From Azolla caroliniana (taxonomy: Eukaryota; Plantae; Polypodiophyta), in contig JBHGNT010000015.1 in NCBI GenBank assembly GCA_043228905.1, positions 4,960,001 to 5,024,000 on the forward strand: a stretch of 64,000 bases of DNA, written 5' to 3'. Each line of letters opens with the position of its first letter. Position 1 is the stretch's first letter. The translations under genes were made by a program, and so were the position numbers. A model generated the notes under the pieces. It made no database searches, was not told the DNA's origin, and worked only from the letters and a program-made list of their open reading frames with translations. Positions 1 through 64,000 of this stretch are shown in pieces.

Positions 1-294
1 AGTATGAGCTCTTTGAAATCTGTTTTTTATTTGGTATGACAAAGAAATGCACGTTTCCCCCTTTATAACTCTCAAAAAAGAAAAGAGTTACATAGTGTAG
101 ATATGTAACGCGTTCCTTGTGTGAACCCCTTTGAGACTATATTAAAAAAATTGCAAGTTTTGGGCGTCCAAAGGCCCATTTACCTAGAATGTGGACAGAA
201 AAACTTAACAAGTTAATCTTTACTCAACCCGAGGTTGTACTTTTCCCTGCTTAGTACGGATTAGCAGATCATCTTATGCACAAATATTTAACGC

Positions 295-937
295 CAATAT
301 TCTCAATGAGCGTTCTGATTATGTTGATTAGTCGTTAATGAATCCCTAGTTTGAATGTTAATCTCATCAAAGTCTGATGATAGATATAAATTTTCTGTAC
401 TTAATCATCACTGAAAGGGTAGCTTCATGATCATTGATCCCGAGGCAAGAAAGTTGATACAGAAGAAGACGATGATACAGTTTCACACTGCCATCTTCTT
501 CTTCTTCTTCTTCTTCTTCTTCTTTTTCTAATTCTTGTCGGGAGCGAGGAATCGGTATTCCAAGGAGATGAAGGCAATGACAAACCATGACAGTGTGAAC
601 CTTCTTTGTTTTCTTCTTCTTGCAAGTAACCAATATCAGTAGGGTTGTTATGATTAGACATTAATCATAACAATAATACTAGTAATACTCTCAGTCACAG
701 TTGGTAGAGTGATACATCTACTTCTAGTAGTACAGTTGTAGTACCAGTAGTTAGTATTATTGTTTTCTTCATCACCATCATCATCATTAAGAAGCTTATA
801 GTCATGATGAATACTTAATCATCGTCATCATCATTATGAAGATGATGATTATATTAAATGCTCTTGTGTTAACTAGATAATCAGATTTCCATTGTAATGA
901 CATCAAACCATGCATGAATTTGCAGTCTATGCATAGC
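295..937 (+). pseudogene. ERD4/OSCA paralogue fragment (copy A): intron 4 plus the first codons of exon 5
   Basis: 295-410 and 815-937 align by eye to the reverse complement of 41160-41395 (TTTGCAG|TCTATGCATAGC = S-M-H-S). 430-810 aligns to 22911-23015 plus 28776-29090 of copy B. Confidence 0.75.
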
Positions 938-2174
938 TATTTTGATATAGAGATTTTGATTATGTTGGCTATTTTGACAACAGAAAATCTACAACTAATA
1001 TACTTTTTCAGTTTATGGGAGGTGTCCATATCTTGGAGATCTCGTCTCCAAGAGTATATTGCTCTGTCTAGTACAGAAGCAGAGTATTGTTGGAGCTAGT
1101 GAGGAATCTAAGGAAGTGGTGTCGTGAGAATCCGTCACTATGTGCGGATCGTGAGATGGAACCGCCGGGGTTATGGACTGGAAGGAATTAGTACACACAC
1201 ACAACACAAGCAAGATTCACATATAAGACAAGTAGATGAGAGGAAACATACGTTTACTGCAAAAGAAATCGATTCTTGATAAACTTAGAATCATGTTACA
1301 ATGGATTGGATATGAAAATGAGAGATAAATCTTTTAAAGAAAGGAGCCAACAACCATATAAGGAGTGGTCCGATATGAATAAGAGAGATTATTCATGAAA
1401 GGAAGGAGCCAACAAACCTGTAAGGAGTGGTTCGATATCAATATAAGAGATTATTCTTCCACACGGAATTGGAGAGAGAAGAAGAGAATGGAAAAAAAAA
1501 CTAGAGGGAAAAAATGGGACATATATTGAGCTCTTTGTTGATCCCCCTTCCCAATGTTAATTTGCATGTCCACTTTTAGTTGGATGGCCTCTACTTTTAG
1601 TTGCATGCTTCCATTTTTAGTTGCATGCCTTTTACTTTTAGTTGCATGGCCTTGGCTTTTAGTTGCATGCGACCATATGTATAATTCAGCCAAATGACCT
1701 AATCATCCATAAAGTTTAGCCCGTGCACAATCCGTACGTGTGTCCTATCCAAGTTGTGCGTCACAAATCGCTGAGCCGCGTGCCTATCCGAACTGTGCAC
1801 GCACCAAGCCGTGTGTCGCGAACCGCCGAGCCACGCGTCCATCCGAGGTCGTGCACGCGCGCCTCCGCCCAAAAATGTCCACGCTGCCGTGCATGCCCAA
1901 AAACGTGCATACGCACGTGTGTCCAAAACGTCCACGCCACACAATTTAGCCCAAGTCACCTTGAACATTGTCTGCTCCACACATCAATATAATGAATAGG
2001 TTTTGGCTTTCTATATATATTGGGGAATCCAATGTTATCCTATCTATGTGGGATATCTCACAGTTTTGTTTTTTCCCTTTTCTCTTTAAACTTCTCACTC
2101 ACATAACTATGATACTTTTTTATCCATTTCATGCGTAGTAAAATACGTTCTGAAGCTCTCTTGAAGATATCTAT

Positions 2175-2220
2175 TGTGAAAGATTGCTTGCGGAAGCGTT
2201 AGAAAGAACAATACACAAAC

Positions 2221-2260
<40 letters not shown>

Positions 2261-2600
2261 CAGGACACACTATTTTCCAAAATTATATGAATACTCTATG
2301 CCCCCTATCTCTACAACGCGCTCATCAGCGCTATTTATACAAGTCCACACGGGACTGTTAGAAGTACAGTGTACTTCAATGCTCACATGAGCATCTGACA
2401 CTAACTACGAGACTATAACTGCCTAGTAGTCTAACCTATACTAGTCTTCCGGTTACGGATTGGATCCGGCATACCGGCTCCCCAGCTCACCGGTCCTTAC
2501 TGCTTACCGGCTCGGTTGCTCACCGGCATACCGATTCATCTCGCTTACTGGCTCAGGCTTATTCAGCCGATCCGGCTCCGGTTGAGCTTGCCGCTCAACA
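2175..2600 (-). repeat. 3' LTR of copia 2175-8495, with (GA)n tract
   Basis: Direct repeat of 8066-8495 with TG...CA ends. Confidence 0.93.
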
Positions 2601-4123
2601 CTTCCCCGCAAGCTCAACCTGAGGTAAGGTCGTAGTGTCAACCTCTATGGCAACCGGTTCTACCAACTGACTTCTCCTGGCGTCGCTTCGCCTTGCTCGC
2701 ACTCCTTGTCTGGTCTGGTCTCGTTTGCCGCGACCCCTTTGGTTTTGTGCGCCTCAACCTTCCGCATGTCTGCTCAATAGGCCCATCTCAGCTCCTTTGC
2801 TGCTATGACTTCGGCGCTTGCTGATCCGTCGGTTCCTCCGTGATGGCTGTCTCCGACTCGTTCCAGCTCTTGTCCGAATCGGTATCCTCCGATTCGATTT
2901 TCGGCTTGAGGCCTCTCACCACATCGGACCACGTCCGGGTCATGGCCTTCTCCATGCTTCCCTTGGCTTCTTCAACCGATTCACCGAAGTCGAATTCTTC
3001 TTTCGACTCCGCATCATGGCCATTACGATTGTGATGACCTCCGCATAACATGTACTTCTCTTCCTGAGTGTACACTTCTTCTTCACAGCCGCTCACTCCG
3101 ACCTGTTCGGATGTGCCATTTCCTTCGTCGACTCGGCTTCATTTTTCTTCTTGTCTTCACCTCTACCAGTTCTTCTCTTACCTACGGGTTCAACAGTTTT
3201 TTTGCCTTTGCCTGTTTCGATAGTGTCTTTGTCTTTGACCTTGCGTCTCCCCCTCAAGTGTGGCATGTCGAGATGTTGAACACCAAGCATTTCGATAAAG
3301 TGCTGCAACTTGTCTGACCCGAGCGGCTTGGTGAAGATGTCGGCAACTTGCCGATCTATGTGAACATACCGTAGTTCAACTTCACCGCTCAGGACCCGCT
3401 CACACACAAAGTGATAATGCACTTCTATGTGCTTTGTGCGAGTATGGAACACAGGGTTCTTGGCGAGCTGCATGCTGTTGAGGTTATCACAGTAGATCAG
3501 GATTGGGGTCGGTACCTCGATCCGCAGGTCTTGTAGTAGTCGCCAAAGCCAAATGGCTTCGTAGGTGGCAACGGTCGCGCCCCGGTATTCAGCCTCAGTG
3601 CTGGATAGAGCCACTGTTGGTTGCTTTTTGCTGCTCCACGCAACAATCGCGCTCTCAAGAGAGAAAACATAAAGCCGGAAGTTGAGCAACGATCCGTTGC
3701 ATCGCCAGCCCAGTCGGCATCCGTGTAGCCGACAAGCTCTTCGGTTATGGCTTGCCGGTATAAGAGCCCCCGGTCCTTAGTGCCGCTTACATAATGGCGT
3801 TGAGAAAGCAATATACCGTCGGGGGTGCGGATCACCTCGATCCCCAAAAAATAATGAAGGTCCCCCAAGTCCTTCATATCGAATGCGTCCGACAACTGGG
3901 ACTTGACACAGTTGATTTCCGGAAGACCTAGGCCGGTGATGACTAAATCATCAACATAGAGTAAGATACATACCGAACCGTTTGAGCCTTGACGGATAAA
4001 CAGGGAAGAGTCCGACTTAGAGGCAACAAACCCCATCTTTCGCAACCGGTGCGTGATCTTAGCATTCCAAGCACGGGGGGCTTGCTTCAAGCCGTACAAC
4101 GACTTCCTCAACTGGCATACCGC

Positions 4124-4896
4124 TGTCGTGCCTTTCGGCTCCAGATCGTTGCGTGAGTCGGGTGGAACCACTGAGGTTTTGGACTAGGAGAAAGAAGAAT
4201 ATGAGATGAGGCTATTAATGAATAGATTATTAGAAAGAGAGATAGAAATTTCGTGAATCCCACAAGTGTATTGTATTCGATTAATCAATATTTAGATAAG
4301 AATATGTATTTAGATTGAAAGAAAGATATAAGAAACTTGTGAATCCCACAAGTATAGATTATATTATTTTCGTGAATCCCACGATTATATTAATCGGTTG
4401 GTGTTTTCGGAAATATATCCAATTTCCAAATATTTCACACACCTATTACATTGTGCTCCTCATCCTTATATAGAGATGAGAGAGTCTTTTGCAACCCATG
4501 CGTTTTCTCTAATTATAGACTCCATGCTTTTTCTATAGATAGACTATATGCTTTATCTAAAGTGATCATGCTTTTTCTAACTTGTGCGTTTTTTTTTATT
4601 TATTGACTATAGTGTTCATGCACGTTACATGTGCATTTGTAGCTTTTTCTTTTATTATGCATTTTTCTAAAGTTTATCCTAGCGTGAACTTACGTTTCTA
4701 TATGGAACATCTACTTTTTAACACTAATAAAATGCTAGTGTAATGGTAAGACATTACATTATTAACGTGGAGGTGCAAGGTTCGAATCTTGCCCTATGCA
4801 TGTTATATATGTTTTAATATTTTCTACTATTTATTCATATTTATTAAATCGGTACTTTATATGTTTTTCATGTAGTGTACGAAATACACTACGACA
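4124..4896 (-). mobile_element. Solo LTR (Gypsy, 4-bp-TSD type) inserted in the copia RT
   Basis: TGTCGT...ACGACA ends and TSD CCGC (4120-4123, 4897-4900). The sister copia is uninterrupted at 25125-25140. Orientation inferred from similarity to the 1120 end and a TATA near 4465. Confidence 0.85.
4734..4800 (+). promoter_or_regulatory. tRNA-like Pol III A-box/B-box module inside solo LTR
   Basis: TAGTGTAATGG ... GGTTCGAATC at tRNA spacing, with a GCAAG/CTTGC T-arm. No acceptor stem. Confidence 0.6.
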
Positions 4897-7800
4897 CCGC
4901 TGACTTGTTCACCTCCGACTGAAATCCAGGGGGCTGAGTCATAAAGACTTCTTCACATCCATCTGATGAAGATGCCACCCCCTTGCCACAGCAACCGCCA
5001 GTACCACACGAACCGTCGTCATCTTCGCTATAGGAGCGAAGGTCTCGTCGTAGTCGATTTCGCGAGTCTACGCATATCCCTTCGCCACTAACCGGGCCTT
5101 GTACCGGTTAACTGTACCGTCAGCATTGTACTTTAGCTTGTACACCCATTTGCATCCCATTGGTTTACAGTGATGGGGAGGGTCAACCAGGTCCCAAGTT
5201 CCGTTGGCATCTAGTGCCCACATTTCTTCCTCCATAGCGGCACGCCAATTTGCGTCCTTTGCCACTTCTGCATAGCTCTCCGGCTCACGCACTTCCACGA
5301 CCTTGGTCATGTACACATAATGATGCGCCATGTACTCGTTATACCCGTACCGTTTAACGGGATCCTTTTGGCGGGTGGACCGGCGTAAGTCACCGTTACC
5401 TGGTATGAGACCCTTCTTGGCCGGTTCGGTCTTCGTTCCCGAAGATTTGCCTATGTCCTTGTCGAAGTTAGATACGCACCGATCCGACTCATCATTGCCG
5501 GTCTCGAACTCCGGCATCTTCTGCTTCCCTTTCTCTTTGCGTGGGAACTGTCTCCTCGGTTCCTTGCGCGGGGAGAGCACGATAGAGTCTCCACTACTCG
5601 CCGTCTCATCATCCGACTGGTTGGATTGATCCTGTCTCTCATTCGGTCCACTTAACCAGAACGATTCCGGACTCTCATCTTGAGTCCCGACATCATCTTT
5701 CTCTACCTGGGCCGGTTCAGGCTCACTAGCCCCATCCTCCGACATCGGGTCAGAATCGGAAGTCGGAGTTGGTAAGGAATACCACGATGCCGATTCATCA
5801 AACTCGACATCTCGGCTGACTCAGACCTGCTTCCTCCAGTGGTTATAACACTTATACCCCTTTTGCTCTTGAGCATAGCCGACTAGGATGCACTTTTCTG
5901 ATTTTGCATCCAGCTTTCTTCGCTTCTCATTCGGCACATGTACATAGGCTATGCTGCCGAATATCCGGAGGTGTTTCAAATTCGGCTTGCGCCCGAAATA
6001 CAGCTCGTGAGCTGACACCTTGTCCCCGATCCGGTTTTGGATGTAAACGGCCGTTTGAACCGCCTCCGCCCAGTAGAACTTGGGCATGCTCTTTTCCTCC
6101 AGCATTGCTCTAGTCATGTCAATCAGCGACCGATTCTTCCTTTCGGCCACACCATTCTGTTGCGGTGTGTATCTGCAGTTGAATTCTCGCCAAATTCCTT
6201 TTTGTTGTAGATAGTTGTTGAATTGGCTGGAAAAGTACTCTTTTCCGCCATCCGACCGTAGGCATTTGATCTTCCTCTCCGATTCCCGTTCCACCATCTT
6301 CTGGAGGCTCCGGAAACACTCGAAGACTTCGTTCTTCCGCTCAATGAGGTAGATCCACGTATGCCGCGTGTAGTCGTCGATGAAGGAGACGAAGTATCAA
6401 CTCCCGCCAATGCTAACATTTTGTGCCAGTCCCCACACATCCGAATGGATAAGATCGAGCTTGTTACGGCTTCGATTTCTTTTAGCGGGGAATGGAAGCC
6501 GGTGTTGCTTCCCGAGTTGGCAGGCTTCACAAATCTGGGTTCTCCGGCCGCTAAATTTCGGCAAACCGAAAACGACTTGTTCAGTTTGCAGGTCTGGAAG
6601 CCTTCGGTAGTTGACGTGGCCGATCCGCTTGTGCCACAGGTCGATATCCGACTCGACCTTCTATCCTTTGGCGAACAGTGCGGTGCCGACATCATTGGTG
6701 TTGAGGATAAACATTCTCCCATCTCTGCACCCACCCGAGGTGCGTAAACCGCACCTACATCCCCTGGTCGACGATCTGTCCGACCGAGACCATGTTCTTC
6801 GTGATTGTCGGAACATGTAATACATTCATCATCTTCCCCCTCTGTCCGAGGTGGCTCAAAGGGACTTCTCCCACGTGCACGATCGGGTGGGGAGTGTAGT
6901 CTCCGGTTTCGACAACTGCCGGTTGATCCAGCTTCTCCAAAAAAGAGAACCACTCCTCGTGGCTCGTCATGTGGTTCGATGCGCCGGAGTCAACGTACCA
7001 CACTTCCTCTGATTTGGAAGTGGTCTTCTTCATTGAGTTTGCCTTGTGCTTCATCACAAAGGCTGGCCCCTTACCGTTCTTGGATCCTCCCGATCCGTTT
7101 GCGTAGTGCGAGCTTTGACGGCTAGCCTTACCGGTCTTGCCAGATCCGGATTTGTCCGAATCGGCACGCTTTCTCCACCACTCCCTTTCCCTGTGGCCCG
7201 TTTTGCCATAGTACCAGCATTCCGTAGCGGATTTGTGTTGCCAGCCTCTGGCACCACCTTGACTCCCCCTGCTTGTGGAAGTCCCAGAACTGCTATCGGT
7301 ACGCTCACTATGCCTTCGTTCCTACTCTTTCCGGTTACCTCCATTGCGTGCCGACCTGCCTTGTCCACCATGCCCGCAGGACCGATCCGCTCCCGTGTAC
7401 AACATCCGACGGTCTGGGGATGCACTGGTAGATGCACCGGCGTGGTTCTCCTCTACAAGGAGCATCAATTGTAAGTCGAAAAATGAGGGTGTAGTCTCCC
7501 TTGTACAAACCGCAGTCCGGAAAGCTCCGAACTTGGACGCCAGGCCTCCAAGACAGACCTGCACCATCTCGTCTTCCTCTATTGGGACGTTAATAGAGGC
7601 AAGCGAGTCACAGATCACTTTGATCCGGGTTGTGTAATCTGCCACTGACATGTTCTTCTGTCAAACATTGCTCAACTTCTGTCTGAGTTGCAGCTTCCAG
7701 GCAGTGGTGCTTGCGGCGAAAACCTTTTTCAAGTTTCCCCAAGCATCCTTCGGTGTCTTGGCGTCACCGATATGGCTGAGCAGCTCGTCATCGACACTAG

Positions 7801-8065
7801 ACGCGAAGCAGTACATCACCCTGCTTGCCGCCTGTTCCCACACTGGGAAGTCCTTGTGTGTCGTCTCCGGTGCTGAGTCGTTCACTCCGTCGACATAACT
7901 CCAGTAGCCATGCCCAAGCAGGTACTGGTGCATCTTGTATGACCAAGAGGCGTAGTTGGTTCTATCGAGCTTCTCCTTTTGTGTCTGTTTTCCGATCTGT
8001 TAGGGTTTCCTTCACAAACGTAGATGTCTGCAGCAGAGGTTCTCAACCCACGCACTCTGATACCA

Positions 8066-8495
8066 TGTGAAAGATTGCTTGCGGAAGCGTTAGAAAGAAC
8101 AATACACAAACAGGGAGAGAGTACACGGGAGAGAGAGAGAGAGAGAGAGAGAGAGCAGGACACACTATTTTCCAAAATTATATGAATACTTTGTGCGCCC
8201 TGTCTCTACAACGCGCTCATCAACGTTATTTATACAAGTCCACACGGGACTGTTAGAAGTACGGTGCACTTCAATGCTCACACGAGCATCTGACACTAAC
8301 TACGAGACTATAACTGCCTAGTAGTCTAACCTATACTAGGCTTCCTGTTACAGATTGGATCCGGCATACCGGCTCCCCAGCTCACCGGTCCTTACTGCTT
8401 ACCGGCTCGGTTGCTCACCGGCATACTGATTCATCTCGCTTACCGGCTCAGGCTTATTCAGCCGATCCGGCTCCGGTTGAGCTTGCCGCTCAACA
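8066..8495 (-). repeat. 5' LTR of copia 2175-8495
   Basis: Direct repeat of 2175-2600; followed on the minus strand by PBS TGGTATCAGAG. Confidence 0.93.
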
Positions 8496-11400
8496 TCTAT
8501 CTTTCCATATCAATACATTAAGGTAATCTTAAATAATTATTTTACTAGTTTTCATATCGTGTGTGAAAAACCACACGACATCGGTATCATTTTGTAGATT
8601 AGATGTATCGTTCTATGACAATCACAGTGTCGTTGCATTGGCTAAAAACCTAGTATACCATGCATAAACCAGGCAGATTAGAGTGTGATACAATTTCATT
8701 CTGTGAATTTCATTGTAAAAATGTGATCCAAAAAGGCCAGCTGTATCTAATTTAAGAATTTTCTGTGTTTTCTATCTCTGATTCAAACATATGAGATTCC
8801 TTATGCATTTCATGTGTCTCATCATAATCTAACTTTGCTTTTTCATTCAATTTGTTGGAGAGGAGCCGTTACTTTCCTCTCTGCTACTCTGATTTTGTTT
8901 CTAATATTGCTTTGGAGCCTACTTCATTTGCCTGTACATGGCAATCTTGTGCGTGCCCGCGTTGCTTCCTGTTTCCATAACAAACTAGAATTTCGAGCTT
9001 CAGAGAGCCAAGAATTTGACGGTTGGATCTGTTAGAATATTAAAAATAAGAAGTTATTAGAAATAGGAAATATATCATAAATAAAGAAAATAAAACTAAC
9101 TAATGTAACCACCTATTACGTGACTTTTGTTCACACAACCATTGGTTAGAAAGTTACCTTTATGTGAGATGTAATCACAATGAACATTCCCATTACAAGC
9201 TTCCCTATGATCTCTATTGCCTATAAAATGTAACATCTACCATGAACACATGTAATTCTTCTTTCTTCATAATATATTAAGTCATATGTATCCACTTGTT
9301 ATTCTTTGTTAGATAGTGCTTTAAATCCCTACATGGTATCAGAGCCCTTTAATAGGAATTAAGGAACAACCATCAAGAAGATCGATCCGGAAGATCTACG
9401 AAGATGGAGTCTAACACAAGTTCAACAAACCAAACAACGTCCATGACAAGAAAGTACACCATGGAGAAACTCAATGACAAAAATTATTGAATGTGGAAAT
9501 TAAGGATGAGTTTAATCCTCAAAAGAGCACAATTAATCAACATTGTGAAAGGTAAAATACCACAACCTAAAACCACCCCAGAATTGGAAGAATGGAAAAA
9601 TAAAGATTTAGATGCACACATGGAATTGGTTATGCATCTAACTGATGAACAAATAGATTTAGTAAAAGATTTAGAAACATCAAAAGAAATATGGGATGCC
9701 TTGAAGGAACGCCACGAACCCTCGGACAAAACAACAAAGATTAACACTTTGAGACACCTTGTCACATTGGAAATGGAAGAAAGTGAAGGAATTGACACAT
9801 TCATCAGAAAATGGCAGTTGGCCCTCGAGCAAGCATTATCAGCTGGTAATAAAATTGATAAAGATATGAAATTCGATTTAATTTTGGGTGCTTTACTAGA
9901 TTCGTGGGACACCTTTGTTACCACACATGGAAATGATGACACTTCGAACATGAAGAGTATGTTCCTAAAAATGAAAAGAGAAGAGATTCGAAGAATAAAG
10001 GGCAAGGCGAAACACAACGATGGATCAATGGCAATGAGCGCGATTACAAGATTTCAAAAATCTAACTTCTCAAAGCCAAGATTTCAAAAGTTTCAAAGGT
10101 CATACAAGCCAAATCAACCATCAAAGCAAGGAGCACTCAATGTTTCTACAATCATATGTAGATATTGCAACAAAACGGGACACATGGAAGAGAATGTCGC
10201 CGGAAGCAATATGATCAAAGAAACAAAGGTAAACGATACAATGCCCAAGCACATTCTGCATTAATACCTAATGAAGAAGAATATACATCGTTCATACAAG
10301 CATTCGTGTCAAAAGTACAAACTCACAAAATTCAAATGGAAAGATTATGGTACTTTGACACTGGAGCCACCCACCACCTCACCCATAGTCGAGAATGGTT
10401 ACATAATTATAAACCACTCCATCATCCACTTAAGGTACGCTTCGGAGATAATGGTATGAAGTTAGCTCTTGGAAAATTTACAATTTATCTATCAATAAAT
10501 AACAAATCGAAAATTACAATCTTGAATGTTTACTTTGTCCTCGGCTTAGCAAAGAACTTACTATTTGTAAGTGAGGCTACATTAAATGGAACAATAATCT
10601 AATTTCATTACAATTGTGCTATAATTTGTTACAAGTTACCTACGGTGTCGTGTGGTTTTTCACACACAATATGAAAACTAGTAAAATAATGATTTAATAT
10701 TAGCTTAATGTATTCATATAGATAGGTGTCTTCAAGAGTTTCATAGCGCATTTTACTACGCATGAAACGGATAAACAAGTATCAAGCTATGTGAGTGTGA
10801 AGTAAAGAAAAGAAAAGAAAAGACAAAACTGTGAGATATCCCACATAGATAGGACAACATTGGAACCCAGCATATATAAGGGAAACCAAATCATATTCAT
10901 TCTATCAATGTGTGGAGCACAGAAAGTTCAAGGTGACTTGGGCTACACTATGTGGAGTGTACGCTTCAGGCGTACGCATGTGTGCATGGTTGCGTGGATG
11001 TTTTCGGATGTATGCGCGTGTGCAAGTTTCGGGCGTATGCGTGGACGTTTTGGACACATGCGTACACTACTACGTGCTCGGGACTTTTGCGCGCGGACGC
11101 GTCTACGGTTTGGTTGCAACGCACGTATGGATTGCGCACGTGCTAAACTTTATGGATGATTGTGTCATTTGGCCGAATTATACGGACAATCGCATGCAAC
11201 CAAAAGCCAAGGCCATGCAACTAAAAGTAAAAGGCATGCATCTAAAAATGGAAGCATGCAACTAAAAGCAGAGGCCATGCAACTAAAAATAGAGGCCATC
11301 CAACTAAAAGTGGGAATGCAAAGTAACATTGGGGAGGAGGATCAACGAGGAGCTCGATATATGTCCCATTTTTTCCCTCCTAGTTATTTTTCCCCCTTTT

Positions 11401-11775
11401 TTTTCTTCTTCCCTCTCGGATTCAAGAAAGAAATTATCTCACATATTGATATCAAACTCCTAGCTTTCTTTACTTGATCTTTCTTGTAAAAAAGTATCTC
11501 TCGTATTCAGATCAGACCACTCCTTGCATGGTTATTGGCTCCTTTCTTTGAAAAATTAATCTCTCATTTCCATACCCAACGCATTGTAACACGATTCTAA
11601 AATTACAAAGAATCGATTTTCTTTTGCAATAAACTAATGATTTGTCTCTCCCACCTGTCTTATGCTTAAAGTTCGTTTGTGTTGTACATGTTGCTCTAAA
11701 TCCTTCTAGTCCAGAACCCCAACGGTTCCGTCTCACGATCCGCACATAGTGACGGATTTTCACGACATAATTAAG

Positions 11776-11792
11776 TGGTGAACCCAACGTGA
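11776..11792 (+). other. Primer-binding site complementary to the tRNA-Trp 3' end
   Basis: TGGTGAACCCAACGTGA versus expected TGGTGAACCCGACGTGA (recalled plant tRNA-Trp end); lies 8 nt downstream of the 5' LTR. Confidence 0.75.
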
Positions 11793-13998
11793 AAAAGCCA
11801 GTTGGAAGGATATCAAGTGCAACAATGGCTTCAACAAGCGGAACTCAAGGAGAGGAATTAACGAAAGGTATGGTGTCCGTAGTGGAATACATGCTGAAGG
11901 TGAGAGATTGAGAAGCTTTAATCGACAAAGCTATTGATCGTACGGTCGAGATAGCTGCACGATTTGGTGGCAAGAACATCACGGATTTTCTTGCTACTTA
12001 TCGGAACGAGATGCAACAAAGGGATGTTAATGATTTCAAACAAATTTCTAGCTTCAAACGTGTGGTGGAACCACGGATCCACAAGCGCATCATGGAGATC
12101 CAAAGCGAGCATGCAACTTTGGCGGAGTTCGAAAAGGTGCTTCTCGCTGAATACATGCTTGAAGACACATCGCGGATGACTCAACATACGCTAATGTCTT
12201 GGATCGAGAAGAAAGGGAAGAATATGTGTGCGTCTGGAGTATATGCCGAATTCGACTAGAAGTATAACCGACTTCCGAGTGTTGATCAACGAGTTCTCGA
12301 TGTAGATAAAGTCCTACTATTCTTGAAGGCAATGGATGCGAAAGATTGGCGTGAATTGGGTAACTTTTTGGAGGATTAAACACAACCAAATGGCTTGGTA
12401 GCGGACTGGGCGGCGGTGAAGAAGGCTTGTAGCAGTCTTGATAAGCGTTGACAATGGCAAGAGGAAACTGATATGGAGAATCCACAATCATGGAGGAGGA
12501 AGGCACCTGTGACGATTGAGTCTAACAAGCCGATCAACAATTTCGACAAGAAAGCGATGGAGGAATCTATAATTGAAGAGCTCTCCAAGAAGTTTGAAGC
12601 GGTATCGCTGGCCAACTTAGGTCGACACGGGCCGAAGGGAAAAGAAGCGTATAGATGTGTGTGGTGCGACAGTTTCGAACACTCGCAAAGGGAGTGCACG
12701 GACTTGCAAGACGCAAATCGCAAGAATGTCATCTATTTGGATGGCAACATGATCCACTCGAGTGAGACCCGGAAGCCACTACGAGTGAACTTCAGAAGAG
12801 GCAGGCTGAAAAAGATCGTGGAAGAGGAAGATGCAAGGCATGTGGAATCCATGCACTACGCCACATCGGCGGGAATACGAGTCGGAAGAGAGAATCTAAA
12901 GACGATCAAACCGGGAGTTGGGCTTTGGCCAATGGTATTCAAGTGTGAAAAGAAGGGAAAAATAGATTTGGAGGATCTCAAACATGCTGATCAGAATGTG
13001 CGACGAGTAACCGGATGGTCGGATCCAGTCGACGATAACACAAGCTTTGCAGAGGTTTTGTGTGACAACTATGAAGCTCTTGTTGAAGAGAAGAGGAAAA
13101 GAACTGGTGAAGAAGATGGCACCTCAAATTGTCACAATACAAGGAATGCAGGGAAAGAAGGACAAGCCCAACCTACGCCACAAAAAGAGATAGGAGAAAC
13201 AAGCATGAAGCCCAGTGGATCGAGCCAACCTTCTCGGATGGAAGTCGATGAATTTGTGAAGAAAGGAAAGGAACGAGTGGCGCCGACTTACAAGCTAAGG
13301 TCGGACATAGAACAAACAACCAATTTGCGGAAGGTCCTTCAGGAGAAAGTTTTAGACAGTCATGTCGACCTTACTTTGAGAGAGCTACTTGGGATCGCTA
13401 TAAAGGAGTTCCACGATACTATCGTGGACTTGATTAAGCGGAAGCGGCAACAATCGGATGAATAAGAGGTGAAAACCAGTGCCATAACCATGGCAAGATC
13501 CGAAGAGGAGGAGGAAGAAGAAGTGATGGCGGACAGCTATTACTCTCGGCCTCATTGGGCAAGAGCGACAACGGAGACGCCGGTGAAGATCAGAGAGAAG
13601 AAGGAGATCGTGGTAGCCTTGATTGACCATGGTTCGGAGATCAACCTCATGTCGACTGAATTCTACAAGAAAGGAAGATGGCCGATCAACACAAACCACG
13701 GATGGAAGATACGAGCGGCAACGAAGGCCACGGAAGACTTGTACAGAGCTTGCCCCAATGTTAAAGTCACAATCGAAGATGTGGAGATGGATCAACACTT
13801 CTTCATGCAAGACTCGGCTTCACATCCCGTTATCCTAGGACAACCATATATCACATCGTCCCGGATGGAGACTAAGGTGTTCGAGAATGGAGCAGCCTTC
13901 GCGCGAGTCAAGAGCCTTGACAATCAAAGATCTGTTCAATTCCTTACGGTGTGGGCTATTCACGAAAGGAACCTAGATAGCCTTGGAGGCGAATCCTC

Positions 13999-14063
13999 GG
14001 ATTTTTAGAGTGGACTATTGAAGTGTGGGGCACAAATAGTCCGAGCAATCATAAGTCCCCACA
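13999..14063 (+). promoter_or_regulatory. -1 ribosomal frameshift signal (slippery heptamer plus H-type pseudoknot)
   Basis: G GAT TTT before the PR stop, 6-nt spacer, stem 1 GGACTATT/AATAGTCC, stem 2 TGTGGGG/CCCCACA. The downstream pol ORF is in the -1 frame. Confidence 0.8.
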
Positions 14064-15986
14064 AGGAAGCGAAATAAGTGGATCGCAAGGAGAAGCAACA
14101 TGTGTGACACCTAGTGGTGCATGTAAACTAACACTACTCAACAAGAAGGACAAGCGTCGGATACAAGACTTCGAGAAGGTGCTGAAAGAAGAAAGCATAA
14201 TCTAAGAAGAAGAATTTGTGTCTCATATTCTAGAGGAAGCCTCATTTAACGACACAATTGGCGAAATCGAGGAAGTCGTGGACTTGAGCTATCCTCACGA
14301 TAAACATGTGATTTCGGTTAACTCTATCGACATGTACGCTATCGTCCATGAATATCATCGAGGCATCTTGATGGATGAAGCTGAAGTCAACACAAAATAT
14401 AAAACGGTGGATAAGAAGATCAAACCAGTTGCGGTTCCGCTACCGGAAGATAGCTGGCAAAAGATGAAGGAAGTTGCTAATGATCCAAGCTTAAGGGATC
14501 CAAAGGCAATAGGTCATGTCTTCGCAAAAGAGACAAAAGGAAAGCTACAAGTTGGAAGGGAAGATTTCCTTCTCCCTGAAGAGGAGAGAATGTTCCACGG
14601 AATGCTTCAGAGACATGGGAAAGCCTTTGCCTTCTCTCCAGAAGAGATCGGATGTGCTGACCCGAAGATAATAGAGCTGATGATGATTTTTACGGTGCCG
14701 CATGTACCTTGGAACATCAAGCCGATACCGGTTCCAAGAGCTCACATTCCGAAGTTGATTGAGCTTCTAAAGGAAAATGTTAGGATGGGAATACTTGAGC
14801 CGTCCAATGCTCCCTACTCCAATAAATAATTTACGGTGCCGAAGAAGAATGGTTCCTTACGCTTTATTCAAGATCTCCAACCCGTCAACAAGGTGACGAT
14901 CTGAAATGCCGGAATTGGTCCAAGTGTGGATGAATTTGCCGAAGCCTTCGTGGGAAGATCGATCTATTCCATTGGTGATCTCTACTCAGGCTATGATCAA
15001 TTTCAATTGGCCATCGATAGTAGAGACATAACGACAATGAGGACGCCGATTGGGTTGGTAAGGATGTGCACCTTACCCCAAGGTGCAACAAATTCCGTAG
15101 CCCACATGGTGAATGCCATGAATAAAGTGTTGAGGGATTGCATCCCCGATATCACAATGCCATTCTTAGATGATATTCCAATCAAAGGATGCTTGGTGGA
15201 AGAAAAAGATGAATCGAAAGATGAAGAAGGTTGCCGAAGATTCGTCATCGATCATATAAAGGATAGCGAGAAGGTGTTGCAAAAGCTTGAGGATGCGAAT
15301 CTCACGTTTTTGGGAGAGAAGTCTGCATTCGGTCAACCGGAAATATTGGTGGTAGGACACTGATGTGGGTCTTATGGCCGGAAGCCATCTCCATCCAAGG
15401 TGAACGCTATTCAAGAAATGAAAGAAGAATGTGTGTCTCAAACGGAGGTGCATAGATTCTTGGGAGCATGTGCATTCTATTACATATGGATTCCACATTA
15501 TGCCCATGTCGTTGAACCATTGTATGGACTACTAAAGAAAAGGAAGAAGTTTGAATGGGAAGATGAGCATACCTACGCGATTCAAAAGCTAAAGAAACTA
15601 TCATTGGAAGCTCCAACATTGCACAAAGCCGACTACACTGATGGTACCCCGATATATGTGGCGGTGGATACAAACCCAACCGGAATTGGATGGGTGATAA
15701 ACCAAGAAGACAAAAAAGGAAGTATGCCCAAGTAAAGAGAGAGCTATGGGGAATAGTATCTACGGTTAAAACCGACCGTGACTACCTTATAGGAACAGAG
15801 GTCATAATCGAAACCGACTGTCTACCTATTCTCGGAATGATATCTGGTTGTGCTACACCGGATATTGCTATGCTGCGATGGATTGCCTATATCAAGTCCC
15901 TCAACCCCGAGATTCGGCATATAAATGGGAAGCATAATGTGGTGGCCGATATGTTGTGAAGGGCGAGGTATGAGGGTGAAGAAGAT

Positions 15987-17405
15987 TTGCACTCCAACGA
16001 AGAGGATGTTGGCCTAAACTTCTTTACGGTTTCTTGTGCTCGAGTGCTAGCAGTGTTCAAAGTAGAAGATTATGAGGGTGAATTCATCGAAATTGGCAAA
16101 TACTTAAGCTCTCTTACAAAAGATGAATCATGGTCAAAGGAAGACTTCTACCGAATTAGGAAGAAGGCCTACAAGTTCTTCCTCAAAGAAGGACATCTAT
16201 GGAAGTTTCCGAAGAAGAAGAATGGAACTCCACTTCGAGTGGTGTGCAAGAAACAGGATCAACAAACACTAATTGCTGAATTTCATGATAGTGTGTGGGT
16301 AGGTCATCGTGGTATATGGGCAACATTTGCAAAGCTCAAGGAGAAGTATTGGTGGCCAGGTGTTTACAAAGATGTAGCAAGCTATGTTGAAACATGTGAG
16401 CAATGCCAATTATACTCGAATATTCAACATAGGGATGAACTTCATCCAACATATCCATTATCAATGTACTATAAGTGGTTGGTAGACATAGTGGTTATGC
16501 CAATGGGATTGAGGCAAATGAAATATCTCCTGCTAGCAAGAGAGGATCTCACCAACCAAGTAGAAGGACGGGCGCTAAGGAATAAAACAACTTCGGTGGT
16601 TTGTAAGTTTCTCCTTGAAGATGTTATTTGTCGATATGGATGTGTCGGCAAAATAGTAGCCAATAGGGGAGAATTAGATGTGAATGAAGCTAAAGAGTTC
16701 TTTTCAAGAATAGGCGTCAAATTATCGCTCACCATGGCGTACAACCCGAATGCAAATGGGAAGGTGGAAGGAGGACATAGTCCAATTGTAAAAGCTCTAG
16801 CAAAGGCTTGCGACGGCAAGATGGGGAATTGGCCTCGATTACTACCTTATGCATTCTGGGCAGATAGAACTACACATAGCACGACTACGGGATATATGCC
16901 TGCGGAACTCATATTAGGACAAAAACCAATAATGCCTATTGAGCAAAGTGTTGCTTCGTGGACATCTTTGCCATGGAAAGAGGAAATGAGTCGGGAAGAC
17001 TTGCTAGCCATGAGGATTCAACAACTAGAACGGAGGCCCGAAGATGTCGAATTGGCAATAGAACGGTTGCGCCAAGCTCGATTGAAGAACAAGAAGAATT
17101 TTGATAGAAACCATCGTCTTCGACAAAGAAAAATTGAAGAAGGAGATTGGGTTCTTGTCTATGATAGTAGTCTCGATAATCAATATAGGACTACTCGAAA
17201 GTTCGCGAAACGATGGTTTGGCTTGTATATGGTCAAGAAAATAGAAAGCAATGCAACCTATTTTTTAGCGGAGTTAGATGGAACTCGACTTGCTTTGCTA
17301 ATAGCAGGGAAGAGGATCAAGATCTTTAAGAGAAGAGAAGCCCCAAATCTTGAGATCGAAGCTCTAGATGATGTATCCTCGAGCATCGAGGTTGAAAAAG
17401 AGTAA
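15987..17405 (+). CDS. Gypsy integrase ORF (TE-encoded)
   Basis: 472-aa ORF with HHCC (H..GHRG..C..C), rve core and GPY/F-like tail. Confidence 0.85.
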   Translation: MHSNEEDVGLNFFTVSCARVLAVFKVEDYEGEFIEIGKYLSSLTKDESWSKEDFYRIRKKAYKFFLKEGHLWKFPKKKNGTPLRVVCKKQDQQTLIAEFHDSVWVGHRGIWATFAKLKEKYWWPGVYKDVASYVETCEQCQLYSNIQHRDELHPTYPLSMYYKWLVDIVVMPMGLRQMKYLLLAREDLTNQVEGRALRNKTTSVVCKFLLEDVICRYGCVGKIVANRGELDVNEAKEFFSRIGVKLSLTMAYNPNANGKVEGGHSPIVKALAKACDGKMGNWPRLLPYAFWADRTTHSTTTGYMPAELILGQKPIMPIEQSVASWTSLPWKEEMSREDLLAMRIQQLERRPEDVELAIERLRQARLKNKKNFDRNHRLRQRKIEEGDWVLVYDSSLDNQYRTTRKFAKRWFGLYMVKKIESNATYFLAELDGTRLALLIAGKRIKIFKRREAPNLEIEALDDVSSSIEVEKE

Positions 17406-17664
17406 TTAAAAAAAAGGAACCTCACCACAATTGGCACATACCGGTGGATGTGCAGGTTTGGTGGGGGTGAATGTCGTGTGGTTTTTCACACACAATATGA
17501 AAACGCGTGGACGTTTCGGACGGACGCGTATGTGCAAAGAAGCGTGTGTGTATGTACGTGCGCATGGACGTCTTCGGATGTACGCGCGTGTGCAAGTTTC
17601 GGGCGTACGCGTGAACGTTTTGGACGGACGCGTATGTGCGGAGAAGCGTGTGTGTGCACGCGCG

Positions 17665-18120
17665 CATGCGTGGATGCGTACACTACGGCGCGGTCGAGAC
17701 TTTTGTGCATGGATGCGTACACGGTGCGGGTTGGACGCCCGCACGCGTGGATGCGTACACTACGACTCGGTTGGGACGCGCGCATGCGTGGATGCGTACA
17801 CTACGGCGCGGTCGAGACTTTTGTGCGCGGATGCGTACACGGTGCGGGTTGGACGCCCGTGCGCGTGGATGCGTACACTACGGCGCGGTCGAGACTTTTG
17901 TGCATGGATGCGTACACGGTGCGGGTTGGACGCCCGCACGCGTTGATGCGTACACTACGACTCGGTTGGGACGCGCGCATGCGTGGATGCGTACACTACG
18001 GCGCGGTCGAGACTTTTGTGCGCGGATGCGTACACGGTGCGGGTTGGACACCCGTGCGCGTGGATGCGTACACTATGGCGCGGTTGGAACACGTGCATGC
18101 GTGGATGCGTACACTACTAC
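17665..18120 (+). repeat. GC-rich minisatellite in the 3' LTR (38-41-bp units, 195-bp higher-order period)
   Basis: Twelve copies of core GGATGCGTACAC in the order A-B-C-A-B, A-B-C-A-B, then two variants. Confidence 0.85.
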
Positions 18121-21100
18121 GCGGTCAGGACTTTTGCGCATGGACGTATCTACAGCTTGGTTGCGACGCACGTACGGATTGTGCACGAGCTAAACTTTAT
18201 GGATGATTGTGTCATTTGGCCGAATTATACGGACAATCGCATGCAACCAAAAGCCAAGGCCATGCAACTAAAAGTAAAAGGCATGCATCTAAAAATGGAA
18301 GCATGCAACTAAAAGCAGAGGCCATGCAACTAAAAATAGAGGCCATCCAACTAAAAGTGGGCATGCAAAGTAACATTGGGGAGGAGGATCAACGAGGAGC
18401 TCGATATATGTCCCATTTTTTCCCTCCTAGTTTTTTTTCCCCCTTTTTTTTCTTCTTCCCTCTCGGATTCGAGAAAGAAATTATCTCACATATTGATATC
18501 AAACTCCTAGCTTTGTTGTTGATATCAAACTCCTAAACCTAACCCATTGTAACACGATTCTAAAATTACAAAGAATCGATTTTCTTTTGCAATAAACTAA
18601 TGATTTGTCTCTCCCACTTGTCTTATGCTTAAAGCTTGCTTGTGTTGTACATGTTGCTCTAGATCCTTCTAGTCCAGAACCCCGGCGGTTCCGTCTCACG
18701 ATCCGCACACAGTGACGGATTTTCACGACAACGGGAGATATAATTAAAACAACATGTCCGAAGATCGGAAAATTGTATCCATTAAAGATGATGTATCATT
18801 CGCTAGTTGAAGCATACATAGCTTCAAGCCATCAACAAGATGATCAAATGTTGATATGGCACCATCGGCTAGGCCACGTACATTCCAAATCGATGAAAAC
18901 AATTCAAACACATAAGCTTGTTGAAGGTATACAAGCTAAACCATTTCAGTATTTATCTATTTGTGAAGGATGTATTTATGACAAGGAAAGTAGAAGAAAG
19001 TTCCCTCACCATATTCATCAAATCGTGAGGGCACTCTAAATCATCCATTTCGACTTATGTGGGCCGCTACAAATACCTTCAATAACCAGTAATCGATATT
19101 TCATTACCTTTATTGACGACATCACAAGATTCACCATAATTTACTTCATGAAGAGTAAAGCCGTTGCTTTCAATGCCTTCAAAACCTATAAAGCACTTTC
19201 TGAAAACCAATGTCAATCTCAAATTAAAATAATTAGAACAGATAATGGTGGAGAATATTGTTCAACTGAATGGAAGACATTTTGTAAGACACAAGGAATA
19301 AGACATGAGTTTACAACTTCATACAATCCACAACAAAATGGTGTTGCGGAGCTAGAGAATAGGACGCTATTAGACGCAAGCAGGAGCATGCTTCAAGTGG
19401 CCGGTCTACAAAACAAGTTTTGGCAAGAGGCCATCTCTACGACATGTTATTTACAGAACCGATTTCTGCACAAGGTACTCAGATTGAATACACCTTTTTT
19501 CTTATGGTTTGGAAGGAAACCTAATGTGGGACAATTAAAGATATTTGGTGCAATCGCTTATAGTCATATTTCTCGTAAGTTAAGAAAAAAATTAGACCCC
19601 CATAGTATTAAATGTATAATGGTTGGATATGGCGAATCCGAGGAGATTAAGGGATATAAATTATTTAACCCACAAAATAATAAATTTATATATAGTCGAT
19701 CCGTCATTTTTGACGAATAAGTAGTATCCCTAAAATACCATATAAATTTACAAAATATCCCACTTATACATTATGTAAATAATCATGAATATGGGAAGGA
19801 GCATGTCAATAACATAAGAGAATCATTAGAATTAGAAGAGTTCAAAGACGAAGAGGAGAGCCAAGAGGTACATAAAATCAAGATAATTAAGAATTTACCA
19901 AATAAAAATATAATGCACACATCCACAAGCATAGCACAAGAAGTGGATAGTGATGTTAAAGAGGTTGGTGGTGGCATTATAATAGAAGGCAACATAGAGG
20001 TGGAACATCATAACAATGACGACGGTGATGGCATAGTGGAGCTAAGAGAAAATGAAAGGAATGATACTCCCACTCCTAGCATAAACAACCACTCTTATAG
20101 CTTTTCATCTCCCACCAATTCTTGGCAAAGCCCAACCAAAAATTCTATTTTTTCCCCCACTTTTCTAAATTCAAAATTTTCAAACTCTACCCCTTCAAAA
20201 CAAACTTTTGTAAATTCAAAATTTTCAACTTCTACCCCTTCAAAATCCACCTTTCCACAATCCATTTTCTCAAATCCCTCAAATCAAACCTTAGGATTTC
20301 CACACCAATCAACTCAAGCTTTAGGATCCTCTTCAAAAGATATATCTCAAGGTGACACCACCCTAATTGAAAATATAGTGAGCCCTATACCTATGAAGAA
20401 AAAGAAGTATAGATCCTTAAATGAGATTTATGAGATAACCAATCCTATGGAAGCACTAATGGTGGATTTAGATGAAGAGAATGAATACACTGAAAATCAT
20501 GAACCACAAGCCCCTTTTGACAACATCCACCCATCGGTTAAAGATGCATTACAAAGCCCCGAACGTCTTCAATGGCAAATAGCCATGCAAGCGGAAATTG
20601 ATGCACTAGAAAAGAATGGCACATGGAGTTTAGTGCCTTGACCCAATGGTAAGAATATTATTTCTTGCAAATGGGTAATCACAAAGAAATTTGATTCCAA
20701 TGGAAAGCTGGATAGATTGAAGGCCCACCTAGTTGCAAGAGGATTTACCCAAATCCATGGCATCGATTACAAAGATACTTTTGCACCAACTTTGAAGATG
20801 GTTCCAATGTGCTTAATATTTAGCATTACCGTAGGTCTAAATCTCGAGCTTCATCATATTGACATCGAGACCGCCTTCTTGCATGGAGACCTTGATGAAG
20901 AAATATATATGGAACAACCTCCATACTTTGTAAGCTCAACAATCCCTCATTATGTATGTAAATTACATAAATCATTGTATGGATTAAAACAATCATCTCG
21001 AATGTGGCACCACAAACTTCACACTTATCTTGAAGCTATTGGATTTAGATGCCTTCAAGTCGAGCCAACTTTATACATTCGGAAGGAACACACAAATTTT

Positions 21101-23015
21101 GTTATCATTGGTGTATATGTAGATGATTTGCCAATTGCTTCAAACTCCACCAAATGCATGCAAAAAGTTATCAATCAACTAAAAGAAAAGTTCCCCGTCA
21201 AGGATCTTGGACCAATGGAACACTTCCTCGGCATCAAACTCACACGAAATAGCATGAAGGGTACACTCACTCTATCTCAAAAGAAGTCAGTAGAAGAAAG
21301 CCTCTAGAAATTTGAAATGATGGATTGCAAACCTTTCTCCACGCCAATGACCGTACCTTGTAAATTATCCACAAATGATAGTCTGAAATCAATTGAAGAG
21401 AAGCAAGTCATGGCTTCCCTTTGTTATCGACAAATTCTTGGAAGTGTGAGATACCTTGTAAGTTGTACTCGACCCGACTTATCATATAGTGCCAGTTTCC
21501 TATCTAGATTCATACAAAATCTGGGTATTGCCCATTGGCAAGCCTTGAAACATGTCCTTCGAAATCTACAACATACGAAGGACATATCTCTCACTTACCA
21601 AGGTTTCCAATCATAGAATATGTCCCAACTCAATGGATGGATGCATGGTCCACTTCTAAGTTGGACAAATTCGGATTGGGGGGGGGGGGGGGGGACATCG
21701 ATACCTCCTGATCTACATCAGGAATGGTTTTCACTTTTGCAGGTGGAGCAATCACTTGGTGAACTAAAAGACAATCTTTCGTTGCACTTTCAAGTACCGA
21801 AGCCGAGTATATTGCCACAACCCTTACTGCAAAAGAAGGACTTTGGATAAAGACAATCATTGAAGAACTTGATGTCTTTGAACTAAAAGAAATGATAGTG
21901 TTTTGTGATAATCAATGAACCATAAAACTTGCAACAAATCCGAAGATAACCGATCAAAACAAACATATTCGAGCGCGTCATCATTTTATAAGAGACTTGG
22001 TCAAAGCAAAAGAAATGTCACTCCAATACACTTCAACTACAACCATGTGGGCTGATTTCCTCACTAAACCCGTACCCCAACACAAGCATTGGATATGTTG
22101 TTCGAAGATAGGACTCAAATTAGAGAAACCAAATAAATAGGTTGCTTACATTAAGGAGGGGTGTTAGAATATTAAAATATTAATATTAAAAATAAGATGT
22201 TATTGCAAATAGGAAATATATCATAAATAAAGAAAATAAAACTAACTAATGTAACCACCTATTACGTGACTTTTGTTCACACAACCATTGGTTAGAAAGT
22301 TACCTTCATGTGAGATCTAATGACAATGAACATTCCCATTACAAGCTTCAAATAAAACTAACTAATGTAACCACCTATTACGTGACTTTTGTTCACACAA
22401 CCATTGGTTAGAAAGTTACCTTCATGTGAGATGTAATCACAATGAACATTCCCATTACAAGCTTCCCTATGATCTCCATTGCCTATAAAATGTAACATCT
22501 ACCATGATCACATGTAATTCTTCTTTCTTCATAATATATTAAGTCATATGTATCCACTTGTTATTCTTTGTTAGATAGTGCTTTAAATTCCTACAGGATC
22601 CAGCGATTTCGACAAGGTCGCGATGGGGAATATCATGGCAAAATAATTATTCATGTAATGAAATCGCATCTATAGAATGGAATCGAACCAAATCGATCGA
22701 ATGAAATTGGTGGTTTGTTCTTCTTCTTGACTGATTCTGCAAGATGGGAGCAAACGTCTATGGGCCTATGTAGTTGGAGTTTACTGGCTCACCATAATCA
22801 CGATGCATCGGCTCTGGAAGACCTACAAGAATGTGGTGCATCTGAGAAGCGTGGATCAATCGAATCCTGAGAAGGTAAAACCAGAGCAATACGTTGTTCT
22901 GGTGAGGGACTCTCTCTTCCAAAGCCAAGAAAGTCTATCAAGAAGAAGAAGATCTATCCAATCGCACACTGCCTCCTCCTCCTCCTCCTCCTCCTCCTCC
23001 TTCTTCTTCAGATTC

Positions 23016-23055
23016 TGTAAATGTGAGTGTTTGCGGAAGCGTAAAACAGAGAACA

Positions 23056-23117
<62 letters not shown>

Positions 23118-26100
23118 ACGTAATTTCAAAATTATATCAAGACTCAATGCACACTGTGCTAAGTAGCACTATTTATACAAGTCCTCTTGGGACTGACAGA
23201 AGTACCATGTACTTCAATGCTCACACGAGCATCTGACACTTACTACGAGACTATAGATACCTAGTAGTCTATCCTATTCTAGGCTTCCGATTGGACTGCC
23301 GGTTACGGATTGCACCCGGCCTGCACTGCTTGCCGGTTCGGTTGCTCACCGTCATACCGATCCGTTTCGCCCGATCCGTCTCGCTTACCGGCTCCGGCTT
23401 ATTCAACCGATCCGGCTCCGGTTGAGCTTGCCGCTCAACACTTCCCCTCAAGCTCAACCTGAGGTGGGGTCGTAGTGTCGACCTCTGTGGCAGTCGGTTC
23501 TTTCAACCGACTCCTCCTGGCGTCACTCCGCCTTGCTCGCGCTCCTCGTCCGGTCCAGTCCCGTTTGCCGCGACCCCTTTGGTTCTGCGCGCCTCGACCC
23601 TCTCAGTCGGCATGTCTGCTCAATAGGCCCATCTCAGCACTCACGTTGTTGTGACTCCGGCGCTTGCCGATCCGTCGGTTCTCCGATGATGGCATCGACT
23701 TCCGCTGTGTCCGTGTCCCCTTGATCTTCAGTCGATCCGACTCTTCCGGATCCATCTGTTGATCCGAGTCAGCTGTCTCCGACTCGTTCCAGCTCTTGTC
23801 CGAATCGGTACACTCCGATTCGACTTCCGGCTTCAGGCCTCTCACCACATCGGACCACTTCCGAGTCTTGGCCTTCTCCATGCTTCCCTCGGCTTCTTCA
23901 GCCGGTGAACCGAAATCAAATTCTTCATTCGACTCCGCCTCATGGTCAGTACCGGTAGAGACTTTGCCCTTGCTTCTCCCTCTCAAGTGCGGCACGTCGA
24001 GATGCTGAATACCAAGCATGTCGGTAAAGTGCTGCAACTTGTCCGATCCGAGCGGTTTGGTGAAGATGTCGGCAACTTGCCGATCCGTATGAACATACCG
24101 TAGGTCAACTTCACCGCTCAGGACCCGCTCACGTACGAAGTGGTAGTGCACCTCGATGTGCTTTGTGCGAGCATGGAACACAGGGTTCCTGGCGAGCTGC
24201 AGGCTGCTCATGTTATCGCAGTAAATCGGGATCGGGGTCAGCACCTCAATCCGCAAGTCTCGCAGCAGTCGCCGAAGCCAGATGGCTACACAAGTGGCAA
24301 CGGTAGCGGCCTGGTACTCAGCCTCAGTGCTTGACAAAGCCACTGTGGGCTGCTTCTTGTTGCTCCATGCAACGGCCGCGCTACCTATGGAGAACATGTA
24401 TCCGGAAGTGGAGCGGCGATCAGACGCATCGCCGGCCCAGTCAGCATTTGTGTAACCGACAAGCTCTTCGAGTATACCTCGTCGGTATAGCAGACCCCGG
24501 TCTTTAGTGCCGCTGACATACCGTAATATTCGTTGCGCGCACTAAAGGTGCTCCACGGTCGGCTTCTGCATGAACTGACTTACCATGCCGACCGGATAGC
24601 TGATGTCGGGTTGGGTGATGGTTAAGTAGATCAGGCCTCCGACAACCTATCAGAACCGTTTCTCATTGCAGGCCAATCCGGAGTTGGGACGGAGCTTCTG
24701 GTTCCGGTCCGGAGTTGGGACGGAGCTTCTGGTTCTGGTCCAGGGGTGTGGAGACAGGTCGGCAATCCGTTATGCCGAACTTATACAGCATATTCAACAC
24801 GTAATGTCGTTGTGAGAGCAATATGCCGTCGGGGGTCCGGATCACTTCGATCCCAAGAAAATAATGAAGGTTCCCCAGGTCCTTCATTTCGAATGCGTCT
24901 GACAACTGGGACTTGACGCGGTTGATTTCGGGAAGACATGGTCCGGTGATGACTAAATCATCCACATACAAGAGTATACATACCGGACCGTCAGAGCCTT
25001 GCCGGATGAACAGCGAAGAGTCCGACTTAGAGACAACAAACCCCAGCTTACGCAACCGGTGCGTGATCTTCGCGTTCCAAGCTTGGGGGCCTTGCTTCAA
25101 GCCGTAAAGCGACTTCTTCAATCGGCATACCGCCGACTTGTTCATCTCCGATTGAAATCCGGGGGGCTGAGTCATAAAGACTTCTTCTTCAAGCTCTCCT
25201 TGAAGGAAGGCGTTCTTCACATCCATCTAGTGAAGATGCCACCCCCTTGCCGAAGCAACCGCCAGTACCACACAAACCGTCGTCATCTTCGCCACAGGAG
25301 CGAAGGTCTCGTCGTAGTCGATTCTGTGGGTCTGTGCGTAGCCCTTCGCCACTAACCGGGCTTTGTACCGGTTAACAGAACCGTCGGCGTTGTACTTGAC
25401 CTTGTACACCCACTTGCATCCGATCGGTTTACAGTGACGGGGAGGATCAACTAGGTCCCAAGTTTCGTTGGCATCGAGTGCCCGCACTTCTTCGTCCATA
25501 GTGGCACGCCAATTCGCGTCCTTTGCCGCTTTTGCGTAGCTCTCCGGCTCATGCACTTCTGTCACCTTAGTCATGTACGCATAATGATGCGCCATGTATT
25601 CATTGTACCCGTACCACATGATGGGATCCTTCTGGCGGGTTGATCGGCGCAACGCACCATCACCTGATTTGAGGCCCTTCTTGGCCAGTTCGGTCTTCGT
25701 TGCCGAAGATTTGCCTTTCTCCTTTCGGGAGTCGGATACGCACCGATCCGACTCATCATTACCGGTTTCGAATTCCAGCATCTTCCTCTCCCCCTTCTCT
25801 TTGCGCGTGAACCGTTTCCTTGGTTCCTTGGCGGGGAGAGCACGACAGAGTCTCCACCACTTGTCGTCTCTTCATCTGACTGATCCAACCGACTCAGTCG
25901 CTCCTTCGGTCCACTCAACCGCAACGATTCCGGACTCTCATCTTGAGTCCCGGCTTGATCATCCTCTTCCAAGGCTGATTCAGGCTCACTGGCCTGATCT
26001 TCCGGCATTCGGTCGGGATCGGAAGTCGGACTCGATACGGAGTACCAAGATGCCGATTCATCGAACTCGACATCCTGGCTAACTCGGGCTTCCTTCGTCC

Positions 26101-28775
26101 GGGGGTTATAGCACTTATACCCCTTTTGCTCTTGAGCATAGCCGACTAGGATGCATTTTTCCGATTTTGCATCCAGCTTCCTCCGCTTCTGATCCGGCAC
26201 ATGCACATACGCTAGGCTGCTGAATATCCGAAGGTGTCTTAAGTTCGGCTTGAGCTGACACCTTGTCACCAATGCGTTTTTGTATGTAGACGGCCGTCTA
26301 GACCGCCTCCGCCCAGTAGAACCGGGGCATGCTCTTCTCCTCCAGCATTGTCCCTGCCGCTTCGACAAGTGTCCGGTTCTTCCTTTCGGCCACACCGTTT
26401 TGCTCCGGTGTGTATCTGCAGCTGAACTCTCGCCGAATTCCCTTCTGTTGCAGATAACTAGTGAATTGGCCGGAAAAATATTCCTTTCCACCGTCCGACC
26501 GAAGGCATTTGATCTTCCTCTCTGATTCCCGTTCCACCATCTTCTGGAGGCTCCGGAAACAGTCGAAGACTTCGCTCTTCTGCTCAATGAGGTAGATCCA
26601 AGTATGTCGAGTATAGTCGTCGATGAAGGAGACGAAGTACTGGCTCCCGCCAAGGCTTACACTTTGTGCCGGTCCCCACACATCCGAATGGATGAGATCG
26701 AGCTTGTTACGGCTCCGGTTCCGTTCGGTGGGGAATGGAAGCCGGTGTTGCTTCCCAAGTTGGCAGGCTTCACAAATTTCGGCTCTCTGGCCACTGAACT
26801 TTGGCAAACTGAAAACGACTTGTTTCGTTTGCAGGTCTTAAAGCCTCCGGTAGTTGACGTGGCCTATCCGCTTGTGCCATAGGTCGATGTCCGACTCGAC
26901 CTTCTGTCGTTTCGCGAACAGAGCGGTTACAATGTCATTGGTGTTGAGGATAAACATCCTCCCGTCTCTGCGCCCTTGCACAATGACTTCGCCCTCATCT
27001 TCAATGAAGCACCTGAGGTGCGTAAACCGCACATGCATCCCTTGGTCGACAATCTGACCGACGGACACCAGGTTCTTCGTGATCGTCGGAACGTGTAATA
27101 CGTTCATCAGCTTCCCTTTCTGTCCGACGTGGCTTAGAGGGACTTCTCCGACGTGCACGATTGGGTGTGGAGTGTCGTCTCCGGTTTCAACTACTCCTGG
27201 TTGATCCGGTTTCTCCAGAAAGGAGAACCACTCTTTGTGGCTCGTCATGTGGTTCGACGCGTCGGAATCAACATACCACACTTCCTCCGTTTTGGAAGTG
27301 GTCTTCTTCATTGAGTTTGCCTTGTGATTCATCACCAAGGCTGGCCCCTTACCGGCCTTTCCGGTTCCGGATCCTCCTGATCCGTTTGCGTAGTGCGAGT
27401 TTTGTCGGCCATCCTTACCGGCCTTGCCGGATCCGGATTTGTCCGAATCGGCACGCTTTCTCCAACACTCGCTTTCCCTGTGGCCTTTTTTGCCACAGTA
27501 CCAGCATTCCGTAGCGGATTTGTCTTGCCGGCCTCCGGCACCGCCTTGACTCCCCCTGCTTGTGGAAGTCCCGGAACTGCTGTCGGCACACTCATAGTGC
27601 CTCTGTTCCTGCTCTTGCCGGCCGCCTCCATTGCGTGCCGACCCACCTCTTCCACCACGCCCACAGTGCCGATCCGTTCCCGTGTACAGCATCCGGCTGT
27701 CCAGGGATGCACTGGTAGATGCACCAGCGTGGTTCTCCTCTACAAGGAGCATCGAATGTAAGTCGAAGAATGAGGGGGTATTCTTCCTTGTACACACCGC
27801 AGTCCAGAACGCTCCGAACTTGGACACCAGGCCTCCGAGACATACCTGCACCATCTCGTCTTCCTCTACGGTAACATTGATAGAGGCGAGCGAGTCGCAG
27901 ATCTCATTTATCCGGCTCGTGTAGTCTGCCACGGACATGTTCTTCTGTCGAACATTGCTCAACTCCTGTCTGAGTTGTAGCTTCCGGGCAGTGGTGCTTG
28001 TGGCGAAAACCTTTTTCAGGTTCCCCCAAGCATCCTTCGGTGTCTTGGCGTCACGGATGTGGCTGAGCAGCTGATCGCCGACACTGGATGCGAAGCAGTA
28101 CATCACCCTGCTTGCCGCCTGTTCCCATACCGGGAAGTCCTTGTGTGCCGAGTCGGGTGCCGCATCATTCGCTCCTTCGACATAACTCCAGTACCCGTAT
28201 CCAAGCAGGTACTGGTGCATCTTGTAAGACTAGGATGCGTAGTTGCTCCTGTCGAGCTTCTCCACCGGGAGCGACGTAGCCATTGCTCTATCCATGTCTT
28301 CTACTGTGTCTGTTTTCGACCTGTTAGGGTTTTCTTCTCAAGAGTTAAATGTCTGCAACAGAGGTTCTCAACCCTCGTGCTCTGATACCATGTAAACGTG
28401 AGTGTTTGCGGAAGCGTAAAACAGAGAACAACACACAGAGAGAGACAGAGACAGAGATAGAGACAGAGAGAGCAGAACGTAATTTCAAAATTATATCAAG
28501 ACTCAATGCACACTGTGCTAAGTAGCACTATTTATACAAGTCCTCTTGGGACTGACAGAAGTACCATGTACTTCAATGCTCACACGAGCATCTGACACTT
28601 ACTACGAGACTATAGATACCTAGTAGTCTATCCTATTCTAGGCTTCCGATTGGACTGCTGGTTACGGATTGCACCCGGCCTGCACTGCTTGCCGGTTCGG
28701 TTGCTCACCGTCATACTGATCCGTTTCGCCCGATCCGTCTCGCTTACCGACTCCGGTTGAGCTTGCCGCTCAACA
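23016..28775 (-). mobile_element. GC-rich Ty1/copia LTR retrotransposon, near complete, related to 2175-8495
   Basis: LTRs 23016-23440 and 28391-28775, TSD GATTC, iMet PBS 28379-28390. Gag-PR ORF 26838-28220 (CWYCGKKGHRESEC), then INT, RT and RH ORFs. Confidence 0.96.
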
Positions 28776-31700
28776 GATTCCAATTCTCGATGGGTGGGTA
28801 ATGAGAAATCAGAATTCTAAGGAGATAGAAGGTAGTGACAAACCATGAAAGTATGGATCTTCTTCTTCTTCTTGCAAGTAACCAGTGTCATTAGGGTTGT
28901 TATGATTAGACATTGATCCACAATTCGTAGCAATAATAATAAGGATGTTGTTGTTTACTAGAGATAGAGCAATGGCCGTAGTACTATCAGCAACAGTTGC
29001 TAGAATGATACCACTACTTTAGCAGTTGTAGTACCAGTAGCCAATATTATTATCATCATCATCATTAAGAAACTGATCGTCATGACGCATACTCTTCTGT
29101 TAACTAGAATAATCAGACTTCCATTGTACTGACATCAAACCATTCATGAATTTGCAGTCTATGCATAGCCTGTATGCCAATCAATGGACTACCTATGCTG
29201 CTCCCGATCCAAGGTCAGTCATATGGGAAAACCTCGCCATAACCTTTGTACAAAGGCTTGTCCGAAAAACTATAGTCTACCTTGTGGTTTTACACATGAT
29301 CCTGTTTTGTATGATCCCCATTGCCTTCATCTTGGCCCTTATCTCGCTCGACAACTTGGAGAAGAAGCTAGCGTTCCTAACTTGCCTGTAGTGGAGATAC
29401 CATTTGTCAATACAACACTCCAGGCTTTTCTACCTCAGCTTGTTCTCCTTTCCTTCATTCTCTTGCTTCCTGATCTGCTCTTGAAGCTCTCAAAGTAGTA
29501 GGGAATTTGTTCAAAAGACTTATAGGACAGGGCAGCTGCCAGGAAATTCTTCTACTTCAATGTTTTGAACATCTTTTTGGGTGTGACCATAACCCGTAGC
29601 TTGTTCACTTCCCTTACAGGCATCATCGATAATCCGCAATTCATAATTTCACTACCAAGCAAATCTCTCCCTGGACAAGCGAGTTTCTTCATCTCATTTG
29701 TGGCCCTCAAGTAATATCGCGCGCCATTGCTACAACACTAGGTCTATATCTACGCATTTTTCTGCTGGAAATCTCTTAATTGTGCTTGTTATGTTTATAA
29801 GGACTAGGATGGGCACACTTATACCCCGACTTTGGAGAACTTCTAGGATTTAAGATGTTGCAATTTCTCTTTATGGATTTTGACCATCAATATAATGAAG
29901 TACTAATAAACTATGGGTGTATTATGCATATATACGTTTATAGCATGACCTAATGATTCTAATCTTCATTCATGATGCTTATTAATACAGGTTCTTTGTG
30001 AGTTATGGCTTGGTATTCTCAAGGCTATGGTCACTTCTCAAATTTCGTTTTAGAAAGAGGTTCCTATGCAAGATTGATGAAGAGATCGAAGAAGCATGGG
30101 CTCCTAAGTCCTTCAAATATGAAATTCGTGTCCCAGGGGATATGCTCGTCCTGACAATCACATTATCCTACGCAGTCATTGCACCGCTGATTTTGGTATT
30201 TGCCATCGTCTACTTTGGTTTAGGTTGGCTATTCATGCAGAATTTGGTATGGCCATTGCAGAGTCTGTCAATACAAGTAATTCATAAGATTAATGTCACA
30301 GAGATTTATGTTATATACTGGGTTATGTGCTAATTGCATACGTCTGAAAATTTGTTGTTTATTACACATGTATCTACAGGGTTAATGTACATATACACGA
30401 TACTTGTACTTTAAAATCCTTGTTTGGTGTATAGATTAATTTACACACTAACCAGAGATGTATTATACAAGTATGGGTAGATTAATCTATGTTAAAAGGA
30501 TGCTTTACATTATAATACGCAGATACTTGCCTTTGAGCTAAATTAAGTACCCATATATAGAGATTATATAAGACAATAATATGTTCCTTTGCCATAGGAA
30601 CTGAATATCATCCCTGAATTCAACCTCCTTATATGAGCTATTTCAAAGAATGATTGGGGTTAGGAAGCTTTATTCCTTAATTGTTCATGATTGAGCTCCC
30701 CAATATGAAAAGAAGTTACACAAATGATTTAATATAAAGAATTAAATTTGTTCATGATTCAATGAAAGGGTTGCTATACTTCTTTTGGAGCAAGTTATAG
30801 GAAGGATTTATTGATATATGAAAAGCATCCATAATGTTTAATCATGTTAAGTTGTCCTTCTTTTGTGATTTTGTAGGCACTCAATGTGATCGTGCCAAAG
30901 TATGAGAGCCGACGGAGGATGTGGACTCACATTCATTCCCGGATAATGGGTTCTCTCTTCTTATCCCAACTCACAATGTTGGGCTACTTCAGAGTGAAGA
31001 AATTCGTGTATGTACCTTTGGTCATAGCTATCGTGTTCGCATACATATGTCGGAAGTTCTTTTACCCATATTTCGATTTGACTCCCCTCTATGCTACTTG
31101 TGAGGAACCACAGAAGCGTCCTAGTGTCGAGGAAGTCAAAAAATCCTATACCCCTTTGTTTCTCTTTGATCGTAATGTATTTGATAGTGAGGAGATAGGC
31201 AGGCATTTCCAAAGGACCTGGGTAGAAGATCAATTTTAGTTCTGGAAACTCATGGTTTAGTATAGAATACTGAAAATTTCCACCATCCTCTAGGTCATGT
31301 ATTATACAAGAAACTTGTGTGGTTGATTACGTTCTATTCAATTCATCTCCTTCTTGTAATGCTTCCCTTTTATTTCACCATTCTCTTGTTGTTTTGTATG
31401 GTTGTTTATTCAGTTTTATCTCCTTGGACTCCTTGGACTCAAACTTGTCTAATATCCACTCATTTGGTTTTTTGGGTGATTGGCTCTCTAGAAGCTCACA
31501 TACAAAAAATAAAAATTAGTATTGTTATGTTGAAATAAAGAATTATAAAATAATCAAACAATAAAAAATATATAGGGTTTACCCTAAACCCTAAACCCCC
31601 TTGGCCATCCACACTAATCACTCACTCATACCTCTTCTCATCTGTCCATATGCACACATGTGTGCATGTATTCACATATGAATCGACTCACACTCACAAT

Positions 31701-32259
31701 TACACTTATGCACATTTAAACATGCACATAAACCCCTTTACTCTTGCAACCTCGTTACACTCAACTCTCTGTACATCTCGTACAATAACATTGTGACTAT
31801 GAGGACGATGTATCATTTGGATCAATATGAGCTAAGATGTCTTGAGCGAAGACATTTGTCTTGAGATCATGACAAATAATATCAATAATGCTTGAATCTA
31901 ATGGAGTATCAAAGCATATGGTTGCTTAAAGTCGTGCAAGACCTAGGATTACCTATTTCTTATTATCAAAGGTGTTAAGTAGATGGCACATGGGTACTGC
32001 TCATGAAGATATGGGCACCAACAAGGAACACCAAGAAACTAATCTAAAAAAAGAGGGATAGAACAAACTGACTAGGACAAAATGCAAGCCAATGGGTAAC
32101 GTAGTGTGAAACAGACACTCACTAAATGTAAAAGCTACAAAAGCCACTATGTAGAGTCTTTTATAACTTTGCTCAAATCTTAAGAGTTTCTCCTAGTGAT
32201 TATTATGCGAAGTCTCCTTTCCTATCTCCCTAATTGTAATTAAGAGCTAATGCTAGGCC

Positions 32260-33141
32260 ATCCCAAGGAATATCGGTGACGAAAATCCGCAATGTAAGTT
32301 GAGGTTGGACGCTCACCTTGACGCAATCTTCGGATTTTATTGATTGTCATCCTAAAGCCAGCGGTGTCTCTGAAACAGGCTTTAAACTTGCTAATAAATC
32401 CCTCAAAATTATTTAACAATGGAAATCATTTTTCTAACAAAGGAGCGAACCATTCCAAAGCCGTTGTCGTGAAGATTTCCGGCTATAGTGTGAAACCGGG
32501 GTGGAATGGGTAAATCGGTGGTGTGCAACGTGTGCACGTGTATACTAGGAAATGGTGTGTAGAAAGAAGAGGGGAATTTTATCCCACATTGTAAGGTCCC
32601 CCCTTCCTTGGGCTATAAAAGGAAGGGAGGGGTCACTTATGAGGGGTTGCCTATTTTGAGGGAGAGGGGCATACCACTTAGGTTGAGGGTTTCCTATTCG
32701 GTTTTAGGGTTTCGGTTAGGGTTTTTCTTCTTGGGTTTTCCTTTAGGGTTTTTCTCATAGTCGTTTGGTGCGGCCATGGCGGCCACCATTGTAAAGCGTT
32801 TACATTTCCTTAAACTAACTTGTTGAGCATCTTGCCTCCGTCTATTCTATGTTATTGTCTTGTTCTTTCTCATCTCCTCTTGAGCTAAGCTTCCATTTTG
32901 TGTCTTATTCCTTCTCCTCTACTCCCTAGTCTGAGACCCCCGTGGTCCCGCCCCTTCTACACGCACGCACGTAACAACACGACACCGTGCCACTAACCAA
33001 CGTGGCTACTAGTCCCACTCATGATGCATTACTGGGATATTGGGAAGCATGCATTTGAATCACTAGACATACTTGATTAAGAAATCCTTTGAATTGTGAT
33101 CGCGTTCCATCAAATTTTGTAGGAAGACCAATCTTGGGTTC
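32260..33141 (-). mobile_element. Chromovirus gag relic split by a solo LTR
   Basis: Minus strand reads EPKIGLPTKFDGTRSQFKGFLNQV...ALEWFAPLLEK...INKIRRLRQG, like the gag at 33830-34280. Confidence 0.8.
32465..32984 (+). mobile_element. Solo LTR (Gypsy, 4-bp-TSD type)
   Basis: TGTCGTG...CACGACA ends, TSD CCGT, CTATAAAA near 32613, several TAGGGTTT telo-boxes. Confidence 0.85.
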
Positions 33142-33356
33142 ACAAAATTTAATAAGTAACCAAACACCACAACAAGAGAATGGTTGAATGAAATAGAATC
33201 ATTATAAGATGGAGAAAGATTGAATAAAAAGCAAGCAACCATGCAAGCTTCATGCCTAATGCACCAACGAGAGTATGGTGAAAAATTTCAATATTCTCTA
33301 ATGAAGCAATAAAGAATTTCCCGAAACTAACTAATCTTCATCTTGTATCATATCTT
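33142..33356 (-). other. Displaced original last codons (QDMIQDED*, stop 33331-33333) and 3' UTR of the ERD4 gene
   Basis: Reverse complement aligns with the copy B 3' end (31220-31420) and joins in frame to 39228 across the TSD. Confidence 0.85.
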
Positions 33357-33383
33357 GTAAACGTCATGAATACATAACCATCA

Positions 33384-33450
33384 TGGCTTCACTTGGACTT
33401 GAACCCAAGACCTTGTAATACATAATCAAGAACCTAACCATTAAGATAGC
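33384..33450 (-). promoter_or_regulatory. tRNA-like A/B-box module in LTR U3 (second copy 38795-38860)
   Basis: Minus strand TATCTTAATGG ... CTTGGGTTCAAGTCCAAGTGAAGCCA. Confidence 0.6.
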
Positions 33451-33506
33451 ATATGATCATATGAAATAATAAAAGTTACTTCTTGTAATAGACTGATTAT
33501 TGTAAA

Positions 33507-33578
33507 TGTTCTGGAATATTCTAGAACATTCTAGAATATCCTAGAACATCTTAGAATATTCTAGGTCTAGAACATTCT
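33507..33578 (+). promoter_or_regulatory. Heat-shock-element array in the 5' LTR
   Basis: TTC tg GAA ta TTC ta GAA ca TTC ta GAA..., alternating nGAAn pentamers. Confidence 0.75.
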
Positions 33579-36500
33579 CTCTCTCTCTCTCTCTCTCCAT
33601 GGCTATCATCAACTCAGAAGAATATTTCACCCTTGTTGCAGAAATGGAGAATCTTAAATCCAAGTTCGCATCTCTCGAATTAGAGAATCAACGTCTTCTT
33701 GGGGATCTACAAAAGGTTACTGTGGAGAAGCAACAACAAGAAGAAGAGTTTACGCGACGGGTGCAACAATTAAAATCGACAATTGTAATTTTACAACAAC
33801 AAAGGGTCAAAGGTCAAGGAAGTCTAAGGAGCCCAAAATCAGTCTCCCGGTTAAATTTGATGGTTTGAGGGTGCATTTTCGAGGCTTTTTGAATCAAGTG
33901 CGGTTGCTAATCCAAATGCATCCCACGCATTATCCGACATATGCATCATGAGTCGGGTTAGTGGGCAGCTTATTGAGTGGCATAACATTGTCATGGTTTG
34001 ATCCATTACTAGAGACAAATTCTCCTCTACTACATAATTTCGAGGAGTTTGTCAAAGAATGTAAGGCTTGCTTTGGAGATATAGATGGGGCAAGAACGAC
34101 AATCAACAAGATTCGTACACTACGTCAAGGTGATCAACCAACCTCAACATATGCAGCTAATTTTTGTCTCATCGCAAGTGATATTCCTTGGGATGAACAA
34201 GCCCTAATGCAACAATTTCGTTCCGGCCTTCGTAGTGATGTGAAGGACTTACTTCTTACCTTCCTCGAGGATCCAAAATAGCTTACAGAAGCTATTAGTT
34301 TAGCAATATGGTGTGATAATTGTCTTTTTGAGCATCGATGTGAGTGACAACAACAAATAACAACATCAAGAAACACACCGACTTATGCATCAGTAATTGC
34401 GCAATCGTCTCCAAGGCAAACATATAGCCCTGCTCCAACCCCAACGCAAACATGTAGCCCAACCCCAATGGATAGGCCGACGCCCATGGAGATCGATATG
34501 ACCCAACGTTGAGGACCATTGTCAGAAGAAGAGAAGCAGCGATGCCGAGCAAACCGTCTATGCTTATATTGCGGAGGTCTAGGACACATAGCCATTCATT
34601 GCTCCTGTAGGCCAAGACGTCAGGTAAATCACATTCACTATGACCATAAAAATGAGTCCAACATTTTAGAAGTACTTAGCGATTCTAATATTATGAATAA
34701 TCCACCCTTGTCCAATAAATTTGAAGTCCTAAGCCAATTAGAAGAGGAGTCAAACAAATAAGTCTGGCCAAAATAGGAGCCATTTTGTTGGACAACCCTA
34801 GCTCTGTAAAAACCAATAATGCCTATCGAGCAAAGTATTGCTTCATGGATATCTTTGCCATTGCAAGATGAAATGAGTTGAGAAGATTTGCTAGCTATAA
34901 GGATTCAACAAGTAGAACGGAGGCCTAAAGATGTCGAGTTGGCAATAGAACGGTTGCGCTAGGCTCGATTGAAGAACAAGGAGAATTTTGATAAAAAGCA
35001 TCGTCTTCGACAAAGAAAAATTGAAGGAGATTGGGTTCTTGTCTATGATAGTAGTCTCGATAATCAATACAACACTACTTGAAAGTTTGTAAAACGTTGG
35101 TTTGGCCCGTATATGGTTAAGAAAATTGGAAACAATGCAACCTATTTTTTAGCGGAGTTAGATAGAACTCAACTTGCCTTGCCAATTGCACGAAAGAGGA
35201 TCAATATCTTTAAGAGAAGAGAGGCCCCAAATCTTAATATTGAAACTCTAGATGATGTGGCCTCGAACATCGAGGTTGAAAAAGAGTAATTAAAAGAGGA
35301 ACCTCACCACAATTGGCCTCTACTTTTCCCCAGTTTCCGTAGTAGTGATTGATGGACATCCCATAGCTTCCAGGGAGATATTCGAAGAGTCTGAGCCAAT
35401 ACACATACTCTTAGGTGATTTAGGATGTGTAGTTTCCTTTAATATAATCCGTAGCCCCGAGCATCCAATTGCCGTTGGTTTGCCATGGTTCGAGCTATAT
35501 AACCCATGAATTGATTGGAGGAGGTGAGAAATTTGGTGCCCTTCTGCAGAAAATTTCATTGCTAAGGATCGAACCCAAGACTATTCCCTTAAAGAATATA
35601 GTTCTACCAGTGCACCATCTCCTTTTCAGCAAATCTCAACTATCACATTGCAACAAATGTTCCAAAAGGGAGGAAAGGAGGAACTTTTTTTGTTTGCAAT
35701 ATCAGTGACACCTTCTAGCGCCACTCAAGGGAATTCAGACATCCAAATTCCTGAAAAATATCAAGAATATGCTAATGTTTTCGATAAAGTCAAAGCTAGT
35801 GTACTTCCAAAGCATCGGTCATATGATTGTCCCATTGACCTCCAACCAGGAAAAGACCCACCGTGGGGTCCGATCTACAATCTGTCACCAACTGAGCTTG
35901 AGGTTCTTTGAGAATACATCGAGGAGAATCTTGCACATGAGTTTATTCGACATTCAAAGTCTCCAGCCGGTGCTCCTATATTTTTTGTGAAGAAAAAGGA
36001 TGGGTCGCTTCGTTTGGTCGTCGACTATCGGGGATTAAATAAAGTCAGCATAAGAAATAGCTATGCTCCTCCTTTAATCTCCAGTCTTTTAGAGCGCATT
36101 GATGGGGCAAAACATTTTACAAAGATTGATTTAAGGGGTGCATATAATCTTGTTCACATTCAACCGAGAGATGAGTGGAAAATGGCATTTCGCACTCGCT
36201 ATGGTCATTTCGAGTATATAGTGATGCCTTTTGGGCTCACAAATGCACCCGCAGTTTTCCAACATATGGCAAATGACATTTTCCAGGATTTTCTTGATAT
36301 CTTTCTCATAATCTATTTAGATGATCTGTTGATTTACTCTAAAACACAGGAGGAGCATGATATACATGTCCGAAAAGTACTTGAACGCTTAAGAAAGTAT
36401 GGTCTATATGCTAAACTTGAGAAATGCAGATTTGACAGTGAACAAGTCGAATTCTTAGGTTATACTATTTCATCTAAGGGTATCTTCATGGATCCAACAA

Positions 36501-38915
36501 AAGTCAAAACAATATTGGAATGGGAAACCCCACGTTCTGTTCGAGACGTCCAATGCTTCCTCGGATTTGCTAACTTCTATCGCAAAATCATACGGAATTA
36601 TTCAAAGATCGTGTTGCCTCTCACCCAACTCACCAAGAAGAATCAAACATTTGTTTGGAGTATGGAAGCGGACACAACCTTTACTCAACTCAAAGAGGCA
36701 TTCACATCAGCTCCTATATTAGCACATATTGATCCTGAAAATCCATTTACCATTGAAGCAGATGCGTCAGACTTTGCATTGGGGAGTATCCTATCCCAAC
36801 CAAGTAAAGAACGAGCAGTCCCATTGAGTCGCATTTTACTCGAGAAAATTTACTGCTGCGGAGATAAACTATGAGGTGCATGACAAGGAGTTACTAGCTG
36901 TGGTTGACTCTTTCGAGCAATGGCGACATTTCTTGGAAGGATCGCCTCATCAAATCATCATTTATAGTGATCACAAAAATCTTACGTATTTTCAAACGGC
37001 TCGAGTGTTAAATAGGAGACAAGCTCGGTGGGCATAGTTTTTAACTCATTTTGATTTCAAGATCGTTTTCCGCCTTGGGAAGCAACAAGGGAAGCCAGAT
37101 ACTCTATCTCGACGTTCATATCTCACACCTCGACCTGGAGATCCGGCCTTCGACAAACAAAAGCAAATTCTACTAGGCCCATCAAAGCTACAAGCAACAA
37201 CAGTTTATGCCACGCTGCTGGATTCACGCCTTGTTGATACTATTCGGCAACAACTTCACTCTGATGATTTTGCTAAGGCTGTCTCAGCCTACATTAGTCC
37301 AAACCATGCATCTTGCTCCACAATGCCAAGTTCACCTCCGAGTCAACATTATCAGGAATTCAAGTGGCAAGATGACTTACTCTTTTACCATAATCTCCTT
37401 TACGTCCCTGATGGATCACCTCGCCTTCAAGTATTAGAGCATTGTCATGATGCGCCTATGGTTGGACATTTTGGTATTGCCAAGACCATGGAGTTGGTGA
37501 AGCGCTCATTTTGGTGGGCTCATTTGCAAAATTTTATTGAAGATTATGTTCGTACATGTGATACTTGTTGTTGAGCCAAAATACCCAGGCATCATCCTTA
37601 TGGCTTATTACAACCGTTACAGCCTCCAACCAAGCCATCACAATCTATTTCTATGGATTTCATTACAGATCTGCCACCTTCACAAGGATTTTATACTATT
37701 TTAACAGTAGTGGATCGGTTTACCAAGATGGCACATTTTTTACCATGTGTAAAGAGCATCAGTAGTCAGGAAACCGCAGATATCGTTATGTGTGAACTAT
37801 TTCGCCATCATGGTCTTCCAAACGATATAAATATTGATCATGGTCCTCAATTTATCTCTCACTTTTAGAAGCACCCATGGGTAGGCCTCAAAATATCCTA
37901 CAAACTCTCTTCGGCTTATCATCCACAAACTGACGGACAAACAGAGCGCACGAATCAAACACTCGAGCAATATCTTCGATGCTTCATCAGTTATCAACAA
38001 GATGATTGGAGTAATATTCTACATCTCATTGAGTTTGCATACAATAACACAATACACACTTCTACCAAGGTTACACCTTTCTTTGCGTACACCGGCAACC
38101 ATCCTCGATGGTGTATATTGGATCTTCCCAACATCGCCCGAAACTACATCAAATTCAGTTAGCGTTATCTTCACATCTTCAGACAACTCAAGCACAACAT
38201 AAGACCAACGTTGATCGCCATCGTCTTAAGTCTCCTTTCAAGTCTGGTGACCAAGTATGGTTGCTTCGTCATCAAATCAAGACTACCCAGCCATGTAAGA
38301 AGCTCGATTATCAACGTTTAGGTCCTTTCCTCATCACTGCACGTATTAACGATGCCACCTTTCGTCTTAATCTTCCAGCACACATGCGGCTTCACCCAGT
38401 CTTTCACAACTCTCTTTTGGAGCCTTGTCACACCTCTTCCATTCCTAATCGTGTCATGCCACCTTCGACCTCTATCCAACTTGTTGATGGCCCTGAATAC
38501 GAGGTAGTTGTTATTCTCGATTCAAAGATTGTGCGAAATAAGCTCTATTATCTGGTTGATTGGGTAGGCTATCCTTCGAGGAGTGATCGCCCTTCGGAAC
38601 CTATGTTTCTAATGCTCAAGCTCTTCGGAACCCGTCAATAATGTTTCTAATGCTCAAGCTCTTGTCAAAGACTTCCATCACCTTTATCCAAACAAACCGG
38701 GCCCTACATTGTTAACGACGACTTCCACTCATTGTTCGTCGTTCTCGAAGGGGAGACAGTGTCATGAATACATAAGCATCATGAATATACAAGCATTGTA
38801 CTTGGGCTTGAACCCAAGACCTTGTAATACATAATCAAGAACCTAACCATTAAGATAACATATGATCATATGAAATAATAAAAGCTACTTGTTGTAATAG
38901 ATTGACTATTGTAAA

Positions 38916-39075
38916 TGTTCTGGAACATTCTAGAACATTCTAGAATATCCTAGAACAACTTAGAATATTCTAGGTCTAGAACATTCTAGAATATCCTAGA
39001 ACTTCTTAGAATATTCTAGGTCTAGAACATTCTTGAACATTATAGAAATCACTAGGTTATGGGAACCTATAAATA
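38916..39075 (+). promoter_or_regulatory. Long heat-shock-element array plus TATA box (TATAAATA, 39068-39075) in the 3' LTR
   Basis: Repeated TTCTAGAACA-type 10-mers over about 130 bp, directly upstream of the TATA box. Confidence 0.8.
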
Positions 39076-39171
39076 TAGACATAATTATTCTCAAACCAAT
39101 TCGAATCAACACTAGTCTTAAGCTTTTGTCGCTTACCTTGTATCCATCTTCATTCTATCTTATTCATACAT

Positions 39172-39576
39172 TCATTCTTCTCTTGTTGTGATTTCATTAC
39201 AGTCTATCTTTTCTCTTGGTTCTGACAGTAAACATCTGCCTATTTCTTCGTCTTCACGTGTAATATGGTCGGACAGATAGGAAGGGGTATATGCACGCAC
39301 GATTTCCTCAACACTAGGACGATTTTGTGGTTCCTCACAAGTAGCATAGAGAGGAGTCACATCGAAAGATGGGTCGAAGAACTTATGACATATGTATGCG
39401 AACACGATAGTTGCGACCAAAGGCGGCAACAATAGTGGTACATACACGAACTCCATAACTCTGAAATAGCCAAGCATTGTGAGTTGGGATAAGAGGAGAG
39501 AAGCTACTATCCAGGAATGGATGTGAGGCCACATCCTACCTCCGCTCTCGTACTTCGGCACGATCACGTTGAGCGC
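39172..39576 (-). CDS. ERD4: ERD4 exon 7 (last 18 codons LTR-derived)
   Basis: TGTAG|ALNVIVPKYESG...TTREE*. Confidence 0.88.
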   Translation of the reverse strand, partial: ALNVIVPKYESGGRMWPHIHSWIVASLLLSQLTMLGYFRVMEFVYVPLLLPPLVATIVFAYICHKFFDPSFDVTPLYATCEEPQNRPSVEEIVRAYTPSYLSDHITREDEEIGRCLLSEPREKIDCNEITTREE

Positions 39577-42500
39577 CTACAAAATCACAAAGGAGGACTA
39601 ATATTAACATGTTACTCATATATTAATAAATCGTATGATAGCTTTGCTCCAAAAGAAGTATGGCAATCTTTGGCAATGTAAGGACCCATATGGGGAGGGA
39701 GCGGGGAGGTCAATCATTGAACAATTAAGGAATAAAGCTTCCTATGCCCAATCATTCTTTGAAATAACTCATATATGGGAAGCTTAACTCTGCGTACTGA
39801 ATCGTCTCGACACTCATATTATCTCTATATGTCGGTACTGAATTCGCCTCATAATGTATCATAATGTATACCATCCTTTTAACAAAGATTAATCTACATA
39901 TTATATATTATACTTGTATAATACATCTCTGGTTAGTATGTCGATTAATCTACACACAAAACACGCTGCACGTGTTAATATGTACACATGCATTAATCAC
40001 GTATAATACATGTGGTATACGAACCAAATTTGCAGATGTATGCATTTAGCACATATAACATACATCTGTGTGACATTAATTTTATGAAATTACTTGTGTC
40101 GACCGAGTGCGCAATGGCCTTACCAGATTCCGCATGAATAGCCAGCCTAATCCAAAGTAGACAATGGCAAACACCAAAATCAGCGGTGCTATGACTGCAT
40201 ATGAAAAAGTGATTGTCAAGATGAGCATATCCCCTGGGACACGAATTGCATATTTGAAGCACTTAGGAGCCCATGCTTCTTGGATGTCTTCCTCAGTCTT
40301 CCATTGGAACCTCTTTCTGATACGAAATTTGATGAGTGAGACTATCCTTGAGAATGCCAAGCCATAACCCACAAAGAGCCTGCATTAGTAAGCACCAGGA
40401 CTGAAGATTAGAATCGTTAGAATCAAGCTGACAACATATATATGCCTAATACACATATTGTTTTGATTCTAGAAGTCCTCAAAACTGAGGGTATAAATGT
40501 GCTGATCGACATCTTTATATAAATGACAAGCAGAATTAAGAGATTTCTGGATGCGGATTGCACAGACAAATGCATAGATATAGGGCTCGTGTTGTAGCAA
40601 ATGGCACGTTATATTACTTGATGGCCACAAATGAGATGAAGAAGCTGGCTTGTCTGGGCACAAATTCGCTTAGCTGTGAAATTATGAATTGCGGAGATGT
40701 TATGAATTCCTGACTATTGATGATGCCGAGAAGGTAAGCTAACAATCTGATGGCAATGGTGACACCCAAAAAGACGTTCAAAACATTGAAGTAGAAGAAT
40801 TTCCCGGCAGCTGCCCTGTCCCGAAGGTCTTTTGAAGGAATCCCCTCGAAGCTTGAGAGCTTCAGGAGCAGAGATGAAAGCAAGAAAATGGAGATAAGGG
40901 AAACCAGCTGAGAAAGATAATGCGGCAGTGCTGTGTTGACTAATGGCATATCCTCCGGAAGCTTGAGCAAAATGAAGGCGGCCGAGATGATGGCGTACGA
41001 GGTCAAGTAGGCGGGGATCGTGTAGAAGAGGATCATGACCGTAACCACGAAATAGACTAAAGTTTGCCGGACAAGCCTTTGTACAAAGGGTATAGCGAGG
41101 TTTCCCCATATGACCGCTTTCGGATCGGGAGCAGCACAGGTAGTCCATTGATTGGCATAGAGGCTATGCATAGTCTGCGAATTTGTCAATGGTTTGATGT
41201 GATTACAATGGAAGCCTGATCATTTAGTTTACAGACGAGCATTTAATATGATCATCATCTTCATAATGATGATGATGATGATGATTACGGCAGAGAGAAA
41301 TTATCTCTGTTGTCAGATTTGGACGACATTAACATACAACCTAGGGGTTGATTAAAGATTAATATACCGAATTAGACCACTCATTGAGAATCTTGGAGGA
41401 TTTGATTACCAGAGATGCACTGTTGGCAGCTGCTCTGGTACTAAAGATGACAATAGCCGCGCCGTTCTGCGACACAGAAAACGTGACAGAATTTCGTTCA
41501 GTCTCTAGAGCTCTTTCTTTCTCATCTTTCCGTCGCTTGTAGAAATCGATGGATTTTTCTCGACGACCAAAGAGACCGAGGAACCCAGTCCTATGCGTAG
41601 GCTCGATCTCCGTCTTCGAGTATTCCAGCTCTGCGCGAGCCAGTTTCCTCCTAAATTCCTCCCTCTCTCGCCACAGCTTAGCTGCCTGAAAAATGTCAGT
41701 ATACACAAAGAATTCACGCAATTAGCTACATCTACACGCAGAAAGATTTGGACATATTTGCAGAGATTATGAGATCTTTGGGTACATACATTGGATATCT
41801 TTGTGACGATGACACATGCTCTGTAGGTTTCAGGGTGCAGAGCTTTGAAGTACTTGTCCACCTGGTCATAGATGGTGCCACTGCCAGGCACAGGAGCAGG
41901 GATGTCCCTCACCAGAACTGCGTATTGCTCTGGTTTTACCTTCTCAGGATTCGATTGATCCACGCTTCTCAGATGCACCACATGCTTGTAGGTCTTCCAT
42001 AGCCGATGCATCGTGACTATGGTGAGCCAGTAAGCTCCAATTACATAGGCCCACAGACGTTTGCTCCCATCCTGCAGAATCAGTGAAGAAGAAGAGAAAA
42101 ACCATCAGCTTCAGTCCATTGATTCGATTCCATTCTACAGATGTGATTAGATTAACATAATTGCATTACCGTGACATTCCCCATCGTGAGCTTGTCGACA
42201 TCACTGGATCCATCCGTGTAATCCATGGCTCTCTGAAGCTCGAAATTCTTGTCTGTTATGGAAACAGGAAGCAGTATGGGCACGCAGAAGATTGCTGTGT
42301 ACAGGCAAATGGAGAAGGCTGCAAGGAATTCAAAGCGGAGGAAAGTAATTGAATCAGACCCAGAGGAAAGTAATTGAATCAGAAACAGAAGAAAGTAATT
42401 GAATCAGACCCAGAGGAAAGTAATTGAATCAGAAACAGAAGAAAGTAATTGAGTCAGAACCAGAGGAAAGTAATTGAATGAGAACCAGATGAAAGTAATT

Positions 42501-43165
42501 GAATCAGAACCAGATGAAAGTAAATGAATCAGAACCAGTGGAAAGTAAGTGAATACGAACCAGATGAAAGTAATTGAATCAGAACCTGAATAAGAATCAA
42601 ACTAATTGAGCAAAAGTGAAGTTAGAGTCTAGTAGATTACGATGAGTCCACTAGTTAGAGCTCATATTTGAAGTCCATTTAGGTTGCGACCAAAAAAACA
42701 CAGGAAATTCATCAAACAAGTGCAGGCAGGTCGGTCTTTTTGGCATCGGATTAGCAGGCCAAATCACAGAAACCTATTCACTGCAGTCCCAAACTAATAA
42801 TTCTAAACAGAGGGAGAAATTTGTCCCAGAGATTAATTAAAAGAACCAAAATCAGCTAAAACGAGTGGAACGCAGGAAATTCTGCTTATAGATTAGTTAC
42901 CAGATCCAAGAAACGTCATGTAGATGGCAGCATCCAGGCCTGCATTCTTGATAATCTCCTCCTCAGTAGCAAACCAAGCTTCGCTCAGCCAGCCGAAAAG
43001 CCCAGGCTTGTAATAGGGGGGGACATTCTTGATTTTCTTGGCAGGGTAATAGATTACTTCGTTTTCAGGGATCCGAGAGAAGATGGAATGGACAATTACA
43101 AGAACCACGAAGATTAGGAAAGACGTGGCCAGCGAAGTGACAAAGACTGAGGTTTCCATGTCCAT
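39172..43165 (-). CDS. ERD4: CSC1-like/OSCA3 (ERD4-type) mechanosensitive calcium-permeable channel, 7 exons, 729 aa: join(43165-42901, 42318-42170, 42071-41790, 41685-41410, 41174-40618, 40379-40124, 39576-39172)
   Basis: All six introns are GT-AG with matching phases, giving a 2190-nt open frame. ERD4 motifs GLDAAIY, QYAVLVRDIP, HRTGFLGLFG, APDPKAVIWGNL, RVPGDMLILTI, YESGGRMWPHIH. Confidence 0.93.
40124..40379 (-). CDS. ERD4: ERD4 exon 6
   Basis: TGCAG|LFVGYG...FMRNL|GTAAGG. Confidence 0.9.
40618..41174 (-). CDS. ERD4: ERD4 exon 5
   Basis: CGCAG|TMHSLY...SFVAIK|GTAATA. Confidence 0.9.
41410..41685 (-). CDS. ERD4: ERD4 exon 4
   Basis: TTCAG|AAKLW...ANSASL|GTAATC. Confidence 0.9.
41790..42071 (-). 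CDS. ERD4: ERD4 exon 3
   Basis: DGSKRLWAY...VTKISN|GTATGT. Confidence 0.9.
42170..42318 (-). CDS. ERD4: ERD4 exon 2
   Basis: TGCAG|CC...FCVPILLPVSITD...DKLTMGNVT|GTAATG. Not in the ORF track. Confidence 0.88.
42341..42590. repeat. 25-bp minisatellite, 10 copies, in ERD4 intron 1
   Basis: GAAAGTAATTGAATCAGAACCAGA(G/T) at exact 25-bp spacing. Confidence 0.92.
42901..43165 (-). CDS. ERD4: ERD4 exon 1
   Basis: MDMETSVFVTSL...TFLGS; donor G|GTAAC. Confidence 0.9.
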
Positions 43166-43489
43166 TAAGGATCAAGCTTTATCTCTTGGAAAGGAATTTA
43201 AGAGAAGGTTCAGGCCTGAGATGTAACGGCCATGGAGGGAAGGCCGATTCAGAGGAAGTAAAGGTTATTATTGAATTAAGTCTGCCTAAGATTGGCGATG
43301 GCGGAAAACAGGTAGTTGAGGGCAGGTAAATGCAGCAGGAACAACTCAACATCAGAAATCAGGCAGGAAATTAAGATTATGGAGAAATCAGAGATTGTTT
43401 GTTGGGAGACTATATGGACTTAAGATTATGGACTGAGCTTGTTTGTTGGGATATTGGGAAAAGTAGAGATTGTTTGTTTGTTGGGCTGG

Positions 43490-46400
43490 TGTTGGGTCTA
43501 TCCTGAAGTGGAGCCCACGATACAGAAAAAGAGCATATATGAGGAAGAATTCTTCCTTTCATTCTAAGTCAAAACACATAGATCTTAGGTACCATTGGAT
43601 TAGAGATCTCCTTGAAGAAAAGCGGACGCGCATTGAAAAGATTCGTACAAATGAGAATGGCACCTACATGATGACAAGAGATGTCCTTAAAGAAAAGCAA
43701 ACCCACATTGAAAAGATTCATACAAATGACAATGGCTCCGACATGATGACAAAATGTTTGTCAAGGGAGAAGCTTCAAGTTTTCAAACAAAAGGAAAAGA
43801 AAACAGAAATAAAGTTGAAAAATAGACATCTGAGAGAGAGGGGTGTGAGCTAAAATTCTTCCTTTCATTCTAAGACCGTAGGTGACCAGACATCACAGGA
43901 AGTGGAAGGGATGAGAAGGTTTATAAGACAAAGACGACCTTCAACCAGATATAGTCCACACAAGTATGTATTGCTTATAGATGGAGGAGAGCCACAAAGC
44001 TTTCGAGAAGCTATGGCAGATGATCATAAAGAGAGATGTCTTGAGGCCATGAATGATGAGATGAGGTCTTTGCAAGAAAATCATACCTATGATCTAGTAA
44101 AGTTGCCTGAGCTAAAGAGAGCGTTGAAAAACAAATGGGTTTTCAGGCTCAAAGCCGAGGAACATTGCTCACAACCAAGATACAAGGCAAGATTGGTTGC
44201 GAAGGGGTTCGACCTGACAAAGGGTGTTAATTTCGAGAATATTTTCTCACCAGTAGTAAAGATGTCCTCTATTAGAGTTGTGCTCGAGATTGCAGCCAAT
44301 CTCAATCTAGAAATCAAACAACACGATGTAAAGACTGCCTTCCTTCACGATGACTTGGAAGAGGAAATTTACATGGAACAACCTGAGGGATTTGGAGTCA
44401 AAGGAAAGGAAAACATGGTATGCAGGTTAAAGAAGAGCTTGTACGATCTAAAACAAGCTCCCAAACTTTAGTATAAGTTTTTTGACTCCATGCTAAGCCA
44501 TGGGTATAACAGGACAAACACAGATCACTGTGTGTTTTGTCAACTAAAAGTGGTCCAACATGTTTTGGGTACATACACTTATGGTTAGTGAGTTGGATGT
44601 ATTGGTGAAGTGGAATCCTCCACGTTGACCCGCAACTAGTTGGCTTGATGTAGCCACTTGTGAACTAGGACTACTACATTGAATCAAGGCTCAACGCTAA
44701 GTGAATGAAATCTTTTCTTGTTAATCGGCAGGAGATAATAATGGTTTACATTTGTCAATGCCAAGTGTTGTACGATTGTGGTCCATGAGGCCAAGGCCTG
44801 CGTGAACGACAAATTTCTATAGCCCAACCCCTTTTATATGTCTTGGTCGAGAGCCCATTTCTATTGCCATAGATTGATTTGTGGCATGAGTAGGGAGCTA
44901 TGGAGCTAGAGAAAGTTGTGATGGTTCTTTGTTGATGAGCTTGCGTGGTTGTATTGTTGTCTTTCCCTATGTCATATATATGTGTATATATTGTATAACG
45001 AGTTCAATTTACACATTTCCATCAAAAACATCCATCTATATACATATATAAATGTACATGAATGTAAAGACCGTTGGAAAGTTGTAAGCTTCCTAAGACA
45101 TTCTTGCTCATGTCCTACTTGATTTGAACTTTTTCCAATTTATTCTCTTACAACTTTCCCATGCATGCAATATAAGAAAGTTGGCTGATTTTGTAAAGCA
45201 TTGTTTTCACAAACAAAACTAAATTCCCACATCCTACCTTGGTATTGTTTATCATTTCTCTTATGGCATGCAAGAGTGGGGAATTACCTATAACTATAGC
45301 TTAGTACTGCTCAAACAAAATATTATTGAACTGCATATTATTATGTGGACAAACTGTGTCTCACCTATCACATCAGTACTAACTCTAATACATGAAAAAG
45401 TAAATGTTTTCCCATAACACACTTGTCCGTCACCTATACTTTGGGTCCCATATCAGAAGTGGGTTCACATACATAGAGAATACAATATGCATTTATATCT
45501 ATCTATATATATAGAGTTCCAAGGGGAAAATTGAGTAATTGAATTATTGTCTGAGTGATGTGATCCATATAAATATTGCAGAAATTATGTCATTGTCCTA
45601 CTTGACTCGAATGACTCTCTCATATTCTCTAATGATTCGCCTATTACTAAAGAAGAAACTCTATTAATGAGTAAAGAATAAGTTTCAACAACATGACTTG
45701 TTGACGCCTACATCCAAAAACTTTATATTCACTCTTCTAAATAACCATCATAATCACTTGGCATATGATTAATTGAGGCTATGTCATGAGTAGTCAATAA
45801 ATGGTTTGTGAGAAAAAAAAGATTATGACAAAGACAAAGGAAAAGAAACCGCATAAATTGATTAATCATTGACACAAAAGATAACAAGGAGGGAGTTCAT
45901 AAATATCAAAACCATAACTTGCAGAAACATCCAAGGACATTTAATTTTCAAAGATTGATAGTCAACTTAATAAAAAAATCAAGGATAGTGAACACTAAGT
46001 AGTAAAGCAATATTGCTTGATACGTTTAAAATAACTTAATGATTCAAAATGCATTTCACTTTAATTACATGCCTAAACAACAATTTCTACCTCCCTCCCT
46101 AAACCTCATACTATACCATTTTTTTTCTTCATAAGTGTATTTGTATTAAGACATCAAAACTACATAAGTATTGGAATTCGGTTTTTCACCTCCCTTTTCT
46201 GGATGCCAACACTATATATTGTTAAATATCTGACATCCAAGACACTAGTTATGGAGACAACGCCACCAACAAGGGACACCGAGCGCAACAACACAATAGA
46301 AAAGGGGGATAGAGTACCCCAATAAGAAGCATTGTAGCCAATGGGGAACTAGTGTGAAAAGACCCTCTCTCCTTTGTAAAAAGTTATGGAAGCCACTCTT

Positions 46401-48726
46401 TGGTGACTTTTGTAGCTCTTCTCCATCTTTGTGTTTCTCCTTTTCATTAGTGTATTAAGATCTTTCACTCTATCCCCTTAATCTTCTGTTAGAGCTTAGA
46501 CTAATTAGGGTTAAGAGCTAAGTGAGCCAAACACTAATCCCTCTACTCTTGTATGGTGCTAAATCTCTTTGTTAATAAGTAGTAGTATATGTTTATCTTT
46601 GCCTTGAACTTGACTATGCATATATATCTAATATAAGAGGGAGTAAAGCGAGTGTGTGTGTCTAAGCGCTATTCATTAAGCTTAGTTAAACGAGTAGCTA
46701 AAGAGGGATTTGGAGTCAAAGGAAAGGAAAACCTAGTATGCAGGTTAAAGAAGAGCTTGTACGACCTATAACAAGCTCCTAGGCTCTACTATAAAAAGTT
46801 TGACTCCTTCATGCTGAGCCATGGGTATAACAGGACAAACACAGATCAGTATGTGTTTTTTAAGAAGTTCTCAGACAATGACTCTGTTATTCTACTCCTA
46901 TATGTAGATAGATATGTTGATTGTTGGTCGAGACACCAACAAGATTGAAAAGTGGAAAAGAGAGTTGCGTCAATCTTCTGCTATGAAAGACTTGGGGCTA
47001 GCCAAGCAAATCCTTGGGATGAAGATAACCAGGGATAGAGTGAGCAAAAGGTTGTGGCTATCTCAAGAACAATATATTGAGAAAGTTCTTGAGAGATTTA
47101 ACATGGCCAATTGTAAGCCGGTTAACACTCGACTCGTAGGCCACTTTAAACTCAGTTTCGCTCAATGCCCCACGAGTGAGGAGGAGCAAGAGAGAATGAA
47201 ACAAGTACCATATGCATCTGCAATCGGCAGTTTAATGTATGCTATGGTATGCACGAGGCCGGGCATTGCTAATGGAGTGGGTGTAGTGAGAAGTTTTCTC
47301 TCGAACCCTAGCAAAGATCACTAGGAAGTCGTGAAATGGATTCTAAGATATCTGATAGGTACCACAAGAGTCTGTCTAAAATTTGGTGAAAACCAAATTG
47401 TATTAGATGGGTATACAATGCAGATATGGCTGGTGTTTGGACTCCAGAAAATCAACATCAGGGTACCTAATGATCTTTGCAAGGGGAGTGCTCTCTTGGC
47501 AGTCGAGAGTACAAAAATGTGTGGCATTATCCACAACGGAGGCTGAATATATTGTTGCCACAAAAGCTAGTAAGGAATTGCTATCGCTAAAGAAATTCCT
47601 ACAAGAGTAGCGGTTGACTCAAGAAAGATACATCTTGTATTGTGACATCCAAAGTGCTATACATTTAAGCAAAAATTCTTTCTTTCATTCTAAGTCAAAA
47701 CACATAGATGTTAGGTACCGTTGGATTAGGATGTGCTTGAAGAAAAGCAGATGCACATTGAAAAGATTCATACAAATGAGAATGGCTCCGACATGATGAC
47801 AAAATGTTTGTCAAGGGAGAGGCTTGATTCAGTTTTCAAATAGAAGGCAAACCTAGTTGCCCCCCCCCACTTGAGATGGAGGGGGAGAATTGTTGGGTCC
47901 ATCCACTCAAGTGGACCCCATGACATGGAGTTAGCTCACAGCTCGCCGCTGAAGCAACCCATTCAGCCTCGGCTAAAAAGTGAAATCATTATAATTATTT
48001 CTTAGATATATATATATATATATATACGTTATGTGTGTTTTTTATACGTATGTTTTTTTGGATGTGTATCTTTTTTTGTGTGAGTGTGTACAGGGACAAA
48101 AGAGAGACGTTACTCTACAAGGCTCATAAAAAGGGTGCAAAACAACGAGAAAAAAAGCGTGCTAAGTGAAAGAGAGGGAGAACAGAGTACGATATAGAAA
48201 AACAACATATGAAAAATAGAAATAAAGTTGAAAAATAGACATATGAGAGAGAGAGGTGTGAGGAAGAACGATGTAAAGATTATGCAGAAAGAGAGCTCAA
48301 GAAAAGGGAAATCGAGAGCAAGAACCCGTTGTGGAAGTGAAGACAGAGATTTCACGAGGTGATGTCCAGACTACCCAAAGAGTCGACAACAACTCTTTTG
48401 TCTACCTGTAACAAGTTTATTTGTTCTGTGTGTTTTTGGTTTCTTCTTGTTCATCTTGCCTGTTAGGGTGAATATTGTAACCAAGCTTGTAGCCTTGAAA
48501 TATGTGCGTATTCCTCTAAAGTGTTAGCTCTAGAGGCTGTCAACACCTTGTATACTCATAAAATAGTGTATTTGTTTTGGAACCTAAGGTTCCTTGGTTT
48601 TACCCATTGTTTGGCTTTTCCACGTTAAATTTCGGTGTACTCTCTCTTTTGTCTTGTGGTTTCGTCAATTTGGAATCTTGTGTGGGTAGTGCAAATCATC
48701 CCGATTCAAATCCATATTCCCCATCA
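43490..48726 (+). mobile_element. Rearranged Tnt1/Tork-like Ty1/copia element, 325 bp upstream of the ERD4 ATG
   Basis: TSD GCTGG (43485-43489, 48727-48731); 3' LTR 47891-48726 after PPT GGAGGGGGAG; collapsed 5' LTR; RT/RH ORFs 43902-44471 and 46914-47800. Confidence 0.85.
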
Positions 48727-48929
48727 GCTGGTATGGCGATGGCTACGACGATGGCTATGGCAATGGAGGCAGGTAGGCAGGTAGGCAGGGGGGGGGTGGG
48801 GGGTCGTAAAATGTTGGATGAAGAAGGAAGGAGAGGAGAGGCTAATGAGGTTTTGAGCTATAGAGTGGACATGGACATGCCTACAAAGATGATGAGAGAG
48901 GAGAAAGCAAAGAAGAAGTTTCATCTATA

Positions 48930-49360
48930 TCTCGTGATGAGAGTGATGAAAGATGCAACATTCATAGCTAAAGTTCTTGAACATCATGATCACTGCTCAC
49001 GTGAAATGTAATATTTTTGGTCTCATAGATCATATTTAACCCCCAAAGATGGTAATAGAATCCATCTATCTATCTATCTCTCGTGATGAGAGTGGTCAAA
49101 TATGTACACTTTGTCCTAAACAAGTTTGAGAGTGTGAATATTACACTTTTATACAATGCTTTGTCTAATAATGATCTTATTTGACCATGCTTTACACAGA
49201 TCTTCGACCAAGCCCAATCCTTGCATGAATTTCATTCACACCCACAATGTGCACTCTCGATTCTAACATTCATTGGTAAAGTTCTTAAACATTGAGAGTC
49301 GCTACTCACTTTCACATGTATTACTTGAAATGTAATATATTTCATCTCATAGTTCATATC
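48930..49360 (+). mobile_element. Two tandem 3'-end fragments of a LINE
   Basis: Match the reverse complement of 57700-58020; (TCTA)n tail at about 49065-49080. Confidence 0.7.
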
Positions 49361-52300
49361 ACGTGAATCTGTGTGTATGTGTGTTTGTGTGTCTCATGAT
49401 CTTGACAACTTGAATTTAATTTTGCCATTTTTTATCTTACATTCATCTAGTACTAATAACTTGTATTAGTGCACAAGAATATCAATTCGTTCTTTTGGAG
49501 TTTCAGTGCTCGAAGGGAAAGTTCGTGTCACTAGAACAAGAAAATCAATGCCTGTTGTGTCTTCTAAGAACAATTACAAAATAAAGCAACAAAAACATGA
49601 GGATTTAACATTACAAGTACAAGGGGAAGCAACTATCGTGTCTTTACAACAAGATGGAATGAGAACACAAGGAATCCTTAAAGAACCCAGGATCAATCTT
49701 CCCATGAAGTTTGATGGATCACTATCTTAATTGAGTGGGTTCCTCAATCAGGCACATTTAGTAATTCAAATGCATCCTCCTTGATATCCAGCTAATGCAT
49801 CACAACTGGGGTTAGTAGGCACATTACTAAGTGGTACAACATTACCCTTGTTTGCACCTTTGTTGGAAAAAGGATCTCATTTGTTGGAAAAAGGACCATG
49901 ATCGAAAGAGGAAAAACAAGGACACTGAGCAAATCGACTTTGTCTTTATTGTGATGGACCGGGGCATATTGCAATGAACTGTCCCCATATGCTAAGAAGA
50001 CAAGTAAGTCAAATAGTCCCATATGCTAAGAAGACATGTAGTCACTAGTACTAAACCCTAGTCCTAATATCCCAAGCCTATCAAACAAATTTGAAGTCCT
50101 TATTTGACTAGAAGAAGAGTTATTTAAGTCCAACCAAAATAGGAGCTATTTGGTTGGACAACTCTAGATCTGTGCAACCCATTAGTGGTTCCATTCCCTC
50201 TAAGCAAGTTAGTAATGTCTTCCTAGCTCAAGTAACAATTAGTACTAAAAGTAACCTTCCAGTACATGTCTTAGCACTCTTAGGTTTCAGAGCCAAATCT
50301 TGTTTCAAAGATATGAATTTTGCCCAAGCTCATTGGATATCCCTAAGAAAAAACCCTTGCCCAGTTTTTGTAGTAGTCATTGATGGTTTCCCCATTGCTT
50401 CTAGAAATATCATAGAACAATCAGGGCCGATTAGTGTTGTCCTAAATAATTTGGTCTGTGTAGTATTATTTAATGTACTTATTAGTCTAGAGCATCCAAT
50501 TGTTTTGGGCTTACCATGGTTCGAATCACACAATCCAGACATAGATTGGAGAACAAGAGAAATCAGGTATCAACAACCTCAAGGATCTATTCATAAGATT
50601 TCAATCATTTTGCTACATCAATTGTGTGAGGAAGGACGCAAGGAATCAATGCTTGTATTCGCAGTATCAGTGAAACCTTCTAACATCGCTAAGGAGGAGT
50701 CAACAATTCAACTTCCAAAGAAGTATCATCATTACATCGACGTTTTTGATAAGGTAAAAGATAGTTCTCTTCCTCACCATCGATCGTATGATTCTCCCAT
50801 TGACTTACACCTAGGAAAAGAGCCACCATGGGACCAATCTACAACTTGTCACCTACCGAGCTTGAAGTTCTTCAAGCCTTCATAGAGGAAAATTTAGCAA
50901 ACGAGTTTATTCGACATTCAAAATCTCTAGTCGGCGCTCCTATTTTCTTTGTCAAGAAAAAACATGGATCACTTCGTCTAGTCGTAGATTATCGTGCCTT
51001 GAATAAGGTCACCATTAGGAATAGGTATGCACTTCCCTTGATCTTGAGTCTTTTCGAGAGGATTAATGGTGCAAAATTTTTCACAAAAATCGACTTACAA
51101 GGATGATTCGATTAGGAGATGAATGCAAAACAGCTTTCCGCACCTCATATGGGCACTTCAAGCATATGGTTATGTTGTTCAACCTCATCAATGCACCAAC
51201 AGTCTTCCAACACATGGCAAATGATATATTCCGAGCTCTTTTGGACATCTGTTTGGTCATCTACTTGGATGATCTGTTAGTTTATTCAAAGACATAGTCA
51301 AAGCATGATTCTCATGTACTATTCGTATTAAGATGACTAAGAGAACATGGTTTTTATGCAAAGCTGGAAAACTGTGGTTTTGATTGTAACTAGGTGGAAT
51401 TTCTAGGCTATGTCATCTCCTCAGAAGGCATCTCTATGGATCCAGCTAAAGTCCAAATTGCATTAGAGTGGTAGACTCCACGTTCATTACGAGATGTGCA
51501 ATGCTTTTTAGGATTTGCAAATTTCTATTGCAAGTTTATAGAGGACTACCAAAAGCTTATTCTGCCAATCACACAATATACAAACAAGGGGCAATCGTTT
51601 GTTTGGACTAAGGAAGCGGACACAACCTTTGAGGGTCTCAAAAAAGCATTTACATCGGCTCCTATTCTAGCTCATGTTGATCCGCATAAACCATTTATCA
51701 TTGAGGCCAACACATCGGATTTCGCCCTCTATAGTATTTTGTCACAGCAAGGCAATGATGAGAAGCTACATCCCATGGCTTTCCACTCGCACAAATTTGA
51801 TGCTGCCGAAATCAATTACGAGATAAATGACAAGGAGTTGTTAGCAATAGTGGACTCTTTTGCACAATGGAGGCTTTTTTTAAAAAGATCTACTCATCAA
51901 GTCATTGTATTCAATGATCACAAGAATCTTCCCTACTTCCAGAATGTTTGCGTATTAAATAGACGACAAGCTCCGTGGGCCTAGTTCCTCACTTGTTTCG
52001 ACTTCAAGATTATATATCAGCTAGGCAAGGAATAGGGGAAGGCAGATGCATTACCATGATGCTCATATCTAGCTCCTCATCTTGGTGATCCGGCCTTTGA
52101 CAATCAAAATCTAGTAATTCTAGGTTTGACATGATTTCAAGCAATGTGGGTTTTTGACACTCCATTGGATTCTTGCATTATTGTTACCATATGTGAATAT
52201 TTGAAGATAGATGTTTTCGCTCAAGCTATTCTAGTTCAAATCGACCCCTCTTGGGTATCTTGTTCACTATCACAACAACCAAGTACGGATTATCAATAAT

Positions 52301-52979
52301 TCGAATGTCATGATGGATTACTGTTCTTTACGAAACTTCGAATAATACAAAATTGTCATGACACATACATGGCTGGACATTTTGGTAGTACTAAAACATT
52401 GGATTCAACAATCATTTTGGTGGCCTCATATGCAAAGATTTGTCGAACACTATGTTGAAACGTGTGATACATGTTGCAGAGTAAAGATGCCTAAACATCC
52501 TCCATATGGATTGTTGGAGTCATTAACGATCCCAAGCAAACCATGGCAATCAATTTCTCTAGATTTTATCACAAATCTTCCGGAATCGAAGGGCTTCAAT
52601 GTGATCTTAACATTCGTTGATCGATATCCTAAGATGGCACATTTCGCGCCCTGTACTAAAGATGTCACTTGTAAACCGCAAGAATTGTTATGTGTGAAGT
52701 ATTTCGGCAGCGTGGTCTTTTCGACAGTATCATCAGTGATCATTGACCTCAATTTGTCCCTAAATTTTGGAAGCATCTCTTCAAAATGCTCAAGGTCATC
52801 TGCAATCTCTCCTTTGGCTATCATCCCCAAATAGATGGACAAGCAAAATGTGCCAATCAAACACTCGAACAGTATCTTCGGTATTTCCTAAGCTATTAAC
52901 AAGATGATTGGGTAGATATTCTACACTTTGCCGAATTTGCTTATTATAATTCTATCCACTCCTCTACTAGGGTTGCACA

Positions 52980-55900
52980 TGTCATGAAGACATACATTTT
53001 GGCCTTACAAGGATTCAAGCCCACCACGTCTTGGTTTATATGTTAGAGCTTTAACTATTATAATAACATATCTGATGTATAGTTATAATAAATATATTAT
53101 TAGTTATTACAAGATATTTAGAGTATTCTAGGACATTCTAGAATATTTTAGATATTTATGTTATTTAATATAATTATGGAATATCCTAGAATGTTCTAGA
53201 ATACTCTAAATATCTTGTAATAATTAATAATATATTTATTATAACTATACATCATATATGTTATTATAATGGTTAAAGGTCTAACATATAAACCAAGACG
53301 TTGTGGGCTCGAATCCTTGTAAGGCCAAAATGTATGTCTTCATGACATTATCCCCCATTTTCGACGACGAGTTCCACGAGTCGGAAGACAAGATTTCGGA
53401 CTTGTCTTATGGGGATATTTGTTGTGAAACGCAACAACTATTTCGGAGGCATTAGCAAGACTCTCGAGAGGTTCTCATGTTCGATCATTATGTGTATAAC
53501 CTAACAAGTCAACCAAATAATACAGTTTGTTGTGAACGATCTTGGAGTCTAGAATGGCAACAACTTCATATTTAGAGCCATTTGAAACTTCGATTGGAGG
53601 TGCGGTAGATGTAAGACGACCTAGAATAGAGCTGGTTGTGTAGGGCTCCAAAAGTGAAACATGGAAGACCGGTTAAAGATGTATATGAAGGGGAAGATCA
53701 ACCCAATGTTCTGAGTTGTTGTAAGCAAATTCCTCCAAATGTAATAGATCAACCCAATCATCTTGTTGATAGTTGAAAAAACAACAAAGATATTGTTCTA
53801 CTATTTGGTTGGTGTGCTCACTCTACCCGTTAGTTTTTGGATGGTAGCCTGAAGAGATTTTGCAAGAAGTATGTAAGAGTTTGAACATGTGCCGCCATAA
53901 TTTTGAGATGAACTGGGAACCCCGATCACTGGTAATATCATTGGGAAGACCATGATGTGGAAACACCTCTCGCATGAGTAACTCGATTGTCTCTTGGCTC
54001 GTAATGGCCTTTTGTGTAGGGAAGATAATGTGTCATCTTCGTAACACGATCTACTACCATGAGAATATAATCAAAACCCTTGGAAGGTGGTAGATCTGTA
54101 ATGAAGTCCAATGAAATAGATTTCCATGGACTCTCAGGAATAGGCATTGGCTGTAATAAGCCATATGAATGATGTCGAGGTTTTTTGGATCGATAACATG
54201 TATTACAACTGCCAAAATGTCCAACCATTGGTGTGTCATGACATTGTTGCAAGACTTGGAGTCGAGAAGGACCATCAAGTCTATATAAGAGATTTTGTTG
54301 AAAAAGTAAACCATCATGCCAATTGAACTGGTTGTAGTCTTGACGAGGATTTTGAGATTGTGAACAAGAAGCACGATCCAGAATAATATGGTTCAAAATG
54401 TCTTGGGTGAATTCATCAGTCTCAATATGCTCCCCTCTAGAGTTCAGAATACTTGAATCCTCGGATGTGTCTATAGCATGGAATGCCATTAGTCGTAGAC
54501 GGTAAGGACCCAAGAGGATTTGCTTTCTGACTTTCAAATGCGGCCTCTCTTGGTTGAAGTTCCATATACGAACGCCGAGATAAAGCATATGCTTTTCCTT
54601 GTTGGGTCCCAAGGCAATATAGAATTACAAAATCAAAACGAGTTAAGAACTGTGCCCAACGAGCTTGTCGATGACTCAAGACTCGAGCACTTTGGAAGTA
54701 TGTTAGATTTTTGTGATCATTATAGACAATGATTTGTTGAGACGAACCCTCCAAAAAATGACGCCATTGTTGAAAAGAATCCACAATGGCAAGAAGCTCT
54801 TTGTCATGAATCTCATAGATTATTTTTGCAGCTTTGAATTTCTGTGAATGAAAAGCCACAGGCTGCAATTGGCCATCATTGCTAATCTGGGATAATACGC
54901 TTCCTAGTGCGAAGTCGGATGCATCAGCTTCGAGTATAAAGCGTTTCAATTGATCAACATGCATCAAAATTGGTGTGGATGTAAATGCTTGCTTTAATCC
55001 TTCAAATGCTGAGTTTGCATTTATACTCCACAAAAATGGTCCATTCTTTTGTGCCAGGTGAGTGAGGGGCAATACGATCTTTGAATAATCTTTGATGAAC
55101 TTGCCATAAGTTTGCGAACCCCAAAAAACAGTGTACATCTCGCACAGACTGTGGTGTTTGCCAATCCAAAAATGTTTGAACCTTTGCTGGATCCATAGAG
55201 ATGCCATGTGAAGAGACTATGTACCCCAAAAATTCCACTTGATGCTAGTCGAAACTACACTTCTCCAATTTTGCATAAAAACCATATTCACGCAACCGTT
55301 GCAAAGCTTGTCGAATGTGTATATCATGATCCTCCTGAGTTTTTGAGTAGATCAAGATATCATCCAGGTAACTATGATGAAAATATCAAGGAAATCTCGA
55401 AAAATGTCATTTGCCATATGTTGGAAAACTGCTAGTGCATTCGTGAGACCAAATGGCATCACTGTATACTCAAAATGGCTATAGCGAGTACGGAAAGCAG
55501 TCTTCCATTCATCCCTAGGACGAATTTGAACAAGGTTGTAAGCACCTAGAAGATCTAACTTTGTGAAATATTTAGCTCCACTGAGGCATTCTAGAAGGCT
55601 CGAACTCAATGGTAGAGCATATTGGTTTGGAATAGTTACTTTATTCAATCCTCGATAATCAATGACCAGACGAAGCGAACCATCTTTCTTCTTAACAAAA
55701 AATAGGGGTGCGCCAACAGGAGATCTTGAATGCTGGATAAGCCCATTCGCCAAGTTCTCATCGATATATTCCTGAAGAACCTCTAGCTCCGTGGGCGAAA
55801 GGCTGTAAATTGGCCCCCATGAAGGCTCTTTTCCGGGCTGCAAATCAATCAGGCAATCGTATGGTCGATGCTCTAGTAGTCTATTGGCTTCATCTTATCA

Positions 55901-57686
55901 AACACATCATAGAATTCTATGTATTTCTTTGGTAGTTTGACCCCCAATTCTTTTTAGCTTGATGTGGGAATTGCTAAAACGGCGAACACCAACATGTCTT
56001 CCTTTCGTCCTTCCTCACGTAACTAATGTATAGAGATTGTCGAAATCTTTTGGAATGTCATATCCTTTGTTGGAGTTTTAAGAGACTCGGACTCTATTGT
56101 GACCTCTTCAATGGTTCTTTTTCTCAAATCAATAGTTCGGTTATGTAGCCCAAACCATGCAAGACCAAGAACTAGGGCGTGCTTTGGACTACTAATGATG
56201 TTGAATGAGATGACACCAGCCAAATTGCCTACGACTACATGAATTGATTCAGACTCTTCAACTATATCACCCAATGCTATGGGGCGTCCATGAATGACTC
56301 CGACAGACACTGGGCTTGGGAGCTTATGCAACTGAATATTATGCATTATAGCAAACTCACGATTTATGAAACAAGAGTTGGCTCCAGAGTCTAAGAGGGC
56401 AGAAGCTGGGACTCGATGGCAGCTAGATGTGTTAATCTCAACTTGAGTAGAGAAAACATGACTAACTTGACTATATGAAATGGAACCACAACTAGGGACG
56501 AATGTTATATGCCTAGGGCTGTCCAACCGAATGGCTCTGATTTTGGCCGGACTTACTTGTTTAACACATCATCTAATTGGCTCAAGACATCAAATGTATT
56601 TTTATGACAGAGACTACTAGGCCTGCTTGGGTTACGAGGAGGCGGGGCAGAAATTGAAATGGGATTGTCATAAGTACTAGCTTAACTTACTGTTGTGGTT
56701 TCTGTGGAAAAATTCACAACAATATGTCCTGGACAACCAGAATAGAGGCAAAAGTGATTCGCTTGACATCGTTGCTTTTCAACATCCGATAATGGTCCTC
56801 GATGTCGTGTTGTCTCAATGTAGGGCCTTCCACCAAACTTGACTTTGATACTGTGGTGGAGTTGCAACCACTGACACATATGTTTCTGTTGGTCTGAAGT
56901 GTAACATTTGTTGGTGCTCAGAACGCCGCTCAAATAAGCGATTGTCACATCACACGATCCAACTTACTGCTTCAGTAAGAGATTTTGGATCATTTTGGAA
57001 GGTAAGAAGTAAATGCTTCACATAATTGTGCAGACCTTAACGAAATTGGTCCTTTACTGCGGCCTCGTCCCATGGAATATCACATGCTAGAAGGCGAAAA
57101 TCTACAGCATAAGCGGAAGCAGGATGATCTCCTTGTCGTAATTGCCAAATTTTGTTTATTGTGGTCCTCATACTATCAGTGTCTCCAAAGTTTCCTTGGA
57201 ACTCATTAATAAACCCTTCAAAATCTTCTAATAATGATGATTGCTTCTCTAGGAGTGGTGCAAAACACGTTAATGCGGTACCCGTTAACAAGGTACCAAC
57301 TAGTCCCACGCGAGCAACATAAGTTGGGTAACGGCTAGGATGCAATTTAATCACAAGCTGTACCTAATTTAAAAATCCACCGCTTTTCGTTGCAATAGAG
57401 TAGCCTCTAATTGATGCATCCATTGCAATAACTCTCCAAATTGTTGTACCTTCTCAACACTTACTTGTTGTAGGTCGCCTAGCAATCTTTGATTTTCTTG
57501 CTCCAAGGCAACGAATTTGGTTGTTAGCATATCGAGTTCAGACAGAACGCGCATATATGCTTGCTTGCTGACGGACTCCATAGTTACAAGAGAGATTTGC
57601 TAGATTTGCTTGAATAAGTTTAAGAGAAGAAGGAGAAGAAATTGGAGACGAGAAAAAGAAAATTCGGTTCAAACTGTCAAGACGAG

Positions 57687-57722
<36 letters not shown>

Positions 57723-58518
57723 TATATTATCGTCTTAGGAGGTCAAATATGACCTATGAGACCAAAAATATTACATTTCACGTGATACTCGTAAAAGTGA
57801 GTAGTGACTGTCAATGTTCATGAACTTTACCAATGAATGTTGCAATCACGAGTGCACATTGTGGTTGTGAGAGGAATTCATGCAAGGATTGGGCTCAGTC
57901 GAAGAGATGTGGAAAGCATGGTCGAATATGATCAAAGGCAGAGCATTGTATCAAAGTGTGATACTTAGACTCGCAAACTTGTTTAGGGCAAAGTGTGCAT
58001 AGCAAACCACTCTCATCACTTGTACCCCAACGCCCTGTCTCACATCGCAATGCATGTGAGCTAAGTTGCATGCAAGAAATTGTTCGAATGGCAGATAACG
58101 GTATGGGCTCTAACATGTATCGATGTGTACGATTTCCCCGTTCTACACACACACACACACACAAGACAAGAAATAGAAATAAGATTATATTATGAGGAAA
58201 CAAGATTACAAAGAGTAGGCTAAGGGCTAAAGATTGATGTTGAACCAAATGAGTTGTGATGAATGAATATACACCTAGTATAGGTCCTTATGGATTATTC
58301 TAGAATGTTCTAGAATATTTTAGATACTTATGATATTTAATATAATATGGAATATCCTAGAATGTTCTAGAATACTCATATTATCTTGTAATAACTAATA
58401 ATATATTTATTATACCTATACATGATATATGTTATTATAGTGGTTAAAGGTCTAACATATTAACCAAGACATCGTGGGCTTGAATTTTTGTAAGGCCAAA
58501 ATGTATGTCTTCATGACA
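52980..58518 (-). mobile_element. Nested chromodomain Gypsy element with a fold-back 3' LTR
   Basis: 5' LTR 58518-57675 (contains a LINE insert); gag, PR (LLDSGANS), RT, RH, INT, chromodomain; PPT next to 53348; 3' LTR 53347-52980 is palindromic. Confidence 0.88.
57688..58145 (-). mobile_element. 5'-truncated LINE (RTE-X/CR1-like C-terminal Cys/His domain) inserted in an LTR
   Basis: LSSHALRCETGRW..CTLC..E.KYH.LIQC..FDHIR; (TCTA)n tail; approximate TSD CAAGAC(G/A)AGA. Confidence 0.75.
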
Positions 58519-59204
58519 TCACCACCATTCTATGCTTATATAGGCTTTCATCCTCATTGGTGTGTGTTAGAAACTCTTGAGTTACATACAAATCCTAGTG
58601 TAGAGGATCATTTGGAGCGGCTACGATGAATTTAGACAAAACTATCTACCCACCTACATCATGCCCAACAAACACAAAAGGATTATGCAGATCGTCATCG
58701 GCTTCCATCCTATCTTGATACTGGAGATAGAGTATGGCTATTATGATAGCATATTAAGACTATTGGACCATGTGACGAACTAGATTATTGACAGTTTGGG
58801 CCTTTTCGTATTATTAGCAAAATTAACAATGTCACTTTTCGCCTTAATCTATCTCTGCAACTACGGATAGATATGATATTTCATAGTTCTCTTCTAAAAC
58901 TCTATCAAGACAACACTATTCCCAATCGCATGACACCACCTCCACCCCTGATCAAACTTGAAGATGGACTTGAGTACGAAGTTGCTGCCATCCTCGATTC
59001 CAAGATTATTTACAACAAGCTCTACTATTTGGTCAATTGGCTAAGCTATAGTCCTAGTGATCGTACTTGGGAACTAGTAGAGAATTGGCTAATGCTCAAG
59101 CTCTACTTGAAAACTTTCATTGTCAATATCCAAAAAAACCAAGTCCTCAATCAAAGACGACTCGTAACACTCGTCGTTTAAAAGGCGGGGATAGTGTCAT
59201 GATA

Positions 59205-59272
59205 TGGCTCCAATAAGATTTGAACCCATGAACTCGTCTTATATGGGTTGAACCCTTACCATTAAACTATGC
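59205..59272 (-). promoter_or_regulatory. tRNA-like A/B-box module in LTR U3
   Basis: Minus strand TAGTTTAATGGTAAG ... ATGGGTTCAAATCTTATTGGAGCCA; consensus A and B boxes. Confidence 0.65.
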
Positions 59273-59699
59273 ATTGTAGTACAAAAGATATTATTTTTAT
59301 TGATTATTTTACTCTAGGAAATTCATGTATATTCCAGATTTCTTTGGAACACTCTAGAAACTTCTAGAGTACTCTTGACAACACTATAAATAGAGGGACA
59401 AGGCATTATTCAAAACCAATTCTGTTCAACACCAGTCTTAAGCCTCCTAGTTGTTCTTGTATCTGTCACGAATACATAAGCATCATGGCTTCATTTGGGC
59501 TTCTCTTCACATAATATACCACTTGTTATCATCATTCTCTCTCTCTTTACTCTCTCTCTCTCCCCCCCTCTCTCCCTCTCTCTCCCCCTCTCTCCCTCCC
59601 CTTCTCTCATAAGTCCCTCTTAATACTAATCCTCTTAGTACTTTCCTCCTCTATCTCTAGTACTAATTCCCTTTTTGTCTTTAGTACTATTCCTAACAA

Positions 59700-60263
59700 C
59701 AGTATGGGTACAAGTTTAGGTATGCTCATGTCACAAGTTAATCTGGATAGCCATATGGCTTCCCTACATGCTTCACTAACTGCACCATACTTTGCTTCTA
59801 TAGTGGATAGAGCAGTACACTCTTAGAGATGAGATCTTCAAGATATGGCACCTTTCATAAATTGAAAAATATACCCTGAAATAGATTTTCTCTTGTTAGA
59901 ACAACTCGCATAATCAAAGTCTGTATATCCAATGATGGATACATTTTCGCCACGTAAACATAGACACTTATTCTCGGTGCCACTCATATATCTTAATATT
60001 ATTTTAAGAACCTCCCAATGTTTTTTACAAGGGTTTGACAAAAATCTGCTCATAGCTCCCACTGCAAATGCAATGTTTGGCCTAGTTGCTACCATAGTGT
60101 ACATAAGACTACCAACAATAGACTACTAAGGAATTTTACTCATGAGTTCCTTTTTATGATCAGATTTGGGGTATTCATCTTTGCTCATTCAACATGCATA
60201 TATAAGGGAGTGCTCAAAAGCTTTGCACTTTCCATATTAAACCTCTTGAGTATTTTGCATACT
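59700..60263 (-). mobile_element. Ty1/copia RT-RNase H relic
   Basis: MYTMVATRPNIAFAVG...GYTDFDYA..KRKSISGY...ALSTIEA. Confidence 0.85.
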
Positions 60264-61487
60264 AATGAGGGGATATAGAAACAACATAGAGAAGATAAGA
60301 GGAAGAGAAAACAATACCTCAACCTACTATTATGAAAACAATACCATCTTATTAGACTCTAAAAATAACAACCCCAAATAACTCTACTTTAATCTCAATG
60401 ACACTAGTGGGTGGAAGCACGCTACGGTGTACCAGAAAAGTATTGTTTTGGCCACAAAAAATGTTAGTTCTTTCGATTATGTTTGTACTAAATAATTGAG
60501 AAAAAAAATCAGAGAAAAAGAAATCGATTTTGGGGAGTGGGGTGAGTGTAGTACAAGTGACATTTAAGACAAGGAGTGGGGGGAACACGTGATGCTATGT
60601 TCTTTCCATTTTGGTGGCTATTTTCTCCTCACGTGGATTTGAACATTTTTTGGTGCTTCCCCTCAAACCAACTCCTCTCCCTCTATCTCTCTGAATTTCT
60701 TTGAACTCTTCATCTCAGACATCCATGTCAGGTTTTTGGTTTCCCTCCCATCTCATAGGTTTGTTTCGCATGTATCATTAGAGTGTGTAAACCCTATCTC
60801 AGGTATTTGGGTGCTTCAATACTAAACATGTTTTAGGGACTGTTCTGAAACTGTTACGCATGTAAATCATTAGAGACTGTTTTGAGATTGTTACGCATGT
60901 ATTATCATTAGAGACTGTTCTGAGACCTCTAATAACAACCAATATTGACTTCTTCGAGAACGATTTTCTTACTTCTTCCACCGATTGCAGTTTATCTTGT
61001 GGTGATATGAGGCTTTTTCCACCAAGGAGAGGATCCTTCCACCGATTTGAGGCATATTATTGCTGAAATACGAGGCATCTTCCATCGATTTGAGGGTTTG
61101 TCCACCGATTGGAGGCACAATACGGTATTCATCTTCGTCATTTCTTCGACTCATTGGAAAGTATTCCAATACTTGTTTGAGACTTCAACGATAATTGATT
61201 TATTTGGTAAGCACCCCTATTCTTAATTTTGACATTTTTAGAATGCTATAGTCTCATATTCGTAAATCTATTTTTTCATTTTCAATACTAAATTCTTTCA
61301 TTTTCAGAAATTTGTGAATAAAGAAATGATTATTTGTCATTTTTGAGCCATATTTCTAATGTCCGAAATGATGGGTTTCTCACTTTGCAGGCCGCATTTA
61401 AAAACATTTGACCGTGATTTCTTAGTGTAGTCTATATAACATTAAGTACTCTCACAAGACACTTAATTTATTTTAGTACTAAATCTA

Positions 61488-63166
61488 GTGACCATGATAG
61501 TCCCCAATAAGAGTGAGTTGTCAAGTAACTCATGTATATCCGAAAGGACCAAGAGACGAGTGGTTCTTCACATAGTCCGTTATTTGGTAGAAATAACAAA
61601 GAGATTTAGTGAAGAGGATCGTAGGGATATTATATGTAGAGTGTTACACCATCAATGTTTGAATGAAGACATGGGGAGAATAAAATTTAGGGACCAATGT
61701 GTTTCAGAAGAGATTGTAGAGTCTATGAAGTCATCCCTAGACTTAGTGAAAAGTGTAGAGAGCATAGACAAACGTGTTGCTAAGAGGGCAGTCCTACCAT
61801 GGTTGTGAACGGAACTTGATACTAAAGTTGCCTTAGCCCTGGGTATTTAAAGAAGGAACTTGAGGAAATATCACCGAAATATACACTGAAGCCAATTCAA
61901 GTGGCTGGGGTTGGGACGTAGACGAGGATGTGATGCCTTGTCTCAAGAGATGATTGAGAAAGTGGATTCGTTTAGGGCAAAAAATACGCGTGTCTGACCA
62001 AATAAGAAGGACATGTGTAGACAACGAATAATTGGGGCAAGTACCAGATTCACCCTAAACACTTCTTGGAGATGACTGAGGTATTTCATTTTTTGATATC
62101 AATTCACATTCCATAAATTTTTGTTTTGACGTAGTGTATATTAATGTTTGCTATATATTGGTTGATGTAGGCTGAATTATACATGAACTTTAAAGACCAA
62201 CATCCAAGCATGACTGTTGGATTCTGTAAGTTCCAAGGTTTGAAACCATATTATGTTAGAAAATTAAATGAGAGGAATACATGTTGTTGTGTGTACCATG
62301 TGAAGATGGACATGTTAAGGCTTGGAGTAAATGCAATGCGTACTGATTCTAAGGGTGTACACGGGGAATTATGTGTCTGCACTTGTGAGGTTTGTAGACC
62401 AAATGGGGAGGATAATAGGTGTAATGCACGAAACATGACTTATGCATCCGTTTCTAAGCTATGGAGGTCTTGTGTATGTGAAAAAGAACCATCATGTCAG
62501 TGGCATCGTCGTACATGTCTTTTAAGCATATGTAAGGTTTGTCCGCCACCATTATTTTGTAGATAGGAGCTTGATCTGGGAAACATTCATATTGTGAAAT
62601 GGAAATATTAACTTGATTTGGGAAACAGCCATATTGTGAAATGGAAATATTTAGAGTATGTGTTTGAAAATATAGGCAAGGGACTTGTAACTAAGCGTAT
62701 CAAGGAAGTATATAAGGAGACATGTGTTGCTACCCTTGTCTCAGAATTTAAGAAACAACTTGGGGAGTTCATTCCACATAACTTCCGGAGATTTTGGCAA
62801 AATTCACAGTTCAAGGAATGTATTAATAACATACCACCGAGTGTCATTGTATCTGTTATTGACTTTGTAGAAAACTATACATTTAAAGTTTAAAATGAGG
62901 TTCAATCAATGCATTGGTACAATGATCAATGCACAATACTTGTACATATTTGCTATTGGAGACAAGACAATGAGTTACATAAGAAATCAATATTTTACAT
63001 TTCAGATGATAAAAAACATGATACACTATTTGTTCAACATTGTTTTAAGCTTCACCATGCAAATTTATTGTCTCTAGGGTCTAGCTTTAACCATCATTGG
63101 GTTTGGTCTGGTGGTGTTGGCTCGCAGTTTATGGCGGCACAATCGTTCTACTTTATCGCCAAGTAA
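61488..63166 (+). mobile_element. Degenerate intron-containing DNA transposase, Sola (Sola2-like); probably continues beyond the window
   Basis: CCCVYH and Cys clusters, DFVENY..EVQSMHW..Q.TI, ISDDKKHD, WSGG..SQF. In-frame GT-AG intron 62081-62170. Family assignment is from motif memory. Confidence 0.65.
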
Positions 63167-63500
63167 TTTTTAATCGATATGTTGTAATTCTCCTACTTGT
63201 TAGGTTCAAAGTTTACATCTTAATATGGTACTCCCAATTGCGTTTGTACTAATTCTCTACACACTAACTATTTTAGTATTCTTGCAAGACAAGTGGGTAT
63301 TCTCCTATCATGTCACCTCCAACTTGGGTTTGTCTACCCTTGTGCATCAATACTATTTTATGTTTTCAGCTACATAAAAAACTCTTGATAGACAACACAA
63401 TACTATTCAAATAGTTGCCTGCATACTAATTATGCTTTTAACTATGTTAAGTGTTCTTGATTGATCACACACTCTCCTCCTTTCACGTGAATCTGTGTTT

Positions 63501-64000
63501 ATTATCTTTTAATCCATGTTAAGTGTTTTCCATAGACACATTGTACTATGTTGTGTGTTGTATTTGTACTAAATCATTATTTATTGAAGGATGTAAAGTA
63601 CTTGTCTTGTACTCATAATATTGTCCATTCTTAAGAGTTTACACTAATTATCTTTTAATCCATGTTGAGTGTTCTCCATGGACACATTGTACTGTACTCA
63701 GTGTTGTATCTATACTAAATTAGTATTTATTTAAGGTTGTAAAGTACTCGTCTTGTACTCATAATATTGTCCGTTCTTAAGAGTTTGTACTAATTATCTT
63801 TTAATCCATGTTGAGTGTTCTCCATGGACACATTGTATTGTACAGTGTGTTCTATCTGTACTAAATCAATATTTATTGAAGGATGAAAAGTACTCGTCTT
63901 GTACTCATCATATTGTCTGTTCTTAATAGTGTGTACTAATTATCTTTTAATCCATGTTAAGTGTTCTCCATGGACACATTGAATTGTATTGTGTGTTGTA
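63501..64000. repeat. 146-bp AT-rich tandem repeat, at least 3.4 copies, runs off the window
   Basis: ATTATCTTTTAATCCATGTT recurs at 63501, 63647, 63793 and 63939. Confidence 0.92.

Follow-up and report, generated by a model that had tools for sequence, protein, structure and literature searches.

Helenus (TRIMp3; Kojima 2024, PMC10886601) is the closest described counterpart of the LTR architecture reported here: its LTRs hold a tRNA-derived sequence in which conservation centres on boxes A and B and no functional tRNA is retained, as in our case, and an origin from a SINE or tRNA insertion, which we likewise suppose here, has been proposed. Helenus, however, is non-autonomous and 311-1263 bp long, and in the entries examined there its tRNA part lies in sense near the LTR 3' end and is the proposed driver of the element's own transcript, whereas the elements studied here are autonomous, with a pol that includes a chromodomain, and carry the tRNA-like unit antisense at the U3 outer edge, next to an enhancer array with a TATA box (PMC10886601). 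According to the available text of the Helenus paper, autonomous partners have to rely on Pol II and are not expected to have LTR sequence of this sort in common with it, and autonomous LTRs with tRNA-like parts were not covered by its analysis (PMC10886601). Cassandra and Ajax TRIMs also hold an internal Pol III promoter within their LTRs, and Cassandra is present in ferns, but these elements are non-autonomous and their 5S-derived (type 1) promoter yields element RNA, as shown for Cassandra and inferred for Ajax (PMC10886601). Until now, tRNA-like LTR pieces have been known only from miniature non-autonomous elements, where they act as sense promoters, or as passengers that nobody had examined. 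In HIV-1, an autonomous LTR element with tRNA-gene-like sequence in U3 as here, the U3-R is reported to be tRNA-Lys3-like, to match the primer tRNA and to act through RNA pairing (Piekna-Przybylska 2010), and Ty3 reportedly offers a comparable precedent of host-tRNA pairing; in contrast, the elements described below are putatively self-priming and keep the promoter letters alone.

A/B or B boxes that serve as TFIIIC DNA sites apart from any tRNA function, as predicted here, are known from tDNAs and ETC (extra-TFIIIC) sites at fixed host loci in yeast and animals, where they have TFIIIC-dependent barrier and enhancer-blocking activity (PMC12409998), while according to the available text of a review there is no report of an animal- or yeast-type barrier element, tDNA/ETC barriers included, that functions in plants (PMC9540200). 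Our literature search found no tDNA/ETC barrier reported inside LTRs. With regard to the host elements, Tcn1 elements self-prime and their chromodomain retains the methyl-lysine cage, and Phygy prefers an NCGN 4-bp target site (PMC6317226); the Tcn1 clade resembles our chromoviruses in chromodomain, fungal nearest relatives and, putatively, self-priming, as the Phygy lineage resembles our solo LTR in target site (PMC6317226, PMC2864245). Tcn1 has been placed in mosses and lycophytes, with none detected in ferns by PCR, and Phygy in Physcomitrella, and Pol III boxes in their LTRs are not mentioned in the available text of these two papers (PMC6317226, PMC2864245). The initial annotation of this DNA knew of no description of the architecture and overlooked Helenus; the literature searched, with subscription journals and Repbase outside its scope, held no description of a conserved antisense A/B-box LTR unit in autonomous plant Gypsy elements.

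The window, that is, the whole 64-kb stretch of Azolla DNA analysed, contains the following features:

4124..4896, - strand: solo LTR of a Phygy-like non-chromovirus Gypsy family, within a Copia RT, with a 4-bp TSD of NCGN type
4736..4800, + strand: unit of the solo LTR (T8 at 4736, G52 at 4779; boxes perfect; about 95 nt from the LTR 5' end)
10830..10910, - strand: possible decayed unit remnant in the 5' LTR of element 10646-18730
33362..39227, + strand: element A, Tcn1-like chromovirus, 5.9 kb, TSD GTAAA
33384..33448, - strand: unit of the element A 5' LTR (T8 at 33448, G52 at 33405)
38793..38857, - strand: unit of the element A 3' LTR (G52 at 38814; a local duplication alters its 3' end)
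38919..39043, + strand: TTCnnGAA array of the element A LTR, inward of the unit
52980..58518, - strand: element B, Tcn1-like chromovirus, sitting in the integrase of element C/D
53000..53065, - strand: unit in the inverted duplicate of the element B U3 (palindrome arm)
53262..53327, + strand: unit of the element B 3' LTR (G52 at 53306)
57661..57674, - strand: PBS position of element B, partly complementary to the R start of its own LTR
58433..58498, + strand: unit of the element B 5' LTR (G52 at 58477; B box decayed)
58519..59194, + strand: element D, the 3' remainder of element C (integrase end, chromodomain, PPT)
59205..59269, - strand: unit of the element D 3' LTR (G52 at 59226; A and B boxes perfect)

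All seven tRNA-like A/B-box units that had been reported in this DNA were found where they had been placed, and every one is antisense to its own LTR and faces the LTR 5' terminus (7/7). The one at 53000-53070 is an inverted duplicate, the fold-back arm of the element B 3' LTR, and has no LTR of its own. A generic A-box/B-box pattern gave exactly two perfect pairs in the window, both among these copies (B boxes at 4779 on the + strand and 59226 on the - strand, spacing 43), against a mean of 0.003 perfect pairs per window in 300 shuffled windows. Copies 33405, 38814 and 53306 fit the pattern with 1-2 mismatches, and the more decayed copies 53000 and 58430 were recovered by profile search; a near-match at 35575, within pol, was taken as chance. 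The Rfam tRNA model scored 20.6 bits on the solo-LTR unit (gathering threshold 29; model positions 8-63) and found no tRNA match in the 59205 unit, nor in a scan of the whole window up to E 10. Likewise, ARAGORN called no tRNA in the window or in 60 of 80 related loci tested, and because its output at lowered thresholds was noise that did not single out the units, no parent tRNA isotype was assigned. The likeness of the 59205 copy to tRNA-Gln ends, proposed initially, gained no support.

Domains and RT relatives, rather than a tree with named Tcn1 references, are the basis on which elements A, B and C/D are classed as Tcn1-like chromoviruses: a chromodomain follows the integrase, and the RT is nearest to the Tcn1/Tf1-Sushi group. 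Element A has RT, RNase H, integrase, SH3 (Pfam SH3_Tf2-1) and Chromo (Pfam, weak, E 5e-4) domains, and the nearest named relatives of its RT are fungal (Absidia, Mucor, Cryptococcus CNBB2750), a few Tanacetum records excepted. Its LTRs lie at 33362-33578 (5', cut off at a (CT)n run) and 38760-39227 (3', with a TATA near 39070), its PBS is deleted, and its TTCnnGAA array is one that we take to be heat-shock-element-like. Element B has a 5' LTR at 57675-58518 and a 3' LTR that begins at 53347 and folds back (52979-53147 on 53180-53348, 95%), and its flanks agree as a TSD at just 3/5 letters; element C ends at 52979, and the LTR of element D starts at 59195. The element B PBS shares with the R start a 7-nt exact complementary core, longer if a mismatch is allowed, and this core suggests that the element is putatively self-priming, with no tRNA primer. 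The solo LTR belongs to a high-copy family, has no coding part and is classed as Phygy-like by its NCGN 4-bp TSD. Common termini, TSD type, weak LTR alignment and low-agreement loose ends tie it to element 10646-18730, which is Phygy-like with TSD ACGG and whose possible unit remnant is absent from the 3' LTR. The layout of the solo-LTR unit matches that of the Tcn1-like clade.

Related loci (80) were fetched by integrase and not by motif, and the generic A/B pattern was scored over the initial 200 nt of each 3' LTR, leaving out 16/80 loci without a located LTR start and 7/80 with less than 100 nt of LTR. The A+B pair was found antisense in 14/19 LTRs of the Tcn1-like clade at no more than 2 mismatches and in 17/19 at no more than 3, in sense in 0/19, and in 0/41 LTRs of other Tcn1-like elements beyond the clade on either strand; shuffled sequence matched with a mean of 5.8 mismatches. 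Some LTR starts were placed by hand, and a few outgroup starts are possibly misplaced. Within the clade, L065 has no unit because its LTR breaks off about 20 nt past its start, and outside it L024 has a B-box-like word alone. Compared with Helenus, boxes A/B in the LTR are shared, but the elements are not short non-coding TRIMs and the promoter is not in sense (0/19, against 17/19 antisense). In the integrase tree, from which element B is excluded by its fewer than 100 aligned residues and where L021 stands in for it, the ten families with the unit at the same place and strand form one clade (support 0.88). Profiles built with one family left out recovered 9/9 omitted families with the best match on the antisense strand. 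The initial annotation had recognised that independent SINE insertions would undo its reading, and the units appear unlike such insertions: 24/24 profile matches with E<0.001 are in LTRs, antisense and adjoining the LTR terminus, at a variable distance of 26-50 nt, with no TSD or tail around them by eye. No convincing free-standing copy was present in the 358 kb searched, DNA chosen for retrotransposons. Viral contigs yielded no related locus and no match to the strict pattern, a blank that says little because that pattern itself finds just 3/80 fetched loci.

The neutral benchmark comprised 10 families (45 non-independent pairs) whose integrases share 56-78% amino-acid identity. Across them identity was 0.70 at 17 box positions, against 0.42 at integrase four-fold sites and 0.42 in the anticodon arm, and it reached 0.82 in a ten-position subset of near-invariant tRNA positions; the boxes exceeded four-fold sites in 44/45 family pairs. 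Decay of the boxes at the pace of their surroundings had been named as a refutation of the initial reading; between families, the boxes decay slower than neighbouring neutral DNA. When 11 LTR starts were aligned with MAFFT, blind to the motif, conservation peaked at four places, namely the LTR terminus, the B box, the variable loop and the A box, with the boxes above the rest of the unit (permutation p=0.005). The variable-loop letters 44-48 are conserved (0.82-0.83) within a near-contiguous conserved block at positions 44-61, the A-to-B spacing is fixed at 43-44 nt, and A-box G10 is kept in 5/11 families and lost in 6/11. The letters T26, A34, T35 and T37, which are not tRNA letters, are common to families and thus point to a single ancestor of the units. 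The layout of a type-2 Pol III promoter is present, with AT-rich DNA upstream and an A box and a B box whose spacing is workable, and because the boxes outlast neutral DNA and the units appear unlike SINE insertions, the replicating lineages most likely keep such a promoter at the DNA level.

Conservation does not extend to the cloverleaf, the GCCA tail or the terminator. The acceptor stem is 39% paired and the anticodon stem 43%, so that the units lack the acceptor and anticodon stems expected of a tRNA gene. No consensus fold was found, nor a covarying alternative helix among the 57 windows passing the filter; an alternative hairpin (positions 33-36 with 48-51) was dropped for want of covariation. 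A weak cloverleaf remnant is visible (53.7% against 49.6% in shuffled rows, 6/500), although the rows are related, and one family (L011:134-207) retains acceptor-like complementarity; D-loop length and D-stem pair types vary among families as among tRNA isotypes. Persistence of the T-arm, one of the earlier claims, failed outside the B-box bases (41/60 cells paired, against 41.8 in permuted rows), while the 5+7+1 spacing to GCCA was seen in types A, B and D and is missing from most related families. The TTTT that had been described just past the PPT complement exists in the B and D 3' LTRs, and in family G as well, but A has none within 90 nt, and the terminator position, counted from the B box, varies across families between +10 and more than +90. 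Inside the unit TTTT is absent in 12/12 families, which is not significant (expected 1.7, p=0.13).

Among listed frequent variants within families, counted from 40 of 84-85 rows, the unit had 0/53 variable sites against 13/96 in the flank in the A family (p=0.002) and 1/53 against 17/120 in the solo family (p=0.009), where the deficit relative to the whole LTR was not significant (p=0.23). In the element A 3' LTR 0/39 listed variant places fall in 38805-38857, and the solo unit shows a 5-10-fold peak in summed contig depth, as do the LTR termini. Among inserted copies of groups D and B, however, box letters were lost faster than other unit letters (0.21 against 0.10), by changes that are mostly private (9/21 of deamination type), thus giving no sign of selection after insertion.

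We tentatively propose, giving it somewhat less than an even chance, that the unit is a tRNA-gene-derived type-2 Pol III promoter, set back-to-front at the outer end of U3, kept as a TFIIIC DNA site and acting as a boundary. Conservation of the boxes across families while the rest drifts points to likely selection on replicating elements for such a site. TFIIIC would bind the A/B boxes and TFIIIB would load on the AT-rich stretch that separates unit from enhancer, so that the bound boundary might shield the Pol II enhancer and promoter of the LTR from surrounding silent chromatin, and any Pol III would, because the unit faces outward, move off in the direction opposite to the Pol II promoter. 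The ancestor of the Tcn1-like clade may have captured a tRNA gene or SINE head once, and the Phygy-like lineage may have gained its unit by another capture or by swapping U3. The enhancer motifs beside it turn over between families and the unit stays; the general link to heat response suggested initially finds no support, since families A and B have HSE arrays yet E and H have G-box/RY motifs. Several observations sit uneasily with a boundary. Inserted copies decay freely and A-box G10 is often lost; TFIIIC tolerates A-B spacings of 32-93 bp in yeast (PMC12409998), and letters 44-48 and the 43-44 spacing are constrained beyond known TFIIIC needs. Pol II would have to cross the unit of the 3' LTR, and a complex bound there could block its passage. 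Nor is the unit essential, because the Phygy-like relative has only a decayed remnant and the 41 other Tcn1-like LTRs lack it.

The main rival to the boundary is that Pol III transcribes the unit, and that a short antisense RNA from the 3' LTR over the U3 end and PPT tunes plus-strand priming, silencing or copy number. Conservation of the A box together with the B box, the AT-rich inner flank (0.69-0.93), of a kind that plant tRNA genes need upstream (PMC13578239), the freedom of the unit from TTTT and the well-placed TTTT in B, D and G agree with it, but the non-significant deficit, the wandering terminator, the lack of a conserved RNA fold and the loss of G10 do not, and we regard it as unlikely. 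The fixed spacing and near-contiguous block 44-61 might instead reflect constraint on RNA, if the U3 of genomic RNA, being complementary to the D- and T-loops of tRNA, paired with a host tRNA in packaging or strand transfer, for which antisense orientation and U3 position fit the HIV-1 precedent; this is quite improbable, given that Tcn1 elements self-prime and need no tRNA, that the solo unit does not match the end of the primer tRNA implied by the related PBS at 11776-11793, and that the stems and anticodon arm, which would also be pairing partners, drift at the neutral rate. Pairing within the genomic RNA, with the B-box complement binding the self-primer at its 5' end and aiding circularisation, draws on a 7-letter word common to the element B PBS core and the B-box complement, and is scarcely credible, since it leaves the A box, variable loop, spacing and tRNA-primed solo family unexplained and, by eye, the R start of family A does not match its own B box. 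The unit might also be a passenger that goes back to an ancient SINE or tRNA insertion, or to several captures of different tRNA genes, and its common letters would then be those of all tRNAs and not signs of function. The free decay of inserted copies, the isotype-like differences in D-loop and D-stem and the acceptor-like complementarity of one family suit a passenger, but a single clade with one place and strand, boxes well above the neutral rate, shared non-tRNA letters that indicate one ancestor and the want of a convincing free copy in the 358 kb of retrotransposon-rich DNA searched have already weakened that reading, which we consider improbable.

What the neutral-rate benchmark adds is an antisense Pol III promoter that autonomous retrotransposons have retained while diverging for a long time. 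Returning to the boundary, if TFIIIC binds, the units would show how a chromovirus can remain active in silent chromatin, its presumed target, would be candidates for the barrier insulator still missing from plants (PMC9540200) and would place many TFIIIC sites across the genome. A bolder version, in which a tRNA promoter was domesticated separately by each of two unrelated Gypsy lineages of a single fern host and made to face outward as a portable TFIIIC barrier, is rather unlikely; were it true, the element would bring its own insulator into heterochromatin, and this would be the first plant tDNA-type barrier, present in very many copies. Although ARAGORN does not call them, LTR units of this kind may inflate tRNA-gene counts, such as the more than 7500 reported for Azolla.

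The window consists of nested LTR retrotransposons, among them the Tcn1-like chromoviruses A, B and C/D and a solo LTR of non-chromovirus Gypsy type.

LTR retrotransposon features in the window
33362-39227, plus strand: element A, with a 5-bp TSD, RT, RNase H, integrase, SH3 and chromodomain
52980-58518, minus strand: element B, inserted in the integrase of element C/D
up to 52979: element C, first half of the element interrupted by B
58519 onward: element D, the other half of element C, with its 3' LTR from 59195
4124-4896, minus strand: solo LTR within a Copia RT, a paralogue of which lacks it

The tRNA-like A-box/B-box unit in the U3 of these LTRs is a genuine feature of them. Two perfect generic A+B pairs occur in the window against 0.003 per window in shuffles (n=300), thus the unit is not due to chance. 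Both pairs belong to the seven copies listed by the initial annotation, of which the one at 53000 is created by the folding back of the 3' LTR of element B on itself. At its end this LTR repeats its U3 in inverted orientation (52979-53348; arms 95% alike, 32-nt spacer), giving B U3-type termini at both ends. The structure may represent integrated snap-back cDNA, or have arisen by later rearrangement or as an artefact of assembly; only three of five TSD letters match in the flanks of B. The Rfam tRNA model matched the solo unit with 20.6 bits (model positions 8-63) and gave no match to the D unit, and ARAGORN called none of the units as tRNA in the window or in 60 of 80 fetched loci tested. The chromovirus LTRs run from terminus through reversed B box (26-50 nt from the terminus), reversed A box, AT-rich spacer, enhancer-type repeats and TATA to R.

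Relatives were fetched by alignment of 56 integrase C-termini, retaining the best 80 of 564 metagenome loci. In the integrase tree (82 rows), A, D and 24 loci form one clade with support of 0.88. Scoring covered the LTR starts of 57 loci and four window LTRs, leaving aside 16 loci whose start was not located and 7 that were too short. The antisense A+B pair was present in 14/19 clade LTRs at no more than 2 mismatches and in 17/19 at no more than 3, while the sense pair was found in 0/19, so that the antisense orientation first noted in the window holds clade-wide; these 19 LTRs represent about ten families and are not independent cases. Outside the clade, 0/41 LTRs carried the pair on either strand. 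A profile built from the four window types alone recovered 15 loci at E<0.01, all antisense and just past the integrase, leave-one-family-out profiles recovered 9/9 families, and matches at E<0.001 lay within LTRs in 24/24 cases (11 of the 24 being training rows). A weaker match in metagenome locus L011 (152-195) falls in another, reverse-inserted LTR, to which the unit is again antisense. This further family (L011:134-227), inserted in gag, has the most tRNA-like 5' end with acceptor-like complementarity kept, and may be the form that has eroded least. In clade LTRs, the 11 distances measured from B box to terminus seem to fall into two groups around 32 and 42 nt, which differ by one helical turn.

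The comparative evidence for constraint on the unit, as read from alignments, is unusually good. Between ten families, identity was 0.65 in the A box (defined positions), 0.76 in the B box and 0.82 in variable-loop positions 44-48, the alignment anchor having taken in the variable loop, versus 0.41 in the anticodon arm, 0.34-0.36 in the acceptor strands and 0.31-0.43 in the flanks. Greater conservation of boxes than of flanks, proposed earlier as a check, is what we found. With four-fold sites of the adjacent integrase as neutral yardstick, boxes kept 0.70 against 0.42 at these sites, a value equal to that of the anticodon arm, and exceeded them in 44/45 family pairs (pairs non-independent). 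Peaks at the same places emerged from a motif-blind alignment (0.68 in boxes, 0.83 in the variable loop, 0.45 in remaining unit positions; boxes versus rest, p=0.005 with the variable loop placed in the rest). Among the rows listed (40 of 84-85), frequent variants from contigs numbered 0/53 in the unit versus 13/96 outside on the A LTR, and 1/53 versus 17/120 on the solo-family LTR, where the deficit against the whole LTR was not significant (p=0.23; same rows). In single inserted copies, box letters are lost faster than other letters, mainly by private changes, 9/21 being of deamination type. The simplest reading would be that selection acts on the replicating lineage while inserted copies decay freely. 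That the unit is a passenger, or was captured repeatedly, appears rather improbable.

At the level of sequence, these comparisons demonstrate that the LTR edge bears a conserved, outward-facing type-2 promoter. TFIIIC would bind it and might also load TFIIIB at the AT-rich spacer; the resulting complex might separate the Pol II enhancer from silent chromatin in the flanks as a boundary, which is the reading we tentatively favour. Against necessity of the unit, 41 related LTRs lack it, a related Phygy-like LTR keeps a possible remnant only, and A-box G10 is present in 5/11 families. Barriers of the tDNA/ETC type offer a functional model (PMC12409998, in part), and the portion of PMC9540200 available reports none in plants.

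An antisense Pol III RNA across the PPT is the main alternative, though less likely. RNAalifold found no consensus structure for the unit, cloverleaf pairing was 53.7% vs 49.6% in shuffles with only inner D and T pairs, themselves box letters, holding, and no other helix covaries. Row permutation over 12 families gave uncorrected p values of 0.76 (T-stem), 0.19 (D), 0.06 (acceptor) and 0.04 (anticodon stem). GCCA ends and terminators differ from family to family, and the supposed persistence of GCCA end and T-arm is not borne out across families. Neighbouring enhancer motifs also differ, with one array type in A and B, presumably heat-shock-type, and others in families E and H, which we take to be G-box/RY. 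The lack of RNA fold and covariation, the family-specific ends and the changing enhancers favour a unit kept as a putative DNA site rather than RNA. Such a site leaves unexplained the conserved variable-loop letters and near-fixed box spacing, the latter matching the yeast minimum of 32 bp (PMC12409998, in part). Pairing of the genomic RNA with host tRNA seems quite improbable, and pairing with a self-primer very improbable; an HIV-1 U3-R study reportedly provides precedent for tRNA-like sequence located in U3. Azolla has >7500 tRNA genes according to a review (PMC13578239), a count to which LTR units of this kind might contribute.

We found no published description of a conserved antisense A/B-box unit at the LTR edge of autonomous plant Gypsy elements in the literature searched. 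Helenus, as presented in the available part of PMC10886601, likewise has tRNA sequence within the LTR, but it is non-autonomous and its tRNA part is sense in the entries examined, whereas the window unit is antisense and carried by autonomous elements, and so falls outside Helenus on both counts; the same part mentions other LTRs with tRNA-like parts, left unanalysed. The accessible part of a sugar-beet TRIM paper (bioRxiv) mentions Helenus in passing only.

The nearest named RT relatives of element A are mostly fungal, in agreement with the Tcn1 clade (PMC6317226, in part), and a contig of another organism joins its left and right flanks directly (at 39228-39300), as expected of an empty site, confirming its ends. 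The solo LTR, at a 4-bp target site of NCGN type, has termini in common with the non-chromovirus element at 10646-18730, which makes it Phygy-like by the criterion in the available part of PMC6317226. Tcn1-like (33362-39227) and Phygy-like (4124-4896, 10646-18730) elements occur together in a likely fern host; the available parts of PMC6317226 and PMC2864245 place Tcn1 in mosses and lycophytes, with negative PCR in ferns, and Phygy in Physcomitrella. A 40-bp A-family LTR start lies inside the D 3' LTR (59456-59495), both being truncated there. A sequence of ~400 bp between microsatellites in the B 5' LTR (57700-58145), with an inverted copy near the C 5' end (48954-49359), may be a small repeat in its own right. 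The retrotransposons are interspersed with duplicated pieces of an OSCA/ERD4-type channel gene (40614-41216, minus strand; related 29046-31137 and 546-937). The nearest named relatives of 40614-41216 are from Adiantum and Ceratopteris (9 matches), which is why a fern host is likely. Two tandem arrays (25 bp and 146 bp) occur at 42283-42632 and 63461-64000.
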